From positions 1-62,458 of IMG/VR virus record IMGVR_UViG_3300045741_000405: a DNA stretch of 62,458 nucleotides. One strand, written 5' to 3'. Made by a program: the position numbers and the translations under genes. This DNA comes from a virus. Lineage: Duplodnaviria > Caudoviricetes. This document shows positions 1 to 62,458 of the stretch, piece after piece; positions within the stretch are counted from its first letter, which is position 1, and every line of letters starts with the position of its first letter. Below the pieces are notes generated by a model. The model was not told the origin of the DNA. It did not search any database and worked only from the letters and a program-made list of their open reading frames with translations.

Positions 1-147
1 ATGGAAAATAGGGATGGAATGTAGAAGATGTGGATTTTCCGGTCCATGCCCCCCCCCTACAATATTCCTAAGAATGAATGCACACTATGACAGTATGGAT
101 TCATTCCTAAGAATATTTCCATTGCTACACTATAGTATTCATGTACG
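1..147. repeat. Terminal direct repeat / circular assembly overlap (left copy)
   Basis: 1-147 matches 62311-62458 except for one extra C in the poly-C run of the right copy. Confidence 0.95.
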
Positions 148-310
148 AAATATGTACCGAATATCCGTACACTATCCACCATAGCTACTATCCCTACCCA
201 CATAGGCGTTTCGCTTACCGATGACCCGCAGCATCCCATTGCGTATAATCGCTTACGTCGCATCTGGAACATCTGATTTTTCAGCTTTTAAAAGTAAAAG
301 CATCTGACTC

Positions 311-523
311 TTATTCCTCAGGAATAAAGAAGTCTTTAGGTAGGGTATCTATCTTAGTATTTACCAGGTGGATCAGGTAGCGCAGCATATCTGGGTAGGT
401 GATACCCCAAGTAGCGCATTTGTACTTGAACTTCTCTTTCTCCGCATGATCCACTTTAAAAGCAGCTAGCCATGATTCATTATGAGAATCAGGAACGCAG
501 TGAGTGATTCGATTATTATCCAT
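311..523 (-). CDS. Small protein, possible ribbon-helix-helix DNA-binding protein
   Basis: AGGAGG SD upstream; AFKVDHAEKEKFKYKCATWGITYPDMLRYLI resembles an RHH pattern (inference). Confidence 0.5.
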   Translation of the reverse strand: MDNNRITHCVPDSHNESWLAAFKVDHAEKEKFKYKCATWGITYPDMLRYLIHLVNTKIDTLPKDFFIPEE

Positions 524-566
524 ATTATCCTCCTAATGATGATTATATAGATAATGAGGATAATGT

Positions 567-767
567 CTATGAATTAATAAGTAGAGCTACCTTAGAGAGT
601 TTATAGTGGAGGAAGTATTTCGTACCACAGGCGATACAGTGATAGTACTCTACTAGAAGTGGTCCGTTCCTACCTGGGGTAGGATCATTGGGTTTGGAAC
701 ATACAGGACATGTGGCCGGTAGCTGGGTAGATAAATACCGTTTGACGGAAACAATACGCTCTTTCAT
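567..767 (-). CDS. Zn-ribbon protein
   Basis: CPVC...CIAC; abuts the upstream gene. Confidence 0.6.
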   Translation of the reverse strand: MKERIVSVKRYLSTQLPATCPVCSKPNDPTPGRNGPLLVEYYHCIACGTKYFLHYKLSKVALLINS

Positions 768-769
768 CG

Positions 770-1003
770 TTAGGATCCTGAATGATTCGATTGAATTTTA
801 TTCCTCAGGAATAATGCGTTTTGAGCGCGGATGAGATTGTTCGCTACCTTTACCCTGTTGTAATCGTTCACTACAAATAACGCATGAATTATTCCTGGGA
901 ATAACCCAAGGACACACAATGGTATGTTCAGAATAGCTTGAAATGGCTTGCCACATCCAAGTATCGCTAATGGCGGTAATATGATCGCTAAAAAATACAT
1001 CAT
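770..1003 (-). CDS. YqaE/Pmp3-family small membrane protein
   Basis: YFLAIILPPLAIL...LNIPLCVLGLFPGIIHALFVV matches the family pattern. Confidence 0.85.
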   Translation of the reverse strand: MMYFLAIILPPLAILGCGKPFQAILNIPLCVLGLFPGIIHALFVVNDYNRVKVANNLIRAQNALFLRNKIQSNHSGS

Positions 1004-1043
1004 GGTGAGAATCCTAAAAGTAGTGAATGATTCGATTGAATTG

Positions 1044-1277
1044 TCACCCCTCGTAATGAGAGAAAAAGAATCGGTACGGAGTACATACCCGCTTGTTCTC
1101 GTCTATGTACCTACGGTATCTGTACACCGCTACAGTATGAGTAATGAGATTATTCCTAGGAATAATTGAGAACATCGATTCGTTCTCCATCCTGATAGGG
1201 TAACGAATCTCCTCACCACATATGGAAGAATCGTGAAATACCTCACCATCACCAGGTCCACCTACAAGTATTACCAT
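1044..1277 (-). CDS. Hypothetical protein
   Basis: ORF in the leftward operon; LVGGPGDG N-terminus; preceded by a palindrome variant supplying AGGA. Confidence 0.55.
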   Translation of the reverse strand: MVILVGGPGDGEVFHDSSICGEEIRYPIRMENESMFSIIPRNNLITHTVAVYRYRRYIDENKRVCTPYRFFFSHYEG

Positions 1278-1297
1278 CAGCTATTCCTAAGAATAAT

Positions 1298-1615
1298 TCA
1301 AATGGGGTTACGAACTAAACTACACTCGTCCATGTACCGATCCTCAGATCCGTCCTCCACCCAATAATCATTACTAGATATAACTAACCCAAGATCATTC
1401 GTCGAATGCACTACACTGTCTGACCCGTTCTTGATATCTAATAACTTCTGAATAAATCCAGCAAGATTACCTCGATACCTCGCCTTCACATGATCCCTCA
1501 ACTCCAATGCCGTTACATGATGAACACTCCTACCACTACCACTGTACCCAATAAAACCAATAACACCTACCGGCCTACTACCTACCGTTAAATAAATCCA
1601 CTTCAAGTTAGTCAT
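1298..1615 (-). CDS. Hypothetical protein
   Basis: GGAGG SD before ATG at 1615. Confidence 0.6.
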   Translation of the reverse strand: MTNLKWIYLTVGSRPVGVIGFIGYSGSGRSVHHVTALELRDHVKARYRGNLAGFIQKLLDIKNGSDSVVHSTNDLGLVISSNDYWVEDGSEDRYMDECSLVRNPI

Positions 1616-1904
1616 CAAAACCTCCAATTATTCCTAAGAATAATCCCATTCCTCATTATTCCTCAGGAATAATTCATAGGAATAATGCCTATGTCATTAT
1701 GGCAGTTCACCACAAAAACACCCCCTCCATTCTGCATATATAATACTGCCTTGAAAAATTCCCCACTTTGTCATAACTATGGTTATCATAATTAGTTCTG
1801 ACACACATGTGAAAATTGGGGCATTTTGCCACACTTTTAAAGGGGGTGGACCTAAAAATAGCTGCGGGGTCCACCCCCATGGTAATGGAAGGAAAGAGAA
1901 AAGT

Positions 1905-3059
1905 CTAAGTAAGAACCTCAGGGTCCCAATCCTCAATTCCACTCAATACCCCGTACCTACGATAATTCAAAGCCTCCCTAATCGTACCACAGTCTGGATG
2001 CACAGGCTCTAAATGAAATATCCCCTCACTGTGGTTAACCATCTTCAAATATACCCTCTGCATCCCAATACCAAAGTCTATCCGATAAAGCTCGTAAGAT
2101 GCACCCTTCTTCAACTTGTCCGCACACATATCCAGTAACTTGTGCGGACAAACTGACAAAAGACGCTCTACACCTACCTTCCGTATGAATTCCCTACGGA
2201 CTTCGTTGTTTTGGATAGTGGTGTAATAAAAAGGATCAAGCTTTTCCGCAGGCGTATCACAAATGTACGCTGGCATGGGTATGCCATTAATACGCCAAAT
2301 GCTTACTCCGTCACGGTATTTTATGGCTGGACCGGTGGTACAACCGATGTCATTCCCCTCAAATAGCATTAGTTCTGGACGATCCTGTAGGATGGCTACG
2401 TCTTCGTATGCGTCCCACCACCCACAGTGTTGTGCAAGTTCTACAAGCCCCTCCAGCTTATCTCGATCTTCCAGATTATAGATAGTCCCAAAGAATTCGT
2501 AGAAAAGAAGCCATGCTGCTTCATGGCATCCAAGCATCTGAGAACCAACATGCGAAGAGATGAACGATTTACCTCTTCCTACCGTAGCGGTAATGTGCTT
2601 AATCAGCGTGCCCATAAGATCGTCAGTCTTTTTAAGGATCGGTAGTATCTTGCTCTTCTTATTCCCACAGAAATTGGATACTACCTCAATAATTTTTTCG
2701 GTACATCGCCTATGTACTTCCTCTGTCTCTAACCCATCGAATCTTAGATCTTTAAAATACTCTTCAAACTCTTCTCTAAAGGCATTAGCCCCTATTTTTT
2801 GAACTATGGTTTTGATTTTTGTGCCCACCCCAAACTCAATAGCTTTGAGTAATGCAGCCATCATGGCGCAGCTTATTGGAGATTTGGCATGTAGGAATAG
2901 CTTTGGGATAGGTTTCTTAGCTATCTTGTAACACTTTATAGCGGCTTTTTTGGCTTTTCCGTAGTCTAAGGGGTCACAGCTTGTGCCTATTTTTAGCCAT
3001 TTTTCCCCAAACTCGATAGCCGAGGCTTCTTGTTCCTTGGTTAAAACTGGTCTTTCCAT
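1905..3059 (-). CDS. DUF6745-like phage protein
   Basis: GCHEAAWLLFYEFF...LAQHCGWW...DRP...GPAIKYRDG...N.EVRR motifs recalled from that family. Confidence 0.7.
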   Translation of the reverse strand: MERPVLTKEQEASAIEFGEKWLKIGTSCDPLDYGKAKKAAIKCYKIAKKPIPKLFLHAKSPISCAMMAALLKAIEFGVGTKIKTIVQKIGANAFREEFEEYFKDLRFDGLETEEVHRRCTEKIIEVVSNFCGNKKSKILPILKKTDDLMGTLIKHITATVGRGKSFISSHVGSQMLGCHEAAWLLFYEFFGTIYNLEDRDKLEGLVELAQHCGWWDAYEDVAILQDRPELMLFEGNDIGCTTGPAIKYRDGVSIWRINGIPMPAYICDTPAEKLDPFYYTTIQNNEVRREFIRKVGVERLLSVCPHKLLDMCADKLKKGASYELYRIDFGIGMQRVYLKMVNHSEGIFHLEPVHPDCGTIREALNYRRYGVLSGIEDWDPEVLT

Positions 3060-3079
3060 GTATTATTCCTAGGAATAAT

Positions 3080-3406
3080 TCAGTCTTGAGAGACTGATTT
3101 CTCCATTTTTTCGTAGTCATACTCATACGTCGGACCGAATTCGTAGATTTTACCGGGGGAAAGACTCACGGAATGGTGGGTTTGATGTTCCAAGCTCACT
3201 CCTTCTTCTGTAATAACTGCGAACACTCGTCCATCTGCCTCAAAGACTTCGAACTGTTCCTTCGTCCCAACTAATTTGTGATGGTGTCCAGTAGCTTCTC
3301 CCTCTCGGATGATTACTCGATCAGTTTTAGCGGCATTTTTAGGAAGCTCTTTGACTTCCCAGATGTTTACGTCCCCTTGTTGACCACATTTATTGATTCG
3401 GTTCAT
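3080..3406 (-). CDS. Conserved phage protein (QGDV...EGEATGHHH), usual neighbour of DUF6745-like genes
   Basis: GQQGDV, EGEATGHHH and H.TH motifs; GGAGG SD. Confidence 0.7.
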   Translation of the reverse strand: MNRINKCGQQGDVNIWEVKELPKNAAKTDRVIIREGEATGHHHKLVGTKEQFEVFEADGRVFAVITEEGVSLEHQTHHSVSLSPGKIYEFGPTYEYDYEKMEKSVSQD

Positions 3407-3414
3407 AAGTCCTC

Positions 3415-3744
3415 CTATAGGCCACGAGAATGAAGTATCCCTGCGATATCTTCTCTGGATTTATTAGATGTATCATTCCAGGAAATGATTTCGAAGAACA
3501 ATTTGCTACCATCTTCTTTGAGCGATGGATAGGTGGTGCATAATTTTTCGTATACCCCAAGAGCAGCACCGTATTCTCCCATTCTTAGGAATAATTCGTA
3601 TTCCTTCTTAGACATTTTTCCAAATGTTCCTTCATACGCAGCTCCTAATGTGCAACTTGAACGTCCATCGCAGCCAAACAGGCAACGAACGCTCTTATCT
3701 GGACGAATACTTGTTCCACGGATGATTGCATTGGATAGTTTCAT
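3415..3744 (-). CDS. Hypothetical protein (MKLSNAII...), coupled to the last array unit
   Basis: ATG at 3744 overlaps the TGA of array unit 8; normal-complexity sequence. Confidence 0.7.
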   Translation of the reverse strand: MKLSNAIIRGTSIRPDKSVRCLFGCDGRSSCTLGAAYEGTFGKMSKKEYELFLRMGEYGAALGVYEKLCTTYPSLKEDGSKLFFEIISWNDTSNKSREDIAGILHSRGL

Positions 3745-3911
3745 CGGCTCCGGCTCCTGCTCCTGCTGCGGCTGCGGCTCCAGCTCATGCTCATGCTCCA
3801 GCTCCCGCTCCGGCTCCAGCTTCGGCTCCGGCTCCAGCTCTCGCTCCGGCTCCGGCTCCAGCTCCCGCTCTTGCTCCATCGATTAGTCTGGATCATCATG
3901 TGGATGGTCAT
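3741..3911 (-). CDS. Ser-X repeat peptide, unit 8 (MTIHMMIQTNRW..., 56 aa)
   Basis: Not in the ORF track (<60 aa); ATGA overlaps at both ends. Confidence 0.65.
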   Translation of the reverse strand: MTIHMMIQTNRWSKSGSWSRSRSESWSRSRSWSRSGSWSMSMSWSRSRSRSRSRSR

Positions 3912-4132
3912 CGGCTCCAGTTCCTGCTCCTGCTGCGGCTCCCGCTCCAGCTCCAGCTCCCGCTCCGGCTCCGGCTCCAGCTCAGGCTCCAGCTACGGAT
4001 CCCGCTCCCGCTCCCGCTCCAGCTCCGGATCCGGCTCCGGCTCCCGCTCCCGCTCCCGCTCCGGCAACGGATCCAGCTCCGGCTCTCGCTTCTGCTCCAA
4101 CGATTAGCTTGGATCATCATGTAGGTGGTCAT
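3908..4132 (-). CDS. Ser-X repeat peptide, unit 7 (MTTYMMIQANRW..., 74 aa)
   Basis: Conserved leader, ATGA coupling. Confidence 0.65.
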   Translation of the reverse strand: MTTYMMIQANRWSRSESRSWIRCRSGSGSGSRSRIRSWSGSGSGIRSWSLSWSRSRSGSWSWSGSRSRSRNWSR

Positions 4133-4305
4133 CGGCTCCAGACCCCGCTCAAGCTCAGGCTCCTGCTCCCGCTCCGGCTCCGACTCCCGCTCCTGCTCCA
4201 GCTCCGGCTCCAGCTCCAGCTACGGATCCAGCTCCCGCTCGCGCTCCGGCTCCTGCTCCGGTTCCAGCTCCATCGATTGGATTGCGTCATCATGTGGGTG
4301 GTCAT
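4129..4305 (-). CDS. Ser-X repeat peptide, unit 6 (MTTHMMTQSNRW..., 58 aa)
   Basis: Conserved leader, ATGA coupling. Confidence 0.65.
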   Translation of the reverse strand: MTTHMMTQSNRWSWNRSRSRSASGSWIRSWSWSRSWSRSGSRSRSGSRSLSLSGVWSR

Positions 4306-4526
4306 CGGCTCCGGCTCTGGCTCCGACTCCAGCTCCCGCTCCAGCTCCAGCTCCCGCTCCGGCTCCCGCTCCAGCTCCCGCTCCAGCTCCCGCTCTCGCT
4401 CCTGTTTCGGCTCCTGCTTCGGCTCCCGCTCCAGCTCCCGCTCCAGCTCCCGCTCTCGCTCCTGTTTCGGCTCCTGCTTCGGCTCCAGCTCCATCGATTG
4501 GATTGCGTCATCATGTGGGTTGTCAT
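4302..4526 (-). CDS. Ser-X repeat peptide, unit 5 (74 aa; internal 60-nt duplication)
   Basis: Conserved leader, ATGA coupling; sequence starting at 4381 and 4441 is duplicated. Confidence 0.65.
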   Translation of the reverse strand: MTTHMMTQSNRWSWSRSRSRNRSESGSWSGSWSGSRSRSRNRSESGSWSGSWSGSRSGSWSWSGSWSRSQSRSR

Positions 4527-4747
4527 CGGCTCCAGCTCCCGCTCCGGCTCCAGCTCCCGCTCCGGCTACCGCTCCGGCTCCTGCTCCTGCTGCGGCTCCA
4601 GCTCATGCTCATGCTCCAGCTCCCGCTCCCGCTCCGGCTCCAGCTCATGCTCCAGCTCCCGCTCCCGCTCCCGCTCAGGCTCCGGCTCCGGCTCCAGCTT
4701 CGGCCCCCGCTCCATAGATTAGCTTGGATCATCATGTGAATGGTCAT
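4523..4747 (-). CDS. Ser-X repeat peptide, unit 4 (MTIHMMIQANLW..., 74 aa)
   Basis: Conserved leader, ATGA at the 3' end. Confidence 0.65.
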   Translation of the reverse strand: MTIHMMIQANLWSGGRSWSRSRSLSGSGSGSWSMSWSRSGSGSWSMSMSWSRSRSRSRSGSRSGSWSRSGSWSR

Positions 4748-4764
4748 CGGCTCCAGCTCATGCT

Positions 4765-5016
4765 CTAGCCCCTGCTCCAGCTCATGCTCCGGCTCCCGCT
4801 CCGGCTCCCGCTCCCGCTCCGGCTCCCGCTCCCGCTCCAGCTCCAGGTTCTGCTCCCGCTCCCGCTCCTGCTCCCGCTCCTGCTCCCGCTCTCGCTCAGG
4901 CTCCGGCTCCCGCTCCGGCCCCAGCTCCAGCTCCCGCTCCCGCTCCCGCTCCTGTTTTGGCTCCTGCTTCGGCTCCAGCTCCATAGATTGGATTGCGTCA
5001 TCATGTGGGTTGTCAT
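4765..5016 (-). CDS. Ser-X repeat peptide, unit 3 (MTTHMMTQSNLW..., 83 aa; early TAG)
   Basis: Conserved leader; TAG lies seven codons upstream of the usual coupled TGA. Confidence 0.6.
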   Translation of the reverse strand: MTTHMMTQSNLWSWSRSRSQNRSGSGSGSWSWGRSGSRSLSESGSRSGSRSGSGSRTWSWSGSGSRSGSGSRSGSRSMSWSRG

Positions 5017-5243
5017 CGGCTCCCGCTCCCGCTCCCGCTCCAGCTCAGGCTCCCGCTCCAGCTCCAGCTCCCGCTCCCGCTCCGGCTCCAGCTCCGGCTC
5101 CCGCTCCTGCTCCGGCTCCCGATCCCGCTCCCGCTCAGGCTCAGGCTCCGGATCCGGCTCCAGCTCCAGCTCCAGCTCCCGCTCCTGCTCCCGCTTCGGC
5201 CATAGGTCCAACGATTAGCTTGGATCATCATGTGGGTGGTCAT
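5013..5243 (-). CDS. Ser-X repeat peptide, unit 2 (MTTHMMIQANRW..., 76 aa)
   Basis: Conserved leader, ATGA coupling. Confidence 0.65.
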   Translation of the reverse strand: MTTHMMIQANRWTYGRSGSRSGSWSWSWSRIRSLSLSGSGIGSRSRSGSRSWSRSGSGSWSWSGSLSWSGSGSGSR

Positions 5244-5452
5244 CGGCTCCAGCTCCAGCTCCCGCTCTGGCCCTCACTCCCGCTCCCGCTCCTGCTCCGA
5301 CTCCAGTTCCGGCTCCGACTTAGGCTCCGGCTCCAGCTCCCGCTCCGGCTCCGGCTCCCGCTCCGACTCCAGGTTCTGCTCCCGCTCCAGCTACAGATCC
5401 CGCTCCAGCTCCAACGCCAAGGATTAGATTTTGTCATCATGTGAATGGGCAT
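5240..5452 (-). CDS. Ser-X repeat peptide, unit 1 (MPIHMMTKSNPW..., 70 aa; alternative start 5470)
   Basis: Diverged leader, same body and ATGA end. Confidence 0.6.
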   Translation of the reverse strand: MPIHMMTKSNPWRWSWSGICSWSGSRTWSRSGSRSRSGSWSRSLSRSRNWSRSRSGSGSEGQSGSWSWSR

Positions 5453-5460
5453 GTGAAATG

Positions 5461-5495
5461 GCCTGCCCATGGGATCATTATTTCCATGGGCAGGC
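5461..5495. other. GC-rich stem-loop between the 95-aa gene and the array
   Basis: GCCTGCCCATGG (5461-5472) / CCATGGGCAGGC (5484-5495), perfect 12-bp inverted repeat. Confidence 0.75.
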
Positions 5496-5506
5496 TACTA
5501 TCCTTT

Positions 5507-5794
5507 CTACTTCTGAGTTCTAGGGAGAGGGTGCAGCCAGATGGAGATGTCGACCACTGCGGCCCGTGCAACCCACACCGGTGAGCCATCGGGATAGGGC
5601 TCAACCTCCGCGAATTGGCCGGTTTTTAATGAGTCGGCGAATCGGCCTGTCTCCGCAATCCAGGCGGCATCCTTCAAAATGAAATATTCAGGAGTCACCT
5701 CCTCACATTTCCCAGTGAAGTAATTGGTGCAAGTCTTGATAAAAATCGACTTGCCGGTGAACGGACAACCGCTTTGCTTTTTGGCTTTTGCCAT
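5507..5794 (-). CDS. Small beta-rich protein, possibly Sm/LSm-like fold
   Basis: GKSIFIKT..NYFTGKCEEV...FILKDAAWIAETGRF...EVEPYP; AAAGGA SD; fold is inference. Confidence 0.7.
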   Translation of the reverse strand: MAKAKKQSGCPFTGKSIFIKTCTNYFTGKCEEVTPEYFILKDAAWIAETGRFADSLKTGQFAEVEPYPDGSPVWVARAAVVDISIWLHPLPRTQK

Positions 5795-5858
5795 TAGCTA
5801 TCCTTTCTTGCTAATTCCACGAATCCACTACTCTTTTTTCTGTTTGGCACTGTCACGG

Positions 5859-5887
5859 ATGGTACGATGCTTAAGATGGAAGATCAA
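5859..5887 (-). promoter_or_regulatory. Sigma70-like promoter for the leftward operon
   Basis: TTGATC-17 nt-TACCAT on the - strand with an AT-rich upstream tract. Confidence 0.5.
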
Positions 5888-6006
5888 GAAGAAATTTTAA
5901 AATTTTTGTTCCTCCTCGAAAGTCTTGTGGATACCCGTACAGGTTCAGAGCTTAGCCCATAACGGTTTTTTGGTGTGAATTTTTATTTCTCTACTATAGT
6001 TTCTGT

Positions 6007-6687
6007 ATGGCAAAAAAAGAAATTCTCAACCTTGATGAACTTGATCTTCCGTTGAGCAGTTTGAAAACCACACCAAGAGAAAAAAAGATCTTGGAGAAGC
6101 AGCAGTATCTTCAGGAAACAAATATTTCTGTTGGGAGGTGCCATGATTGCCCGGTAAACGATGCTTGCGCGTACCGGAGTGAGACCTCAATTACCTGTGG
6201 TGCTGCAAATGCCGCGATTAAATATTTTGAGGACGAAGTATACAAAGTTCCGCATATCTCGAAAGAAGATTCAATAGGGATACGCTCTTTGGCCAGCATT
6301 TATGCTTCAGGAATAATTGCGGAGCTGTATTTCAAGCGCTTTGGTTCTGTTGGGTTTAAGGTACTGGCAGATGGATCAAGACAAAGAGCGTTTATTGAGC
6401 TACATACGCAGTATTTGAGGATTCAGAAGCTTTTACAGGAGGGTTTAGGGCAATATGGGCTTACTCCAATGGGTCGAAAGCAGCTTATTCCTAAGAATAA
6501 TGGGTCGGAAATAGGCAAAAACAGCCTACATTTGTACCTTCAAACCATCGGAAAAGGACCAAAAAAGGCTGAAATTATCGACCAAAAAGAGGAAAAACAA
6601 GCCCTTCCAGAGCCATCTTTGCTACCAGATGGGATAGAATACCACCCATTAGAGGGTCTAAAAGTAGGCATTTTGAATGAATCTTAA
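6007..6687 (+). CDS. terS: Putative terminase small subunit
   Basis: Directly upstream of and overlapping TerL; YGLTPMGRKQL resembles the P27-type TerS motif. Confidence 0.65.
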   Translation: MAKKEILNLDELDLPLSSLKTTPREKKILEKQQYLQETNISVGRCHDCPVNDACAYRSETSITCGAANAAIKYFEDEVYKVPHISKEDSIGIRSLASIYASGIIAELYFKRFGSVGFKVLADGSRQRAFIELHTQYLRIQKLLQEGLGQYGLTPMGRKQLIPKNNGSEIGKNSLHLYLQTIGKGPKKAEIIDQKEEKQALPEPSLLPDGIEYHPLEGLKVGILNES

Positions 6688-8191
6688 GGATCAAATCGAC
6701 ATAATTTCCTTCTGTAAGGATCCAAAACTACTGAATCTTCCCCTTTTGGATACCCAAGAGGTAATTTTAAGGGCTATTTATAACCTTCCAGTTACCCCAG
6801 AGCAACGCAAGCTCTACCGGGACGTTTTTGATACTCCATATCCAAAGATAAAACGACCATACGATCAAACTTGTCTTGTTCTTGGTCGTGGTAGTGGTAA
6901 GTCTACCCTGTCAGCCGCCATTGCCGCTTACGAAGCTTGTTGCACGGATTGGAAGAAGTATCTCCGACCTGGTGAGGTAGCTAACATATTCATATTCGCC
7001 ACTAGAGAGCAACAGGCTATCGAGGTTGGGCGGAATATGATCTTCAATATGATTGAGGCTTCTCCAATTCTGAGGTGCTTGATTGAATCCGGTAAAGATC
7101 AAGAGTTGCGGTATCTACCCAAATCAAGAGCTGGAACAATGGTGCTTTCTACGGGTGCTGCTATTACTGCCATGCCCTGCTCTGCTAAAGTTGGTAGAGG
7201 ATATCCTATTGCCATCATTATCCTAGATGAGGCAGCTTGGTATGCTCGGGAATCAAAGAATGATGCCACTGATCAAGGCATCTATGACGCGATGTTTCCG
7301 AGAATGTTTCAGTTTAAAGAAGATGCGAAAATGATCATCATTTCCTCCCCAGCAGATAAAACTGGCCTGGTTTGGGAAAGGTATGAAAAACGCGAGAAGC
7401 ACAAAGATCTCTATCTTTGCGTACGTGCCCCTACTTGGAAGATGCGGACAGATCTAACAAAGGATCAGTATCGTAAATTCGTAGACACACAAAGAATTCT
7501 TTCCCCACTTGGGTATAACAGAGAACTCGGAGCAGAATTCTCGTCCACGAAAGATCCACTATTGGATCGTGTATCTATTGAACGATGTACCAGAAAAGAA
7601 TTGGTGTACACACCCTTATCAAGGGATACCAAGTATTCGTACGTCATGGCGTTTGATGCAGCCTTTGGTGATAACGATCGTTTTGGGATTGCCATCGGGC
7701 ATATTGAGGAACGTAAAAAAGATGAGTTCAAGGTCATCATCGATCTTGCTGAGATAGTTTCAGCGATGCCCGGAGATGATTTTGTGTCTTATGCGGCTGC
7801 GCGTGTTGTTGAGCTATACCGTAAATATGACCTCTTTGAGGTATTTTGCGACCAATACCAGGCCGATTCATTTGGATCTATCCTTGAAGGGCAGGGGTGC
7901 AATGTCACGGCCGATGCATGGACAGCCGCTACACATCGTACCAAGTATGGTAGGTTAAAGAATTTCGTAAAACGACAGCTCATCGAATTTCCAAATAATG
8001 ATGACCTTATTGATGAACTGTGCGGAATGCAGATTCGTTTCCTTCCTACCTCTGGGCAGTACACGGTGGAGCATCAGATCGATGGGCATGACGACATCGC
8101 AGATGCGGTTGCTGAAGTTACTTTTCGACTCACAGAAGATCTCCAAATGGCACAAGGGGTGTACACGTCAGACGGGCAGCATATAAAGTGA
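6677..8191 (+). CDS. terL: Terminase large subunit
   Basis: Walker A GRGSGKS, Walker B IIILDEAA, nuclease AFDAA...HDDIADA. Confidence 0.93.
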   Translation: MNLKDQIDIISFCKDPKLLNLPLLDTQEVILRAIYNLPVTPEQRKLYRDVFDTPYPKIKRPYDQTCLVLGRGSGKSTLSAAIAAYEACCTDWKKYLRPGEVANIFIFATREQQAIEVGRNMIFNMIEASPILRCLIESGKDQELRYLPKSRAGTMVLSTGAAITAMPCSAKVGRGYPIAIIILDEAAWYARESKNDATDQGIYDAMFPRMFQFKEDAKMIIISSPADKTGLVWERYEKREKHKDLYLCVRAPTWKMRTDLTKDQYRKFVDTQRILSPLGYNRELGAEFSSTKDPLLDRVSIERCTRKELVYTPLSRDTKYSYVMAFDAAFGDNDRFGIAIGHIEERKKDEFKVIIDLAEIVSAMPGDDFVSYAAARVVELYRKYDLFEVFCDQYQADSFGSILEGQGCNVTADAWTAATHRTKYGRLKNFVKRQLIEFPNNDDLIDELCGMQIRFLPTSGQYTVEHQIDGHDDIADAVAEVTFRLTEDLQMAQGVYTSDGQHIK

Positions 8192-8207
8192 TTATTCCTA
8201 GGAATAA
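8192..8207. promoter_or_regulatory. Representative copy of the genome-wide palindrome TTATTCCTAGGAATAA
   Basis: Perfect copies at 1150, 3063, 8192, 10941, 14255, 18852, 23027, 26336, 28765, 31408, 32770, 33251, 36882, 40600, 42453, 42667, 46027, 48104, 50954, 53007, 57828, 58629, 59231. Confidence 0.9.
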
Positions 8208-8292
8208 TTCTATTCTTAGGAATAATCTCAAAATCCACTTGACGAAGGTTAATCAAACCAGGTTAATTGTAAGAGAATAGATAAGGATTGAA

Positions 8293-10185
8293 GTGGCAAA
8301 AGAAACTCGTGTTCCGGCACGAAAGCGAGAACATTCTTCTACCTTAGGGGCGGTAATAGTTCGTGGTCCAACCCGTTTAATTAGTGACGCTGCTTTTATG
8401 TCTGGGCAGGACGTTGGTGGACCCGTTGAAGCACTCAGCTTCAATCGCATTGCAGCCTCGCACGCATGGGTGTACGCTTGCTGCCGAGCTATTTCGCAAA
8501 ATATTGCCGGAGTACCAGTTCGGTTTACGACTGGAAAATTAGACAATCTTAAAGAATTTACAGTAGACGACCGTGGAAATAAAGGGGAGCTAGTACAGTT
8601 ATTTGACCAACCCAATCAGTGGATGACTGGATTCCAGATGTGGGAATTGACCACAATGCTGATGAATCTGGATGGATCCGCATTTTGGGCATTAGAACGA
8701 AACGATATCACGCAAATTCCAAAATCGATTCTTGTTCTTAGGGCGACAAATTTTACGCCGGTCTATTCCGAGGTGAATGGATCAATTGTTTCTTGGATTT
8801 ATCAAGATCCATATACCCAGAATCGTGTGCCGCTTTCTTTAGCTCAGACATTGATGTTTAAATTCGCTAATCCCTATGATCCAGTATGGGGATTAAGCCC
8901 TCTTGCGGCTGCTTCAAGAGGGGTAATTTTGGACATGCTTGCGGCTGAGTATTCGCGGGCATTCTTTGAGAACTCAGCCGATCCTTCCGGTGTGATTGTC
9001 TCTGAGAAAAGACTGTCTGAGACGCAAGCCAACCAGATTATTTCTTGGTGGGAATCTAGGCATCGTGGTGCGGGGACAGCTAAGAAAATTGGTATTCTGT
9101 ACGGAGGAATGAAATATCAAACTACTGGAATCTCCCAAAAAGACATGGAGTTTCTGGAACAGCGGAAATGGACACGGGACGAAGTTCTTGCAGTATTCAA
9201 AGTACCGAAGTCAGAAATTTCCTTGTTTGAGGATGTCAATTTCAGTTCCTCGGTTTCCCAAGACAAGGGGTTTTGGCAGAAAACCCTAATCCCCATTCTC
9301 AAGAATTATGAATCGGTTTTATCTGCTCATTTTGTAACGGGTCTTCGTGCCACGGTTGACCCGAATCTTAGGATCTCATTTGATCTAAAATCAGTTTCAG
9401 CTCTTCAGCCAGATTTCTCAGAGCAGCTTAAAGCCGCAGAAGCTCTCAATAGGATCGGATACCCGATCAACGATATAAACGAGCGGCTTAAGCTTGGGAT
9501 GCCTAAGAAGGATTGGGGAGATACTTGGTTCCTTAATTCCGCTTTGATCACGGTTGAAGACGCTATCGCTGGAGTTGGTAAAGGAGTCACAGACGCTACT
9601 GGAGCACCTGTTCCTGGGCAGGCTAAACCTTCTCATCCTTCTGTTCCCGGTAGTAATGGGAAAGTTCCGCCAAGTTCTACTGATCCTAATGTTCCAAAGG
9701 ATCCAAAACCTCCCTCTGCCTCTGGGCAGACTAAAGCTCCGGTAGCAGCCAAGAAGATCTCGCAAGAGCTTTCAATTATTCTTAGGAATAATGAGGAAAT
9801 TCTTAAATCGGAACTTAAGGCATACTTTTGGAGACTTAGGGCGCATCAGCTTTCAAAAGCCCTTGAAAAAAGTGAAGTATACGATCATCAGGTTTGGGGA
9901 CAAAAGCTATCAAAGCGGTTGCAACCCCTTTTGTCCGACATGCTTACTAAAATCAGCACCAATATTGGTAAACCAAATCATCAATTAGAGTACACTCCTC
10001 CAGAATGGTTTAGCGTAATGGAGGAGCAACTGAAGAACGAGCTGATGCGCCTCTCCTCTAATCCGTCTGAAGACATGATTGCACGGCTAAAGAAATTCTT
10101 TAACCACATTACGAGCCAAGAAAATCTAACGTCACTGGCTCGTATGGAGATACATAGGGCGTTAGGCGCATTAGATGGAGTTTAG
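8293..10185 (+). CDS. HK97-family portal protein with C-terminal extension
   Basis: VYACCRAISQNIA, GLSPL, FFENSADPSG, DMEFLEQRK motifs; Pro-rich linker after ~aa 430. Confidence 0.93.
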   Translation: MAKETRVPARKREHSSTLGAVIVRGPTRLISDAAFMSGQDVGGPVEALSFNRIAASHAWVYACCRAISQNIAGVPVRFTTGKLDNLKEFTVDDRGNKGELVQLFDQPNQWMTGFQMWELTTMLMNLDGSAFWALERNDITQIPKSILVLRATNFTPVYSEVNGSIVSWIYQDPYTQNRVPLSLAQTLMFKFANPYDPVWGLSPLAAASRGVILDMLAAEYSRAFFENSADPSGVIVSEKRLSETQANQIISWWESRHRGAGTAKKIGILYGGMKYQTTGISQKDMEFLEQRKWTRDEVLAVFKVPKSEISLFEDVNFSSSVSQDKGFWQKTLIPILKNYESVLSAHFVTGLRATVDPNLRISFDLKSVSALQPDFSEQLKAAEALNRIGYPINDINERLKLGMPKKDWGDTWFLNSALITVEDAIAGVGKGVTDATGAPVPGQAKPSHPSVPGSNGKVPPSSTDPNVPKDPKPPSASGQTKAPVAAKKISQELSIILRNNEEILKSELKAYFWRLRAHQLSKALEKSEVYDHQVWGQKLSKRLQPLLSDMLTKISTNIGKPNHQLEYTPPEWFSVMEEQLKNELMRLSSNPSEDMIARLKKFFNHITSQENLTSLARMEIHRALGALDGV

Positions 10186-11200
10186 TATGGATACTAGAAC
10201 GCATAATTTCGAATGTTCCATTGCGACGAATGTTGACGCGACTTTTCCACCCGATAGATTTCGTTTTGTCGCATCGAATTCTCAAGTGAATCGCAACGGG
10301 GATATCGTTGAGTTGGATGGATGGGATACGTCCAACTGGGAAAAGAATCCTGTTATTCTTTGGCAGCACGATTCTAAGTTGCCCCCAATTGGTCGTGGCG
10401 TGAATATCCAGAAGGATAAGAGCAAGAATGCTCTTATAGTGGATGTAGAATTTGCTGATCGAAGCATTAATCCTCTTGCGGGGACTGTGCATGATTTGAT
10501 CAAGCATGGGTATCTCAAAGGAGTTTCCGTTGGCTTTAAGCCGATGGAATATTCCGAGAGAACGGATACTGAAGATGCCAACCCATGGTTTCCGCCGTTG
10601 CATATTACCAAGCAAGAGCTTCTTGAGATTTCTGTGGTGAATATTCCGGCGAATCCTGGAACTCTTCTTGTGACTAACTCCGCCCAGCGTGAACTGGCCT
10701 ATCAGCATGGAATTATTCCTGGGAAGGTCCAGCGTCTCATTTTTGAGGAAAAGGATATTTCCAAATGTCAAGAATGGGCTAAAAATCACGATTTCAAGGT
10801 GGATAAGGTTTCACAAGATGGTGGGTGCCATGTTTTTGAGCAAGCGGAAGAGACTGTTTTCCAAGATCTTCGTCCGATCACGCTTGAAAAAGGCATTAAA
10901 GCATTTGTTGGCAAACCGCTAATTACCACACCGGCTGCAATTATTCCTAGGAATAATGAGATTGTATTCCCAAAGGAATACCTTGAGGCGATGAATTTGT
11001 TTGTTAAGCATTCCTCAGAGCAGGCAAGTACTCTGAAGGAGCTTAAAGATGCGATTAAAGGTCTGGCATCTTTGGTGGATGCTGTGTCTGAGCGAGAGAC
11101 TGTGACACCCGGCGAATCGCCTGAGAGGATGTCTGAACAGTATTTGGCTCAGGTACGGGATTCTTTGAAGAGTGCGACCGAGTTGTTTATGGTCAAATAA
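10175..11200 (+). CDS. HK97-type prohead protease (start possibly 10187)
   Basis: NPVILWQHD, PIG, GVSVGF, LLEISVVNIPANP. Confidence 0.92.
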   Translation: MEFSMDTRTHNFECSIATNVDATFPPDRFRFVASNSQVNRNGDIVELDGWDTSNWEKNPVILWQHDSKLPPIGRGVNIQKDKSKNALIVDVEFADRSINPLAGTVHDLIKHGYLKGVSVGFKPMEYSERTDTEDANPWFPPLHITKQELLEISVVNIPANPGTLLVTNSAQRELAYQHGIIPGKVQRLIFEEKDISKCQEWAKNHDFKVDKVSQDGGCHVFEQAEETVFQDLRPITLEKGIKAFVGKPLITTPAAIIPRNNEIVFPKEYLEAMNLFVKHSSEQASTLKELKDAIKGLASLVDAVSERETVTPGESPERMSEQYLAQVRDSLKSATELFMVK

Positions 11201-11212
11201 GGAGTTTCTTAA

Positions 11213-12376
11213 ATGAGTACTGAAGTCATCAAATCTCTTCAGAATTCCATTGAAGAGTTTACCACCGGGTTTAAAGGTTTTCAGGATAGTCTTACGGCTA
11301 GACTGAATGCCACTGAAAGTCGTATGGCCACTCTTGAGCAGGGTATCAAGGACAAACTTATTCATGAAACGGGTCCAAAAACGATCCCGACGAATAAGTG
11401 GTCTTTTGCTCGGCTTTGTGCGGCTGTTGCCACTAAAGATTGGTCGTATGCTCCGTTTGAATATGAGGAAATCAAGAAATACCGAGAGCATACCCAACAG
11501 GCTGGAAATTTCGGTCTTGGTGGATCGTTTATTCCTCCTTTGTATTCTGCTGAGATCATTACGCTTCTGCGTACTCAGCTTATCCTTCCTTCGCTTGGGG
11601 TGAATATCATTTCGGGGCTCACGCAAGCTCCTGTGATTGTTCCCAAGATTACTGCCGGTTCGACTGCGTACTGGATTACCGAAGGAAATGCTCCTACGGC
11701 TTCTGACTTGTCTACTGGGCAAGTACAGCTCTTGCCGAAGAAGTGTGCGGCGTTGGTGAAGCTGTCCAACGATCTTCAGCTTCTTTCGAGTCCTTCCTTC
11801 GAGGCGATTGTGCGGGCTGATATTGCTCGTACTCTTGCTGACGCCATTGAGAAGGCTGCTTTCCAGGGTACCGGCGTTGGTGGACAGCCAACTGGTTTGG
11901 ATAACAACGTTCCAGCTATTCCAACGAATACCTATACTTCTACAGATACTACTACTAAGGTTGCTTCTTGGGCCAAGATGCTTAAGGTTTTGGATGAGGC
12001 AAACGCACTTAACGGCAACATTGCGTATGCTGCTAATACCACGGCGTTTTGGTTCCTTGGTAGCCTTACGGATACGACCGGTCGTCCGATTCTTCAGCCG
12101 AATAATTCCTCTAATACGGCGTCTGGCCCGTACCTTCAGGGAAGTATTCTTGGTATTCCGGTTTATCGGTCTACCAACATCGCTAGTGGTACTGCTTATG
12201 CCGCTAACTGGAATGATTTCCTGATGGGTATTTGGTCTAACGTTGAGATTGCCAGCTCCTCTGAGACATCTACGGCATTCCAGAATGACGAAATGTGGAT
12301 TCGAGCGATTGCCAGAGTTGATTTCGGAGTTCGGCGTAAGGAGTCGCTTTGCAGGATGACGACTATTACTTCGTAA
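11213..12376 (+). CDS. Major capsid protein, HK97 fold
   Basis: GGSFIP, AYWITEG, GTGVGGQPTG, DTTGRPI, FQNDEMWIRAIARVDFGV. Confidence 0.93.
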   Translation: MSTEVIKSLQNSIEEFTTGFKGFQDSLTARLNATESRMATLEQGIKDKLIHETGPKTIPTNKWSFARLCAAVATKDWSYAPFEYEEIKKYREHTQQAGNFGLGGSFIPPLYSAEIITLLRTQLILPSLGVNIISGLTQAPVIVPKITAGSTAYWITEGNAPTASDLSTGQVQLLPKKCAALVKLSNDLQLLSSPSFEAIVRADIARTLADAIEKAAFQGTGVGGQPTGLDNNVPAIPTNTYTSTDTTTKVASWAKMLKVLDEANALNGNIAYAANTTAFWFLGSLTDTTGRPILQPNNSSNTASGPYLQGSILGIPVYRSTNIASGTAYAANWNDFLMGIWSNVEIASSSETSTAFQNDEMWIRAIARVDFGVRRKESLCRMTTITS

Positions 12377-12412
12377 TGATTATTCCTAGGAATACTTTGG
12401 AGAACATGAATC

Positions 12413-12856
12413 ATGAATAGTAGACTTGCAGCTTCCGCTGCTGTACTTAATCCCGGAGCTGGGCTTACTCTTTTTAAGCCGCAATCAATTTCGGCTGGAA
12501 CAGCTCAGACTTTGGGGCCGTCTTCTTCGACCGGTGTGAACCTTAACAACATTAAGGGAGCCACTGGTGATTTGCTCGTGATCGTTTCCGGTACTAATGG
12601 TGCCGCGCCCGGTACCTGTGATGCTAAAATCACGGAATCGGCTACTACCAATGGAACCTATACGGCCATTACGGGAGCTGCGATTACGCAGGTAGCTGCC
12701 ACAGCTAATCTTGATTGGACGGCGGCTATTCGTATTCCTTGGTCTGGTCGACTTGGCTTTATTCGTATGGATGTTGCGATTGGTGCTGGCACTAACCCCA
12801 CTGTTGTTTCTGGGGTGCTTGTTTACGACGGTACGCAGGTGTTGCCGGTTCAGTAA
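12413..12856 (+). CDS. Putative capsid decoration protein
   Basis: Follows the MCP; small Ala/Thr/Gly-rich beta protein. Confidence 0.55.
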   Translation: MNSRLAASAAVLNPGAGLTLFKPQSISAGTAQTLGPSSSTGVNLNNIKGATGDLLVIVSGTNGAAPGTCDAKITESATTNGTYTAITGAAITQVAATANLDWTAAIRIPWSGRLGFIRMDVAIGAGTNPTVVSGVLVYDGTQVLPVQ

Positions 12857-12875
12857 TTGACTATCTGCCCCTCGT

Positions 12876-12917
12876 CCCCCTCCACTATCCTGCCCTTTAG
12901 TGGAGGGGGGTTTTATT
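12876..12917 (+). terminator. Rho-independent terminator
   Basis: CCCCCTCCACTA / TAGTGGAGGGGG stem followed by GTTTTATT. Confidence 0.7.
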
Positions 12918-12946
12918 GATTATTCCTAAGAATAAAGGAGTCACGA

Positions 12947-13339
12947 ATGCGAAGGTTTTACTTTCTAATTGTCGTGGGCTCTTTAAGTTTTAATTCTGTT
13001 TCTTGTTCGCTACTTAATCAGGGATACCGAGATCAGATTACGGCTAAAGAAACAGAGATTAAAATTCTACAAAGTCAGATTAAGTCCACGAGTACTCCAC
13101 CAGATGCCCTTCAGGGGCTCAAGGATCAATTAGCACAAGCGCAAAAGGACGTGGCCGATCTCAAGGTCACAGCCACCAAAGAAGTGGTTAATAAGGCGGC
13201 TTCTGCCGGGTTGAACATTGCCGGCTATCTTGGGCCACTTGCTGGAACTTTGTTCCCACCGGCCGCTGGGATTATTGCGCTAATTGCGGCAGCGCTTACT
13301 GCTGCGAAAGATGCTACGGCTAAGAAGGTGGTGGCGTAA
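12947..13339 (+). CDS. Signal peptide/lipoprotein-like coiled-coil membrane protein
   Basis: Hydrophobic N-terminus ending SVSC, coiled coil, hydrophobic C-terminus. Confidence 0.55.
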   Translation: MRRFYFLIVVGSLSFNSVSCSLLNQGYRDQITAKETEIKILQSQIKSTSTPPDALQGLKDQLAQAQKDVADLKVTATKEVVNKAASAGLNIAGYLGPLAGTLFPPAAGIIALIAAALTAAKDATAKKVVA

Positions 13340-13605
13340 TGTTAAAAGATTTGATTGCCATTACGAAGTCAGACGCGGATTTCTTTCGTGGTATTTGGAC
13401 CTCGAAGAAATACTTCCTTACTCTTGTCTGGTTGATCATGTCGGTCCAGTTGGTGGAACATTGGATTGACTCCAACCCTGGGATCGCCATTCATGCAATC
13501 TATGGTGGAGCTATTGTGATTGCTGCCTATATTTTCGGGCAGTCTTTTGTAGAGGCTTCTGCGGCTAAAGCACATTCGAAGGTTCCAACGGATAAGCCAC
13601 AGTAA
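13339..13605 (+). CDS. Holin-like membrane protein
   Basis: 88 aa, two hydrophobic segments, SKKYF...AYIFGQSFVE pattern. Confidence 0.55.
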   Translation: MLKDLIAITKSDADFFRGIWTSKKYFLTLVWLIMSVQLVEHWIDSNPGIAIHAIYGGAIVIAAYIFGQSFVEASAAKAHSKVPTDKPQ

Positions 13606-13976
13606 TGGATACTCGGTTTGAGCTTCTTTTCTTTATTTCCTTCTTTATCCTTCATGGATTTTGTCTGGTAACCTCTGTCCTAATCAATGGCAAGTTAAAC
13701 AAATTTGGGGGAGCTTGGGGAAAACCATTTAGGTTTTTTTCCTTGGCATTCGCTGTGATTATGGCCACATCTTTAACAGCCATAATTTGGCTTATTTTGA
13801 AGCCATCCGATTTTGATGACAGTAGCGCTTTACTGATTATCCCCGTGTTTATGGGTGTGTATATTTTTTGGTTTGGGCTGAGAAAATACTTACGGATTGT
13901 GACGGCACATCACGACAAGTTAGGTGAATCTCGAATAATCGAGATTAAGAATTTGACCGAGAAGATTTTCTCATGA
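13605..13976 (+). CDS. Three-TM membrane protein
   Basis: Three hydrophobic stretches; coupled to neighbours. Confidence 0.6.
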   Translation: MDTRFELLFFISFFILHGFCLVTSVLINGKLNKFGGAWGKPFRFFSLAFAVIMATSLTAIIWLILKPSDFDDSSALLIIPVFMGVYIFWFGLRKYLRIVTAHHDKLGESRIIEIKNLTEKIFS

Positions 13977-14254
13977 ATATGGTGCATTCAGTGGACGAAG
14001 GCCAAATCCCAATCCCATCCGGCACTACAGAAAGTATGCAGATTTGGGGTAAGATGATCGTTCGAGAAATCGAACGTGTTGCGGATCAACTAGTGGCCAT
14101 CAATGTCAAGATTGCCGCTATTGAGACCACAGCCACCAAATTTGAAGTCAGCATTGCTGTTTTGAATGCTAAGGCTGGCGCTATGGGATTATTGGCCGGA
14201 ATGATTGCGAGTACGATCATTGGGCTTTTGTTCAAGTTTGTTTTCAAAGGGTAA
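13973..14254 (+). CDS. Coiled-coil protein with C-terminal TM helix
   Basis: Heptad region then GAMGLLAGMIASTIIGLLF. Confidence 0.6.
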   Translation: MNMVHSVDEGQIPIPSGTTESMQIWGKMIVREIERVADQLVAINVKIAAIETTATKFEVSIAVLNAKAGAMGLLAGMIASTIIGLLFKFVFKG

Positions 14255-14276
14255 TTATTCCTAGGAATAATCGGCA

Positions 14277-17200
14277 ATGCTTCGTAATGACACGCTTCCG
14301 CACACTCCTCCACCAACGTTAGCGTTGCAGTCTCATGGGGTAGAATTTGCAGATATGACATTTGGGACGCCATTAAGGCGTGTTTCTGCTGCCACTCTTG
14401 GGATAACTAATACAGCTAGGGGACTTCATACAGAGTATCCACAGTTATCGGCGTTTAATGCTGATGATTCACTGCTTCTTTGTACTACTGGTGGTGGAAT
14501 TAGGGGTGGTGGGAATATTGTAGCTCGGGATAACCCAACTCAGATTTTGCATGTCCTTGAGTTCACATCTGGGCTCAGTTCTGCCCATGAAGGTTCATCA
14601 GTACGATGGGATCCTGTTATTCCTACGCGGCTGTGGTTTTATCAAGATGTCAATGTCGGTGGGGCAACCCTGACTGGTAATACCACTGCTGGAAGTCCAA
14701 CGATAACTAGCTGTGTATCCACTATTGGGTTTAATCCTGGAGATACTGTATATGTTTTGGGAGCTGGTCCACTAAATAGTCAGGGCAATGACGGAATGTG
14801 GAAAAGTACTGTGGTGAGTACCACAGGAAGTACCATAACGTTAAATTCAAACGCCACAGTTTCTAAAACTGGTACGAGGTATAATCGAACTGCGAGATTG
14901 TGTCGGTATGATTTAAACACTTCTGTTGTTCCATATACACGGACAATAACGACAGTCTATGATTTCACAGAATATTTTCGTGTTGAGAATTCTGGTGGAT
15001 CAACAAATTGGACCGGTGGTAATTCTAATTCAGCACCTTCTGCGTCTTGGGAAGAGATGTCCGATGATGGTTCTTGGATGGCTGGAGTTGGGACAATTGA
15101 TGGAACTAAACTTGGGTATGGGTATATAAGTAATTCTTCGGCTGGATCGTCTGGAACAAGTTTCGCACCAAGAAATCATGAAGTATTTGCGTTAAATGTT
15201 AAGACAGGAATTAAGAAAGTTATTAACGTAGTTCAAAGTCCTGCCGCGTTACCTCCTTCTTTGGGTGGGACATTAGGGGCAGCTTATGAGCCTTATGGAA
15301 CCAATGATGCTGTTGATTCCATAGATTGGTGTGCGATGTCGCCTTCAGGTAATTATGTGATTGTGCAGAACAACACTAATATCTGGTTAGGTGGTCTTTG
15401 GTCTCAGGCTGGTGGATCCAATGCCTATTCTACTAGTACTGGCGCGTATGCCGGAAAATTATCCGGTCGTCTTGGGCACGGAGATCTATTTCAAGATGCC
15501 GCTGGGACAGAGTGGCTAATACAAGATCAAAGTGGCGGCACGGATAGTATGGCCGGGGATTACATTTCCATGGTCAAAATACCACAGGGAGTTACTTGGT
15601 TTGTTGGGCAGGAATTTACTTCACTTGGGGTAGATAAAACGAATACTTTTGCGAATGGGCAAGTAATCAGAATTCTAAAACACAAGTACGCCAATATTCA
15701 CGTTTCAGCTAGGAACACTGGGTTAAAGAGCTATGTTCTTGTTGAATGCTACGGAACAAATTTTTCTAACGTTGGGTTTGATCCAGATTTTCGAGATGAG
15801 GCTGTCATAGTTTATCTTGATTCGAGATGGGGTAATCCGAATGTAATAGACAGTCTGCATTTTGAACGTCTATGTCATTTTAGATGTAGCCGAACTGCGG
15901 GGGTGGGTGAGGCAGACGGGTACTATAGGGAAGCACATCCGGCTATCTCCCACAATGGAGAGTACGTGGCGTTTACCTCTGATTGGGGAAATAATGCAGT
16001 TCCAACGGATGTTTATATTGCTGATTTAGCTTGGTTTAAGCATTTCCCGTCTACCAAGACTTGGCGTAGAGCACCTAAAATCACAAATTATGCTAATCGG
16101 TACAATGACCACAATGGTTGGACTGCTTTAGCGGGAGCATTGGGGTTTACACGAGACCAAGATGGAATCTATCTTGAGGGCGCTACTTGTGGAGTAGATG
16201 GAAAAGTCGCCGTAACTGGCGGGCATGGAATTCCGTATGGTAATGATCTTTGGAGATTTGATCCAAATTTATGGCGATGGATTAATGTAATTCCCACTGA
16301 TCCAAATCCATGGAATTCTAATATCGGACAAACTTCAGATGTAATTAAGCAGACCAGAAGAGTCCAAACCGCCACAACGAATTCTACGAATGTCACATTT
16401 TCATTCGGATCAAATGCCGGGGACGTCCCGAATAATGGACAAGGTATTGATTGGGTGGCCGGGACTACGTTAATTAATGTTTGGGATTATAAGTTCACAA
16501 CTCAGAAATATTCGAATCTCGGTTTGGCGTCAGTTTCTTCTACCTCATGCGTGTTTACTTCAAGTGTAACGCTCGCGGTAAATGATATTTTGATATCCAC
16601 AGCGCTACCACAAAATAACCAATTTCCGCCGTGGTACTCCTTTGCCAAGCCATGGATTGGGCATCCCTATTGCAGCGTAAAATCAATGGGGGATTCAATT
16701 CTTGTTGGGTCCAAAAATTCTGGGCAACCAACAGTATATTGGAATCACATTTGGAAGTACTCGCTGAATAGTGGATATTCGTTGGTTGATTTTGGAGTTA
16801 CTGTAACAGGTGGATTTTCATTCCCAGGAATGGGACTTGGAACATACAACAATCAAGATGCTTGGCAGGCTGCTCCAACAGCGTATATCTCTACGACAAA
16901 TCAAGTGTTCAAGTACAACAATCAGGGAAGCCCTGCCGGCTCGCAATCGGCTACCGGCTCGATTGGAATTTTTGATATAGCTACAAAAATATGGTCGTTC
17001 TATGCACCTACACCGAATCCAGGAAGAAGAGAGGGTTCGGCGTGCGTTTATGATTCTCTTCGAAATCGTGTATGGTTATTCGGACAAGGAGACGAAAATA
17101 GTCCTGGAGTATGGGCAAACGCAAAAAATGATGTGTGGTACTTCGACTGTTCCACACATATTTGGGCACAGGCAACTACAACCGGAACTTCTCCATCTCC

Positions 17201-17639
17201 TAGAGGACAATGTAGCACGGAATATGATCCAGTAAGCGATACATGGTTAATAGCTTATGGGAGAGCTGGGGATCAACAAAATGGAAGTACGGCAGCTAAC
17301 CCATACTACAATGATGCCTATGTTCTTCATTTGGACACCCTTGCTTGGGAAAGACTTCCAGATGTTCCAGTTTTAGCTTCACCTATAAATGGCTCTACGG
17401 CTGGGTTTGGGGCGTCTCTTGGATGCTATTTACCACAGCCGTACAATTGTTATGCGGTAATAGATTATCAACGCGATCGTGGCCCCACACCTGGTGGAGG
17501 CGTAAATGGGGATGCTTCAGACGATCCAACCTTTTTATTCCTAAGAATGGTGGAGACAGGTTCTCCTCCACCTCCGCCCCCACCTCCGCCACCTCCGGTA
17601 TTTTCGGGTACCCCAATTATTCCTAGGAATTTCATGTAA
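14277..17639 (+). CDS. Large putative virion appendage protein (beta-propeller and Kelch-like repeats)
   Basis: HPAISHNGEYVAFTSDW; Kelch-like YDSLRNRVWLFG, NDVWYFD, PSPRG; poly-Pro C-terminus. Confidence 0.65.
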   Translation: MLRNDTLPHTPPPTLALQSHGVEFADMTFGTPLRRVSAATLGITNTARGLHTEYPQLSAFNADDSLLLCTTGGGIRGGGNIVARDNPTQILHVLEFTSGLSSAHEGSSVRWDPVIPTRLWFYQDVNVGGATLTGNTTAGSPTITSCVSTIGFNPGDTVYVLGAGPLNSQGNDGMWKSTVVSTTGSTITLNSNATVSKTGTRYNRTARLCRYDLNTSVVPYTRTITTVYDFTEYFRVENSGGSTNWTGGNSNSAPSASWEEMSDDGSWMAGVGTIDGTKLGYGYISNSSAGSSGTSFAPRNHEVFALNVKTGIKKVINVVQSPAALPPSLGGTLGAAYEPYGTNDAVDSIDWCAMSPSGNYVIVQNNTNIWLGGLWSQAGGSNAYSTSTGAYAGKLSGRLGHGDLFQDAAGTEWLIQDQSGGTDSMAGDYISMVKIPQGVTWFVGQEFTSLGVDKTNTFANGQVIRILKHKYANIHVSARNTGLKSYVLVECYGTNFSNVGFDPDFRDEAVIVYLDSRWGNPNVIDSLHFERLCHFRCSRTAGVGEADGYYREAHPAISHNGEYVAFTSDWGNNAVPTDVYIADLAWFKHFPSTKTWRRAPKITNYANRYNDHNGWTALAGALGFTRDQDGIYLEGATCGVDGKVAVTGGHGIPYGNDLWRFDPNLWRWINVIPTDPNPWNSNIGQTSDVIKQTRRVQTATTNSTNVTFSFGSNAGDVPNNGQGIDWVAGTTLINVWDYKFTTQKYSNLGLASVSSTSCVFTSSVTLAVNDILISTALPQNNQFPPWYSFAKPWIGHPYCSVKSMGDSILVGSKNSGQPTVYWNHIWKYSLNSGYSLVDFGVTVTGGFSFPGMGLGTYNNQDAWQAAPTAYISTTNQVFKYNNQGSPAGSQSATGSIGIFDIATKIWSFYAPTPNPGRREGSACVYDSLRNRVWLFGQGDENSPGVWANAKNDVWYFDCSTHIWAQATTTGTSPSPRGQCSTEYDPVSDTWLIAYGRAGDQQNGSTAANPYYNDAYVLHLDTLAWERLPDVPVLASPINGSTAGFGASLGCYLPQPYNCYAVIDYQRDRGPTPGGGVNGDASDDPTFLFLRMVETGSPPPPPPPPPPPVFSGTPIIPRNFM

Positions 17640-18376
17640 TGGCTATTGTTCATGAACAAGCAGGTGGCGCAACGTCCTCTTCTGTCACCACGATTAACTC
17701 TGCTTCTGGAGTAGCCCTTAAGAACAATTCGATTTTAATTGTTGCAGCTACTTCCACAAATTTTTCAAATACACTAACGATTTTTGATTCGATTGGAAAT
17801 ACGTATACCAACTTTAATTCTATGCCACTTGTTAACCAATCGAGTACTGGGGTGATTCGTGTGGCTTGGGCTCGAAACACTACTGTTTCGACGAATACGT
17901 TCTCACTATCTCAATCGCTTACCACGAATATTGGATTTAGTTGGTGTGAGATTTCTGGGCTTGATACCACACCCTCTTTTATTGGGGCGCAGCTTACTGG
18001 AACTGCGAATACTTCTACGATCTCAATTGGTCCGGTAAGTAATAGCGTTGCCAATGCCATTCTTCTTTGTATTGGATGCGAACCAGGAGACACAGGCGAT
18101 GGCCGTAGTGTTGGGTCAGTTCCGAGTGGGATGCTTCTTTCTACAGATAATCGGATTCTAATTGAGTACAAGATACTATCTGCATTAGAATCAAATACAC
18201 CGCAGATTAATCTTCAATATGCGGGACCCGGTTCGTGGGCTGGGATTGCGCTAGTTTTGCAGGAGGTTGCTCCAGTATTTCCGCCACCTCCTTTTTTGGA
18301 TCGGCAAGGACATAGACCTTTAATAGCAAAGAATCAGTATTCTAAACCGGATAGACTTTTCAGGATTGGACGATAA
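17639..18376 (+). CDS. Ser/Thr-rich putative virion protein
   Basis: Beta-rich composition, TAATG coupling, structural region. Confidence 0.6.
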   Translation: MAIVHEQAGGATSSSVTTINSASGVALKNNSILIVAATSTNFSNTLTIFDSIGNTYTNFNSMPLVNQSSTGVIRVAWARNTTVSTNTFSLSQSLTTNIGFSWCEISGLDTTPSFIGAQLTGTANTSTISIGPVSNSVANAILLCIGCEPGDTGDGRSVGSVPSGMLLSTDNRILIEYKILSALESNTPQINLQYAGPGSWAGIALVLQEVAPVFPPPPFLDRQGHRPLIAKNQYSKPDRLFRIGR

Positions 18377-18386
18377 GGAGTAACTT

Positions 18387-18851
18387 ATGGCCGGAGTATA
18401 CGGAGTAGTAACAGCAGAAAATTTCTCTTGTAATTCGTCTTCTATTCCGATGACGATCGCACAAATCGTTGCTGGGACAAATCACCGTGTAGTGATTAAG
18501 GCATGGAGAATTTTCTTTGAGGGAACCACGTCAACAAATGCCCCGGTAGAAGTTCGATTTTTACGGCAATCAAACGCGACTGGATCTGGAGCGGCCATAA
18601 CAGTAGAAAAAAAGAATTCCGCAGATGACGAAACTCTTGTGACTACGGCAATAAGCTGTTCTGCTTCTGGGTCTCAGCCAACGAATACTGGAAATCCGCT
18701 ATTTATTGGTCGAATTCACCCACAAGGAAATTATGGGGAAATGGTGGTATTCGATAATCCGATTATTGTTCCTGGTGGAACGCGGCTTGGAATTCTATTA
18801 ACTGCCCCCAATACCGTTGAAGCCACCATTACGGTTGATTTCGAGGAGTAA
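18387..18851 (+). CDS. Putative virion protein
   Basis: AAGGAG SD; 154-aa beta-sandwich-like. Confidence 0.6.
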   Translation: MAGVYGVVTAENFSCNSSSIPMTIAQIVAGTNHRVVIKAWRIFFEGTTSTNAPVEVRFLRQSNATGSGAAITVEKKNSADDETLVTTAISCSASGSQPTNTGNPLFIGRIHPQGNYGEMVVFDNPIIVPGGTRLGILLTAPNTVEATITVDFEE

Positions 18852-18872
18852 TTATTCCTAGGAATAATTGAG

Positions 18873-20099
18873 ATGGCTCTTCAGATCAAATCAGGATCAT
18901 TTACGCTAAATGGGACCACCGGTTCTCAGACTGTGACTGGAGTTGGATTTACTCCAGTAGCCGTAATTTTCGCGGTACAGAATCTCACAACTGATGGAGT
19001 AGATTCTGGGAGCGGCAAACTCGGTTTTGGAATGGCCACCTCCTCCACTAAACGAGTTGGATTTGCCATAGCGGATTCATGTAGAGCGACAGATAATGCC
19101 GCTTGTATCCTCCTGTATTCCGGTGGTGGATCTTCTTTATGCAATGTTGATTTAACAAATTTCAATAGCGATGGTTTTGTTTTAAACATTGTTCAGACGA
19201 ATGGCTCGCAGCGAGTTGTTTGTTACACCGCGATTGGTGGGGCAGATGTAACGAATGCCGAAGTGGTGCAATTCCAATGTCCTGCCTCAACTGGATCATA
19301 TTCCTATAGCTCTTTATCCTTCAAGCCTGACGCGATCATATTCATGACCGCTGGGTTTACCGCATTGCAAACTTCCGAGATTGCTACCGGAAGGCTTGGG
19401 ATTGGCTTTACTTCTGGTTCGACTAATAGTATGTGCATGACCATGGCGAGTGAAAATACCGCTGGGTCACGTAAGCAGCTTGCCAAATGTATTCACCTCG
19501 CAGATGTTGCCAATACTATAAAACTTGACGCAACTCTAACATCTTTTGATAGTGCTGGGTTCACCTTGAATTTCGGGACTGTGGAGACGAACGATTACAT
19601 TTTTGGGCTCTGCATAAAGGGTGGGCAGTATACCGTAGGAACTTTTACAGAATCTACAACGAACAATTCTCAGGCTATAACCGGTATTACATTTGCCCCC
19701 AAAGGGCAGTTATTGATGAGCTATAACGCGGTCTCTGGGACCTCTTCCTTATCTGATGTTCGTAATTCATTTGGATCAGGAGAAAGTTCCACTTCCAGAT
19801 GGTGTGTTTGGAAAGGCACATTCTCACCGTCTGATGATTGCGTATATTTGGACAGGACGAAAACAATTCGATTGATGACCTCGGCTTCTTCCACGAATAC
19901 GAATCAGGGAATTGCCGACCTTACTAGTGAGGATGGGGGTGGGTTCACACTAAGTTGGACGGCTACAGATGGGACAACACGAGAGATTATTTACCTTGCT
20001 ATGGGAGATGCCCCTGGAGCTGAAACAATAACCATAGATAAGTGGTTTCAACCCGCTTCAAATATCGTTAGGGAACCGTATCGAGTAGTCGCTTACTGA
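18873..20099 (+). CDS. Putative virion protein with three internal repeats
   Basis: Repeated GFTP.AVIF / FKPDAIIF / FAPKGQLL and DGFVLN / AGFTLN / GGFTLS. Confidence 0.65.
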   Translation: MALQIKSGSFTLNGTTGSQTVTGVGFTPVAVIFAVQNLTTDGVDSGSGKLGFGMATSSTKRVGFAIADSCRATDNAACILLYSGGGSSLCNVDLTNFNSDGFVLNIVQTNGSQRVVCYTAIGGADVTNAEVVQFQCPASTGSYSYSSLSFKPDAIIFMTAGFTALQTSEIATGRLGIGFTSGSTNSMCMTMASENTAGSRKQLAKCIHLADVANTIKLDATLTSFDSAGFTLNFGTVETNDYIFGLCIKGGQYTVGTFTESTTNNSQAITGITFAPKGQLLMSYNAVSGTSSLSDVRNSFGSGESSTSRWCVWKGTFSPSDDCVYLDRTKTIRLMTSASSTNTNQGIADLTSEDGGGFTLSWTATDGTTREIIYLAMGDAPGAETITIDKWFQPASNIVREPYRVVAY

Positions 20100-20111
20100 A
20101 AGGCTAAAAAC

Positions 20112-20570
20112 ATGCCACGTCGTTATGCCGTTTCTATCGCCGGACAGACTAATACCGCTGGAAAAGTACTCTGGGATATTCTTGCCACGGCCACAGTACG
20201 GCCAACGTTGTACGATCTCATCATTGGATCGCACGCTACTCCGGCTGATAATTCTTGCCAGTATGAGGTATATTTGGCAGCGGATGCTGGAACTACCCCA
20301 ACAGCTAGCGTAACTCCGAAAGCATTGGATGCTACTGATCCAGCCGCAACTGCCTCGTCTCATAAGGGGATATATTCTGTTGATCCCGCTGTTAGCGGTG
20401 GAGCCCTACTTGAAATTCCTTTGAATCTCCGTTGTACGTTTAGATGGATTGCCACACCCGGTGGTGAGCTTATTGCTTCTGCAGCAACTACCTCTGGATT
20501 CCTCTTTAAATCCATTGCTGTGAGCGGTTCTGCGTACACAGTTGATACTGTTGCTCATTACTGGGAATGA
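20112..20570 (+). CDS. Putative virion protein
   Basis: 152-aa Ala/Thr-rich; similar size and style to 18387-18851. Confidence 0.6.
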   Translation: MPRRYAVSIAGQTNTAGKVLWDILATATVRPTLYDLIIGSHATPADNSCQYEVYLAADAGTTPTASVTPKALDATDPAATASSHKGIYSVDPAVSGGALLEIPLNLRCTFRWIATPGGELIASAATTSGFLFKSIAVSGSAYTVDTVAHYWE

Positions 20571-20590
20571 ATCATTATTCTTAGGAATAA

Positions 20591-20875
20591 ATGATGGGCA
20601 TTATAAAAACTCTTGAAGAGTTTAAATTTTTAGCACAATCTGTTAGAAAACCAAGTGGGTATTTTGTTTTAAACGGTGAACAGATCGCGGATACCGTTCA
20701 ATGTGGGCATTGCCAAAAGCATTGGGTACCGATGCGCGGGTCTGGAATTCGTCGTGGTTGGTGTATGAATTGCGGAAAACCCACTTGTGGTTCTCAACAA
20801 TGTGATAACTGCATTCCTGCGGAACGTAAACTTGAGTTGATCGAAAAAGGGATAAATCCGCGTCAATCAGAATAA
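20591..20875 (+). CDS. Cys-rich Zn-binding protein
   Basis: CGHC, CMNC, C...C..C. Confidence 0.65.
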   Translation: MMGIIKTLEEFKFLAQSVRKPSGYFVLNGEQIADTVQCGHCQKHWVPMRGSGIRRGWCMNCGKPTCGSQQCDNCIPAERKLELIEKGINPRQSE

Positions 20876-20881
20876 GGTAAA

Positions 20882-22252
20882 GTGGCCAAACTTTTCCAAT
20901 ATCAAAGTCTCTCCGTAGAGCCAGCACATCTTCTTGATAAAGAAGAGACCGCTGCCCATTTGGATAAGTGGTGGCAGCAACCGTCCGAGCCAATAGTTAA
21001 GAGAAGACGTCCAGTAGCTAATATCGGTATTACGGTAGTAGATCCTCTTCTTTTAACTCTACCGGAAGAAACAGCGTCACACTTAGATAAATGGTGGCAG
21101 CAACCGTCTGAACCAATAGTTAAACGAAGACGTCCAGTAGCTAATATTGGGCATATCTCTATTGAGCCTCTTCTTATCACACAAAAAGAAGAGACTGCCG
21201 CTCATATAGATAAGTGGTGGCAGCAATATTCAGAACCAATAGTTAAAGTTCGTCGTCCAGTAGCCAATATTGGGTTTACTACCACTGATCCAAAGCATCT
21301 TCTTGATCCCGGTCCGGCTCCAGCAACCGGTGGGCCACTGTGGACAGCAAGAAATCTTGCGCCACGCGGGATCAATTTCACACCTGTAATTTATCCAGCT
21401 CTTGCTGTTATTACTGGAACAGCCACAAATTTCATAGAGATAGTTGGGCCACTTCCAACTCCGATTAATCGGTATCTCAAGCCACCTACCTCGCACCAAA
21501 CGAAAAGACAGATAAGATTTAAACGACATTTCTACCAAGGAATGTACGTTATAGATCCTTCGTTGGGAGTAACTGCTCAAGCAGATAATCGAACAGAGAA
21601 TAAGGCCAATCAACAGACGGCAGTTTCCGTTCTTGTAGAATGGCTAACTCAGCAAGTTATTCCTAAGAATAATTTGAATGAGAATCTCGGGCAGATCTTT
21701 TCACAGATCACAAACCTAAAAGAGAATAAAGGAAATCTCACTCCAACAGCTTCCGAGTTAACAGAGAATCTACTTCAGCTCATTCCGCAAGCCAATGATC
21801 TAAATGAATGGCTTGCTCAAGCGGGTGTTTCCGCCGTTTCTAATACTGCAACGAATATCCTCGAATGGATTCAAACTACTACCCCAGCTCAAAGCACTGA
21901 TCGAACAGAGAGCCTTGTTTTCCTTCTTTCTTCAGCTTTAACTTGGAATGAATGGCAGACCTCGTTGCTTCGTTCGGCTATCGATTTCTTTGAGTACGAG
22001 GGCTATCTCGGACCTACCGCTACGAATTTCTGGGAAATAACTCTTTCCGCCGCCTTTATTAACTCCTTGTCTCTGGATAGAATTGAGATCAAGCAGTTAG
22101 TGAGTACGGTGACAACGAATGTTTCTGAATTCCGGTTGGGCACTGGAGTGGTTGTGCTAACGAGAGATCTTTTTACGGATGTTCTTATTTCGCAAGATTT
22201 ATTCGTGGATAGTCAAATAACGCAAGATTCAGTCGTAGACGTTGATATTTGA
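20882..22252 (+). CDS. Protein with three 41-aa N-terminal repeats
   Basis: EETAAHLDKWWQQPSEPIVKRRRPVANIG x3, 123-nt period. Confidence 0.7.
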   Translation: MAKLFQYQSLSVEPAHLLDKEETAAHLDKWWQQPSEPIVKRRRPVANIGITVVDPLLLTLPEETASHLDKWWQQPSEPIVKRRRPVANIGHISIEPLLITQKEETAAHIDKWWQQYSEPIVKVRRPVANIGFTTTDPKHLLDPGPAPATGGPLWTARNLAPRGINFTPVIYPALAVITGTATNFIEIVGPLPTPINRYLKPPTSHQTKRQIRFKRHFYQGMYVIDPSLGVTAQADNRTENKANQQTAVSVLVEWLTQQVIPKNNLNENLGQIFSQITNLKENKGNLTPTASELTENLLQLIPQANDLNEWLAQAGVSAVSNTATNILEWIQTTTPAQSTDRTESLVFLLSSALTWNEWQTSLLRSAIDFFEYEGYLGPTATNFWEITLSAAFINSLSLDRIEIKQLVSTVTTNVSEFRLGTGVVVLTRDLFTDVLISQDLFVDSQITQDSVVDVDI

Positions 22253-22264
22253 AAAGGATGTCCC

Positions 22265-23026
22265 ATGTCAATCATTCAAGCTGAATTGATTCAATATCAG
22301 TCGGCAAATATGCCGGTGGACGATGTGTCCACTTCCGGTGGTGGAATCAATGTTGCCGGAAGAGCCGATCTATTTTCTGCGGAAGTTCCGTCTCCGGCTC
22401 AAACGATCAAGCTTGCCTCCACTAACGCCGGGGATACTAGAACTGTAACCATCTTTGGGCGGAATAATGCTGGAGCGATTGTTTCTGAAGCTAAAGCATT
22501 GACCGGAACTACGGCGGTTACAACCACGCAGGCATTTGAACGTATCTCTAAAATCACGGTTTCCACTACGACCACGGCAGGAATCGTGATTAACGTTATG
22601 CGAACGAATCCAGCGGACGATGGTATTCTTGCCGCTATCCCAGCGGATATTACGAGTTGTCAGAGAATGTTCTATGATTCGCAATCAGAAGCTTCTCAGG
22701 CCGTTCGGTATGAGAAATTATTCTGGAAGAATACCAATTCTACGCTCACCCTGAATAACGCTACCGTTAAGCTCACTTCCAATCCGCTTTCTAAAATCAA
22801 GATTGCTCTTGAGGCGTCCTTAAATGACACCAATTCAGTTGCCAATAGGAAAACGGTCCCGAGTGGTGGGCTTACATTCGTTGATCAGAATTCAACTCCG
22901 TCAGTTCCAACTGGAGCCATTCCCTCTGGATCGGCAATTGGTACTTGGGTACAGCAGACGTTAGCGATTGCTGATGCCGCTGCGAAATCTTCTCATCAAA
23001 CCCAGCTTACTGGAACCACTACCTAA
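22265..23026 (+). CDS. Putative virion protein
   Basis: AAAGGA SD; Thr/Ser/Ala-rich. Confidence 0.6.
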   Translation: MSIIQAELIQYQSANMPVDDVSTSGGGINVAGRADLFSAEVPSPAQTIKLASTNAGDTRTVTIFGRNNAGAIVSEAKALTGTTAVTTTQAFERISKITVSTTTTAGIVINVMRTNPADDGILAAIPADITSCQRMFYDSQSEASQAVRYEKLFWKNTNSTLTLNNATVKLTSNPLSKIKIALEASLNDTNSVANRKTVPSGGLTFVDQNSTPSVPTGAIPSGSAIGTWVQQTLAIADAAAKSSHQTQLTGTTT

Positions 23027-23041
23027 TTATTCCTAGGAATA

Positions 23042-23287
23042 ATGATGCCGGTGTCTACCGATGACATCCTTTTACCAACACCTGGATTGGAGGTCCGTCC
23101 GGCATGGGACCAGCGTTCTTGGAGTTGCTCAGGAAGGATTCTTCTTTACCGAGAGGATTTAAATCATTTTAGGATTCATTGTGGGTTCGATATTTCTGCG
23201 ATGATCCGAAATATTCCTAAGAATGGAAAAGAGTACCAAATCGCATGCCCAAAATGTGGGAATCTGATTACGGTACAAAGGACGTAG
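23042..23287 (+). CDS. Zn-ribbon protein
   Basis: C...HCG...CPKCG. Confidence 0.55.
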   Translation: MMPVSTDDILLPTPGLEVRPAWDQRSWSCSGRILLYREDLNHFRIHCGFDISAMIRNIPKNGKEYQIACPKCGNLITVQRT

Positions 23288-23291
23288 AATA

Positions 23292-23612
23292 ATGGATGTA
23301 ATCCATTTAGTAGCAGGTGACACGCTAAATCGAATTGTTCTTCGCGCAGTAGACAGGACTACGAAAACGGCTATTGATTTATCTCCTTATGCGAGCTTTA
23401 GTCTAAAGCTGCATGGACCGGTAAGTGGTACAAGGGCTATGGCGCAATATGATGGTTCATTGGCAACTGGCAGAGTGGTATATCGACCGTCTGCTACAGA
23501 TTTCCCAAATCCTATGACAGTATATGGGCAGTTAGAAATACGAGATAGTGCAGGAAACATCATTGGAACTTCTTACCCACCTGTAGCAATTCATGTGGCG
23601 GCTAAGTACTAA
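23292..23612 (+). CDS. BppU-N-like small structural protein
   Basis: GDT...AIDLS...GRVVY.PSATDF...GQLEI pattern. Confidence 0.5.
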   Translation: MDVIHLVAGDTLNRIVLRAVDRTTKTAIDLSPYASFSLKLHGPVSGTRAMAQYDGSLATGRVVYRPSATDFPNPMTVYGQLEIRDSAGNIIGTSYPPVAIHVAAKY

Positions 23613-23614
23613 TC

Positions 23615-24223
23615 ATGGCTGATCCATTTTATCTTGCTCAATTAACCAGCGTAAAGAACACAATTGGTGGTGGTATTGCCGAAGATACTACAGGTAAATA
23701 TGACGTGGTGGTTACTCAGTTGATGACTGAAGTTACTTACCAAATGCAGATCTACCTGAATCGTATTATCCAAACCCAAACGAATAAGATTCAATATTTT
23801 GATTGGCTTGGGTACTACACCCAATTAAGTCTCGAGACATTCCCAATTGATACCACAGCAACTTTTTCTATGTGGGTTGATGCGCTAAGGCAGTTCGGAT
23901 CCACGTCAAGTTACCCAGCTTTGAATTATGACGTGCAATCAAAATCAGGGATTGTACGCTTCAATTATCCACCTCTTAGCTATGGTTATGGTGTGGTCAA
24001 GGTGCAATATTCCGGAGGAATGGGAGCTACTACAGAGGAGTTTGCATCTAACTATCCGGACATTTCAGGGGCATTTGCCACTGAGGTAGCTTTCAGATTC
24101 CAGAATAGAAGTACCCTTGGAAAGATCGCAGTAACCGTTTCTGGAGCCTCTGTAACAACCTCACAGCGCGGGATATTTTTACCCCTGGTAACGGATGTTC
24201 TTGATATGTACCGAAGGGTTTAA
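23615..24223 (+). CDS. Head-tail connector/adaptor
   Basis: VKVQYSGG...YPDISGA...VTDVLDMYRR; position before neck genes. Confidence 0.7.
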   Translation: MADPFYLAQLTSVKNTIGGGIAEDTTGKYDVVVTQLMTEVTYQMQIYLNRIIQTQTNKIQYFDWLGYYTQLSLETFPIDTTATFSMWVDALRQFGSTSSYPALNYDVQSKSGIVRFNYPPLSYGYGVVKVQYSGGMGATTEEFASNYPDISGAFATEVAFRFQNRSTLGKIAVTVSGASVTTSQRGIFLPLVTDVLDMYRRV

Positions 24224-24241
24224 TTCCTAGGAATAATTACT

Positions 24242-24838
24242 ATGGGCGCTTCCTTTAGTGTAAAGGCAAATGCTTTTGGGATAGAACGGCTAACTCGAAA
24301 ACTTGATTTCGCAGCTAAAAATTCAAGAAGTGTCATTGCAAATGTTCTTCGTTCTGAAAGTAGAGGTCTCATTGCGGAACTCAAAAAGAAGTACATGTCC
24401 GGTAGACCTGGCGTATACCGAAGAACGGGGGCGTTACAGAAGAGCCTTAAAGCCAATGTTCAAATTAGCACGGGGGAAGTCTCGCTTACTATAGGTTCTA
24501 ATTCGATCTACTTTAATCTTCAGAAATATGGTGGTGTGGTAACCCCAAAAGTTGCTCAATATATGGCGATTCCAACTAACTATGGATTAACGGCCAGAGG
24601 ATTGAAACGATTTCCAGGTGGCCCAGGAGGTTACCCAGGACAATTTGGGGTCAGAAGATCGCAAGATGGACGGTTATTCCTATTCCTATTCCAGAAGATG
24701 GCCGGAAATACCACACATAGATTGGTCAAGTCTGCCTATATTCCACCAAGGTTGACTTGGGATGCTGCTGTGTTGCGATATTTACAAAGAACCACTTTTC
24801 CTAAGATTCGTGAAAAAATGGTTGATTTACTCGCATGA
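24242..24838 (+). CDS. Neck / tail completion protein (HK97 gp10-like)
   Basis: Basic; RRTGALQKSL and IGSNSIY motifs; synteny. Confidence 0.65.
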   Translation: MGASFSVKANAFGIERLTRKLDFAAKNSRSVIANVLRSESRGLIAELKKKYMSGRPGVYRRTGALQKSLKANVQISTGEVSLTIGSNSIYFNLQKYGGVVTPKVAQYMAIPTNYGLTARGLKRFPGGPGGYPGQFGVRRSQDGRLFLFLFQKMAGNTTHRLVKSAYIPPRLTWDAAVLRYLQRTTFPKIREKMVDLLA

Positions 24839-25284
24839 GTTCAAGAAGAGAACTTATTCTTCAGAATATTGAAACGACCTTAAACACCATTTCAGTTGAG
24901 AATGGGTATGAGGTTACTTTACTTAGGGTAGCCCGAGTTCCTTCTTCTCCATTCGACAATGCTCTTTTTCCCTGTGTGATGATTCTTGATCAGGGGGAAG
25001 ACAAGGAAGAAGGAATACCGGTAAATAAGACTACATGCACCCTGAAGATTGAGATAGTATTTTGGAATGACGAATATGTGGATATGTCCACTAAAGCCAT
25101 TCAGATCCAATCCTCAATTGAGAAGGCGATGAAAGTGGATAATCTTCGAGGTGGGTATGCCTATGATACGAAAGTGATTTCAAATTCATTCCTTGTTGAG
25201 GAAGAGCATTTCCCGCTTGGTGGTGGGACTATCATGTATGAGATTTATTACCGGCACGCTCTTGGCGATCCATACTCAGGTTGA
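24835..25284 (+). CDS. Tail terminator-like protein
   Basis: SRRELILQNI...ENGY...DNLRGGYA; acidic; precedes the tube gene. Confidence 0.65.
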   Translation: MSSRRELILQNIETTLNTISVENGYEVTLLRVARVPSSPFDNALFPCVMILDQGEDKEEGIPVNKTTCTLKIEIVFWNDEYVDMSTKAIQIQSSIEKAMKVDNLRGGYAYDTKVISNSFLVEEEHFPLGGGTIMYEIYYRHALGDPYSG

Positions 25285-25318
25285 TTATTCCTAAGAATAA
25301 TTTGTTGGAGATTTAAAT

Positions 25319-26335
25319 ATGCCTCCAAGCAGAGGAAATCCGTTACTCAGAAAAAATACGCTTGTCGTTGTCAAAATGGAATCAACGGAAGGAACTGAGG
25401 CAGCGCCTAATCCTTCTACGGATGCTAAGATTTTGAATGTGAACGCGCAGTTCAAGATTGAGACCAAGCAGATTGAACGTAATCTTGTTGGACCTGGATT
25501 CGCTCGGAAGCGCTCTCTTATTGCAGAGAAGCTCGCTCGAATTACTTTCGAAACTGAAATCATGGGGTCTGGGACCGCTGGAACACCTACTACCTGGGCT
25601 ACGCTTCTTGCCGCTTGTGGCTTTAAGCACACCAATGTTGCTTCTACGTCTGACACCTATGATCCAGTAACGAATCCAAGTACCTTTGATAACACTGGAG
25701 CGGCTGGAAACTCCTCTCTTACCATTTATGTCTATGAAGATGGTATCGTTAAGAAGGCGAGAGGATGTAGAGGAACCTTCCGAATCAAGGGTGAGGGTGG
25801 AAATCCCTGCATGATTGAATGGGAGTTCCTCGGAGTATATGTTGGAACGGCTGATGTGGCTTACCCTACTCTATCCAGTGGTGCGGATGGGTCTACAGTG
25901 AATCCACCACTTTTAGAGTCGGCGGCTTTTACCTTCCAAGGGTTGGCATCGGATATTGTACTTATCAAATCCTTGAACCTTGATATCGGGAACAATATCG
26001 TTCCCCGTTGGGATGTGAACGTTTCTTCTGGGGTTAAATCCATCTTTATTTCCGATCGACGTGTTACTGGATCGATTGATCCTGAAGCGATGCTTACCGC
26101 TGATTTTGATCCTATTGCAAGATTGAATACTCCTACCGTTGGGGCTTTTAATATCACTATTGGGACTACAGCAGGGAATAAATTCACGATTACTGCTCCC
26201 GCTGCGGAGTGTCAGATTGTGGACGTCCAAGAGGGTGAGCGAGATGGGATTCTTCACTATACGCTGAATCTCCAATTCAATTGCCCAGTGGTAGAGGATG
26301 CGAACAATAAGGAAATTCGTTTCGCGTTGGTGTGA
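25319..26335 (+). CDS. Major tail tube protein
   Basis: KMESTEGT, GSGTAGTP.W.TLLAACG, SLTIY, GCRGTF; synteny. Confidence 0.8.
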   Translation: MPPSRGNPLLRKNTLVVVKMESTEGTEAAPNPSTDAKILNVNAQFKIETKQIERNLVGPGFARKRSLIAEKLARITFETEIMGSGTAGTPTTWATLLAACGFKHTNVASTSDTYDPVTNPSTFDNTGAAGNSSLTIYVYEDGIVKKARGCRGTFRIKGEGGNPCMIEWEFLGVYVGTADVAYPTLSSGADGSTVNPPLLESAAFTFQGLASDIVLIKSLNLDIGNNIVPRWDVNVSSGVKSIFISDRRVTGSIDPEAMLTADFDPIARLNTPTVGAFNITIGTTAGNKFTITAPAAECQIVDVQEGERDGILHYTLNLQFNCPVVEDANNKEIRFALV

Positions 26336-26366
26336 TTATTCCTAGGAATAATTGAAAGGGCATTAG

Positions 26367-26741
26367 ATGATTCCGGCAGACACTACAGAGATCGTTGAGT
26401 TCACGCTCGATAGCGAGAAAGATCTTCCAGAGGATAAGAAGGCAGTTTTTAAAGTTCGACCGATTACAGTTCGTGGAATGCGTATGATTACTCGAATGAC
26501 CAAGGATCCGGATACCAACGTATCCTTTAGGATTGATCAGACCTTGGATCTTTTGAATCTGCACATCACCGGGTGGAGAAACGTATTCCATCCTTCAGGT
26601 GAGCCTATTGGATTCGAAATCGATAACCGTGGGTATTCCATTGAAACCAACTGGGATAATTTTGCGCTTCCGAGGATAGTTGAGATATTCCAAAGAATGA
26701 TCAAGGCGATGGGTATTTCAGGAGATGAAGCAAAAAACTGA
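26367..26741 (+). CDS. Tail assembly chaperone (gpG-like)
   Basis: Between tube and tape measure; ends in slippery A AAA AAC TGA. Confidence 0.75.
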   Translation: MIPADTTEIVEFTLDSEKDLPEDKKAVFKVRPITVRGMRMITRMTKDPDTNVSFRIDQTLDLLNLHITGWRNVFHPSGEPIGFEIDNRGYSIETNWDNFALPRIVEIFQRMIKAMGISGDEAKN

Positions 26742-26743
26742 CA

Positions 26744-27091
26744 ATGGGGGCATTGATCTCCGCTGGATACTATGATGTCCAATGCGATAAATGCCCCCAG
26801 AGATCAGAGGAGTATCAAAAGCTACATGGATGTCTTGGGCCAGTTACTCAACCGGTATATGCTTGGGATGATTTTATTTGGTATGAGTGCCCAAAGAAGG
26901 TTATGCCCAGTTGGACCTATGAGTTCTTTTCCTTGTACTCCTTATGTAGGCTAACGGAGTCATGGCCAATGTCCGGCTCGATCCTCGATCAGACCTATAA
27001 GTTCATGCAAGCAGCTCTTCTTGTTGAACGAGTTTGTTCTGAAGCTCGTGAGCAAGAGACGAAATTGAACGAGAAGAATCATGGCAAATAA
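26744..27091 (+). CDS. Tail assembly chaperone extension (gpT-like; -1 frameshift product)
   Basis: -1 frame from 26738 (CTG ACA ATG) is continuous with this ORF. Confidence 0.65.
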   Translation: MGALISAGYYDVQCDKCPQRSEEYQKLHGCLGPVTQPVYAWDDFIWYECPKKVMPSWTYEFFSLYSLCRLTESWPMSGSILDQTYKFMQAALLVERVCSEAREQETKLNEKNHGK

Positions 27092-28763
27092 CGTAGATAT
27101 TAAAATCACAGTTAGCACAGCCAATGTCGATGCAGTCTTATCTAAACTTAAAACCAATCTTCAGGGTGTTGATACGTCCGTTAAAACTGTAAATACCCAG
27201 CAACAGGTTGGCGGGAACATCAACAATAACTTGGCCAAGTCTGTTGGATCTTTAGACACTGGGTGGAGCAAATATCGTACAACGCTTGGCTTAACCTTAC
27301 GGCAGATGAACCCACTCATTAATTCCACTTTTGATTTCATCAGAACACTTGCGAGACTCAGGACTATTTTCTTCTTGTTTTTAACCGTTTTTGCCGTTCG
27401 CCCAGCAATCCGTGTGTTTGAGGAATTCGCCAAAGGATCTACAGAATTCCAAAAAACATTGGAGCAACTAAATGCAAATTTCGATGTGATGAAAGAGCAG
27501 ATAGGGACAAAATTAGCGCCATTATTCCGAGCAATTGCTTTAATGATTGATATTGTAAAAATCAAACTTCTCCAGATTGGGGTTGCTATAGTTCCAGCTA
27601 TTGCTGGGCTATCTGTATATGCGGTACGCATATTTAATGTATTCAAATCAGTTGCTTATGGTCTAAAAAGCGCTTTTGTTGCCATTGATTTATATTTTTC
27701 TAAAGGTACACAAGAAAAGATAGATGAACAAAAAACAGCTATAGCGAAGTATACAAAGGATCTTGAGAAACTATATGCGCTACAAAAGCGTGGTGTGGAA
27801 TATGCAACAGATCCCCAGAGTTGGTGGGGAAAATCAGAGCCTATAACAGATTTAATCAACAATACTATAGATTTAATGGGTCGAGCCTCCAGGGAAATTG
27901 AAAGTCTTGAACACGGCTCAAATGCAGCTGCCGACGCAGCGATAAAAAAAGCCATGGACACGCTTGGCGAAGATATGGCCGCAGCGGCAGAGGCATGGGG
28001 GGCAGATCCAGATAAAAATCCATTCGTAATAATGCTTAACGACGTATCCGAAAAATTAACTGCCAGTGGGGTAGATAAAGATCTTGAAAATGCCCTGCAA
28101 GATCTTTTGGATAACTTAGCCGGAAAGGTTAAGGACAACGGTAAAAACGCGGCGGGGGAATGGGCAACAGGTTTTAAAGTTGGGTTTGCGAAGTATCAAA
28201 GAACTCTCTTAGCTGACGTAACACAGCTTGCAGAAGGAATTGCTCAAGCACTTGAGACTGGCTTAGGGGATACCTTCCTGAATATCATGGAAGGTAAATT
28301 TAACAAGTTTAAAGACATTGTTGTTTCAACGCTTCGAGCGGTTCAAAAAGCCATAGCGGATTTCTTAGCTCGTGAGGCGGTTGGAGCAATCCTTAAACAG
28401 GTAATAGGTCCAATTGCACAAGGAGCTGTTGGACTATTTACACCTTCTGCGGGTGGTGGGACTCAATCCGCAAATACGATTGTTGCAAATAATCCTGGAT
28501 TGGTTGAGCACGCTTCAGGTGGTATTGTCTATAACCCATCTGTTTCACAAGTTGCTGAGCATGGTCCTGAAGCGATTATCCCACTTCAGTATCTAAATTC
28601 GCGTAAGAGTGGTGGGAATACGGTTATTTTCAATATCAATACCGTAGACGGGCAATCCACGGCAGCGTTCTTCAATCAGCATCAAGATAAGATCATCAAT
28701 ATCGTGAACCGTGGAATTACTGGTGGGAGTCAATCCATGCGTACCGCATTCGGTAAGAAGTGA
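27081..28763 (+). CDS. Tape measure protein
   Basis: Helical Ala/Lys-rich; C-terminal HASGGIV...AEHGPEAIIPL. Confidence 0.85.
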   Translation: MANNVDIKITVSTANVDAVLSKLKTNLQGVDTSVKTVNTQQQVGGNINNNLAKSVGSLDTGWSKYRTTLGLTLRQMNPLINSTFDFIRTLARLRTIFFLFLTVFAVRPAIRVFEEFAKGSTEFQKTLEQLNANFDVMKEQIGTKLAPLFRAIALMIDIVKIKLLQIGVAIVPAIAGLSVYAVRIFNVFKSVAYGLKSAFVAIDLYFSKGTQEKIDEQKTAIAKYTKDLEKLYALQKRGVEYATDPQSWWGKSEPITDLINNTIDLMGRASREIESLEHGSNAAADAAIKKAMDTLGEDMAAAAEAWGADPDKNPFVIMLNDVSEKLTASGVDKDLENALQDLLDNLAGKVKDNGKNAAGEWATGFKVGFAKYQRTLLADVTQLAEGIAQALETGLGDTFLNIMEGKFNKFKDIVVSTLRAVQKAIADFLAREAVGAILKQVIGPIAQGAVGLFTPSAGGGTQSANTIVANNPGLVEHASGGIVYNPSVSQVAEHGPEAIIPLQYLNSRKSGGNTVIFNINTVDGQSTAAFFNQHQDKIINIVNRGITGGSQSMRTAFGKK

Positions 28764-28783
28764 ATTATTCCTAGGAATAACTG

Positions 28784-29452
28784 ATGCAAACATGGGCCAT
28801 CTCCCCTCAGTACGCGCATACCGAGTCCGAGACTTATAAGACTCAACAGACTCCATTTGATCTTGGAATGGTCCAAACCAGAGCATATTGGCTCAGACCA
28901 AAGAGACGCTTCCAGCTTCAATGGAATGCAGCAGTTCAATCAGAAGTAGAATCTATTCGTTCATTCTTTAGAGACATCAATGGGCCAGCCGGAGCATTCC
29001 TTTATTCTCCAGCCGATCCTATACCAGCACCTCATCGATCGGGGGACCCGGCTGAATCCACAGCAGGGTCCCTTTCTTTACGCACCTACTATTGGGTAAT
29101 TACCTGGGTGACTGCGAGTGGAGAGACAGGTCCTTCTCCAGAAGGTACGTTTCAAGTATCGGCTAACAAGCTGCTAAATATCACGGTTCCAAAGTTCTTC
29201 TACAAATCCATTACGAAATGTCGAGTCTATGTTGGAACCTCTTCTGGGTCTTACCAGCTTCAGAATGAGGTAACCACATCAGGTGGAACGTTTATCCAGA
29301 ATTCTACTGGGCTTGTTGGTGGGGCAGCTCCACCGACTTCCAATACTGCAAAAGAGACTGTCACGGTACACCTTCAGGATGATTCATTTGATATTCAGAA
29401 GAATACCGCTGTTTCATACGCGATAAATCTAACCTTTGAGGAAATCCCTTGA
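28784..29452 (+). CDS. Distal tail (Dit/gpM-like) protein with inserted domain
   Basis: RRFQLQW...IRSFF...GPAGAFLY...LTFEE; follows the TMP. Confidence 0.65.
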   Translation: MQTWAISPQYAHTESETYKTQQTPFDLGMVQTRAYWLRPKRRFQLQWNAAVQSEVESIRSFFRDINGPAGAFLYSPADPIPAPHRSGDPAESTAGSLSLRTYYWVITWVTASGETGPSPEGTFQVSANKLLNITVPKFFYKSITKCRVYVGTSSGSYQLQNEVTTSGGTFIQNSTGLVGGAAPPTSNTAKETVTVHLQDDSFDIQKNTAVSYAINLTFEEIP

Positions 29453-31407
29453 GTAGCGCAATATCCTCTTTGAACTATACGGCGTTTGCAAAAGCTACCG
29501 TATTTGGAACCTTCACAGCCTCTCAGACTACTCTTACGCTCAATACAAACCATGGGGCTCGTTTGCCGGCTCCGCCTTTTAGATTTGTACTTCGAAACGC
29601 TTCAGACTATCAAGATGCCGCAGATGCGTTTTGGGCTGGGCAAGCTGAGATTTGTGAATGTACCGCCAAGTCAGGGGATACCCTTACTGCAATCGAACGT
29701 GGACTTGAGGGGACGATAGGATTTGTTGGGGTAACTGGAAAGACATACAAACTCGAAGTAACTCCACTTGTTTCCTATGTGGAGACTGTGAATACCCGCC
29801 ATCTTAATCCAAAGTCTCCTGAGTTTGGAGCTAAGGGTGATGGATCAACGGATGATACTGCAGCGATTCAGGCATGTATTGATAAGATTCCAGCTACAGG
29901 TGGGAAGATCATTTTCCCACCTGGGACCTATAAGATCACAGCCTCACTCAAGTATATCCCTTCTACCTTTGCTGCAAGTTCAGGTGGCCTTGTCATCGAA
30001 GGTTCTGGAGTTGATTGTACGGTAATTAAGGGTAATTCCCTCACAAGCGCGGTTCTCAAATCTAAAGATACCACTAATAGGTATTGGAGAATTGCCTTTA
30101 GAGATATCACCATTTCCAATACTTCCAGATACGTTTCTGGTGGTATTGGAGTAGAACTCTCTAAGGTGATGGACTGTAACTTCCACAATGTTCGAATCAA
30201 TGAAGTGGAGACTGGGATCTACGCTAAGGATGAATCCTGGTATAACCTCTTAGACGGTTGCTTTATCCAAGGGTGTATCACCGGAGTTAAGCTCGATAAC
30301 GGTTCATCTACTCCAGCCAATGAGTGGACGTTTAACGGTGGGAAGATTCTCGATACGATCAATGGAATGATTCTTGAGGGGGTCACCAATACCAAAGTAT
30401 TTGGGACATCTTTTGAGACATTTGTAAACGCTCTTCATATCGGGCCGACCGCCAATACCTCGAATACGACCGTTTATTCCTCAAGAATGGAAAACGGTAC
30501 GGCTGGAAGTTCCGTTGGCGTTTCCGCCGTTGCCGATAATGGATCGGGAATATTTCGAGTCACCACGGCATCCGCTCATGGATACTCTACCGGAAATAGA
30601 GTTGCCGTTGTTGGGGCAACTGGGACAGGTTCTTCCACGCTCAATCAGGGTTATGTAGCGACGGTAATTGATTCAACCCATTTGGATCTTCAGGGAGCTA
30701 CCTATTCAGGTCCACCCACAGTTACAAGCGCAGTACTATGGCCTGGATCAGGTCCAGCTATCCCCATTGTTTCCGTGGCCGATAATGGTGGTGGGCTCTT
30801 CAGAGTTACCACCCCATACCCGCATGGGTTGTACACCAACAATCAGGTGAAGGTAACCGGGTCAACTGGAACTGGATCATCGAACCTGAACAATACTCGA
30901 ACAATCACAGTAATCAGCTCAACGACATTTGATCTCGTTGGGTCTACTTATTCAGGTCCACCAGCTACCACAGCAGCTCAAATTTGGGGGGCTGGAATCC
31001 AGATCTTCTCTGGATCTACTTACCCAATGATCATGCAACCACACATGGTTTTTGCTGGAAGTACTCAGAAGATTTTGGGGGTATTCCCATCTGCTTCAAA
31101 TGTTTTTATGCAGGGGCTTCGCAAGGAAGCTGTTGGATCCTCGTCTTCCACAGGAACAATCACACTAGACGTAGCCAATGTATCTTGGATTATTGGGAAT
31201 GCCGGTTCAGCTACTACAGTAACTGATTTCGTGAATGGGTACACTTTCCAAGTGATTGGGTTTATTCCTACGACTGCAAACTACACACTCCAACACAATG
31301 CTTCTTCTGGAATTTTTACGAATACAGCGGCAAATAAAACTCTTGCAGCGAATCAAACTACCTTCTTTGTTAATCACAGCGGACTATGGCGGGAACTTAA
31401 ACTCTAA
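29449..31407 (+). CDS. Tail spike with pectate-lyase-like beta-helix
   Basis: FGAKGDGSTDDTAAIQACID...GGKIIFPPGTY; two VTT...HG...G..V repeat domains. Confidence 0.75.
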   Translation: MSSAISSLNYTAFAKATVFGTFTASQTTLTLNTNHGARLPAPPFRFVLRNASDYQDAADAFWAGQAEICECTAKSGDTLTAIERGLEGTIGFVGVTGKTYKLEVTPLVSYVETVNTRHLNPKSPEFGAKGDGSTDDTAAIQACIDKIPATGGKIIFPPGTYKITASLKYIPSTFAASSGGLVIEGSGVDCTVIKGNSLTSAVLKSKDTTNRYWRIAFRDITISNTSRYVSGGIGVELSKVMDCNFHNVRINEVETGIYAKDESWYNLLDGCFIQGCITGVKLDNGSSTPANEWTFNGGKILDTINGMILEGVTNTKVFGTSFETFVNALHIGPTANTSNTTVYSSRMENGTAGSSVGVSAVADNGSGIFRVTTASAHGYSTGNRVAVVGATGTGSSTLNQGYVATVIDSTHLDLQGATYSGPPTVTSAVLWPGSGPAIPIVSVADNGGGLFRVTTPYPHGLYTNNQVKVTGSTGTGSSNLNNTRTITVISSTTFDLVGSTYSGPPATTAAQIWGAGIQIFSGSTYPMIMQPHMVFAGSTQKILGVFPSASNVFMQGLRKEAVGSSSSTGTITLDVANVSWIIGNAGSATTVTDFVNGYTFQVIGFIPTTANYTLQHNASSGIFTNTAANKTLAANQTTFFVNHSGLWRELKL

Positions 31408-31425
31408 TTATTCCTAGGAATAATC

Positions 31426-32769
31426 ATGCTGGGATCTGGAGCTATTGGGGTTGGTGCGATTGGTTCTTCGATTGTGTATTCGAAGACCATCTCCTCTCGT
31501 CTGCTTCAATCAGATATTCTTGGTGCTATAGACACAATGAACCAAGAGGGGATTTGGGCACACCTTTTTGAAGTAAATGTGGATAGCACCACAGTTCTAT
31601 ACCTCACAGATTTCCATGATCCTATCATCTACAATTCCACTACATATACCCCCTATCCCATCGCTATCGAAGCGGTCACTACTACGGCAAAACCCGAGAA
31701 CAAAACCTTCACGGTTACCGTAGCAAACATCGATCGAAGCATTGCCGCTTACTTAGAGCTTGGGAAAATTCTTGGGAATGACGTCAAAATCATTTGGGCA
31801 TTTATTCGAAAGGCAGACGGAGAAGTTCTCAAAGGGTACCAAGATATCTATCAAATTCTTTCTGGGGAAATTAACGAGGATAAAGCCGCTGCCGTATTTG
31901 AGGTTGGTAAGTACAATCTCTTTAAAGCGAAACTCCCGCATACACGTTGGATTGATTTCCGTTGTGGCTTTGTCTACCGATCCATCAATGAATGTGGATA
32001 TGGGCGAGAAGAATTCAAAGGGCTTTCCCAGCTTGATTTTAAGCAGGGTGGTGACGGGTATAAAAACGTTCAAGGTTGGTATGCACTTAACCTGGCTAAT
32101 TGCACCTCCGCTGATATCAACGTCCTAGACGCAGATTATCTGAGTATTCGGATTGCCACTTCAGTTAACTGCAACTGGAATCAAACCACAAAAACAGGTC
32201 CGTTCTTCTACCGAAAGCTTCTTTGTTCCGACGTCATTAACGTACTTCCTGATTTCGATATCCAGGTTCTTATGGGTGGTGACCCCAATGAGGTGCAAGA
32301 AACAGAAGGACTACTTATCTGTACTGATTCAGATTCAACATCGAATTGGGTATTTATCGCCAGAAGAGTTCTATCCGGTTCAACGGCTTCTTTGGTGATA
32401 ATGAAGAACCTTGCCGGAACTGAAACTACTGAATATTCCACTGGGGCAGATAACCTCAATCTTAGGGTAGTAAAATCAGGAACCTCATTCGTCTGTTACG
32501 CGAAGGCTAATGACGCAGCAGCTACTTGGGTTCAGTTAGTTTCAGTAACGCAAGCAAACCTCAATGGAGTAAATCTACGTGTTGGAATTGCCTTTGGTTC
32601 CGGTGCCTCTGGAAGATCGTCCATATTCGCAGGAAGAGCAGATTACTTTCGCATGGTCTCTGGAGGGTACCGAACCTGCAATCGAACCATAGAGGACTGT
32701 AGAACACGGGAGAATATCAGACGAATTGATGCGGCCCCATCGATCCTACATGGCGCATTGAATCTCTGA
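31426..32769 (+). CDS. Minor tail protein (lambda gpL-like) with inserted beta domain
   Basis: YTPYPI, VTVANIDR; split Cys cluster CGFVYRSINECGY...CNRTIEDC. Confidence 0.7.
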   Translation: MLGSGAIGVGAIGSSIVYSKTISSRLLQSDILGAIDTMNQEGIWAHLFEVNVDSTTVLYLTDFHDPIIYNSTTYTPYPIAIEAVTTTAKPENKTFTVTVANIDRSIAAYLELGKILGNDVKIIWAFIRKADGEVLKGYQDIYQILSGEINEDKAAAVFEVGKYNLFKAKLPHTRWIDFRCGFVYRSINECGYGREEFKGLSQLDFKQGGDGYKNVQGWYALNLANCTSADINVLDADYLSIRIATSVNCNWNQTTKTGPFFYRKLLCSDVINVLPDFDIQVLMGGDPNEVQETEGLLICTDSDSTSNWVFIARRVLSGSTASLVIMKNLAGTETTEYSTGADNLNLRVVKSGTSFVCYAKANDAAATWVQLVSVTQANLNGVNLRVGIAFGSGASGRSSIFAGRADYFRMVSGGYRTCNRTIEDCRTRENIRRIDAAPSILHGALNL

Positions 32770-32784
32770 TTATTCCTAGGAATA

Positions 32785-33273
32785 ATGAGTATCCTACCCC
32801 CTCCCCAAAGCATTGAACGAACTATTACGCATCTAAAGAACATTGCCCAATCCATGATTGGGATTCCCTACAAGCATTTAGGGAGAGATCCCAAGGTGGG
32901 TTTAGATTGTTGGGGTTGTGTGATTGAATTCTATAAACGTGTTGGGGTTTCTCTTCCAGACCCTATCAGTAGCTACTCTCGGGATTGGTACAAATCTGAT
33001 TCCTATATTTGGGAGAACCAATCCAAGTACTTCTCTGTGGAATGCTTCCCAGCACCTTCCTATATTGCAGTTCAGAAAATTAGCGCTCCAGTTCCAAATC
33101 ATCTTTCAGTGGTGATTGACCACACGTATGTTTTGAATTCCTCGGATAACTTTGGAGTTCATTTTCTTCGTTTGTTTTCCATTCGGAAATACATCGTGAA
33201 TTACCTTAGAATAGACGCCTTGAAGATTCGAGATGATCTCGACACCACGATTATTCCTAGGAATAAAGCATGA
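32785..33273 (+). CDS. NlpC/P60 tail-associated peptidase (gpK-like)
   Basis: IGIPYKHLGR...GLDCWG...NHLSV. Confidence 0.85.
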   Translation: MSILPPPQSIERTITHLKNIAQSMIGIPYKHLGRDPKVGLDCWGCVIEFYKRVGVSLPDPISSYSRDWYKSDSYIWENQSKYFSVECFPAPSYIAVQKISAPVPNHLSVVIDHTYVLNSSDNFGVHFLRLFSIRKYIVNYLRIDALKIRDDLDTTIIPRNKA

Positions 33274-36200
33274 TCTCACTTATCGAGAATTATTCCTTTA
33301 AGCAAGATGTCCGGACGGAGTTAGACGGGAGAGAATGGAACGGGCGTCCAATTCTCGATCTTATTCCTGAGGAATATCAGTACTCCCCGAACTTGACGCT
33401 CCAAGTCTGCCAGAATTTGGATAGCCTCACAGTTGAGGATCTCGCCGTTCGGGTTCTTGCAGACGGCGACTCTATCCGTATTCGGATTATTCCAAAGGCG
33501 GATATTATAACCGTAGCTTTTGTAGTCCAGCTTATTATTGGCCTTGCTGTTGGGTATGCCATCAGCGCCATCATCAATGCCATTATTGGTCCGCCTAAAA
33601 AGCCCAAGAAGGATTTAGAAGAATCAGCTACTTATGATTTCGATACAGCGCAGAACACCACCAGGAATGGAACGGCAATTTCGGTGGTGTACGGGCAGAT
33701 CCGTGTAGCCGGACAAATCCTTCTTGCCAAGACTAGTACCCGCACAGATGGAAAAGTAGCGGTACGTATGTTGATTGGGCTTGGAGAAGGTGGAGATTAT
33801 GGGTGGCAGTCCATTTGTGGATTCTCAGCAGATCAAAACGTAGTTGCTCCATCTGATTCATTAGAGATTAATGGAAACGTAGCTTCTACGTATCAAGGCG
33901 TAGTGATGTCCACCCGTCTTGGATCACCGCATCAAGGAATCATAGCGAACTTCACAGATAGCGTTATTCGAACTCAAAATTTGGATATCCTCCTCACTTC
34001 CGGCAACGAACAAATTTATTCCGGAGTGAATCCAGTTGATTCGACTGAGATCAAACTTAGATTCCCGAATGGTCTATTCGCCCTTTCCTCGAAGGGGAAT
34101 CTCACTTCCAAAACGGTTACGATTGACATTCGGTATCGTACTTCAGGTGGATCATTTGGTAGTCCAACGACTGTCACCATCACTCGGTCTACCAGACAGG
34201 AATTTACTTATTCCTACAGAATAGATGGAAGGAATAAGACGATTACGGATGTCGGGGTAAAACGTATAACGGCGGATGACGTTGGGGTTAACTCCGTTTC
34301 CATAGTGAATTTTTACGAAGCGAACGAGATCACCAACGATGATCTTGCGTATCCGAATAAGGTTCTTGTTGGAATCGATGCTCTTGCTACCGATCAACTG
34401 CACGGCAATCAGCCATCTATCTCCTGCCTCGTCCAAGGGCTCAAGGTAAGGGTTTACTCAGACGTTGATACTTATAGTCCGATATGGACACAAAACCCTT
34501 CCTGGATCATTTTGGACCTATTGACGAACAAACGGTATGGGCTTGGGCAGCACATCAGTATTTCAGATTGTGACATTCAATCCTTCATTGATTTTGCTGC
34601 CTTCTGTGACTATCTCGTCCCAGTTCCCGGTGGTGCATCGGAACCGAGATGTAGATGCAATATTGTTATCGACACGATCAAAGACGCTTGGGATTGGATC
34701 TATGAGATAGCACAAACATCTTTCGCATCTATTTTTTCTATTGGTGGGGTTTATCGAATTAAGGCTGATACGACCGGAAGTCCGGTAATGATGTTTACCC
34801 CTGGGAATACCAAGAATGTAGTTTTTGGGTACACGCCACCGAGAGATCGAATCAATTATGTTGAGGCGTCATTTCCGAATGAATCGATCGATTACGCGCA
34901 TGACTATGTGGTTGGGCTTGATCCCTCTGTTGTGGATACGAACCTCTACGTAAAAGAGAGTACTGAATTTCTTTCTATTACCAGAAGGACTCAAGCTCTT
35001 AGGTTGTCCAATTACAGAATCAATGCCAACACATTACTCACGAGGTATGCCAGTTGGGAATCTGACATTGCCGCAATGCGGTGTGAACCCAATGATATTG
35101 TGGAGCTTGGGCATGATTCCGCAGCATGGGGACTTTATTCCGGGATAGTTCAAACCGCAGGAACGGCGGATATTACCGTTGATCGTGAGATTACGTTTGT
35201 TGGTGGGCATACTTATTTAGTTCGGGTATTCCATTCCGATGGTTCATTTGAGTCTAAGACGATATCCCAATCTGCTGGGACATACACCAGATTTGGAATC
35301 GTTGGAAGTTGGGATCAGGTCCCGCAGCAATATAGACCCTATTGGATAGGTGAGCAGACTTCATCGATCAAACAATTCAAGGTCATGGAAACCACCATGA
35401 ACCCTGATATGACGGTGAAGATCTATGCGATTGAGTACAATCCACTTGCCTATGCCGATACGATTATTGCCCAACCAACGCAAGTACCGGAGATAGGGTT
35501 TAATCCCGGTGAGTTCCCACCAGATGTAACTAATCTATCTGTGAAAGAACGAGTCTATATCAATCCAGATGGTTCACTAACTCGGGCGATTGATGTTTCC
35601 TTTAACCCACCGGTATCTCCGATTTATGCCCATGCGGATATTTGGATTAAATTCCATGCCGATGCTACTTGGCCGATTACGCCATCGGTATCGGTTGTTA
35701 AGGGTGGTTATTTCCAAGTTCCTGGAGCCTACGACGTAGGGACAGTCTTAGACGTAGCGGTATCATCAGCTTCAGTCTTCGGAATAAGGAAGCATCCCTC
35801 CCTTTCCCCACAAGTCACAATCACACTTGCGAATTCTACCACTGTTCCAGCAGACGTGACTGGATTCACCGTTGTTCGATATGGTGACAATCTGGCCTTT
35901 AGCTGGACTGCGAATGTCGATGCGGATATCGATTATTACGAGATTCGAAATTCAACAATCAATACATGGGTTTCATCTCAGCTTATATCGAAGGTTTCAG
36001 CTACAGCATTTGATACCCCGATTTTCTTTGCCTCTACTTCTTCGTACACTACGTACTACCTAATTAAAGCGGTGAATACTTCGGCAAATTCTTCCGCGAA
36101 TGCTGCCTCAGTAACTCTTACGATAGATCCGAAGGTCAACCAGAACATTGTCATTTACGGAGATTACCGTAGAGGCACTGGAACGAATCTCACGATAGCC

Positions 36201-36881
36201 GCTGATTGGGCTACAGGTACGATTACCAATTTCGATCTTACTGGATCTACTCCAAAGACACTTGGAGTACATACCGTTGGCACTCAATCTGTCTTTGAAA
36301 CAAACGAAATAGATATTGGATCGATTCTTAGATCCAGAGTAACGGTTTATGCGGTTGGGCAACAGATTGATCCCACATTGGATTGGTCACACGCCTCATT
36401 TACTTGGGATCAAGGTAATCTCAGGAATTGGACTGGACCGATTGGAACATCGAATATCGCTATTCAGCTTCAATGGAAATTTGGGAATACTACTGGATCA
36501 GGGTCCTATGCTCCATTTATCCCTCAAGAAGCCACTTTTAGGTACGCACGGTTTAAAGTTCTTTTCGACGTAACAGACACTCAGTATGATGGGGAGTTAG
36601 TGGAGTTCCAAGTCACGATCGATGTTCCAGATATCATTGATCACCAAACTGTTACCGTGACAAATGGAACAGGGACGATCACGTATGGGAAATCATTTAC
36701 CCAATCGGCAAAAATCTCAAAGGAAGTGAACATCAAAGATGGGAGACAGGGGGATTATTACGCGATCTCTTCCGAAACGAATTCTGGATTTACGATCACG
36801 ATCTATGATCAATCCGGAGTTCAACTTGGCACTGGATCGAATAATAATCGAACCGTTGATGTTTTGGCCAAGGGGTACTGA
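33270..36881 (+). CDS. Central tail tip / host specificity protein (gpI+gpJ-like)
   Basis: ISVVYGQIRVAG, GLGEG, NPSWIILDLLTNKRYGLG, FN3-like domains. Confidence 0.88.
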   Translation: MISLIENYSFKQDVRTELDGREWNGRPILDLIPEEYQYSPNLTLQVCQNLDSLTVEDLAVRVLADGDSIRIRIIPKADIITVAFVVQLIIGLAVGYAISAIINAIIGPPKKPKKDLEESATYDFDTAQNTTRNGTAISVVYGQIRVAGQILLAKTSTRTDGKVAVRMLIGLGEGGDYGWQSICGFSADQNVVAPSDSLEINGNVASTYQGVVMSTRLGSPHQGIIANFTDSVIRTQNLDILLTSGNEQIYSGVNPVDSTEIKLRFPNGLFALSSKGNLTSKTVTIDIRYRTSGGSFGSPTTVTITRSTRQEFTYSYRIDGRNKTITDVGVKRITADDVGVNSVSIVNFYEANEITNDDLAYPNKVLVGIDALATDQLHGNQPSISCLVQGLKVRVYSDVDTYSPIWTQNPSWIILDLLTNKRYGLGQHISISDCDIQSFIDFAAFCDYLVPVPGGASEPRCRCNIVIDTIKDAWDWIYEIAQTSFASIFSIGGVYRIKADTTGSPVMMFTPGNTKNVVFGYTPPRDRINYVEASFPNESIDYAHDYVVGLDPSVVDTNLYVKESTEFLSITRRTQALRLSNYRINANTLLTRYASWESDIAAMRCEPNDIVELGHDSAAWGLYSGIVQTAGTADITVDREITFVGGHTYLVRVFHSDGSFESKTISQSAGTYTRFGIVGSWDQVPQQYRPYWIGEQTSSIKQFKVMETTMNPDMTVKIYAIEYNPLAYADTIIAQPTQVPEIGFNPGEFPPDVTNLSVKERVYINPDGSLTRAIDVSFNPPVSPIYAHADIWIKFHADATWPITPSVSVVKGGYFQVPGAYDVGTVLDVAVSSASVFGIRKHPSLSPQVTITLANSTTVPADVTGFTVVRYGDNLAFSWTANVDADIDYYEIRNSTINTWVSSQLISKVSATAFDTPIFFASTSSYTTYYLIKAVNTSANSSANAASVTLTIDPKVNQNIVIYGDYRRGTGTNLTIAADWATGTITNFDLTGSTPKTLGVHTVGTQSVFETNEIDIGSILRSRVTVYAVGQQIDPTLDWSHASFTWDQGNLRNWTGPIGTSNIAIQLQWKFGNTTGSGSYAPFIPQEATFRYARFKVLFDVTDTQYDGELVEFQVTIDVPDIIDHQTVTVTNGTGTITYGKSFTQSAKISKEVNIKDGRQGDYYAISSETNSGFTITIYDQSGVQLGTGSNNNRTVDVLAKGY

Positions 36882-36899
36882 TTATTCCTAGGAATAATT

Positions 36900-37337
36900 A
36901 TGGCGTACAAGATTGAACGGTACTCAGTAACAGTTGGCTCCAACTCTTTGAGTCTCCCAAAGAGCGCAAATATCATCGGCGTTCAGGACGATGCTGGAAC
37001 GAAGTACATCATTGTTCTTTACGATGACACTCTTGTTGGGACTGATTCCCGTACCATTGTTTACGGTGATGGAACCAACGTAACTACTTCCAATGGAAGT
37101 ATTCATCTTGCAGGTAATTTAAGGCAGATTTACGAGCCGTGGCTTGCTCCAGGAACTCCCGGAGCACATGCCGCGACGCACCAACATGGTGGTGGAGACG
37201 AGGTGGCTACGGTAACTCCTACCGCCAATGCTATCCCTAAAGCCAAAGCAGACGGAACACTTGATTCCGGGTGGCTTGGGGGTGGTGGTGGGGGTTTGAC
37301 ACAAGCTCAGATATTAGCCCGAGGTTTAGGCGCATGA
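36900..37337 (+). CDS. Tail-associated protein
   Basis: HAATHQHGGGDE motif typical of fibre proteins; ATGA-coupled to the next gene. Confidence 0.6.
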   Translation: MAYKIERYSVTVGSNSLSLPKSANIIGVQDDAGTKYIIVLYDDTLVGTDSRTIVYGDGTNVTTSNGSIHLAGNLRQIYEPWLAPGTPGAHAATHQHGGGDEVATVTPTANAIPKAKADGTLDSGWLGGGGGGLTQAQILARGLGA

Positions 37338-39871
37338 TTATTCTGGATGCCACCACAGACACCATCAAAGCAGTTCTTGGTGGGACTGTAACAACGAATC
37401 AACTTCAATGTGTTGCGGCGTGGAGAGACATTACCACTTCCGCCTACACACCTGGAAAGACCGTAATCAACACCAACAACACCACGGACGTTACCGTTGT
37501 TGGCTCTCCCGCTGCGTCTACCCAAAGAGTGGTGGACTATCTTTCGATTCACAATAAGGATACGGTTTCTCAAACTGTAACGATCAAGTTTGACGCGAAT
37601 GGCACTCAGTACATTTTATGGAAGGGGACCATTGCGGCGGATAAGAAAATTGAGTACCAAGATGGGATTGGGTTTCACGATCCTTTTGCTACGGCAGGAG
37701 GGGGAGCTGCTGATGGATATAACATCCTTGCGGCTGGAACACAGACTGCTAATACTACCGGAACAGTAAATTTCGCAAATTCAAATGGCATTTCATTCGG
37801 AATGTCTAATAGCTCTCAGATAACGGCGAGCTATACGGTCCCATCTACGGCTGGACTTGTCTCAGCCGTGAATATTTCAGCAGGTACTACCAATTCGAAT
37901 CTGTCCAATTTTTCTTTTAAGGACACTAACGGTATTTCATTTGGGCTTAGTGCCGGATCGATCATATCCGCATCTGTAGCTACCAGTCTTACAAATGTCA
38001 ACGTATCTGCCGGAACGACGTCGAATAATTTATCGGCGATGGTTTTCTCAAACTCAAATAATGTCTCATTCGGATTAAATGGATCTACGGTAACTGCCAC
38101 AATCACCGTTCCTTCTCAAACGAATCAAACTGTTGGTTTATATGCGTCTTCGAATACCACTTTAACTTCCTCGGGAACCGCAGATGCTCGAAGTCTTTCA
38201 TTCCGAGGAATAGGTGGAGTTACTGTAGGATATTCTGCTAATGAGCTTCTTCTTTCTGGCGTAACTACGGGAGGGCTTGTTTCCGCAGTAAATATCTCCG
38301 CTGGAACTACCAATTCAAATTTGTCTAACTTTTCATTCAAAGATACCAACGGTGTTTCATTTGGATTAAGCGCCGGTTCGATCATCTCAGCTTCGGTGGC
38401 TACCAGTCTTACTGCGGTTAAGATTTCCGCTGGAACTGCCTCAGCGAATCTTTCCGCTTTGACTTTCTTTGATTCAAACAATGTATCCTTTGGATTTAAC
38501 GCTTCAACCGTTACGGCTACCGCAAGCTTTCCAGCGCAGACCAATCAGACTATTGGAATTTATGGTTCCTCGAATACCACCCTAACTTCTTCTGGGACGA
38601 TTGATGCTAGAAGCCTTTCGATACGTGGGGTTGGCATTATCAGCGTTGGTTATTCATCGAACGAGATAGTTCTTTCGGTTCCATCCGGTGGTGGCGGAGA
38701 CGGGTTTAACCAAGCTGGGTTTACCAATTCTACTGCGAATTCAAACATGTCCTTGGTATGGGCTGGAAATAGCAATGGAAGTGGGAATCTAACTTTTGGA
38801 CTAACTGGATCTACCATTACCGGATCCGCAGCACTGAGTGGTATCGGAGCTGGTGTATCCAATCTGGGCAATACCGCTGGGTCCACAGGAACGGTGACCA
38901 CTGGGAATGTGGTTTTTGTCGGTAGTAACGGGATTACTCTTTCACAGTCTACTGGAGCCGCTGGAAGTAACGCTACGATTACTATCATGCGGAATCCTCC
39001 CACGTCATATTTTGAACCTCCAATGCGTGGGCAGACTCTCACGGGAACTCAGGCAAACGGAACTGTCTATGTCCAACCATTTTGGTTGGAAGAAGCGCAT
39101 ACGATGTACCGTATGCAGATTTTGCAGAGTGTTTCAACACAATCTGCAACCACTTGCTCTTTGTCCTATTCCTTTTCTAGCCAGACAAGTTCCAATGCGA
39201 ATAATACCTGGGGACAATCTGGAACCGTATTACTCTATTCAAGAGTCTCCACTGGGACAAACGCAAGTAGTTCCCAATTGGTTAGCTTCTTCTCGGCTTC
39301 CTACTCCCATTCCGTAGGAATATCTCATTCGATTACTTGGTCTACCAATGCTAGTTCTGCCACTGCCTCGTTCACCTCCACTGGGCAGGTTCAATACAAT
39401 TCAAGTATTGATAGCGTTGGTGGGCTTACCACAAGTTCCTTCAGTACAAGCGGATCAGGAAGTACAAGCAGTACTTCAACAAATCAAAATAGCTCCTCAT
39501 GGAGCCATATCAATTCCTTCCTAAGCTCGGTTATGTCAGGATTGAGGCCGATTTTAATTCCTTTCGCCACGTCTCTTACTCCGGGGGAATATTGGCTCGC
39601 ACATATCCAATCCTCAGCTTCGGGAACTACGAACTATAACCATTCACGAGTTGTCAGTATCCAACCGCAGCTTATTTGTTACAGTACCGTTACAGCGAAT
39701 ATTGCAGAGATAGGAGGTACCGCAACGCTTGCATCTTCTAATATAATTCAAGGATGGGGTAGCTATAGCGCGAGTTCAAATACCTCAGCGGCTTCTGGTA
39801 TTCCACATACGGCGATTAGCCCGAATTCGCAGCTTCAAACATGGTTCAATATGATGGCATGGGTGAAATGA
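37334..39871 (+). CDS. Ser/Thr-rich tail fibre-like protein with internal repeats
   Basis: ISAGTT...SNL...F...N.VSFGL repeats; ~140-aa duplication; start likely 37334. Confidence 0.7.
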   Translation: MIILDATTDTIKAVLGGTVTTNQLQCVAAWRDITTSAYTPGKTVINTNNTTDVTVVGSPAASTQRVVDYLSIHNKDTVSQTVTIKFDANGTQYILWKGTIAADKKIEYQDGIGFHDPFATAGGGAADGYNILAAGTQTANTTGTVNFANSNGISFGMSNSSQITASYTVPSTAGLVSAVNISAGTTNSNLSNFSFKDTNGISFGLSAGSIISASVATSLTNVNVSAGTTSNNLSAMVFSNSNNVSFGLNGSTVTATITVPSQTNQTVGLYASSNTTLTSSGTADARSLSFRGIGGVTVGYSANELLLSGVTTGGLVSAVNISAGTTNSNLSNFSFKDTNGVSFGLSAGSIISASVATSLTAVKISAGTASANLSALTFFDSNNVSFGFNASTVTATASFPAQTNQTIGIYGSSNTTLTSSGTIDARSLSIRGVGIISVGYSSNEIVLSVPSGGGGDGFNQAGFTNSTANSNMSLVWAGNSNGSGNLTFGLTGSTITGSAALSGIGAGVSNLGNTAGSTGTVTTGNVVFVGSNGITLSQSTGAAGSNATITIMRNPPTSYFEPPMRGQTLTGTQANGTVYVQPFWLEEAHTMYRMQILQSVSTQSATTCSLSYSFSSQTSSNANNTWGQSGTVLLYSRVSTGTNASSSQLVSFFSASYSHSVGISHSITWSTNASSATASFTSTGQVQYNSSIDSVGGLTTSSFSTSGSGSTSSTSTNQNSSSWSHINSFLSSVMSGLRPILIPFATSLTPGEYWLAHIQSSASGTTNYNHSRVVSIQPQLICYSTVTANIAEIGGTATLASSNIIQGWGSYSASSNTSAASGIPHTAISPNSQLQTWFNMMAWVK

Positions 39872-40599
39872 AGGCAGAAATCATTCAGTTGGGCATGGCA
39901 GGGCAGCATAACGATAATCTTGCTGAGTCTACTCGGCAGGTTATCGAAGGTGGTTCCTGGAAAAAGCAAAGAACGATCATGCTAATTCCAGCAGCCGCGA
40001 CTATTCCAACGAAAGTATACCTATCACATTGTTCGTTGATCTTCCCACCAAATCAAGCGGCACATCGTATGGCAGCTCTTGGTATGGAAGTAGGAGATGC
40101 GTTTTCACAATCTATCGAGCAAATACTTGCACACCCAGATCTTTCTCAATGGGAGTACCTTCTTACGGTGGAACACGACAATATGCCGCCATGTGATGGA
40201 CTCGTAAAACTCATCATTCAGATGGAGAGACATCCTGAATTCTCTGTCATTGGCGGACTCTATTGGACAAAAGGACCCGGTGGTTGCCCGCAGATTTGGG
40301 GGGATCCAGCCGATCCAGTATTGAATTTTAGGCCACAGCCACCGGTAGCTGGAAAGTTGGTTGAATGTTGCGGAACTGGAATGGGATTTACTCTTTGGCG
40401 TCTTTCCATGTTCAAAGACAAAAACCTTCGGAAGCCGTGGTTCAAAACGGTGGCTGGAACTGAAGGAGTTGGAACTCAAGATCTTTACTTTTGGGGAGAT
40501 GCTCGAAAGTACGGGTATCGGTGTGCAATCGATTGTAGCGTCCTTGTAGGGCATTATGACCATACCGGCCAATTTGGTCCGGCTGAGACTGTTTGGTGA
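39868..40599 (+). CDS. GT-A-like glycosyltransferase
   Basis: YLLTVEHDN (DxD-like), GMGFTL, TQDLYFW...GY...DCSVLVGH. Confidence 0.7.
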   Translation: MKAEIIQLGMAGQHNDNLAESTRQVIEGGSWKKQRTIMLIPAAATIPTKVYLSHCSLIFPPNQAAHRMAALGMEVGDAFSQSIEQILAHPDLSQWEYLLTVEHDNMPPCDGLVKLIIQMERHPEFSVIGGLYWTKGPGGCPQIWGDPADPVLNFRPQPPVAGKLVECCGTGMGFTLWRLSMFKDKNLRKPWFKTVAGTEGVGTQDLYFWGDARKYGYRCAIDCSVLVGHYDHTGQFGPAETVW

Positions 40600-40626
40600 T
40601 TATTCCTAGGAATAATTGAGGGAGCA

Positions 40627-41163
40627 ATGGAATTACTTAAGATCGATTTGGGGTGTGGGAAGAACAAGAAGGAAGGGTTTCTTGGGGTAGATTCTATTTC
40701 ATTTCCAGGAGTTGATATCGTTGCTGATCTACGCCAACCATGGCCGTGGAAAGATAATGAAGTGGACGAAGCCCATTGTTCGCATTTTCTTGAACATCTT
40801 ACAGCAGATGAAAGAATCCATTTTGTTAATGAACTTGATCGAGTACTAAAACCAGGTGGCAAATGTACGCTTATTTGCCCCCATTGGAAATCTTGTCGGG
40901 CTTATGGTGATCCAACCCATGTTTGGCCACCTGTATCTGAATTTTGGTTTTACTACCTATCCAAGGAATGGCGTAAAGCAAATGCACCACATACCGATTC
41001 AGAAATAAGAACACCCGGTTTCAAATGCGATTTGGAATGCACCTGGGGTTACGGATTAGACCCCTCGCTTCTTGTCCGAAACGTGGAATATCAGCAACAT
41101 GCGATGAAGTTTTATACTGAAGCGACACCCGATATCATTGGAACTCTGAAAAAGAAGGTATAA
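40627..41163 (+). CDS. Class I SAM-dependent methyltransferase
   Basis: KIDLGCG, SHFLEHL, RVLKPGG, DPTH. Confidence 0.88.
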   Translation: MELLKIDLGCGKNKKEGFLGVDSISFPGVDIVADLRQPWPWKDNEVDEAHCSHFLEHLTADERIHFVNELDRVLKPGGKCTLICPHWKSCRAYGDPTHVWPPVSEFWFYYLSKEWRKANAPHTDSEIRTPGFKCDLECTWGYGLDPSLLVRNVEYQQHAMKFYTEATPDIIGTLKKKV

Positions 41164-41321
41164 AGGACCGTCATGGTTGCCCTATAAACGTACTTGAAGG
41201 CTTTATAAGATCCCAAGGTCGTCAAGACCGTCACTGCGTTTATAGGGCATTTTAGACACCTTTAAGACCTATCTCGGAAAATAAGGACTTACGTTATTCT
41301 TAGGAATAAAGAGGTAATCGA

Positions 41322-42452
41322 ATGAGCCAGGTCTGGAATATTGCAATCCCGTCAAATGAACTTCTTTCGACTTCTCGCACAACGATCAACGATGCATTTC
41401 AGACATTGCAAACGCATTGGATTGGTTCATCGAATCCATCCACGCTTGTAGATGGCATGATATGGGTGAACACTACGAATGGGAAGCTCAAGGCGAGGGC
41501 GGGTGGAGTTACCTATGACATTGGGAATTGGGCGCAGGCGTATTTAGGATTGCTTCCGATTGACGGATCGATTGCCATGACTGCCAATCTCAATATGGGC
41601 AGCCACAAGATTACCGGGGTTACTGCCGGGTCTACTGGGACAACTGAAGCAGCGAATGCCCAGCAGATTGATTCAAGGTTATCGAGGGCTGGGGATACTT
41701 TGGATGCTTCAGCGGCTTTGCACTATAGCTCAGGTAGTCCACCCACGCTTGATGCCTATGCCCTTACGAACAAGGAATACTGTGACCTCAAGGTTTTGAA
41801 ATCTGGGGACACGGGTATCTCTGGAAGATTGGCATACTCAGTTTCTCCTGCGTTTACTGCTGATTGGACAAGAGGGTCAGGTGAGATCCCGAATATTCTA
41901 CGTAGAGATGAGATTGAGAATCTGACCTCATTCAATACTTCAGTTGGGCATAGTCATGATGGAAATAATTCCAGGAAGATAGAAGTTACTTCTCTTCTTG
42001 GGAACGGTCAGAATCCGTATGATCAATTAATTGCTTTGGGCGGTAGTCCTCCAGCCGGTGTAGCATGGGAAGCTACACATGGACCGCATGTACTGAATGA
42101 CACTCCTGGTACCACGCTGTTTACTAGGACTACGGATGTTACGAGTTACACAGACGTAGATGCTTCTGCAGCAGTTCCGGCTGAAGTTCGCGCCAGAAAA
42201 CAGGTGCTAATAATATATTTGTCTATCGCAGGTCTGATAGGGGTTTCAACCATATTCCACCAATTTAGTGTTAGATCCGCTGGAGGATCGGGTGGAACAG
42301 ATTATGATTGTTCCTTTACGTTTAACGGGATTGGACACATGTTTCTGGTTCCTCTATCTGCCTCAAGGCATTTTGAGTACAAATTAATTGGTCCTTCCGC
42401 CTCTGGAGGTACGGTAACTGCCAAGCCGCTTGGCTATCTTTCCAATCCATAA
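41322..42452 (+). CDS. Tail fibre-like structural protein
   Basis: DGSIAMTANLNMGSHKITGV, GHSHDG motifs. Confidence 0.65.
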   Translation: MSQVWNIAIPSNELLSTSRTTINDAFQTLQTHWIGSSNPSTLVDGMIWVNTTNGKLKARAGGVTYDIGNWAQAYLGLLPIDGSIAMTANLNMGSHKITGVTAGSTGTTEAANAQQIDSRLSRAGDTLDASAALHYSSGSPPTLDAYALTNKEYCDLKVLKSGDTGISGRLAYSVSPAFTADWTRGSGEIPNILRRDEIENLTSFNTSVGHSHDGNNSRKIEVTSLLGNGQNPYDQLIALGGSPPAGVAWEATHGPHVLNDTPGTTLFTRTTDVTSYTDVDASAAVPAEVRARKQVLIIYLSIAGLIGVSTIFHQFSVRSAGGSGGTDYDCSFTFNGIGHMFLVPLSASRHFEYKLIGPSASGGTVTAKPLGYLSNP

Positions 42453-42471
42453 TTATTCCTAGGAATAAATC

Positions 42472-42666
42472 ATGAACAGCTATCTCGCTCAGATTTGTGG
42501 TAACTATTTTCAGCTTCTATCCATTTCTCAGAAGTTATTCCAAGTCCCACAGAAGGTAACCAAAGAGGATTTGGAATTACTTTTCAAGATCACAACGGAT
42601 CAGGCTGATTTCATCAAAGCGGGAGTACTTGCTTTTGATGATTTGAAGAAGGCTACCATAACCTGA
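42472..42666 (+). CDS. Hypothetical protein flanked on both sides by the palindrome
   Basis: Perfect copies at 42453 and 42667. Confidence 0.55.
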   Translation: MNSYLAQICGNYFQLLSISQKLFQVPQKVTKEDLELLFKITTDQADFIKAGVLAFDDLKKATIT

Positions 42667-42691
42667 TTATTCCTAGGAATAATTGGTTCTA

Positions 42692-42800
42692 CCCCCTTCT
42701 CCCCCCAACACCCCTCTCTTCCCCCTTAACCCCTAGCTCTCCCCTTAACCCCTCTAGTTCATCTTTCTAGTTCATCTTTCTAGTTCATCTTTCTAGTTCT
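42692..42800. repeat. C-run tract followed by CTAGTTCATCTTT x3.5
   Basis: CCCCTTAACCCC twice; 13-bp tandem starting at 42754, 42767, 42780. Confidence 0.85.
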
Positions 42801-42989
42801 TTCCTGCTTCGGAAGAACGAGTGGAACAAGTCCCCCCTTACCCCCCATCTATTTTGATAGGGTTTATAAGGAGGACTTAGGCCACTCCACTTCGGAGGGA
42901 AGGTGCAACAAGTCCCGAGAAGAAGCACCAAGATGTAGATCATACCATCCTTAGTTGTGGTGTCAATACCAGTACTTTTATTTTTACTC

Positions 42990-43017
42990 TTGCCATTATT
43001 CCTAAGAATGGTAGACT
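42990..43017 (+). promoter_or_regulatory. Putative promoter with a palindrome variant as its spacer
   Basis: TTGCCA-[TTATTCCTAAGAATGG]-TAGACT. Confidence 0.5.
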
Positions 43018-43032
43018 CCAGAATTAGATGAG

Positions 43033-43302
43033 GTGCAATACATGAGTAAAGAAATTATAGATCTCGATATGCTTGTGGAGGAGGATACTCCACCCCTTAC
43101 CCACATGATCCAGTCTTGGAGGGATTTGAAACCACATGACAAGGTTAGGATCACCATCACTGGCGATGTGGTTTCAGTCTTAGGAATATTCCGTCCATTC
43201 CCAACCCTTCAGATCCGATGCAAGGAAACCGGAACTAAATTGTTCCATCCTGATTCAGAAGGATGCACGGTGGAGTTCCTCCATCGTCCAGAACGGATGT
43301 GA
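43033..43302 (+). CDS. Hypothetical protein
   Basis: GAGGTG SD (start probably 43042). Confidence 0.6.
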   Translation: MQYMSKEIIDLDMLVEEDTPPLTHMIQSWRDLKPHDKVRITITGDVVSVLGIFRPFPTLQIRCKETGTKLFHPDSEGCTVEFLHRPERM

Positions 43303-43318
43303 TTATTCTTAGGAATAA

Positions 43319-43549
43319 TTGGAGGTGCAGATGATTACCGTGACGATGGGTAAGGTCATTATCTCAATCAATGGGAACTCCACAGAAGTCACTGTGGAAG
43401 AGGCCAGGGATCTTTTGAAGCAACTCAAAGAGCATTTTGAGATTCACAAGCCTAATCCATTCATCCCCTACCGAGAGAAAGATCACCCACTCCCATCCAT
43501 AGCTCCCTATACTGGACCTGAGATAACACCGTATTTCAAGCACAGTTAA
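43319..43549 (+). CDS. Hypothetical protein
   Basis: GGAGGTG SD (start probably 43331). Confidence 0.6.
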   Translation: MEVQMITVTMGKVIISINGNSTEVTVEEARDLLKQLKEHFEIHKPNPFIPYREKDHPLPSIAPYTGPEITPYFKHS

Positions 43550-43635
43550 AATTTTTTAAAATTTTAGTTGTAAAGGTTTTTATTTGTGATAGAGTACAGC
43601 AATAGAAATGAGGTGCTTCATGGAGCAGACAGGAG

Positions 43636-43977
43636 GTGTTCATGAAAAAGGAAATTCTGAACTTGGACGAGGAGGACGCGAAGATTCCAACTGATGCAGA
43701 GGGATCGGAAGCGATTCGAAGAATTGGTGAACTGCTTTATGCCGCACGGATGGCTAAGAAGCTCCGTCTGAAAGATGTTTCTAAGGATCTGGAAATCCCT
43801 TCTTCGGCCCTTTCCAACCTCGAAAGCGGCGTAGCGGCTCCGACATTTACCGTTGTTCGACGTATCGGGGATTACCTCGGAGTAGACCAAAAGGTGATCC
43901 AGGATTTATACATCGCATTTAAGGTCTATCGTGTACGGAAGAAATACGAGATTCTTGGGAATCTTAAGAAGGAGTAG
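43636..43977 (+). CDS. XRE-family HTH regulator
   Basis: RMAKKLRLKDVSKDLEIPSSALSNLESGVAAPT. Confidence 0.85.
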   Translation: MFMKKEILNLDEEDAKIPTDAEGSEAIRRIGELLYAARMAKKLRLKDVSKDLEIPSSALSNLESGVAAPTFTVVRRIGDYLGVDQKVIQDLYIAFKVYRVRKKYEILGNLKKE

Positions 43978-43980
43978 TAT

Positions 43981-44862
43981 ATGTCAGATGATCTCGGGAT
44001 CGATGAGGCTCTTGCGGATTTGAAAGTTGGGGATGATACTTCGACCAAGGTTATGGATATCCCGCTGAAAAGTCTTCAGCTCGAAAACCTTGATCGCAAT
44101 AAGACGGAGTTCAGCGGCGAGAAGCAGCAAGAATTGATTGATTCAATCCAGGCCCAAGGATTGATCTCACCAATTGTGGTTCATGAGCTTGAGGAGAAGC
44201 CGGGAACCTATCGGGTCATTGCCGGCAAGCGGCGCGTGATGGCCTATAAGAAACTCAAGCGTGAAGCCATTCCAGCCATCATTCGAAATGTCTCCGGTGA
44301 GTTCGATTTCCAGTCTCAGGTGATTCTGGATAACGTGGTCCGAACCCAGCCGGATGTGGGCAAGTATGTTCCCATCATTAAGGAATGGCTTGAGACCGGC
44401 GTTTGCAAGTCTCAGGAGGAAGCAGCGAAGAAACTCGGGCTATCTCAGTCTTGGGTTTCCAAAATGCTTCGCTATGAAGAATTGCCGGATGAAGTGAAGG
44501 CAGGTATCAAGCCGGCAAATCTTCCTTCTTCCGACGAAATCGAGGGGGCTTCACCTGAAGAAATCGTTAAAAAGGTTTCCGATAAAATCTATACCAAGCT
44601 GCCTTCGGAATATCTTAAGCCTTCTGAGGGTGATGCCGTCCCACTCAAAGTCCATGTCTCGAAGAAAGCGATTAGACTTCAGGTGGAGATTGCTTTCTCT
44701 GAACTCAAAGACAAGTCTATTTCCCAGCAGATTGCCGCTCATCTTGAACGGATTGGGGAAAAGGAATTGTTCTCGAATATCAAGAAATTCAAGAACATGG
44801 AGTTCTCTAATAAGGTGAACGGCAAAGACACTGAATCTACCGATAAGGCTAATGGGGACTAA
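43981..44862 (+). CDS. parB: ParB/Spo0J-like protein (CTPase-type N-domain + HTH)
   Basis: ELIDSIQAQGLISPIVV, IAGKRRVMA (GxRR), SQEEAAKKLGLSQSWVSKML. Confidence 0.88.
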   Translation: MSDDLGIDEALADLKVGDDTSTKVMDIPLKSLQLENLDRNKTEFSGEKQQELIDSIQAQGLISPIVVHELEEKPGTYRVIAGKRRVMAYKKLKREAIPAIIRNVSGEFDFQSQVILDNVVRTQPDVGKYVPIIKEWLETGVCKSQEEAAKKLGLSQSWVSKMLRYEELPDEVKAGIKPANLPSSDEIEGASPEEIVKKVSDKIYTKLPSEYLKPSEGDAVPLKVHVSKKAIRLQVEIAFSELKDKSISQQIAAHLERIGEKELFSNIKKFKNMEFSNKVNGKDTESTDKANGD

Positions 44863-45259
44863 TTCGATCGATTGGGGTCTTTTGTATAAGAGGTTGGGGG
44901 AATTCCAAGAGAAGCTCGTTATTCCTGGGAATACCCCAGCCTCTTTTCAGCGTTCACTTGATTCCGCATACTACGTTCAGCAGCAGGTTACAATTGCGCA
45001 TAACCTTCTTTTACAAAAACGGGCCGATGTCGAAAGTAATCTCCTCGGTCTTAGAACTGAGGCTAAACTTCATTCGAGCGGGTTTAACATTGAAAACGGA
45101 ATCCATACTAAAATCTCTGAAGCAGCAGCATTTATTGTCCAATGTGAGGCACTCATACTTTGCATGAACAAAGTCCTTGCTGCCTGTAAGGATCTCCGTA
45201 ATGACGTTTCAAAAAGGGTAAAGCTCATGGAACTTGAGCGAGTATTCGAAAAGGATTAA
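44852..45259 (+). CDS. Helical hypothetical protein
   Basis: Overlaps the parB stop; coiled-coil character. Confidence 0.6.
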   Translation: MGTNSIDWGLLYKRLGEFQEKLVIPGNTPASFQRSLDSAYYVQQQVTIAHNLLLQKRADVESNLLGLRTEAKLHSSGFNIENGIHTKISEAAAFIVQCEALILCMNKVLAACKDLRNDVSKRVKLMELERVFEKD

Positions 45260-45261
45260 CA

Positions 45262-46026
45262 ATGGCAGAATTCGATTGGAACTCCGAAGAATTTCAGAGG
45301 CAGACTACCAAAGAGATTGGTTGGTATAAGTGTTTGGCAGGTTTTAAGGATATTATTCGAATCATTTCTAAACCTCATGCGATCATGCGGCACAATTGGG
45401 GAACGAATAATAGCTTTCAAACTTCCCTTTGTTCCAAGGAGAAGTATGGATCTTGTCCAGTTTGCTCTATGCTCGCAAAGGATCCCAATCACAAATACCA
45501 AAAGGTATATTCGGCAGCAGTTCTTCATATCCTCCGAAAACCGAATGCCGGTAAAGCTGAAGTGATCGGGAAACTCCTCGCCTGGAGATTTGGAGATGAC
45601 AAGAAGAACGCTATCCTCGAACAGCATTCCATTCTGGCGATGACCGGTAAAACGATTTTCGATGCTGACCTTCAGATCGCCGTAGATCCCTCACACAAAG
45701 AGGGTGAGAAGATGCAGAAGCTCCTTATCAATCGATTGGATGAGAATGTCCTTCCCAAGTTCCAGGCAAGTAAGGAACACAAAGCGCATTTTGCGGAACA
45801 AATGTCCGAAGAGAACTTGAAGAAGATTCTTGCCAAATTCTATCCTTCGCCAGATCAGCTTAAAGCGTCGGTGAAGGATTTGGTAGATGACGCGGCAGCT
45901 TCATTTGATCCAGCCGATATGGACTCCCTTGTTGAGGAATCCAAACCAACGAAAAAAGTAAAATCAGCGCCGGTTATCGAAGAAGAGACTGAAGATGACG
46001 ATTCGCTCGCAGATCTCCTGAAGTGA
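45262..46026 (+). CDS. Putative ssDNA-binding protein (gp32-like)
   Basis: H...C...CPVC Zn site, acidic C-terminal tail, near RecA. Confidence 0.6.
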   Translation: MAEFDWNSEEFQRQTTKEIGWYKCLAGFKDIIRIISKPHAIMRHNWGTNNSFQTSLCSKEKYGSCPVCSMLAKDPNHKYQKVYSAAVLHILRKPNAGKAEVIGKLLAWRFGDDKKNAILEQHSILAMTGKTIFDADLQIAVDPSHKEGEKMQKLLINRLDENVLPKFQASKEHKAHFAEQMSEENLKKILAKFYPSPDQLKASVKDLVDDAAASFDPADMDSLVEESKPTKKVKSAPVIEEETEDDDSLADLLK

Positions 46027-46042
46027 TTATTCCTAGGAATAA

Positions 46043-46567
46043 ATGCCCCCAAACAAAACTTGGAAATCCACCGAGTACCAAATTGCAGCCTTACTTGGTG
46101 GAAAACGTACACCTCTATCGGGCTCCAATTCTGGCCACCATACGTCTTCAGACGTTTTAGGTCTCCCAGATCGATTCTACATTGAGATCAAGCGCAGGAA
46201 GGCGTATACGACGTTTTTCACCCCTTATATCGAGCATTTGAAGCGTGGCAGGCATTTCGTTATTCCTGGGACTAACCTAATCTTCTTCTGGCTTTCCCCT
46301 AAAGGAGAGTTTGAGAAGAACCCGTCCTCCTATTTATCTCCGTCGAATCCGAATCGAACCCGTGCTATTAAATCTTTATTTGAGGCAACGCAGAAGTTGG
46401 GGTTACACGAAGGAAGATCAATTCCAATTTTGATTTTCCGAGGTCATTCCATGAAGGGGTTTTTTGTTTTACTCAAGAGGATAGACTTGAAGGAATTTAC
46501 GGAGCTTTTGAATGAAGCCGGGCTTCGACGTGAACAGCTCGCATTGGAGAAGCAATCTTCTTCGTGA
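46043..46567 (+). CDS. PD-(D/E)xK nuclease, Holliday junction resolvase-like
   Basis: WKSTEYQIA, SDV...FYIEIKRR. Confidence 0.65.
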   Translation: MPPNKTWKSTEYQIAALLGGKRTPLSGSNSGHHTSSDVLGLPDRFYIEIKRRKAYTTFFTPYIEHLKRGRHFVIPGTNLIFFWLSPKGEFEKNPSSYLSPSNPNRTRAIKSLFEATQKLGLHEGRSIPILIFRGHSMKGFFVLLKRIDLKEFTELLNEAGLRREQLALEKQSSS

Positions 46568-47312
46568 TTCCTCTTATTGTCGGCTGAAGATTTACGCCCT
46601 TTTATTTTTCCGAGTTAAGCGGGCACATACTGAGATTGCCACACGTTCCCCAGTTCGAAAGCGTTTCTTCGTAGAAGTTTCAAGTAGTAGTATCCACCTA
46701 CCATTCTTTAAAAGAATCTTTCATCTCCTCGATAACCGAATTGTCTGTCATTTTACCTATGGGGCAAAGGGAGTTCCCTATAGGGAGTATACAGCGGTTA
46801 GGGTGGATCTATTTGTCAAAGATTCGAATCGAAAGCAGACGTTCATCGATAAGACAATTTCAATCCCAGCATTTGTTTACAAGCCACTTTTACTTTTATC
46901 TGCCACTGAGGAGCAGCGGATCGTTGGGATTGGGGCTGGGATAACTAAGGCAAGCGATTACCTATATTCGTTAGTTGTTTTTAAGTTCAAGGAATTACCG
47001 GGTCTTTATGCCCTCATGTTTAAATCCACTTGGGATTTTTACTATCGATTATTCCGCCATGAAACGCCGCTCATTGTTCTTGGAAAGAGGACTATTCTTA
47101 GGAATATAAAATGCCATCCAGATCAAAAGGAGAAAGCTTTTCAGAAGCTATTGCTTTCTGCCGCAAACGAGGTCAGTTCCAATCGCACAGTACTTCCATA
47201 CCTAGGGTGCCTACTCAAATCATTGGGATTGATTGGCTCCTTGGAGGGGGGGTACCTAAAGGACGGATTACCGAGATTTCCGGAGAAGAGAATTCTGGCA
47301 AAACTACTTTAG
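46512..47312 (+). CDS. Uncertain 266-aa ORF overlapping recA
   Basis: Only long ORF spanning 46568-47110; no recognisable motif. Confidence 0.35.
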   Translation: MKPGFDVNSSHWRSNLLRDSSYCRLKIYALLFFRVKRAHTEIATRSPVRKRFFVEVSSSSIHLPFFKRIFHLLDNRIVCHFTYGAKGVPYREYTAVRVDLFVKDSNRKQTFIDKTISIPAFVYKPLLLLSATEEQRIVGIGAGITKASDYLYSLVVFKFKELPGLYALMFKSTWDFYYRLFRHETPLIVLGKRTILRNIKCHPDQKEKAFQKLLLSAANEVSSNRTVLPYLGCLLKSLGLIGSLEGGYLKDGLPRFPEKRILAKLL

Positions 47313-48103
47313 CTGCCGAGATAACGAAAGCATTCCAGCATGAAGAAGAGCGAGTTCTCTATCTCGACTATGAGCATTCAGTTGATTTGGGATTCTTCAA
47401 GAAGATTGGTGTGGAGATTTCCAACGAGGCATATTTCTTATACGAGCAACCATTTTCCCTTGATGAGGGTGTGGAGACAATTCTCAAGCTTGTTAGAACA
47501 GGCGAAATTGGTCTTCTTATAATTGATTCTATAGCGGCGATGGTTCCGAAGCAGGAACTTGAAGGGGAGTTCACGGATCAAACTATTGCGCTACAGGCTC
47601 GGCTGATTAGCCGATTTTGTCGTGATCTTATTGGCCCACTTGGAAGCACGAATACCGCTGCGATATTCATTAATCAGACACGTTCGAAAATAGGTGGGTT
47701 TTCTCCGCAGCCTAATCCGCAGATTACCTGTGGTGGGAATGCCATCAAGTTTTATTCGTCCATTCGATTCACGACCAAACGAATCGAAGCTCCCAAACTT
47801 GGTGGAATTCGATGTCGTGCAACGCTCAAAAAGCAGAAGACTTGTTTCTCAACTCCTATTTCAGTTGAGTACGAGATTACCAAAACTGGAATTGATCATT
47901 ATGGGGCATTGTGTAGAGCCGGTCTTGATACTGGAGTAGTGGTCCAAAAGGGTGGGAAGATTCTTCATGGCGAAACACAGGTTGCTGGCAGTTCCGCTGA
48001 GTTCATAGCGAAGATTGAAGCGGACCAAAAGCTCAGAGCTAAAATCAGTGCTGAAGTGCTTTCTATCTGGAATAAGACGGATCTTTCCATTGTGGAAGAG
48101 TAA
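47111..48103 (+). CDS. recA: RecA-family recombinase
   Basis: GGVPKGRITEISGEENSGKTT, IIDSIAAMVP, QARLIS, FINQTR, GGNAIKFYSS. Confidence 0.95.
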   Translation: MPSRSKGESFSEAIAFCRKRGQFQSHSTSIPRVPTQIIGIDWLLGGGVPKGRITEISGEENSGKTTLAAEITKAFQHEEERVLYLDYEHSVDLGFFKKIGVEISNEAYFLYEQPFSLDEGVETILKLVRTGEIGLLIIDSIAAMVPKQELEGEFTDQTIALQARLISRFCRDLIGPLGSTNTAAIFINQTRSKIGGFSPQPNPQITCGGNAIKFYSSIRFTTKRIEAPKLGGIRCRATLKKQKTCFSTPISVEYEITKTGIDHYGALCRAGLDTGVVVQKGGKILHGETQVAGSSAEFIAKIEADQKLRAKISAEVLSIWNKTDLSIVEE

Positions 48104-48122
48104 TTATTCCTAGGAATAATCC

Positions 48123-49769
48123 ATGCAGATAGAGGTTCGAAAAAATGGTTTCTGTATTGTCCACGATATTGAGCAGCACCTTATACAAGATGCCGTACTT
48201 GGAAGAATTGGTGGCTCAGTATCCAGATATACTGGATGGAGATGGCTTCCGTATCTCAAGAGTAAGGCTCATGAGTTTATTTTTCGAAGCACGTCAGATA
48301 AGGAAAACCTTCAAAATCTGATCGATAGGCGCAAAAGTGCTGAGATAGTTCACACCGAAAAAATAGAGAGTACAGAGTTGTATTCTGCCGTATCCACAAT
48401 CGCATTGTGGCCGTGGCAGGTATCAGCAGTTGAACTTATTCTTAGGAATAAAATCGCCTATATTTCCTATGACGTTGGGCTTGGAAAAACTTTATCTGCG
48501 ATTACGGCGATTGTTGTTCTCAGGAAAAGACAGGCGATAAAATCATCCCTTATCCTTTGTCCTGCTTCCATTCTGTATCAGTGGAAGGATGAGATACTCA
48601 ACACGATTAAAAGTGAATTTCAGCCAACGATTGAGATTGTCCGTGGATCCAAATCTCAAAGAGAGGATTCCTGGACGAATGAGGCGGATATTTACCTTAC
48701 TACTTATGAGTCTTTCCGTGAGGATCAGACAAGCCATAGGGTAGCGGCAAAGGATAGGATAAATCTCATTGTGCTTGATGAGGCTTGGAAGGTTAAGAAT
48801 TACCAGGCACAGGTTCATGAGGCGATACGATCTTTTGTATCCCCCAAATTGGAGTATCGCATCGCTCTTAACGCTACTCCGATAACGAACAACTATCTGG
48901 ATATCTTTGGGGCATACGCGATTCTTGATCCTCTTTTGTTTATCTCCAGAAAGAACTTCCTTTCTCGTTATGCGGTGTACAAGAAAATCTACATTAGGAA
49001 ATTGCATCGTTCTATTCAATCTTTGGACGGGTATCGGAACACGGAAGAAATAGAACGGCTTGTTTATCCTTCTTTACTGCGGAAAAACTCCGAATCAATT
49101 GGAAGAGAACTTCCATCTATTTTGGTTGTGCCATATTGGGTGGAATTGAATGCCAAACAGCGGAAGGACTACGATTTATTAAAGTCCAATATGCTTTTAA
49201 ATCCCCTTGAGAAATGCACAGCAGCGAGATTGGTATGCTTGGATTTAGCGGCTGTTGTGACGTCTGCGAAGTATCTTGTTTTACTGGATATTTTGAAAGA
49301 GGTTTTGCAGGGGCGTAAAGCGGTTATTTTCTCGGAGTCTGCAAGGTATGTTGAAGTACTAAAATCAGAGGTAGGTAAGCAGGGGTATCTCGCTCTGTCC
49401 ATTACTGGGAGTGATTCTGCACAGGACCGAATGGTATCAGTGGACAAGTTCAATCAATCTTCGCAGCTTTTATTCACGACAAGGGCTGGGGAAGCTGGGC
49501 TAAATCTTCAAGCAGCGGACTATGTGATCAACATGGATTTGCCTTGGACACCTTCTTCCCTTAAGCAACGTGTTGGAAGAGTACGTCCATTTCTTGGTGG
49601 TTCTTCTAGGGCCATCACTGTGATCAATGTCCTTACTCGTGATACGATTGAGGAGAGAATTATTGAGATTATCAGAGCTAAACGGCAGATGATTTCGAAT
49701 TTCTTCAATCAACCGGAAGATGATTTGGTTGGTGAGTTCAATCCGAATAATCTTGTGAAGATGCTTTAA
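48123..49769 (+). CDS. SNF2-family helicase/ATPase
   Basis: DVGLGKT, LDEAW, ATPITN, GEAGLNLQAA, QRVGR. Confidence 0.9.
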   Translation: MQIEVRKNGFCIVHDIEQHLIQDAVLGRIGGSVSRYTGWRWLPYLKSKAHEFIFRSTSDKENLQNLIDRRKSAEIVHTEKIESTELYSAVSTIALWPWQVSAVELILRNKIAYISYDVGLGKTLSAITAIVVLRKRQAIKSSLILCPASILYQWKDEILNTIKSEFQPTIEIVRGSKSQREDSWTNEADIYLTTYESFREDQTSHRVAAKDRINLIVLDEAWKVKNYQAQVHEAIRSFVSPKLEYRIALNATPITNNYLDIFGAYAILDPLLFISRKNFLSRYAVYKKIYIRKLHRSIQSLDGYRNTEEIERLVYPSLLRKNSESIGRELPSILVVPYWVELNAKQRKDYDLLKSNMLLNPLEKCTAARLVCLDLAAVVTSAKYLVLLDILKEVLQGRKAVIFSESARYVEVLKSEVGKQGYLALSITGSDSAQDRMVSVDKFNQSSQLLFTTRAGEAGLNLQAADYVINMDLPWTPSSLKQRVGRVRPFLGGSSRAITVINVLTRDTIEERIIEIIRAKRQMISNFFNQPEDDLVGEFNPNNLVKML

Positions 49770-49782
49770 TTCTTAGGAATAA

Positions 49783-51774
49783 TTGATGAAGCATATTCAT
49801 GTCACGATTCAAGATTCGAACAGTTTGAAGCAGGAATTTGAGCTTCTTTCCAAACGTCGAAGTATTGGGTTTGATGTGGAGACCACGGGTCTTGATTGGT
49901 GGTCCAAGGATTCCAAGATTGTTGGATATGGATTGGGGTTCATTCAGGATAAAGAAACCATTCGGACTATTTACATTCCAGTTGGGTTAGATAAATCTTG
50001 GGTGAGTTTTGATGAAAAGCATACATCTGACCTTCTCAGACCAATTCTTTCAGATGAGAGCACAGCTAAGTTTGGAGCGAATATTAAATTCGATTCCCAC
50101 TTTGCTCGTAAATACGGTACAAAAATTAGTGCAGCTCATGACGTTCAGGCCATGGCTCGATTGGTTAGGTCCGGGTTTCATAGAGTAGGTTTAGAGGAGC
50201 TAATTAAGAATGAGTTCCAAGGAAGCCATGGTACATGGCAGGAACTAAAAACGTGGGGTAGGGAAAACGATATTCGAATAACGGACGGGGAAGTCGATCC
50301 AGGGGCATATGCAAAAGTAGATCCAAAGGTTCTCGGTAGGTATTGTGGGGAAGACGTTTATTGGACTCTACGTCTGGCATTTAGATACCTGAAGGATCTT
50401 CGTTCTGACCCGAGATTGTGGAGTCTTTATAAGAATGTTGAGCAGCCATTGATTCGATGCACGGAATCAATGGAGCATGAAGGGATCAGAATCGATCGAG
50501 GATATCTACAGTCTTGTAGAGAACGTCTTCTTCCTTTGGAAGAAAAGAATGAGAAACGGATTTATGATTTAGCGGGAAAGAGATTCAATATTAACTCGGT
50601 GAAACAGATAACAGAAATACTTCTTCCAATGGGTGTGGTTCCGCAGTTGCGAAGAAGAAAACGAAAAGACGGGTCTACGATCGAAACCCCAACGGTCGAT
50701 AAGAAATGTTTGGACAGCTATAGGAATCTCCCGATCATAGAAGCGATTCTTGAGTACAAAGGGATCAAGAAGCTCTTATCCACCTATGTAAACCCGCTTC
50801 TTGATCAGAACTCAGAGATCATTCATGCGTCAATAAAGCCGGAAGCGGCAAGGACGGGAAGGCTATCAGCGGTAAATCCGAATTTGATGAACCTTCCGAA
50901 TGTGGATGAATCTCTTCCTTCTTATAAGCGGGAGAATTCGATTCGAAGGGCAATTATTCCTAGGAATAATGGGTTTCAGGATGGGGTTTACCACGAGAAC
51001 GTCCTTCTTTCTGTTGATATGAAACAGATTGAGTATCGGTTACTGGCACATTTCTCAGAGGATCCAGCGCTTATCGAGGTATTTAAGAAAGGGCAAGATT
51101 TCCATGCGTATGTTGCCGGCCAGTTATTTGATGTTCCAGGTGATAAATTGGATAAGCACCAAAGATCCATTGGAAAGAAATTTAATTTCGCTCAACTTTA
51201 CGGGAGTAGTCTTGCTCATCTTGCTGAGCAGTGCGGAATCACGATTAAGAGAGCTGAAGGAATTGACAAGCAATATCGGGATCGTTTCCCTAGCATCATA
51301 CAATTTAAGCAAAGAACAGAATGCCAGTGTGTCAAAGAAGGAGGAGTGAGAAATGCTTTCGGTCGATTCAGAGCCCTTCCAAATTCCCTCAGTTACCGCG
51401 CAGTTAACACGCTTATCCAAGGAACTGCGGCAGATCTTTTCAAAATCGCAATCATCCGAGTTACAGAATCTCTTCAAGATAAGAATTCAAGGCTTTTATT
51501 TCCGGTCCATGATGAGCTTGTGATTAATTGGGATTTAACAGATGGGGATATTGTTTCTCCGATCATTAAGGCCATGACGATTTTTGAAACGAAGGGGGTT
51601 TCATTATTTCGCGTACCTTTGGATGTGGATGTAGCTATTTGCAGGAGTAATTGGGAAGAGCAAGAGGATTTGGATATCGAAGTGATTACGCAGGCTCATT
51701 TCGATAGGGTATCCAATGAAGAAGAAAAGATGCGAAAAATGTCTCGGGACAAAACATGTCCGAGTTGGGGATAG
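49783..51774 (+). CDS. polA: Family A DNA polymerase with 3'-5' exonuclease
   Basis: FDVETTGL, RTGRLS..NPNLMNLP, DMKQIEYR, KKFNFAQLYG, IQGTAAD, VHDEL. Confidence 0.95.
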   Translation: MMKHIHVTIQDSNSLKQEFELLSKRRSIGFDVETTGLDWWSKDSKIVGYGLGFIQDKETIRTIYIPVGLDKSWVSFDEKHTSDLLRPILSDESTAKFGANIKFDSHFARKYGTKISAAHDVQAMARLVRSGFHRVGLEELIKNEFQGSHGTWQELKTWGRENDIRITDGEVDPGAYAKVDPKVLGRYCGEDVYWTLRLAFRYLKDLRSDPRLWSLYKNVEQPLIRCTESMEHEGIRIDRGYLQSCRERLLPLEEKNEKRIYDLAGKRFNINSVKQITEILLPMGVVPQLRRRKRKDGSTIETPTVDKKCLDSYRNLPIIEAILEYKGIKKLLSTYVNPLLDQNSEIIHASIKPEAARTGRLSAVNPNLMNLPNVDESLPSYKRENSIRRAIIPRNNGFQDGVYHENVLLSVDMKQIEYRLLAHFSEDPALIEVFKKGQDFHAYVAGQLFDVPGDKLDKHQRSIGKKFNFAQLYGSSLAHLAEQCGITIKRAEGIDKQYRDRFPSIIQFKQRTECQCVKEGGVRNAFGRFRALPNSLSYRAVNTLIQGTAADLFKIAIIRVTESLQDKNSRLLFPVHDELVINWDLTDGDIVSPIIKAMTIFETKGVSLFRVPLDVDVAICRSNWEEQEDLDIEVITQAHFDRVSNEEEKMRKMSRDKTCPSWG

Positions 51775-52270
51775 TTGGGTAAGGTGTGATTGCCTACAAC
51801 GGCAATTGGTGGAAGATACGAAATTATTCTTAGGAATAATGCTCGAAGGTGGATGGGAACAATATGAGCGAAACGATACTCTCCGAGCTATTTATGAAAT
51901 CAATGCACAATTATTTGGAGTTTTCGACCTGTACGGCAACAGAGCAGATAGACGGTGGAAACTTGTCGCTCTCATTTCGAATCATTTTGCCAAAAAAGGA
52001 ACAACAATCACAGCGACAACGCTTAATGAATTGGTTGATGGGAAGTTTGGGCGAGATCAATTTCATTGGGACCGTTGCTGTCAGTCTGAGCTTCTCTGGC
52101 TCAGACTTGACTATACAAGGAAGCATTCCTGGAATGAGTCTGTTTTTTGTGAACTGCTTTCGAGAAGAACTCAGTACCTTACTATAATCACTTCGAGCAA
52201 TCCACTTAGGCATTCTTTATTTGAGATTAACCTTCTTGATTGTTCTGGGGTGATTCAGCATGAGGTTTGA
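51716..52270 (+). CDS. Possible degenerate DnaC/DnaI-like helicase loader
   Basis: CEKC...CDC Zn site, TIITSS, upstream of DnaB; Walker A not evident. Confidence 0.45.
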   Translation: MKKKRCEKCLGTKHVRVGDSWVRCDCLQRQLVEDTKLFLGIMLEGGWEQYERNDTLRAIYEINAQLFGVFDLYGNRADRRWKLVALISNHFAKKGTTITATTLNELVDGKFGRDQFHWDRCCQSELLWLRLDYTRKHSWNESVFCELLSRRTQYLTIITSSNPLRHSLFEINLLDCSGVIQHEV

Positions 52271-53618
52271 GTATGTAATTCTACGAAAGCTATTTGACGA
52301 TCCGAGTTCCAGGGAACGGCTTAAGCATTTAGAGCAGTTTGGGTTTCAAGAGGACATTCTCAAGTTTATCTATCGGTCTATCTTTGTTTCGAAGCTTCGA
52401 AATGTTCCAATTTCTCCGGAGTTCTACCTGAATTTCGTTGAGAGTAAGCGGCTAAAAGAGAAAACGCATGGGAAGGTAATTGAAGTAATCGGTTCTATTT
52501 TCGCGCTTAAATCACCATTAGAAAGTGAGGTGGAATATGCCATCAAAGGACTCAAGTACGAAGCAGAAACAAGAGCCTTCTGTAGACAGCTTGAAACCGC
52601 AGCAAAAGAAGTTTCTTTTGGAAACCTTGAATCGGCTAAACGGGTTCTTTACGAGGGAAAAGAACAATTACTTGCTTACTCAGATAGCGATAGCAGACGG
52701 AAATCAGCACGTTCGATGGCTGAGTTACGACCTAAGACGCTTGAAGGCAGCTACTCAACGGGCTTTAGAATCATTGATCAAATCGTAGGTGGTGGGCAAC
52801 GTACCGAGCTTTGGCTCGTCGCTGGGTATGTGGGCGAGTTGAAGTCTACCTTTTTGATTTCTATCGCCCACAACCTTTTTCTCAAGGGTAAGAAAGTTCT
52901 ATTTGTTTCTCTTGAGATGTCTATGGACGAGGTAAAGCAGCGATTGATAGGGCAGCACATTGCGTATATGGGAAAAATGGTTCCTTCATCTGAGATATCC
53001 TCGCAATTATTCCTAGGAATAAATGAGCAGTATTACCGTGAAGCGGTTGTAGATTTTGATTCCAATCCGGTATATGGGGATATTGAGATTTACCAACCGG
53101 AGTTAGGGGCGTCAATTATTGATGTAGGTAGGCAGATTGAAACAGGTTCACGTATTCTGGATGCTGTTATTATTGATTATGCGCAGCTTCTCACTCCACT
53201 TTCAAAGTCTTTAGAGCATCGGCACTCGCTCAATGATACGCTTCGGTACGCGAAGAAGATGGCCCTTGAGGCGTATGGGCGTAAGGGTGTGTTTATTGTG
53301 TCTGGGCATCAGACTTCTTCTGATGGTAGACATAGGGCGGAGGAGAAGGGGTTTTATGATTTGGCAGCCCTTTCTGAATCCATAGGAGCGGCTCAAATTG
53401 CGAATGTAGTTATTTGGTCCCTATTCACTGAAGAGATGCGAAGAAGAAATGAGATCAAGATAGGTCTTTCCAAGAGTCGTAATACCACTACCAATGGGTC
53501 GATCCATTTTCTTCCCGTAGATCTATCCTTTGGCCTTATTGGGAAAGAACCAATAGTAAAATCAGCGAATACGGTTTCTTCTGATTCGCTTGATGATTTG
53601 ATCAGCGATTATTCTTAG
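52260..53618 (+). CDS. dnaB: DnaB-like replicative helicase
   Basis: STGFRIIDQIVGG, AGYVGELKST, VSLEMS, IIDYAQL, KSRN. Confidence 0.85.
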   Translation: MRFEYVILRKLFDDPSSRERLKHLEQFGFQEDILKFIYRSIFVSKLRNVPISPEFYLNFVESKRLKEKTHGKVIEVIGSIFALKSPLESEVEYAIKGLKYEAETRAFCRQLETAAKEVSFGNLESAKRVLYEGKEQLLAYSDSDSRRKSARSMAELRPKTLEGSYSTGFRIIDQIVGGGQRTELWLVAGYVGELKSTFLISIAHNLFLKGKKVLFVSLEMSMDEVKQRLIGQHIAYMGKMVPSSEISSQLFLGINEQYYREAVVDFDSNPVYGDIEIYQPELGASIIDVGRQIETGSRILDAVIIDYAQLLTPLSKSLEHRHSLNDTLRYAKKMALEAYGRKGVFIVSGHQTSSDGRHRAEEKGFYDLAALSESIGAAQIANVVIWSLFTEEMRRRNEIKIGLSKSRNTTTNGSIHFLPVDLSFGLIGKEPIVKSANTVSSDSLDDLISDYS

Positions 53619-53626
53619 GAATAAGT

Positions 53627-54280
53627 ATGAACCTGCGTGAACGAGTAAATTCAAAAATTTTTGTTGACACTCTAATTTCACACTTTAAAATGCGTGCCAA
53701 TGCGAGTGGATTCATGGTTTGTCCATTTCATTCGGATTCGAGACCTTCCTTTAAGGTATACGGGAAGGAGAAGGGGTGGTTTTGTTTCCAGTGTCAAAGG
53801 GGAGGAGGTGCGGTTGAATTCCTTGCTTACCTTAAAAGATGTTCTTTTGAAATGGCGACAAAAGCATTGGCTAAAAAATGGGGAATTAGCGAACAAACAG
53901 ACTTTGCTAACTTATCCATTGCGACCTTATCAGACGAAGAACGTGCAAGGCTTGAACAAGCTTCTCGACATAGCTTCTTTATTGGATGGCAACGCCAAAA
54001 GTGTATTGATTTCTTTGCTGAGTTAGAGAAGGTCCCGAGTAAGTACAAGGAGTTTGTATATGACGCCTGGTACAATTTTGGAATTCCTCATCTCGAAAGA
54101 TATCGGTATTTATATCTTACTGATGGTTCTTCTCGCGTCCTTGATAAGTATGTACCGGAGTTCAAAGACTTCATAAAATCGAAGGTTCATTGTTGGAGAT
54201 ATCATGCTGAAACAGGAACTCATTCAAAGATATTACGCGCTAGATCAGACAAGGTTGAAGCTCGAACGAGAAGCGCGTGA
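53627..54280 (+). CDS. CHC2 zinc-finger (primase-type) protein without evident TOPRIM
   Basis: CPFHSDSRPSF...WFCFQCQRGG. Confidence 0.8.
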   Translation: MNLRERVNSKIFVDTLISHFKMRANASGFMVCPFHSDSRPSFKVYGKEKGWFCFQCQRGGGAVEFLAYLKRCSFEMATKALAKKWGISEQTDFANLSIATLSDEERARLEQASRHSFFIGWQRQKCIDFFAELEKVPSKYKEFVYDAWYNFGIPHLERYRYLYLTDGSSRVLDKYVPEFKDFIKSKVHCWRYHAETGTHSKILRARSDKVEARTRSA

Positions 54281-54503
54281 GATATCTGATTTGGTGAAGG
54301 ACCTTAAAGAGAGAATCGTAAACAGTCTCAATAAGGGGAATGAGGTTGAGGCAGGGGCATTCACTGTTCGTATGGCGGAAGGTGGAAGATATCCTTCTTG
54401 GAAAGAAGAATTTGAGAAACGTCTTGGGGAAGAGGCGGTACAAGAGGTGATTTCTAATACTCCCTATAAGAAGGTATTACTTGTGGAGCCTGCAAGTGAC
54501 TGA
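54204..54503 (+). CDS. Hypothetical protein, paralogue of 61581-61967
   Basis: YPSWKEEFEKRLGE...VISNTP vs FPSWKTVVEKALGE...VIDETP. Confidence 0.7.
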   Translation: MLKQELIQRYYALDQTRLKLEREAREISDLVKDLKERIVNSLNKGNEVEAGAFTVRMAEGGRYPSWKEEFEKRLGEEAVQEVISNTPYKKVLLVEPASD

Positions 54504-54699
54504 TGGATTTTTTAAGACTTGGAGTAGGAAGGGTGTGAACAACCCAAAGGCTAAGTTATCGGAGGATGACGTCAAGGAAATTCGAAGACTCCATGCTTCA
54601 GGAAAACTGACTAAGCACATTGCGGAGGATTATGGTGTAGCGATTACTACGATTGCAGCGATTGTGACTCGAAGGGCATGGAAACATATCATTGATTAG
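54481..54699 (+). CDS. Stand-alone HTH like the HNH homing-endonuclease C-terminal domain
   Basis: GVNNPKAKLSEDDVKEIRRL...IAEDYGV...RAWKHI. Confidence 0.7.
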   Translation: MWSLQVTDGFFKTWSRKGVNNPKAKLSEDDVKEIRRLHASGKLTKHIAEDYGVAITTIAAIVTRRAWKHIID

Positions 54700-55060
54700 G
54701 AAAAGGGTAATGCGGCAGAGAAATTTCAAAGAGGAAGGGGCAGAGCTACAAAAGAAAATGAGTCTTTTTGGGATTACTTCTAAGGAACTTTCTGAACGTA
54801 TCGCTTGTTCACATAGTCTTGTTAATTATTGGTTGAATGGCACAGGTTCTTGGCGAAATAGTAGGTACTACAGATCCGTTATGAATATTCTTAAGCCAGT
54901 GGATGCGAAGTCTGAAGATTCAGTTAGTAAAGAGCCTATTAATGTTTTTGAATGGATATTTGAAATGATGATGTTGATCAAAAGTGTTCGTGGTAAGGTT
55001 AAAATACCGGATCAAATTCTTGATGGAATTAAGGGAGCATTGAATCAGCTTTATTCTTAG
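54692..55060 (+). CDS. XRE-like HTH protein
   Basis: GITSKELSERIACSHSLVNYWLNG. Confidence 0.7.
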   Translation: MIRKRVMRQRNFKEEGAELQKKMSLFGITSKELSERIACSHSLVNYWLNGTGSWRNSRYYRSVMNILKPVDAKSEDSVSKEPINVFEWIFEMMMLIKSVRGKVKIPDQILDGIKGALNQLYS

Positions 55061-55192
55061 GAATAATTTGCCTGCCTGTGGGGGAAGCCACACCAACTTC
55101 AGTTAACCCCTTCAAAGAAGTCCTCTTTTTGTATGACTCAATTAGGCTTCCCCTACTTTTTAGTCTTAGGAATAGTGGAGAAAGGTGGTTGA

Positions 55193-57145
55193 TTGAGAGC
55201 CAATGAATTCCCTTATGGAGCATATCCATTCGACGAGTTTAACCCCCTTCAAAGATTGGTACTCCCGGAACTGGAATCGGGAACCAATGTCATTGTGGAG
55301 GGTAAAACTTCATCGGGAAAAACTATTTGTGGTGAGATACTTAGTGCTACTGCCTTATTTCAGGGCAGACAGGTCCTCTACCTCTGTCCGTTGAAGGCTT
55401 TGGCGGAGGAGAAATTAGAAGAATGGACTTCGCCAACTCATCCTTGGTACGCGCACAACATAGCGATTATTACGGGTGATTATGTTCTTACGCCATCGAA
55501 GAAGCGAGAGCTTGAGAATGCGGATGTAATTATCTCTACGTTTGAGATGTTTTCGGTGAGATGCCGTATGTCGCTCAGTGAGGGGTCTTCGTGGTTATTT
55601 AATCTTGGATCCTTGATTATTGATGAGGCTCATTTTTTGTCCTCGGATGGTCGTGGTGATCATTTAGAGCACGCGCTACTCCTTTTCACTAAAATCAATC
55701 CCAATTGTCGGATTGTATTTCTTTCAGCTACTCTTTCGAATTCTCCCGATATTGCGATTTGGCTTACCCAGTTGAATCTTAGGCCGACGGTTCATATTAA
55801 GTCTGATTATCGTCCTTGCCCGCTTCGGATTCATTTTCATGCTTATGAGCCATCGGGTAATCCATTTACATCTTCTGGACCTGATTTACAGAGACAGTTG
55901 AAATATCTTTTTAGTCTTGATACTGAGTCTCAATGGCTTGTTTTTGTGCATTCCAAGGCGCATGGAAGGTTAGCCATTGAGGTAGCGAAGAAGGTTTGGG
56001 CTTCTCGGGTAGGGTTCCACAATGCAGACCTTGATAAAGGGTCAAGGAAGGCTCTGGAAGGGGCTTTCAAGTCTGGTGAGGTAAGATGTCTTATTGCTAC
56101 TTCCACACTTGCCTATGGTTGTAATATGCCCGCTAGGAGGGTAGCCATATTTGGTCTTAGGAGGGGATTTAGTGAAGTAGATCCTTTGGACATTATTCAG
56201 GAATGTGGGAGGGCGGGTAGGCCGAGGTACGATAATGAGGGTGATGCGTATGTCATATTGGAGAAGAGGCAGCTTCAGGATGGATGGGATCATTTAATCC
56301 GAGAGGGGATCGGAGTAAAATCAAGGTTATCCACTAAGATTGGGTTTCATCTTATTGGGGAGATTGCGGAGGGGAGGATAGCGGAGAGAGATCAGGTTGT
56401 AGCATGGGCAAAGCGATCATTGGCATACCAACAGGAGTTGATTTGTGAAAAGAAGCTCACTGAAGCACTCACTTTATATAGAACTCACGGATTGGTTCAC
56501 ACATCGTTTGAAGGACCCGATAAGTTCGAAGCAAGTATTCTTGGACGGATTGCATCAGCGCATTACTATGATCCGATGGATGTGGTGTCTTGGAGAAGGA
56601 ATTTAAATACGGTCAATGAGAGACAGCTACATCGAAATGATGCTGCTTTAGCATGGATGTTCATGAGGATTTCCTCAATTGTTGGATTTATTCCGAAGGA
56701 CTTGAAAGGGTATGTTTCCTCATATCTTTCGGAAATGAAAAAACTGGATTTAACTTTTGGCACCGATGGTACTCTTGCAGCGGCCACAGTTCTTCATTTG
56801 CATTTAACTGGCCAGGTGGAGACAGCCAAGAGATTCCCATCGATCCTTATATCAATTATTACCGATATCGATCGAATGCTTTCGTGCATTCAGCAGATAG
56901 ATCAGAGAATATTCCATAATCATTCCCAGGAATATTTTAAGCTTCTTCGGCAAAGGGTTCGGTACGGGGTTAATTGGGAAGAAGCTGATTTGTGTTGTAT
57001 TCCAGGGATTGGAAAGGTGCATTCAGGGGCGCTTGTTGAGAGTGGGATTTTGGATCAGAAATCATTTTGGGCAAATCCAGGCAAGGTGAAGACGGTAATT
57101 CCTTACAAGTTATACGACAAATTATTTACGAAGGTGGAGGCATGA
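55193..57145 (+). CDS. Ski2/Hel308-like SF2 helicase
   Basis: FNPLQ, TSSGKT, PLKALAEEK, IIDEAH, LSAT, RPCPL, ATSTLAYGCNMPAR, GRAGRP, HhH CIPGIG. Confidence 0.9.
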   Translation: MRANEFPYGAYPFDEFNPLQRLVLPELESGTNVIVEGKTSSGKTICGEILSATALFQGRQVLYLCPLKALAEEKLEEWTSPTHPWYAHNIAIITGDYVLTPSKKRELENADVIISTFEMFSVRCRMSLSEGSSWLFNLGSLIIDEAHFLSSDGRGDHLEHALLLFTKINPNCRIVFLSATLSNSPDIAIWLTQLNLRPTVHIKSDYRPCPLRIHFHAYEPSGNPFTSSGPDLQRQLKYLFSLDTESQWLVFVHSKAHGRLAIEVAKKVWASRVGFHNADLDKGSRKALEGAFKSGEVRCLIATSTLAYGCNMPARRVAIFGLRRGFSEVDPLDIIQECGRAGRPRYDNEGDAYVILEKRQLQDGWDHLIREGIGVKSRLSTKIGFHLIGEIAEGRIAERDQVVAWAKRSLAYQQELICEKKLTEALTLYRTHGLVHTSFEGPDKFEASILGRIASAHYYDPMDVVSWRRNLNTVNERQLHRNDAALAWMFMRISSIVGFIPKDLKGYVSSYLSEMKKLDLTFGTDGTLAAATVLHLHLTGQVETAKRFPSILISIITDIDRMLSCIQQIDQRIFHNHSQEYFKLLRQRVRYGVNWEEADLCCIPGIGKVHSGALVESGILDQKSFWANPGKVKTVIPYKLYDKLFTKVEA

Positions 57146-57495
57146 ATTTACTAGATCAGGTTCAGCAAGCGGTAATTGACATGAATGAGGGGAGGGAGTT
57201 GACAGGGGAGGTAGGGGATCTTGTTTCAGTAGCACTTAACCCAATTAGTTTTATTGATCATGGGTTAGCGAAATTGATTGCCCATTTGCATGAAGAATCT
57301 TATTCAGCGAGAGAGATCAATCAAGTTTTGGGATATCTCCGAGAAACGATTAGTAAGTTTGTATCAAGACTTCCTACACCTCATACCATTCTTGAAGCAG
57401 CTAAGAATGGTTCTCCAGCAGAAGCGTCGGTGGTGTCTGATAACGGTATTGACGTGCCAGACGAGGAAGGGGAGGAGGTATCGGGAAAGGTATGA
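57142..57495 (+). CDS. Hypothetical protein
   Basis: ATGA coupling at 57142 with GGAGG SD. Confidence 0.6.
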   Translation: MNLLDQVQQAVIDMNEGRELTGEVGDLVSVALNPISFIDHGLAKLIAHLHEESYSAREINQVLGYLRETISKFVSRLPTPHTILEAAKNGSPAEASVVSDNGIDVPDEEGEEVSGKV

Positions 57496-57824
57496 ATTTA
57501 GACTATTACCAAAATCAGGCGAAGGAATATGCGACCTATCCGAGGATTGATGGGAAGGGTTATATTTATCCAGCTCTCGGATTATCTGGAGAGGCTGGGG
57601 AGGTATGTGAGAAGATCAAGCGTATCTTTAGGGATGATGCTGGAGTATTTAGCACAGTTCGTAGAGATTCCTTGAGGTTAGAGCTTGGAGATGTTCTTTG
57701 GTATATTTCCCAGCTTGCAACGGAGTTTGGGTTTGAGTTATCGGACATTGCATTAGCGAATCTTGAGAAGCTTCAGAAGCGGAAGCTCAATGGAACTCTT
57801 TCTGGAGATGGAGATTTGAGATGA
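57492..57824 (+). CDS. MazG-like nucleotide pyrophosphohydrolase
   Basis: LGLSGEAGEV.EKIK...ELGDVLWY...NLEKL..R. Confidence 0.9.
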   Translation: MNLDYYQNQAKEYATYPRIDGKGYIYPALGLSGEAGEVCEKIKRIFRDDAGVFSTVRRDSLRLELGDVLWYISQLATEFGFELSDIALANLEKLQKRKLNGTLSGDGDLR

Positions 57825-58018
57825 AGGTTATTCCTAGGAATAAGAAGAAAGCCAAGCCGATGAATCCTACTCCAGTTGTTCTTGCTTTAGAGGATATTAG
57901 TAAGTGCAGGGACATTATTGAGGCAGGGTTTCACCGTAACTGTGCTTTTATTCGTCACCTTGATGGGTATATTAAGCATTTGAAGAAGCTCATCGCCAAA
58001 GGGGAGTTTCAGGAATAG
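57821..58018 (+). CDS. Hypothetical protein
   Basis: ATGA coupling. Confidence 0.55.
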   Translation: MKVIPRNKKKAKPMNPTPVVLALEDISKCRDIIEAGFHRNCAFIRHLDGYIKHLKKLIAKGEFQE

Positions 58019-58372
58019 ATGGCACATGACCGAGAATTTAAAAAGCGTTTGGAAGATGGAAGAATACAGAAGCATCGGATTCCATCCACTGATGCCATCG
58101 AGATCAATGAGGGTATTGGAGCGGTTCGTTTTGACGTTCTTTCGAAGCATGTTTTGCCTACTGGGATATCTACGTGGGTGAATCTATTTGTGGTATTTCG
58201 ACAGCGGAAGAAGAACACGAACGAGATATCCAAGGCGAAGATATCTTTGAGGAAGTATCAGTGTATTGGGGAGAAATGGGGAAGAAGGCAGAATTTCAAC
58301 ATAAACTCGGTAAAGGAAGCTAAAGCTATCCTGGAATTACTTAGGGTGGTGTATCCTAATGCGTTCATTTAA
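58019..58372 (+). CDS. Hypothetical basic protein
   Basis: Abuts the previous stop. Confidence 0.55.
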   Translation: MAHDREFKKRLEDGRIQKHRIPSTDAIEINEGIGAVRFDVLSKHVLPTGISTWVNLFVVFRQRKKNTNEISKAKISLRKYQCIGEKWGRRQNFNINSVKEAKAILELLRVVYPNAFI

Positions 58373-58523
58373 GGCTTTCCTTGCTTTTATAACGGTACTT
58401 ATTTGTGGTTTAGTGTTTCCCTTCAACCAGCTCATTACCTATCGGCAGTATGTCACTATCGTTGGTTCATTCTTAGGAATAATGTCTTTTCTTTACCTTA
58501 TCTGGGTTTTAGTAGAATCATAG
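58359..58523 (+). CDS. 54-aa two-TM membrane protein (not in ORF track)
   Basis: MRSFKAFLAFITVLICGLVF...VTIVGSFLGIMSFLYLIWVLVES. Confidence 0.5.
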   Translation: MRSFKAFLAFITVLICGLVFPFNQLITYRQYVTIVGSFLGIMSFLYLIWVLVES

Positions 58524-58536
58524 AGAGGAGGTAAGC

Positions 58537-58593
58537 ATGGCAAAGAAGAAGCCCAAGAAGCCGATGCCGGGAATGCCCAAGCCAGGTTGTTGA
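58537..58593 (+). CDS. 18-aa micro-ORF MAKKKPKKPMPGMPKPGC
   Basis: GAGGAGGT SD; followed by a hairpin. Confidence 0.5.
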   Translation: MAKKKPKKPMPGMPKPGC

Positions 58594-58603
58594 GCTAAAA
58601 TCA

Positions 58604-58630
58604 GGGGAGGAATTCTATTCCTCCCCATTT
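58604..58630 (+). terminator. Hairpin / probable terminator
   Basis: GGGGAGGAAT-TCT-ATTCCTCCCC then ATTT. Confidence 0.55.
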
Positions 58631-58660
58631 ATTCCTAGGAATAATTGAGGGGTACTCACC

Positions 58661-58939
58661 ATGGCCATACATTGGTCCGATCGTGTCCTTAGACATACCT
58701 ACGTTACGGATATGTCCGGAAGAAAATGGTTGGTATCTACCGTGTTAGTAATTCACAAATGGGGAGCAAGCCCAATATCGTTCTATGAAACGATGGTGTT
58801 TCAGTCTCTACCGAATAATGAAATTGATTATACAGATCAGTACGTAGAGCGTTATGCGAATGATCATGAAGCTATCTCCGGCCATGAGAAAGCTTGTGCT
58901 CTTGTAGCAGGATGGAATGATGCCGTACACAAAGAATGA
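58661..58939 (+). CDS. Hypothetical phage protein
   Basis: VSTV...YETMVF...ERY...A..GH motif; GAGG SD. Confidence 0.65.
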   Translation: MAIHWSDRVLRHTYVTDMSGRKWLVSTVLVIHKWGASPISFYETMVFQSLPNNEIDYTDQYVERYANDHEAISGHEKACALVAGWNDAVHKE

Positions 58940-59117
58940 AGCTACTCTTGCAGCTATCGAAGTGCTTGAATTCTTAGAGCACCTTCCACAGATAAAAAAG
59001 ATAGATGGTAAATGGACCTATTTTGGATATTGGTCCAAGGAATTCGTCCAAGCACTACACGATATATGTTACAGGGAACGGAAGAGATTGGAAGAACATG
59101 AAGATAGGCAGGTATGA
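58917..59117 (+). CDS. Hypothetical protein
   Basis: Overlaps the previous ORF. Confidence 0.5.
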   Translation: MMPYTKNEATLAAIEVLEFLEHLPQIKKIDGKWTYFGYWSKEFVQALHDICYRERKRLEEHEDRQV

Positions 59118-59218
59118 GGTAATATTCCTTTCCCAATAAATAGGGTACCAACTAAACCCTATTATTATCCTCCCCCAAAACACTCCCTCCCCCCTACCCA
59201 TGGTAATTATTCCTAAGA

Positions 59219-59485
59219 CTAAAATCAGGATTATTCCTAGGAATAATTGAGAACTAAAATCAGAGTTCGATATCATACAGCTAAATTAGATTCAGCTAAA
59301 ATCAGTGGGTTGAAGATATTCTTCAGGAATAATTGGGAACTAAAATCAGTGCCCATCCAAGAGGTACAAACAACTAAAATCAGTGCTCTATGGAATTAGG
59401 GGCAACTAAAATCAGAACCCAACAAAACTAAAAACAGAATTAGCTAAAATCAGTTTTAACTAAAATCAGTTTTAACTAAAATCAG
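59219..59485 (+). repeat. Iteron-like CTAAAATCAG direct repeats
   Basis: Exact copies at 59219, 59254, 59296, 59340, 59374, 59406, 59444, 59460, 59476; variants at 59281 and 59428. Confidence 0.85.
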
Positions 59486-59554
59486 GCCGCCGGCCCAGCC
59501 AGCTACCCCCCGCTCTGGGCGCGAAAACTTGCCATGTATCCGCGCCCTGTTTTT

Positions 59555-59835
59555 CGGTGGGGAATTTTTCCCAGTGGAATTTTTCCCACAAATGGGAAAT
59601 TTTTCCCATAGGCGTTATTCCTACGAATATAGGAAAAATTCCTACGAATATAGGCGTTATTCCTATAGGCATTATTCCTACGAATATAGGCGTTATTCCT
59701 ACGAATCTTTCCTATAGGAATTTTTCCTACGAATATAGAAATTTTTCTTATAGGCATTATTCTTACGAATATAGGCGTTATTCCTATAGGCATTATTCTT
59801 ACGAATATTGGAATCTTTTACCATAGGCATTATTT
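59555..59835. repeat. Degenerate tandem array related to the genome-wide palindrome
   Basis: About seven TTCYTACGAAT, several TTCCTATAGG and GGGAA(A)TTTTTCCC units. Confidence 0.85.
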
Positions 59836-60038
59836 GGCATGATATTTTATTTTTTGAATTGGCATAGCAATTGCGCCGCGCGCGTGCGCGATGATGATAC
59901 GTATTGGATCGGCTTTGTGGGATTTTGAAAATTTTCAAAAATTTTAGTTGCGAGACCTTGTTCCTAGGGCTATAGATGAGCGTAGATATTAAGGATTCGG
60001 ATGGGCCGGATCCCAAATATCGAAAGAAGGAGATAGAC

Positions 60039-60221
60039 ATGATTCGCACCGAGAAAATTTCCGCTACGTACTACATCGCAGTCCGATCTAGCTATGATCC
60101 GATGCGCGTATGTGGTGTCAATGGTGGTGGGGCGACGCGGGCGAAAGCTAGGGCCGATCTCCTGCGCCAAGAGCGGTCGGCCGGAGTATGTCATGCCCGC
60201 CGCCAGGAGCAGCGGAAGTAA
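60039..60221 (+). CDS. Hypothetical protein
   Basis: AAGGAG SD before ATG at 60039. Confidence 0.5.
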   Translation: MIRTEKISATYYIAVRSSYDPMRVCGVNGGGATRAKARADLLRQERSAGVCHARRQEQRK

Positions 60222-60269
60222 TTTAATGGGATTTTTTTGTTGGTTCCTTTTTTGGAGATTTTTTTATCG

Positions 60270-60452
60270 ATGGAAAAGTATGATGGATGTCCGATGTGTG
60301 GCATGCAGATTATCTACGGCGATGAGCGCTCGACGTGGTATCGTGGGCGATGGTACTGTTCATCCGATTGCGTCGGGGAGGCCGATGCGGAATACTGCGC
60401 CGAAATAGACGCGGAAGCTGACGCCGATTTCATCGAACAGGACCTCTACTGA
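60270..60452 (+). CDS. Small Cys-rich protein (CPMC...YCSSDC)
   Basis: TRASH/YHS-like Cys spacing, acidic tail. Confidence 0.5.
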   Translation: MEKYDGCPMCGMQIIYGDERSTWYRGRWYCSSDCVGEADAEYCAEIDAEADADFIEQDLY

Positions 60453-60495
60453 GTCAGTATGGATTCATTCCCAGGAATAATGGAGGGAAACAGCA

Positions 60496-61521
60496 ATGGC
60501 ACATATGATCGAATCTCGATTCGTTGTTGGTTCGACGAATATCTGGAATACGAAAAATCTGCAAGCGGAGGGGGTTCGAGCGATCCAGCTCGAAAAAGCC
60601 CCATCGATCGCTGAAGCGATTACTCTCGCTGGGCTTAACTGGCGGGTGGCGTTGGACTCTATCTATGATGGGAATGGGCGGAGTATCGATGGGTATTTTC
60701 GTACGATGCGCGCGGACACTAGTGCTACTCTCGGAGTAGTCCAGAGCCGCTATCGGCCACTGCAGAATGTTGACGCTTTTGCATCTTTTCAGGGGCTCAT
60801 TGACTCTGGGAAGATGACACTTGAGACTGCTGGCTCTTTGCGTAATGGCCAGTTAGTCTGGATTCTTGGAAAAATTTGGGAAGCTACTCTTTCGCAGCAT
60901 GACCATCTCGTATCCTATCTTTGCCTTTCTAATGGCCACAATGGCCGTTGGACTCTGAAGGTACAGGGAACAACGACTAGGGTTGAATGCCACAACACGT
61001 TGATGCAGTCGACGGCCAAAGGTGATTTTACCTCGATCAAACATACTCGATCCATTGGTGATCGGCTTTCGAAGGAGATGCAGATGTGGGAGAGTATGAT
61101 TCGCACCAATGAATCTTTTGCGATCGACTGTCAGAAAATGCTCGACACTATGCTTTCGGAGAAGCGAGCGTACGAGTATTTCGATGAGCTTTTTGTCGCC
61201 AAAAAAAAGCCAACCACGGAAAAGGAATCGGTGATGGATGATCTTTTGCGGGGTGGATCGGTAGAACGGAAGCAAGTGGTTGATGAGTTGCTTGATGGTC
61301 GAGCTACGAAGGTGCGCGACAGGGTTCGTGAAATTTACGAATCCCAGGATAAGATTGTAGGTGGTGCGCGTGGTACTGCTTGGCGAGCGTATCAGGCGGT
61401 TACTAGCTATTTGTCTCATGATGCATCCCGGACGGAAGATGGGGCGAAGTTGAAGGAGATCGTTGACGCCGATCCTAAGGTAGCAGAAGCGCATAGGCTA
61501 TTGATGTCGATCATTGCGTAG
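60496..61521 (+). CDS. DUF932-family phage/plasmid protein
   Basis: AGLNWRV, LGVV..RY.PLQN, ETAGSLRNG, NGHNG, RVECHNTL, GTAWRAYQAVT. Confidence 0.85.
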   Translation: MAHMIESRFVVGSTNIWNTKNLQAEGVRAIQLEKAPSIAEAITLAGLNWRVALDSIYDGNGRSIDGYFRTMRADTSATLGVVQSRYRPLQNVDAFASFQGLIDSGKMTLETAGSLRNGQLVWILGKIWEATLSQHDHLVSYLCLSNGHNGRWTLKVQGTTTRVECHNTLMQSTAKGDFTSIKHTRSIGDRLSKEMQMWESMIRTNESFAIDCQKMLDTMLSEKRAYEYFDELFVAKKKPTTEKESVMDDLLRGGSVERKQVVDELLDGRATKVRDRVREIYESQDKIVGGARGTAWRAYQAVTSYLSHDASRTEDGAKLKEIVDADPKVAEAHRLLMSIIA

Positions 61522-61580
61522 TCTAGTCCATTATTCCTCAGGAATATTCATGTCGGATATTCCTGAGGAATAATCTATCA

Positions 61581-61967
61581 ATGGAAGGGAATGTACAGAT
61601 GGAAAAGAACGAATTAGTTCGGATGTGTTATGTCCTGCGAGAAAAGCGATGTGCTCTTGAACGTGAAGGCCGGGAAATCAAAAAGATTGAAGATAAGTTG
61701 ATCGAACAGGTGAAGGATGCTATGTTCGGTGGATTTGAACTTTCCACCGAAAACTACATTGCATCGGTGAAGAAAATTGGCATCTTTCCATCGTGGAAAA
61801 CTGTGGTCGAAAAAGCACTTGGAGAAGCGTATATCGAAAAGGTGATTGACGAAACACCACCGACATATGGTATCGAGATTAAAAGGAGAATGGATGCTAC
61901 CATGCGGGAGAAGATTGAGGATGCATTCCCTGATATTCTTGCGCAAGCGAAGAGAATGGTAGGCTAG
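61581..61967 (+). CDS. Hypothetical protein, paralogue of 54204-54503
   Basis: LEREGREI / LEREAREI and PSWK motifs shared. Confidence 0.7.
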   Translation: MEGNVQMEKNELVRMCYVLREKRCALEREGREIKKIEDKLIEQVKDAMFGGFELSTENYIASVKKIGIFPSWKTVVEKALGEAYIEKVIDETPPTYGIEIKRRMDATMREKIEDAFPDILAQAKRMVG

Positions 61968-61968
61968 T

Positions 61969-62154
61969 ATGGGAAAGATAGTAGTATTGAGTGTTTTTCT
62001 TTCTTGGGCATTTTATTTTTTCCGACCAGAGTTTGAATCCTCTTGGATATCTTTCTCATTTTGGATGATGGTTCTTATTCTCATTCAGTTGGTGATGGCA
62101 TTGATTGATCCGAATGTGGGGAGAGATCTTCGGAGGAGGGGAAGAAGATACTAA
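61969..62154 (+). CDS. Small two-TM membrane protein
   Basis: Two hydrophobic segments, basic tail. Confidence 0.55.
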   Translation: MGKIVVLSVFLSWAFYFFRPEFESSWISFSFWMMVLILIQLVMALIDPNVGRDLRRRGRRY

Positions 62155-62230
62155 TGGGAATGCCAAAAACTATCGTAGTGAGCATGGATATAGCATCTTG
62201 AACTATTCATGAGATGCTCAGTGGTGCGTA

Positions 62231-62270
62231 AGGGAAAGAGTATCTATGATGGTACTCTTTCCCTTTTTTT
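62231..62270 (+). terminator. Rho-independent terminator ending the + strand transcription unit
   Basis: AGGGAAAGAGTA / TACTCTTTCCCT stem followed by a T run. Confidence 0.8.
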
Positions 62271-62310
62271 ATTGGAATGTAGCAATGGAATGTATAGATG
62301 GAATGTATCG

Positions 62311-62458
62311 ATGGAAAATAGGGATGGAATGTAGAAGATGTGGATTTTCCGGTCCATGCCCCCCCCCCTACAATATTCCTAAGAATGAATGCACACTATG
62401 ACAGTATGGATTCATTCCTAAGAATATTTCCATTGCTACACTATAGTATTCATGTACG
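62311..62458. repeat. Terminal direct repeat / circular overlap (right copy)
   Basis: Matches 1-147. Confidence 0.95.

What the first reader, a model, noticed from the sequence alone, without database searches (positions are those of the whole stretch)
61..61573. Genome-wide 16-bp palindrome TTATTCCTAGGAATAA, roughly one copy per kb
Seen: 23 perfect copies by eye plus about 30 variants. Variation is concentrated in the centre (CTTAGG/CCTAAG, CCTGGG/CCCAGG, 17-bp CCTCAGG/CCTGAGG) while the TTATTC...GAATAA arms are mostly kept. Copies lie in gene junctions, in clusters (1628-1686, 8192-8225, 59207-59332, 61531-61573) and inside genes such as the protease (10941), PolA (50954), DnaB (53007), portal (9776) and SNF2 (48436). 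In-gene copies are read in two frames (IIPRNN and LFLGI), so selection is on the nucleic acid. Established analogues: dispersed KorB and Noc sites, and mycobacteriophage stoperators. Inference: a genome-scale marking system, such as protein coating or silencing, self/non-self tagging, or a 6-7-bp stem with a 4-5-nt loop recognised as RNA or cruciform. Tolerance of a 5-nt centre favours a hairpin over a rigid dimer site.
Basis: partly seen in the sequence, partly recalled or inferred. Interest (0 to 1): 0.9.

Follow-up and report, generated by a model that had tools for sequence, protein, structure and literature searches.

The report
Phage-wide palindrome at gene junctions
An uncultured 62-kb phage carries about 59 copies of one 16-18-base palindrome, mostly wedged exactly between one gene's stop and the next gene's start, and it is most likely the docking site of a DNA-binding protein of the phage, a kind of genome-wide mark seen before in a few phages but never explained.

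Summary
The record is a whole phage genome (unit about 62,310 bp) with 23 exact copies of the 16-mer (0 expected) and 59 distinct sites at up to 2 mismatches. 38 of 59 sit at gene junctions, 16 deep inside genes, 5 in a non-coding control region. Fifteen begin at the base after a TGA/TAA stop. At 19 junctions the right arm supplies the only Shine-Dalgarno (AGGA). In-gene copies exceed a codon-shuffled null (14 against 1.2).

The one relative found (33 kb, syntenic, 25-54% protein identity) has no such palindrome, although it keeps the same XRE + ParB-like gene pair. In-gene sites arose there mostly by substitution.

Best reading (0.5): docking sites for a dimeric sequence-specific DNA-binding protein. 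The leading candidate (about 0.3) is the phage's ParB/Noc/KorB-type protein. An mRNA hairpin or translational-coupling cassette is the main rival (0.2).

It is a new variant of a known but unexplained kind, the 17-bp repeats of Cluster O mycobacteriophages. This scan has noted similar junction palindromes in other phages.

The parts
311..327 (.). 17-bp site, exact; overlaps end of ORF 311-523(-)
798..814 (.). 17-bp site, exact; inside ORF 770-1003(-)
889..904 (.). 16-bp site, 1 mismatch; inside ORF 770-1003(-)
1150..1165 (.). 16-bp site, exact; inside ORF 1044-1277(-)
1281..1296 (.). 16-bp site, 2 mismatches; gene junction
1628..1643 (.). 16-bp site, 1 mismatch; gene junction (cluster 1628-1685)
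1656..1672 (.). 17-bp site, exact; gene junction (cluster)
1670..1685 (.). 16-bp site, 2 mismatches; gene junction (cluster)
3063..3078 (.). 16-bp site, exact; gene junction, minus-strand genes
6300..6316 (.). 17-bp site, 2 mismatches; inside ORF 6007-6687
6485..6500 (.). 16-bp site, 1 mismatch; inside ORF 6007-6687
8192..8207 (.). 16-bp site, exact; abuts stop of large terminase
8210..8225 (.). 16-bp site, 2 mismatches; same junction
9776..9791 (.). 16-bp site, 1 mismatch; inside portal gene
10941..10956 (.). 16-bp site, exact; inside protease gene
12380..12395 (.). 16-bp site, 1 mismatch; junction after major head gene
12920..12935 (.). 16-bp site, 1 mismatch (AAGA arm); junction, own AGGAG follows
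14255..14270 (.). 16-bp site, exact; abuts stop, start 6 nt after
17617..17632 (.). 16-bp site, 2 mismatches; overlaps end of ORF 14277-17639, start 6 nt after
18852..18867 (.). 16-bp site, exact; abuts stop, start 5 nt after
20575..20590 (.). 16-bp site, 1 mismatch; junction, start abuts
21657..21672 (.). 16-bp site, 1 mismatch; inside ORF 20882-22252
23027..23042 (.). 16-bp site, exact; abuts stop, overlaps next ATG by 1
24221..24236 (.). 16-bp site, 1 mismatch; overlaps stop, start 5 nt after
25285..25300 (.). 16-bp site, 1 mismatch (AAGA arm); abuts stop, own GGAG follows
26336..26351 (.). 16-bp site, exact; abuts stop
28765..28780 (.). 16-bp site, exact; 1 nt after stop, start 3 nt after
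31408..31423 (.). 16-bp site, exact; abuts stop, start 2 nt after
32770..32785 (.). 16-bp site, exact; abuts stop, overlaps next ATG by 1
33251..33266 (.). 16-bp site, exact; in last codons of ORF 32785-33273, 3 nt before start of J-like tail gene
33361..33377 (.). 17-bp site, 1 mismatch; inside J-like tail gene
36882..36897 (.). 16-bp site, exact; abuts stop of J-like gene
40600..40615 (.). 16-bp site, exact; abuts stop
41294..41309 (.). 16-bp site, 1 mismatch; junction
42453..42468 (.). 16-bp site, exact; abuts stop, start 3 nt after
42667..42682 (.). 16-bp site, exact; abuts stop
43303..43318 (.). 16-bp site, 1 mismatch; abuts stop
44919..44934 (.). 16-bp site, 2 mismatches; inside ORF 44852-45259
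46027..46042 (.). 16-bp site, exact; fills the whole gap between stop and ATG
46260..46275 (.). 16-bp site, 2 mismatches; inside ORF 46043-46567
48104..48119 (.). 16-bp site, exact; between RecA-like and SNF2 genes (these overlap in the relative)
48436..48451 (.). 16-bp site, 1 mismatch; inside SNF2 gene (LILRNK; no gap against relative)
49767..49782 (.). 16-bp site, 2 mismatches; overlaps SNF2 stop, abuts PolA start
50954..50969 (.). 16-bp site, exact; inside PolA (IIPRNN: IIP aligns with VLP, RNN starts an 8-aa insertion)
51824..51839 (.). 16-bp site, 1 mismatch; inside ORF 51716-52270
53007..53022 (.). 16-bp site, exact; inside DnaB (LFLGI aligns with DLVNG, no gap at the site)
53609..53624 (.). 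16-bp site, 1 mismatch; holds DnaB stop, primase start 2 nt after
55051..55066 (.). 16-bp site, 1 mismatch; its central TAG is the stop of ORF 54692-55060
57828..57843 (.). 16-bp site, exact; junction after MazG-like gene
58467..58482 (.). 16-bp site, 2 mismatches; inside small ORF 58359-58523
58629..58644 (.). 16-bp site, exact; 2 nt after terminator-like hairpin 58604-58626
59207..59222 (.). 16-bp site, 2 mismatches; control region, next to iteron
59231..59246 (.). 16-bp site, exact; control region, next to iteron
59316..59332 (.). 17-bp site, 2 mismatches; control region, next to iteron
59608..59834 (.). array of about 6 units of 36 bp (21+15), each with the half-site TTATTCCTA or the 2-mismatch variant with CTAC centre (includes sites 59615 and 59672)
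60465..60480 (.). 16-bp site, 2 mismatches; 15 nt before DUF932 gene
61531..61547 (.). 17-bp site, 1 mismatch; junction (pair)
61557..61573 (.). 17-bp site, 1 mismatch; 7 nt before start at 61581
43981..44862 (+). ParB/Noc/KorB-type protein (P0001, 293 aa): candidate binder
43636..43977 (+). XRE-type helix-turn-helix protein, 3 nt upstream of the ParB-like gene; second candidate
43548..43570 (+). 23-bp AT-rich element before a promoter-like site upstream of the XRE/ParB genes; second copy at 59928-59950

Best explanation
The palindrome is a DNA-level docking site for a dimeric, sequence-specific DNA-binding protein made by the phage. Its core is 16 bp and conservation fades outwards over 18 to 22 bp (CAA-TTATTCCTAGGAATAA-TTG). 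The site is repeated about once per kb so that the whole chromosome is marked.

The leading candidate binder is the ParB/Noc/KorB-type protein at 43981-44862 (my odds about 0.3 of the 0.5). It would nucleate on the sites and, like its relatives, could close as a CTP clamp and slide, coating or silencing the genome. The variant array in the origin-like control region would serve as a centromere-like or operator cluster.

Because the genome is about 95% coding, sites could settle almost only in the gaps between genes. There they were squeezed against the stop codon, whose last A is the outer base of the palindrome. At 19 junctions the right arm (AGGA) was taken over as the ribosome-binding site. 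Further sites were created inside variable parts of genes by substitution.

Shown: the counts, the placement, nucleotide-level selection, the Shine-Dalgarno overlap, absence from the relative, and the family of the candidate protein. Inferred: that a protein binds the sites, which protein, and what binding achieves.
For: 1. Sequence is conserved, not pairing. Among 87 ATTC-N4-5-GAAT cores, 47 vary in the two outer arm pairs. 43 of those 47 carry only pair-breaking changes and 4 of 47 any complementary double change. T8 and A9 at the centre are invariant.

2. The flanks are symmetric. A at -1 in 30 of 39 sites and T at +1 in 28 of 39. TTG on the free right side of 12 of 25 junction sites, and its complement CAA on the left of 5 of 14 in-gene sites.

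3. 16 sites lie deep inside genes against protein-level expectation (14 against 1.2). In SNF2 and DnaB the alignment to the relative shows no gap at the site, so these look like substitutions.

4. Copies and half-site variants stand in a 1.1-kb non-coding region with about 11 iterons and a 36-bp array. Such regions usually act as DNA-level origin or operator regions; that reading is inferred.

5. The phage encodes a ParB_N + HTH protein (Pfam E=1.9e-15). It has the IAGKRR box read. Its best solved relatives are Noc (E=2e-16), ParB and KorB. Its model (pLDDT 80.8) matches Noc, KorB and ParB at Foldseek probability 1.00. Those proteins nucleate on 13-16-bp palindromes; Noc uses 16-bp NBS sites (abstract of PMC8429893 in the listing).

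6. A conjugative Acinetobacter plasmid encodes a member of the same ParB sub-family (27% identity over residues 24-272). It carries 6 exact copies and 1 variant of a different 16-bp palindrome across 38.5 kb.

7. Cluster O mycobacteriophages show the same kind of repeat at the same density (23 in 24.8 kb). Their authors predict a dimeric DNA-binding protein (PMC4351075, passages).
Against: 1. The one relative found, G001 (33,393 bp), matches 23 of the window's 88 crude ORFs at 25-54% identity. It keeps the XRE + ParB-like pair (23% and 32% identity). It has no repeated palindrome: no dyad with 6-bp arms occurs more than twice, and the best 5-bp dyad (4 copies) is matched by 2 of 20 shuffles. 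The homologous part of the window holds 25 sites. So the ParB-like gene does not by itself go with such sites.

2. 8 of 59 sites have a 17-bp spacing, which a rigid dimer tolerates poorly.

3. The helix after the HTH lacks the GHAR-type motif of ParB/Noc. Only one of the four specificity positions of PMC7383237 (Q at the position of Noc Q158) can be mapped.

4. No ParA gene was seen among the 72 ORFs scanned.

5. The three longest genes, 14277-17639, 33270-36881 and 37271-39871, hold no site in their interiors; the only ones are 17617 and 33361 near gene ends. Sites are therefore not placed to fill gaps, and spacing is only mildly regular (CV 0.88, not significant; 0.70 after collapsing clusters, 0.4% of random draws).

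6. The exact abutment to stops and the Shine-Dalgarno overlap fit an mRNA role as well.

7. No binding was tested.
Confidence: 0.5

Rival explanations
1. The site works in the mRNA. It is a standard stop-hairpin-start cassette whose left arm pairs with the Shine-Dalgarno in the right arm. The downstream gene is then translated only when a ribosome terminating at the abutting stop melts the hairpin (translational coupling). Alternatively the hairpin is the target of a phage RNA-binding repressor or endoribonuclease, as T4 RegA or RegB act on ribosome-binding sites (recalled).
For: - 38 of 59 sites are at junctions.
- 15 start at the base after a TGA/TAA stop.
- At 19 of 19 junction sites with the start codon within 7 nt, the sense-strand right arm keeps AGGA. 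The 2 junction sites with AAGA (12920, 25285) have their own AGGAG or GGAG before the start.
- 25 of 31 gaps of 16 nt or more in the rightward gene block hold a site.
- Loop lengths of 4 and 5 nt are both found.
- The 24-nt RNAs fold as the expected hairpin, -4.4 to -5.8 kcal/mol, z -2.4 to -6.1.
Against: - 16 sites deep in genes and 5 in non-coding DNA have no start codon to serve, yet the in-gene ones are strongly selected.
- Pair-breaking arm changes outnumber compensatory ones 43 to 4.
- The loop letters T8 and A9 never vary.
- The hairpin is weak.
- About half of the junction sites are followed by a separate Shine-Dalgarno outside the hairpin.
- The relative manages the same junctions with overlaps or short spacers.
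- There is no clear orientation bias of the asymmetric variant: 9 sense CTTAGG against 4 sense CCTAAG among single-mismatch sites.
Confidence: 0.2
2. The sites are bound by, or aimed at, a host factor rather than a phage protein. They could be a decoy or hijack of a host nucleoid, division or regulatory protein, or a mark tied to host modification of the CCTAGG centre.
For: - Outside the motif CCTAGG is nearly absent (2 of 28).
- Nearly all single changes are C>T at the inner C of CCTAGG or its complement (13 of 16). That is the change expected from deamination of a methylated C (inference).
- The relative keeps the phage's candidate binders but lacks the sites.
- Earlier notes of this scan link other phage palindromes to host SlmA sites (unchecked leads).
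Against: - No bacterial genome with many copies was seen among the 120 rows returned, except Porphyromonas levii, where the 16-mer is part of a different 22-bp tandem element with other flanks.
- The phage uses Shine-Dalgarno sites, which Bacteroidota are known not to rely on (established knowledge, recalled).
- No DNA methyltransferase was found; only a generic Methyltransf_11 domain at 40627-41163.
- The host is unknown.
Confidence: 0.1
3. The palindrome is a self-spreading or recombination-driven element. It would be a short sequence copied from junction to junction by gene conversion or microhomology recombination, or a linker that promotes exchange of gene modules, with no role for the phage's gene expression.
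For: - At junctions where the relative's genes overlap or abut, the site looks like an insertion. In the relative, RecA/SNF2 and DnaB/primase overlap and SNF2/PolA are 17 nt apart.
- The phage has its own RecA-like protein and a possible junction resolvase.
- Copies are very uniform (23 exact).
Against: - In-gene copies in SNF2 and DnaB show no length change.
- No transposase, RAYT-type or homing enzyme was found in the 72 ORFs scanned.
- 16-22 bp is below the usual length for recombination between copies (recalled).
- Cluster O authors saw no link between their repeats and rearrangements (PMC4351075).
- No variant lacking a segment between two sites was seen, but only contigs could be laid.
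Confidence: 0.1
4. The site acts as extruded cruciform or single-strand DNA hairpin during replication, recombination or packaging, recognised by structure.
For: - A perfect AT-rich palindrome with a TA centre.
- The DNA hairpin is predicted at -2.9 to -4.4 kcal/mol.
- Both 4- and 5-nt centres occur.
- There is a weak match to a Holliday-junction resolvase family at 46043-46567 (E=1.6e-4).
Against: - Arms of 6-8 bp give very weak hairpins.
- Sequence rather than pairing is conserved.
- No nicking or hairpin-binding enzyme was identified.
- Read ends could not be examined, because only contigs are kept.
Confidence: 0.05

Closest known systems
17-bp dyad repeats of Cluster O mycobacteriophages (Corndog and kin; PMC4351075, abstract and passages read)
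   Same: - A single palindrome with invariant 7-bp arms and a variable centre.
- More than 30 copies spread over a roughly 70-kb siphovirus genome, mostly between genes with about a third inside them.
- Similar local density: 23 in the right-hand 24.8 kb of Corndog against 59 in 62.3 kb here.
- No integrase, and a ParB-domain gene present.
- Function unknown; the authors predict a dimeric DNA-binding protein.
   Different: - Other sequence (TGTTCGG-N3-CCGAACA), other phage lineage and other host.
- The authors state that their repeats are not closely tied to translation starts. Here 15 abut stop codons and 19 provide the Shine-Dalgarno.
- Corndog gp90 shows only the ParB_N domain, with no HTH found. 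The protein here has the full ParB/Noc-type N-terminal domain plus HTH.
KorB with its OB operators, and KorA with OA, on plasmid RK2 (PMC11790492, abstract and passages read)
   Same: - A ParB-family CTP clamp that loads on dispersed short palindromes and slides to silence promoters at a distance, helped by a small HTH partner encoded nearby.
- Here a small HTH gene sits 3 nt upstream of the ParB-like gene, and the pair is kept in the relative.
- KorB is among the sequence and fold matches.
- A separate 23-bp element marks two promoter-like regions, as OA does.
   Different: - RK2 has about a dozen OB sites (number recalled); this genome has 59.
- No ParA/IncC partner was seen here.
- No binding, CTP use or silencing has been shown.
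- The test for XRE-ParB contact gave no verdict.
Noc and its NBS sites in Bacillus (PMC7383237 passages; PMC8429893 abstract in a search listing)
   Same: - The best sequence and fold match of the candidate protein (E=2e-16).
- A 16-bp palindrome with a TTCC..GGAA core; the NBS as I recall it shares 5 of 8 half-site letters with this site.
- Many sites dispersed over a chromosome rather than one centromere.
- Q at the position of Noc Q158.
   Different: - The other three Noc specificity residues are not matched or not alignable.
- The N-terminus is acidic, not the membrane-targeting helix of Noc (sequence read; Noc feature recalled).
- This is a phage, not a cellular chromosome, and sites are roughly 50 times denser (Noc site number recalled).
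SopB centromeres: sopC of F and the separate IR1-4 sites of prophage-plasmid N15 (PMC7205306, passages read)
   Same: - A ParB-family protein binds short inverted repeats.
- In F they form a tandem array (10 copies, 43-bp spacing), like the 36-bp array at 59608-59834.
- In N15 there are four separate natural IR sites; that they lie scattered in the phage genome is recalled.
   Different: - Four sites against 59.
- Those systems have a ParA (SopA) and a proven plasmid-prophage state; neither is shown here.
Stoperators of Cluster A and start-associated sequences of Cluster K mycobacteriophages (as described in the discussion of PMC4351075; details otherwise recalled)
   Same: - Tens of copies of one short motif in short intergenic gaps across a phage genome.
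- Stoperators are repressor sites that silence the whole genome.
- Start-associated sequences sit just before start codons, as many sites do here.
   Different: - Stoperators are asymmetric and oriented with transcription, and start-associated sequences are not palindromes.
- This motif is a perfect palindrome found on both gene orientations and inside genes.
REP-type extragenic palindromes of bacteria
   Same: Short palindromes placed right after stop codons inside operons, in many copies.
   Different: - REPs are host-genome families, longer and imperfect, extragenic only, and linked to RAYT transposases.
- Here the element is confined to one phage. 16 copies lie in genes and no such enzyme was found.

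Membership tests
ParB/Noc/KorB protein family (candidate binder, 43981-44862) | N-terminal ParB-type nucleotide-binding domain | tested here: met
   Pfam ParB_N E=1.9e-15, 57.1 bits against cut-off 26.3. PHROG ParB-like partition protein E=5e-19.
ParB/Noc/KorB protein family (candidate binder, 43981-44862) | Conserved GxxR(R) box of the CTP pocket | tested here: met
   IAGKRRVMA read in the translation. G82, R84 and R85 are invariant or nearly so in the 16-member family alignment. Nucleotide binding itself was not tested.
ParB/Noc/KorB protein family (candidate binder, 43981-44862) | Helix-turn-helix DNA-binding domain following the N-terminal domain | tested here: met
   Pfam HTH_ParB (21.4 bits) and KorB (20.3 bits) fall just under their cut-offs. 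However, phmmer aligns residues 10-178 to Noc through the recognition helix, and the model matches the Noc, KorB and ParB N-terminal domain plus DNA-binding domain at probability 1.00.
ParB/Noc/KorB protein family (candidate binder, 43981-44862) | Noc or ParB specificity residues (positions 173, 179, 184, 201 of PMC7383237) | tested here: inconclusive
   Q156 aligns with Noc Q158. M162 and E167 stand where Noc has K164 and K169. The fourth position lies beyond the alignable part.
ParB/Noc/KorB protein family (candidate binder, 43981-44862) | ParA-type partner ATPase | tested here: not met
   None among the 72 ORFs scanned with Pfam or PHROGs. Noc likewise has none (recalled).
ParB-type nucleation site (parS / NBS / OB) | Short palindrome of 13-16 bp | tested here: met
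   A 16-bp perfect palindrome, with weaker symmetry out to 22 bp.
ParB-type nucleation site (parS / NBS / OB) | Specific binding by the cognate ParB-family protein | not testable with these tools
   No protein-DNA prediction or assay was available.
ParB-type nucleation site (parS / NBS / OB) | Co-occurrence of sites with the protein in relatives | tested here: not met
   - G001 keeps the protein but has no repeated palindrome in 33.4 kb.
- One plasmid with a family member does have 6+1 copies of another 16-bp palindrome.
- A second plasmid had none in the 50,000 of its 87,540 bases that I fetched, a part that does not include its parB gene.
Cluster O-type dispersed dyad repeats of phages | More than 30 copies of one 16-17-bp dyad repeat throughout a phage genome, with invariant arms and a variable centre | tested here: met
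   59 sites, with variation concentrated at positions 7/10 and in centre length. My scanner recovers 23 copies in 24.8 kb of Corndog as a control.
Cluster O-type dispersed dyad repeats of phages | Mostly intergenic, about one third in coding regions | tested here: met
   38 junction, 5 non-coding and 16 deep in genes, of 59.
Cluster O-type dispersed dyad repeats of phages | Not closely linked to translation start sites (authors' description) | tested here: not met
   19 sites lie within 7 nt of a start and supply its AGGA; 15 abut a stop.
Stoperators (Cluster A mycobacteriophages) | Asymmetric site oriented with transcription | tested here: not met
   Perfect palindrome. The asymmetric variants show no clear orientation (9 against 4).
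REP / REPIN elements | Strictly extragenic, with an associated RAYT transposase | tested here: not met
   16 sites lie deep in genes. No transposase-like family appears in the scans.
Structured RNA element (hairpin conserved for pairing) | Compensatory changes that keep the stem | tested here: not met
   4 of 47 variant cores show any complementary double change in the outer arm pairs; 43 of 47 show only pair-breaking changes. No relatives with the motif exist for a proper covariation test.

The most novel reading that the evidence does not exclude
A virus-wide ParB 'chromatin'. In this reading a Noc/KorB-type CTP clamp of the phage loads at about 59 sites, one per kb, and coats the entire phage chromosome. 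The purpose could be silencing in a plasmid-like carrier state, protection, or organisation of replicating DNA. The same 16 letters would be built into stop-start junctions so that they work twice: as a docking site in DNA, and as a ribosome-binding or coupling hairpin in the mRNA. The lineage would have created the sites de novo, even inside its polymerase, helicase and portal genes, after splitting from a relative that has the protein but not the sites.
Probability: 0.2. Interest if true: 0.85.

Novelty: new variant of a known kind. Interest (0 to 1): 0.62.

Why it matters
Dispersed palindromes in phage genomes have been in print since at least 2015 (Cluster O) without a binder or a function. 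This scan keeps meeting them in unrelated phages and phage-plasmids.

This genome is an extreme and clean case:
- One site per kb.
- 23 identical copies.
- Sites forced into conserved enzymes.
- A sister genome without the sites.
- A named candidate protein of a family whose biochemistry (CTP-dependent loading on 16-bp palindromes) can be tested in a test tube, without the unknown host.

If the ParB-like protein binds, it would show that phages use ParB clamps for genome-wide marking, and it would suggest what the many orphan ParB-like genes of phages do. If it does not bind, the tight fusion of the site with stop codons and ribosome-binding sites points to a new kind of translational punctuation.

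Tried and rejected
Searches for relatives or other carriers of the motif:
- Megablast of 12 kb against cultured phages: no match.
- The exact 16-mer in IMG/VR: 12 contigs with one copy each.
- The 18-mer in metagenome contigs: 28 contigs with one copy each. No other carrier of the motif was found.
- The 16-mer in species genomes: scattered single hits plus Porphyromonas levii, judged a different element. The list was cut at 120 rows.
- Major head protein, P0001, P0004, P0005 and P0010 as queries in IMG/VR: nothing close.
- Alignment A1 was not accepted as a query.
- A word-index protein search found only the query itself.
- The PolA pair alignment found only G001 again, plus 5 distant loci without palindromes.
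- Relatives cannot be drawn for a virus record.

Other hypotheses tested:
- Promoter idea: sigma-70-like sites are not enriched (12 against 17.2 expected, and 13 against 12.2). A start codon within 7 nt of 19 sites leaves no room for a transcript start. No phage RNA polymerase or sigma factor was seen in 72 scanned ORFs.
- Clean 18-bp insertion of in-gene sites: not supported.
- Regular spacing: weak.

Blank or uninformative results:
- tRNA scan: none found.
- DnaB against solved structures: no hit.
- Sequencing runs: no RNA holder listed; one DNA run kept as contigs.
- Laid contigs cover only part of the stretch. The five 'joints' are cross-matches between motif copies with 20-22-nt sides.
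- Predicted contact between the XRE protein and the ParB-like protein: no verdict.
- Earlier findings by place and by protein sequence: empty.
- Literature search for the 16-mer itself: 0 papers. The other six searches gave comparators only.
- Supplementary files of papers were not opened.

Full report
WHAT THE WINDOW IS. The window is a whole IMG/VR virus record. Its first 147 bases recur at 62311-62458, with one C more or fewer in a C-run, so the unit genome is about 62,310 bp and probably complete. It is a siphovirus-type phage. Identified genes are:
- large terminase, portal, protease, major head protein and a J-like tail protein;
- a RecA-like protein, SNF2 helicase, PolA, DnaB, a primase zinc-finger protein, a second helicase, MazG and a DUF932 protein.
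No tRNA, integrase, RNA polymerase or DNA methyltransferase was found among the 72 ORFs scanned. The only run that holds the phage is a sediment metagenome. The host is unknown. The genes use ordinary GGAG-type ribosome-binding sites.

There are 23 exact copies against 0.00 expected. At up to 2 mismatches, counting the 17-bp CCTNAGG form, there are 59 distinct sites. Markov-1 and Markov-3 simulations gave 0.0 and 0.33. 26 of the 28 CCTAGG in the genome lie in the motif. This is the only palindrome family in the genome.

Variation is narrow:
- 13 of 16 single-mismatch sites are C7>T or its mirror G10>A.
- T8 and A9 do not vary.
- Flanks extend the symmetry: A at -1 in 30 of 39 sites and T at +1 in 28 of 39.
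- Where one side is free of coding constraint it tends to TTG (right side, 12 of 25 junction sites) or to its complement CAA (left side, 5 of 14 in-gene sites).
The preferred sequence is therefore a palindrome of up to 22 bp.

PLACEMENT. With crude ORF calls, 38 of 59 sites are at gene junctions, 16 are deep inside genes and 5 are in a non-coding region. About 95% of the genome is coding.
- In the rightward gene block, 25 of 31 gaps of 16 nt or more contain a site, as do 6 of 34 shorter junctions. The remaining junctions are overlaps or short spacers with a GGAG-type site.
- Fifteen sites begin at the base after a TGA or TAA, so the stop's last A is the outer base of the palindrome.
- Nineteen sites have the next start codon within 7 nt, and all 19 keep AGGA in the sense-strand right arm, where no other purine tract is available.
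- The two junction sites whose right arm reads AAGA are followed by their own AGGAG or GGAG.
So the right arm doubles as ribosome-binding site.
- The three longest genes hold no site in their interiors; the only ones there are 17617 and 33361 near gene ends. Spacing is only mildly regular.

IN-GENE COPIES ARE SELECTED AS NUCLEIC ACID. ORFs hold 14 sites at up to 1 mismatch, against a mean of 1.2 (maximum 3) in 40 synonymous-codon shuffles. The peptides IIPRN (5 times) and LFLGI (3 times) recur in unrelated proteins.

A RELATIVE WITHOUT THE MOTIF. HMMER against 1.84 billion representatives showed that the ParB-like protein has a full-length family. One member led to IMG/VR contig G001 (33,393 bp).
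- 23 of the window's 88 crude ORFs match it at 25-54% identity, in the same order. The matches run from the tail genes to the J-like protein and from the ParB-like gene to the primase.
- G001 has no repeated palindrome. The homologous part of the window holds 25 sites.
- Its junctions are overlaps or short plain spacers. RecA/SNF2 and DnaB/primase overlap there, whereas the window has a site between them.
- In SNF2 the site peptide LILRNK aligns without a gap to VLAAAS, and in DnaB LFLGI aligns to DLVNG.
- In PolA, IIP aligns to VLP (and to FIAP of Klenow), and RNN begins an 8-residue insertion.
The sites were therefore gained in this lineage or lost in the other. Inside genes they arose mainly by substitution in variable segments, not by a clean 18-bp insertion.

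THE CONTROL REGION. Bases 58940-60040 are non-coding. They hold:
- three sites, each next to an AACTAAAATCAG iteron (about 11 iterons in all);
- a GC-rich stretch;
- GGAATTTTTCCCA repeats;
- an array of about six 36-bp units, each with the half-site TTATTCCTA or a 2-mismatch version of the palindrome.
This looks like an origin or centromere-like region, where sequence usually acts as DNA.

A 23-bp AT-rich element occurs exactly twice (0 expected). One copy precedes a promoter-like site upstream of the XRE/ParB genes, and the other precedes the rightward genes next to this region.

CANDIDATE BINDER. ORF 43981-44862 has a ParB_N domain, the IAGKRR box and a ParB-type helix-turn-helix. Its best solved relatives by sequence are Noc (E=2e-16), ParB and KorB. 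A model with pLDDT 80.8 matches the same proteins at probability 1.00. An XRE-type gene lies 3 nt upstream, and G001 keeps the pair. ParB-family proteins nucleate on 13-16-bp palindromes; Noc and KorB use dispersed ones (PMC7383237, PMC11790492, PMC8429893).

Only one of Noc's four specificity positions can be matched (Q156), and the GHAR-type helix is missing.

In favour of a link: a conjugative Acinetobacter plasmid with a member of this sub-family carries 6 exact copies and 1 variant of another 16-bp palindrome over 38.5 kb.

Against it: G001 has the protein but no sites.

DNA OR RNA. The 24-nt RNAs fold into the expected hairpin, but weakly (-4.4 to -5.8 kcal/mol). Among 47 cores with changes in the outer arm pairs, 43 carry only pair-breaking changes and 4 any complementary double change. 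The asymmetric variant shows no clear orientation with transcription (9 against 4).

These points, together with the in-gene and non-coding copies, favour recognition of sequence in duplex DNA. The abutment to stops, the Shine-Dalgarno overlap and the two centre lengths keep an mRNA role alive, perhaps as a second use of the same letters.

COMPARISON AND VERDICT. The nearest thing in print is the 17-bp dyad repeat of Cluster O mycobacteriophages. It has the same copy density (my scanner finds 23 in 24.8 kb of Corndog), its function is unknown, and its authors predict a dimeric binder (PMC4351075). The present case differs in three ways:
- its fusion with stop codons and ribosome-binding sites;
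- the strength of in-gene selection;
- a complete ParB/Noc-type candidate protein, whereas Corndog gp90 shows only ParB_N.

Earlier notes of this scan describe similar junction palindromes in other phages and phage-plasmids. They are unchecked leads that agree with this reading.

I rate the finding a new variant of a known, unexplained kind. My odds are:
- docking sites for a DNA-binding protein, 0.5, of which the ParB-like protein takes about 0.3;
- an mRNA cassette, 0.2;
- a host factor, 0.1;
- spread by recombination, 0.1;
- a cruciform or single-strand hairpin, 0.05.

Noticed in passing
window 3745-5412: A 1.67-kb array built from the hexamer CGGCTC (about 275 copies) with a higher-order period of 221 bp (7.6 copies). 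GC is about 53% against 44% elsewhere. It is open in several frames on both strands (AP-, ELEPER- and RS-type repeats), and since 221 is not a multiple of 3 the frame shifts from unit to unit. It holds no copy of the palindrome.
   Followed up: partly
window 59217-59485: About 11 copies of the iteron AACTAAAATCAG, the last four in a 16-bp tandem array, followed by a GC-rich stretch. This is probably the replication origin. Three palindrome copies sit directly beside iterons.
   Followed up: partly
window 43548-43570 and 59928-59950: A 23-bp AT-rich element (AAAATTTT-NN-AAAATTTTAGTTG) occurs exactly twice. Each copy runs into a promoter-like -35/-10 pair: one before the XRE/ParB genes and one before the rightward genes at 60040. 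It is a possible operator of the XRE protein.
   Followed up: partly
window 1-147 and 62311-62458: A terminal direct repeat, identical except for the length of a C-run. It contains an inverted pair of 3-mismatch site variants (62-77 and 101-116). The record is classed 'linear, 60% complete', but the repeat suggests a complete genome.
   Followed up: partly
loci L047-L117 (Porphyromonas levii DSM 23370, many contigs): The same 16-mer is part of a REP-like intergenic element made of tandem 22-bp palindromic units (AAATTTATT-centre-AATAAATTT) with varying centres, present on at least 20 contigs. The flanks differ from the phage's, so this is probably coincidence.
   Followed up: partly
L168 (plasmid CP033518.1, locus 7063-33781): Six exact copies and one variant of the 16-bp palindrome GTTGCGGATCCGCAAC are spaced 3-7 kb apart on a conjugative Acinetobacter plasmid that encodes a ParB of the same sub-family. 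There are also four copies of a longer repeat containing two other palindromes.
   Followed up: partly
G001 (L171 1693, 1773, 5793, 9255; L169): The relative phage has its own small motif, GGATTGAAAC. Three of its copies follow a GC-rich hairpin and others lie just before start codons. It also has four TTCCA-N3-TGGAA dyads in two pairs, which is not above chance.
   Followed up: partly
window 14277-17639: A 1120-residue protein with Kelch repeats sits between the head and tail genes. A 652-residue pectate-lyase-like protein (29449-31407) is absent from the relative.
   Followed up: no
window 20918-21286: Three tandem 123-bp units (68-73% alike) lie inside ORF 20882-22252.
   Followed up: no
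window 58604-58626 and 62230-62265: Two strong terminator-like hairpins. The first reads the same on both strands and is followed 2 nt later by an exact palindrome copy. The second ends the rightward genes.
   Followed up: no

Follow-up and report, generated by a model that had tools for sequence, protein, structure and literature searches.

What is the role of a short palindrome which recurs throughout a phage genome and often takes up the whole space between one gene and the next? The DNA analysed here (the window) is 62,458 nucleotides long. An earlier note had described such a palindrome, containing AGGA, for the region 14252-48125 and had proposed it to couple the translation of adjacent genes, with an endoribonuclease site or a recombination site for cassette exchange as alternatives. 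We give about an even chance to a different reading, namely that the dispersed palindromes are recognised by a dimeric DNA-binding protein which the phage itself encodes, probably a ParB-like one.

A phage-specific palindrome at gene junctions

The palindrome repeat reported in the earlier note is real. If up to two mismatches are allowed, the 16-mer TTATTCCTAGGAATAA is present 51 times in the 62-kb genome compared to 0.01 matches expected (mean of 100 shuffles, all with fewer than 51 copies); 24 copies are exact and 39 have at most one mismatch. The flanks of the 16-mer are symmetric, with A at position -1 in 30 and T at position +1 in 28 of these 39 sites, and the repeat unit is therefore an 18-bp palindrome, ATTATTCCTAGGAATAAT. 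As a repeat, this palindrome is confined to the window phage: its 12 hits in other IMG/VR contigs are all single, and no GTDB species genome contains more than one copy (13 single hits). One exact sequence at 24 sites, together with the lack of recurrence in IMG/VR or GTDB, favours a sequence-specific, phage-linked reader over a merely structural hairpin. Copies extend beyond 14252-48125, being found within genes, in non-coding arrays and on the left arm.

A mechanical classification places 36 of the 51 sites at junctions, 8 inside long open frames and 7 elsewhere. Among the junction sites, a stop codon ends between -3 and +1 from the motif in 19 cases and a start lies at most 6 nt downstream in 23. 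The description of the palindrome as often constituting the entire intergenic spacer is borne out by these positions: all fifteen stops cited for it precede the 16-mer with a gap of 0, and all seven cited starts lie at -1 to +6 nt. The copies concerned, located on the + strand as are all others for which nothing else is said, and exact apart from one mismatch each in those at 25285 and 43303, are 8192..8207 (after the terminase stop 8191), 14255..14270 (stop 14254, start 14277 at +6), 18852..18867 (stop 18851, start 18873), 23027..23042 (stop 23026, overlapping start 23042 at -1), 25285..25300 (stop 25284), 26336..26351 (stop 26335), 31408..31423 (stop 31407, start 31426 at +2), 32770..32785 (stop 32769, overlapping start 32785 at -1), 36882..36897 (stop 36881, start 36900 at +2), 40600..40615 (stop 40599, start 40627 with its own GAGG Shine-Dalgarno (SD) sequence), 42453..42468 (stop 42452, start 42472), 42667..42682 (stop 42666, bordering a 350-nt non-coding gap on the left), 43303..43318 (stop 43302), 46027..46042 (stop 46026, start 46043 at 0) and 48104..48119 (RecA-like stop 48103, helicase start 48123 at +3).

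Further exact copies are found 1 nt past stop 28763 and ahead of start 28784 (28765..28780), in the final codons of 32785-33273 and 3 nt before start 33270 (33251..33266), 3 nt past stop 57824 (57828..57843), 2 nt past a strong terminator-like hairpin at 58604-58626 (58629..58644) and, on the - strand, filling the junction of 3080-3406 to 1905-3059 (3063..3078). Copies with one mismatch lie 3 nt past the major capsid stop (12380..12395), across the stop of 23615-24223 (24221..24236), 12 nt upstream of start 41322 (41294..41309) and over the stop of 54692-55060 (55051..55066). Two mismatches are present in the copies 2 nt past 8192..8207 (8210..8225), in the final codons of 14277-17639 and 6 nt upstream of start 17639 (17617..17632), in intergenic DNA (58467..58482) and 15 nt upstream of start 60496 (60465..60480). 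The window also contains a 17-bp form, TTATTCCTCAGGAATAA, with one added central base. It occurs, with no strand assigned, at 311..327, at 798..814 and 1656..1672 (arms exact in both) and twice within 61531..61573 (one arm mismatch each), upstream of start 61581. An intergenic, likewise unstranded 16-mer with two mismatches (1670..1685) adjoins the variant at 1656.

Related phages and the proposed coupling of translation

Four related phages (L028, G001, G002 and G003), which share 38-54% identity with the window phage in terminase, capsid and tail proteins, carry palindrome families that differ from that of the window and are over-represented in their own genomes. L028 contains 16 sites of TTTTCCAnnTGGAAAA at up to one mismatch in 21 kb (0.00 expected), G001 8 sites of ATAAGCnGCTTAT in 20 kb (0.04 expected), and G002 and G003 contain 5 sites of TATTCCAnTGGAATA in 20 kb (0.01 expected). 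These lineage-specific palindromes are largely located at orthologous junctions. Junctions corresponding to window copies are occupied for 8192 in G002, G003 and L028, for 26336 in G001, G002 and G003, for 32770, 49767 and 53609 in G001 and G002, for 28765 and 48104 in G001, for 46027 in G002 and for 24221 in L028. Of 19 junctions common to the window and G001, both phages occupy 6, only the window 4, only G001 none and neither 9 (p = 0.0077), and of 21 common to the window and G002 the respective numbers are 6, 4, 0 and 11 (p = 0.0039), both p-values being confounded because the overlap of particular gene pairs is itself conserved. That the position of a site is kept while the motif turns over requires selection. 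The palindromes of all five phages lie close behind stop codons.

This layout fits a translational coupling device in the mRNA, in which a hairpin would sequester AGGA until the terminating ribosome opens it, and part of that proposal stands. The earlier note had observed that variants directly before a start keep AGGA in the coding sense. This holds for all five of them, with the start 0-3 nt downstream: 20575..20590 (C7>T, abutting start 20591), 47092..47107 (three mismatches, 3 nt upstream of the RecA-like start 47111), 49767..49782 (two mismatches, spanning the helicase stop and directly adjoining the PolA start), 53609..53624 (one mismatch, over the DnaB stop and 2 nt before primase start 53627) and, on the - strand, 1281..1296 (two mismatches, 3 nt before the start of 1044-1277). 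The same is seen in 1628..1643 (-, one mismatch), which abuts start 1627. The copies 12920..12935 (one mismatch, G10>A) and 25285..25300 are, as had been stated, devoid of AGGA, and AGGAG and GGAG follow at 11 and 18 nt, ahead of starts 12947 and 25319, respectively. Genes starting within 6 nt of the motif possess no other SD, those free of the motif use AAGGAG or AAGGA, and start-adjacent variants keep AGGA in 7 cases and lose it in none versus 10:8 elsewhere (Fisher one-sided p = 0.040). Where a start comes within 6 nt, AGGA is probably used as SD. Away from starts, the variants show strand symmetry (10 C7>T, 8 G10A).

As the primary function of the palindrome, however, coupling seems to us unlikely, though it deserves consideration. 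It would readily tolerate the variable central length, which changes between 16- and 17-bp forms in the window and differs by 1-2 bp among the relatives (1-4 central bases); both suit a hairpin loop more easily than a rigid protein dimer. Yet the RNA hairpin is weak (about -4.2 kcal/mol; z-scores from -0.41 to -2.35 in six contexts), and arm mismatches are not compensated, with 80.1% paired cells compared to 82.9% in shuffles, 500 of 500 of which were at least as high. A structural device would also not need an identical sequence at 24 sites, nor would it account for the copies deep in genes and in non-coding arrays described below. Moreover, G001 retains the order of stop, palindrome and start with a palindrome lacking any GGA, and six of seven directly following starts are without SD-like sequence; the palindromes of G002 and L028 are usually followed by a separate SD.

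On the DNA-site reading which we prefer, the intercistronic gaps of a genome that is 94% coding would be the best fit for sites, and compaction would trim these gaps so far that the site directly adjoins the stop codon and only a few bases separate it from the next start, the final A of the stop codon, and often also R, serving as outer palindrome positions. It counts against this reading that compaction is the only explanation it offers for the strict abutment in all five phages. As the right arm reads AGGAAUAAU, AGGA may have been co-opted secondarily as SD for some 20 genes.

Copies within genes and non-coding arrays

Deep within genes, 8-12 near-perfect copies are present where chance would supply practically none. 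Exact ones lie in the protease/scaffold-like gene 10175-11200 (10941..10956, read as IIPRNN; the same gene of L028 has a site), in PolA (50954..50969, over the conserved RRAIIP segment) and in the DnaB-like helicase gene (53007..53022, LFLGI frame). One mismatch is found in 6485..6500 within 6007-6687 (read as LIPKNN), 9776..9791 in the variable C-terminal region of the portal gene (which bears a site in four of the five phages: window, G001, G002 and L028), 21657..21672 within 20882-22252, 48436..48451 within the helicase gene and 51824..51839 in 51716-52270 (LFLGI frame). Two mismatches are found in 44919..44934 in 44852-45259 and in 46260..46275 within 46043-46567. With no strand assigned, a copy with one mismatch (CCTGGG, 889..904) and an exact one (1150..1165) fall into the small - strand ORFs 770-1003 and 1044-1277. 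In PolA, DnaB, the helicase and 6007-6687 the copies occupy alignment columns without gaps relative to the relatives and have therefore originated by substitution, not insertion. Non-coding DNA contains, again unstranded, two copies 8 nt apart (two and zero mismatches, 59207..59246) amid CTAAAATCAG repeats and, at 59608..59834, an array of about 230 bp in which degenerate copies and half-sites form 21- and 36-nt units with TTATTCCTACGAAT.

In-gene copies without change of length would likewise be expected from short conversion patches, that is, if the palindromes were self-spreading repeats, or linkers for module exchange, with no trans-acting reader. The phage has genes for a RecA/UvsX-like recombinase and for helicases, the exact copy in PolA overlies a segment whose conserved AIIP already gives half the motif, and PMC4351075 describes a Cluster O gene flanked by 17-bp repeats. 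We nevertheless consider this explanation improbable. Sites are not enriched at gene-content breakpoints (9 of 17, versus 22 of the 50 remaining junctions; p = 0.58), so that cassette exchange receives no support, and the right edge of the largest window-specific block (12413-23612) is devoid of a site. As the relatives carry different motifs, exchange between these lineages cannot proceed through the repeats, and preserving positions across motif turnover needs selection.

In another reading the palindrome acts in RNA, as the target of a phage endoribonuclease or RNA-binding protein with sequence specificity that acts on polycistronic mRNA at gene borders, for which T4 RegB and RegA, cutting or regulating mRNA, offer a comparison. 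Identical sequences at junctions would fit such a site, as would the element of G002, which is asymmetric and oriented mostly along transcription. However, the copies in PolA, DnaB, the portal and helicase genes would also be cut or bound, the proteins revealed no member of an RNA-binding or RNase family, and palindromy that is perfect through the centre would be unnecessary; we hold this to be the least probable of the readings considered.

Candidate proteins reading the sites

Some 50-60 double-stranded DNA sites genome-wide would, on the preferred reading, be recognised by a sequence-specific dimeric phage protein. The favoured candidate is the ParB/Noc/KorB-family protein encoded at 43981..44862 (+, 293 aa), perhaps acting jointly with the XRE-family HTH protein encoded upstream (43636..43977, +, 113 aa). 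The former aligns with Noc (7ol9, 2e-16), ParB, Spo0J and KorB over the ParB N-terminal fold and HTH. The gene pair is conserved: in the window, G001 and G002, all of those that could be checked, the XRE-HTH gene immediately precedes the ParB gene, and a site is located just 5' of the operon. When half-sites are aligned by their centres with the NBS, parS and KorB operator sequences given in PMC7383237 and PMC11790492, the window matches NBS in 5/8 positions, L028 matches parS in 6/8, and G001 matches the KorB operator in 5/7, with an odd geometry in common; control sites reach at most 4/8, and these are 25 non-independent comparisons with a single-comparison chance of 0.005-0.03. TATTCC as half-site and SKML as residues of the ParB recognition helix are common to the window and G002, while G001 differs in both (ATAAGC and SNWM). 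It is this resemblance and the one contrast among three sequences that suggest the ParB-like protein; the XRE protein or a different protein of phage or host origin would be just as compatible.

A host DNA-binding protein, for instance a nucleoid protein or global regulator to which each phage has adapted, would agree with lineage-specific motifs and with the dyad symmetry of the sites; no prophage relative was found in GTDB genomes. Against it stand the GTDB hits, never exceeding one per species genome, the two adjacent HTH proteins which the phages keep of their own, and the site heading the XRE/ParB operon in three of them, and we hold a host reader to be rather improbable.

If the ParB-like protein is the binder, CTP-dependent clamp loading might lead to global transcription control or genome organisation, as with KorB and Noc, which is a guess. 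Its CTP use is uncertain, since it has GKRR where canonical ParB has GERR. Neither ParA nor an integrase was found, so a role in partition is not obvious. The XRE and ParB-like pair would represent a KorB/KorA-like arrangement should both work together. The precedents that come closest are the 17-bp repeats of Cluster O and the stoperators of Cluster A. According to PMC6550527, stoperators co-vary with their repressor, the same pattern as site positions kept while sequences change. It counts against the ParB-like protein as binder that gp90, its ParB-like counterpart in the closest precedent, Corndog, shows no HTH. A copy with three mismatches (42996..43011, +) forms the 16-nt spacer of a promoter-like TTGCCA-16-TAGACT, 21 nt upstream of the first gene of the operon comprising the XRE and ParB-like genes.

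Form and placement of the palindrome

The 16-mer palindrome TTATTCCTAGGAATAA is found at 51 places of the window if up to two mismatches are allowed, compared to 0.01 expected, with 24 copies being exact and 39 showing at most one mismatch. Within these 39 sites the motif is preceded by A at -1 in 30 cases and followed by T at +1 in 28 cases, and since these flanks extend the symmetry the actual unit is an 18-bp palindrome. In addition, there is a 17-bp form, TTATTCCT[C/G]AGGAATAA, which harbours one extra central base; its arms are exact in three copies and contain one mismatch in about five others. From base composition about 12 (11.9) CCTAGG hexamers would be expected genome-wide; 28 are present, 26 of which lie inside the palindrome and two elsewhere. 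Considering this hexamer as a restriction site led nowhere. Among the 16 copies with a single mismatch, 13 carry no change other than C7>T or G10>A, affecting the inner C within CCTAGG or its complement; either this position tolerates change or it is a hot spot of mutation, for example through cytosine methylation. Outside the window the motif was matched only singly and by chance, at 12 loci in IMG/VR contigs and 13 in GTDB genomes, which rules out a host repeat; it is confined to this phage.

Mechanical classification assigns 36 of the 51 sites to gene junctions, 8 to the inside of long open frames and 7 to other positions; by the ORF gene model, 15 sites are situated within an ORF, 12 of them deep within. 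At the junction sites the stop codon ends between -3 and +1 relative to the motif in 19 cases, and a start codon follows the motif within 6 nt in 23. The earlier note had described the palindrome as directly following stop codons and as being closely followed by the next start. Indeed, all 15 stops which it cited abut the 16-mer and all seven cited starts are located at -1 to +6 nt. Right of position 6000 a site is present at 31 of 67 gene junctions, and the density in the window amounts to about one site per 1.2 kb. The stops abutting the motif are TGA and TAA, never TAG, one reason being that the final A of the stop and the preceding R constitute outer positions of the palindrome. The spacing of the sites is slightly more even than random (CV 0.77 vs. 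0.98, P = 0.03), yet the junctions themselves are evenly spaced and we therefore draw nothing from this.

A function of the motif as a promoter can be dismissed, as promoter-like matches are fewer than in shuffled sequences (22 vs. 36.1) and a -10 element inside the motif would put the transcript start past most of the abutting start codons. Neither is it an intrinsic terminator, since its stem includes a single G-C pair and is not followed by a run of T. The exchange of gene cassettes at the motif, which the earlier note had offered as an alternative, is not borne out since the motif is not enriched at gene-content breakpoints.

DNA site versus RNA hairpin

The palindrome may also be regarded as a part of the mRNA, forming a hairpin which hides the AGGA and which is opened by the terminating ribosome, whereby translation of the next gene would be coupled. 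We consider this model, favoured in the earlier note, unlikely. Both the side-by-side occurrence of 16- and 17-bp forms in the window and the variable central spacing among related phages speak for a hairpin. The predicted RNA hairpin, however, consists of an A-U-rich 7-bp stem with one G-C pair and a CUAG loop (about -4.2 kcal/mol), and in six natural contexts its z-scores range from -0.41 to -2.35. Mismatches in the arms are uncompensated: across 64 copies paired cells amount to 80.1% compared to 82.9% in shuffles, with 500 of 500 shuffles reaching or exceeding the observed value. Neither the stable fold nor the compensatory changes of an RNA hairpin element under pairing selection were found, and no Rfam family matched. 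Moreover, the identity of the sequence at 24 places would be needless if pairing alone mattered, and a device depending on pairing only would neither occur within genes nor turn over as a whole between lineages with its positions kept. Finally, the palindrome of the related phage G001 is devoid of GGA, and six of the seven starts directly following it lack any Shine-Dalgarno-like sequence. The phage group as a whole therefore does not rely on a Shine-Dalgarno sequence concealed in a hairpin.

While the weak fold, the missing compensation and the situation in G001 speak against sequestration, the use of the AGGA as a Shine-Dalgarno sequence, which formed the other part of the earlier model, holds as a secondary constraint. 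Motif-free genes possess AAGGAG or AAGGA as Shine-Dalgarno sequence; for about 20 genes starting within 6 nt of the motif only the AGGA of the motif itself is available. In C7>T and G10>A variants AGGA is kept in the coding sense in a ratio of 7:0 next to starts versus 10:8 elsewhere (one-sided p = 0.040).

Near-perfect copies are also present inside genes, including those for the portal protein (8293-10185), a protease/scaffold-like protein (10175-11200), a helicase (48123-49769), PolA (49783-51774) and a DnaB-like protein (52260-53618). These copies are always read in one of two stop-free frames, yielding IIPRNN or LFLGI, and are often accompanied by CAA...TTG farther out. The copy within PolA is laid over the conserved RRAIIP segment. 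Alignment with homologues reveals that the copies in PolA, DnaB, helicase and 6007-6687 occupy ungapped columns, which indicates that these four arose by substitution and not by insertion of an element, and excludes a mobile palindromic insertion of the MITE or RPE type.

Judged from sequence, there is in our estimation an even chance that the palindromes are bound, as double-stranded DNA, by a dimeric protein of the phage itself, probably the ParB-like protein encoded at 43981-44862. If so, genome compaction would have influenced where these DNA sites lie and the right arm of the palindrome would have been reused as Shine-Dalgarno sequence, while the effect of binding could be envisaged by analogy with KorB and Noc only.

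Palindromes of related phages

The window comprises an entire IMG/VR virus record (62,458 bp), whose source is probably a sediment metagenome, the sole sequencing run listed for it. Its gene set is siphovirus-like, with a J-like tail protein encoded at 33270-36881. The underlying gene model is ORF-based rather than the output of a gene caller and comprises 82 genes accounting for 94.5% of the sequence, some small ORFs and starts being uncertain; no tRNA was found in the window. The first 146 bases recur at 62312-62458 with the exception of one extra C in a homopolymer (C8/C9). On account of this terminal repeat the record, though classed as "linear, 60% complete", probably represents a complete genome of about 62.3 kb which is either circularly permuted or has terminal redundancy. 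At 3745-5412 an array of the hexamer (CGGCTC)n is observed (about 275 copies, 221-nt super-period, 62% GC), whose minus strand contains a series of Glu/Pro/Leu/Arg-rich repeat ORFs with a weak match to the trypanosome EP-repeat family.

No cultured close relative was detected by megablast, with protein matches all below 35% identity, and no prophage relatives were found in GTDB genomes. For the HK97-type capsid protein (11213-12376) relatives exist at 44-53% identity, the one at 53% being encoded on a 30-kb contig. The related sequences compared were G001 (62,920 bp), G002 (47,813 bp), G003 (16,886 bp) and 21 kb of the 62-kb record L028, the five phages being roughly equidistant from one another (38-54% identity in three proteins). 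An 11-kb block of the window extending from the capsid gene to the head-tail genes (12413-23612), which includes the gene of a 1120-aa Kelch-repeat protein (14277-17639), is missing in G001, G002 and G003; in L028 other genes are found at its place.

Each of the related phages has an over-represented palindrome family of its own. In L028 this is TTTTCCAnnTGGAAAA (16 copies at up to one mismatch, 0.00 expected), in G001 ATAAGCnGCTTAT (8 in 20 kb, 0.04 expected) and in G002 and G003 TATTCCAnTGGAATA (5 in 20 kb, 0.01 expected), the latter being part of a longer asymmetric element. In G002 this longer element, AATATTCCAWTGGAATATTCCAAAGGTTAAT, is built with three alternating half-sites and is for the most part oriented with transcription; at 17431-17500 two copies of it are arranged in tandem.

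As in the window, the palindromes of the relatives are mainly located at junctions (11 of 15 in G001, 13 of 15 in G002, 12 of 17 in L028 and both in G003). The window and G001 have 19 junctions in common, of which six are occupied in both phages, four in the window only, none in G001 only and nine in neither (p = 0.0077). For the 21 junctions shared with G002 the respective numbers are six, four, none and eleven (p = 0.0039). Since junctions of overlapping genes are unable to hold a site, part of this co-occupancy signal reflects the conservation of which gene pairs are coupled. Among the co-occupied junctions are terminase (6677-8191)/portal, RecA/UvsX-like (47111-48103)/helicase, helicase/PolA, DnaB/primase zinc finger (53627-54280) and three junctions between tail genes. 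Furthermore, four of the five phages harbour a site in the variable C-terminal part of the portal gene.

Candidate binding proteins and known systems

The protein encoded at 43981-44862 possesses the ParB N-terminal fold (Pfam ParB_N at 1.9e-15) followed by an HTH. HTH_ParB (21.4 bits) and KorB (20.3 bits) both score just under their cut-offs; the alignment with PDB entries, namely Noc (2e-16), ParB, Spo0J and KorB, extends through the HTH, and in the G001 counterpart HTH_ParB is, with 38.1 bits, above the cut-off. In the window, G001 and G002 alike, GKRR takes the place of the GERR present in the CTP box of Noc. In a word-index search of 5.8 billion proteins the window protein retrieved only itself at E ≤ 1e-10. 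An XRE-family HTH protein is encoded directly 5' of the ParB-like gene in the window (43636-43977), in G001 and in G002, and in these three phages a copy of the respective palindrome lies just upstream of the operon containing both genes. In the window this copy (42996, three mismatches) forms the 16-nt spacer of a promoter-like TTGCCA-16-TAGACT, which is a consensus match only. Two other repeats are found in the 350-nt non-coding gap upstream of the operon (42683-43032), namely a C-rich 19-mer (3.4 copies) and the perfect 13-mer TCTAGTTCATCTT (3.6 copies).

With site sequences taken from the methods sections of PMC7383237 and PMC11790492, centre-aligned half-sites agree at 5/8 positions for window and NBS (the site of Noc), at 6/8 for L028 and parS, and at 5/7 for G001 and the KorB operator OB, which shares its odd geometry with the G001 palindrome. 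The KorA operator and the Cluster O repeat, serving as controls, reach at most 4/8. Known sites of the ParB family thus gave the best agreement, a likeness which is suggestive only; the chance of it is 0.005-0.03 per single comparison, with 25 comparisons made. Window and G002 agree both in the half-site (TATTCC) and in the residues of the ParB helix (SKML), while G001 has ATAAGC and SNWM, which is one contrast among three sequences. By our own mapping from the PDB alignment, one of these residues aligns with residue 179 of ParB/Noc, described as a specificity residue in PMC7383237. In the XRE helices of the same three phages no pattern tracking the half-sites was found.

KorB-OB/KorA-OA of plasmid RK2, Noc-NBS and ParB-parS each combine a ParB-fold protein possessing an HTH with palindromes of 13-16 bp scattered across the replicon, to which the perfect 16-18-bp palindrome of the window compares; in KorB/KorA a small HTH protein is likewise encoded beside the ParB-family gene (PMC11790492, PMC7383237, PMC8429893). 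KorB is reported to load as a CTP clamp at dispersed operators and, jointly with KorA, to silence distant promoters (PMC11790492), and Noc to nucleate on 16-bp sites around the chromosome (PMC8429893). In contrast to these systems as described there, the window sites are far denser and are located in stop-start gaps, and the ParB-like protein carries the GKRR variant of the CTP box. Nothing points to a ParABS partition system, as no protein of the ParA, CbiA or AAA_31 type is present among the 91 ORFs scanned, with a RecA-like protein alone touching CbiA weakly. The SopB protein of the N15 prophage binds four separate inverted-repeat centromere sites and silences a nearby promoter by spreading (PMC7205306). 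Thus, a phage-borne ParB-family protein and several separate inverted repeats are found there as well, but N15 is a plasmid prophage with four sites and the ParA partner SopA, whereas the window has about 50 candidate sites and no ParA was found.

The closest phage precedents are the repeats of Cluster O mycobacteriophages and the stoperators of Cluster A. The former are 17-bp palindromes, TGTTCGGNNNCCGAACA, in which a variable centre separates two inverted arms of 7 bp, present in more than 30 copies genome-wide; of the 34 copies in Corndog 14 are intergenic, 10 lie close to 5' ends and 10 are intragenic, and their function is given as unknown, the authors predicting a dimeric DNA binder (PMC4351075). 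The window resembles Cluster O, as portrayed there, in its phage-specific repeat with 7-bp inverted arms between and within genes (51 copies) and in the presence of a ParB-like gene. It differs in the sequence of the repeat, Cluster O comprising GC-rich actinophages, and in that the window motif abuts 19 stops and 23 starts whereas Cluster O repeats reportedly show no close association with starts. Turnover of the motif at fixed positions is not visible in Cluster O because its five genomes are closely related. Since only a ParB N-domain and no HTH is detected in Corndog gp90, in contrast to the window protein which has both, there is no support for gp90 as a parallel binder. The stoperators are up to about 30 short sites across the genome, mostly off promoters (PMC6550527; PMC9283540). 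According to PMC6550527 they are asymmetric, 13 bp long, oriented with transcription and bound by the monomeric immunity repressor of temperate phages; their consensus differs between related phages, co-varying with the repressor, and syntenic sites exist. Variation of the motif at syntenic positions is shared by the window and its relatives. The window site, however, is a perfect palindrome, only the G002 element being asymmetric, the candidate binders are the ParB-like and XRE proteins, and no integrase was found. As stoperators are asymmetric and the Corndog ParB-like protein lacks a detectable HTH, neither system is a member-level match. Start-associated sequences (SAS) of Cluster K mycobacteriophages, as discussed in PMC4351075, likewise recur at many genes, in close connection with their translation starts, while the window motif is palindromic, occurs also off starts and in genes, and has an association with stops which is at least as close.

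REP elements and integron attC sites, too, are palindromes which recur immediately downstream of genes. The latter require the integron integrase, and neither an integrase nor a Y1 transposase was detected in Pfam or PHROGs scans of the window proteins, which speaks against REP/RAYT as well as attC. REP elements, furthermore, are 20-40 bp long with a GTAG or CGTC tag (PMC3733652), and no matching tag was found in the window.

A description of ParB-type sites at phage gene junctions was not found in the open-access literature searched, and PMC12704722 refers to the roles of phage-encoded ParB-fold proteins as largely unexplored. Tentatively, one may picture uncultured siphophages in which some 50 parS-like palindromes, situated at nearly half of the junctions, are loading sites of a ParB/KorB-type clamp that has an XRE partner, the same 18 bases serving as landing site, stop context, spacer and ribosome binding site, and in which the specificities of site and protein turn over together at fixed positions. 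Such genome-wide "punctuation" in a lytic phage is conceivable rather than probable; if true, it would mean control of transcription or organisation of the genome by such a system. Dispersed dyad repeats of phages, e.g. those of Cluster O, have so far been without an assigned reader or function. The present group offers a tractable case, in that there is a single site of sharp definition, the two candidate binders are encoded side by side, and four natural specificity variants exist at conserved site positions; the reader and role of such repeats are therefore directly testable in vitro. A DNA-level site merged with stop, spacer and Shine-Dalgarno signals would also bear on the overlay of codes in compact genomes and on the design of synthetic operons.

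A non-coding region at 59608-59834 contains an array of degenerate palindrome copies and half-sites. Adjoining it, about 12 copies of the iteron-like repeat CTAAAATCAG are situated in non-coding DNA at 59210-59485 (and 58590); this region may represent an origin or the binding region of a second protein. A strong, bidirectional terminator-like hairpin with a 10-bp stem including six G-C pairs is located at 58604-58626, and an exact copy of the palindrome (58629) follows 2 nt after it.
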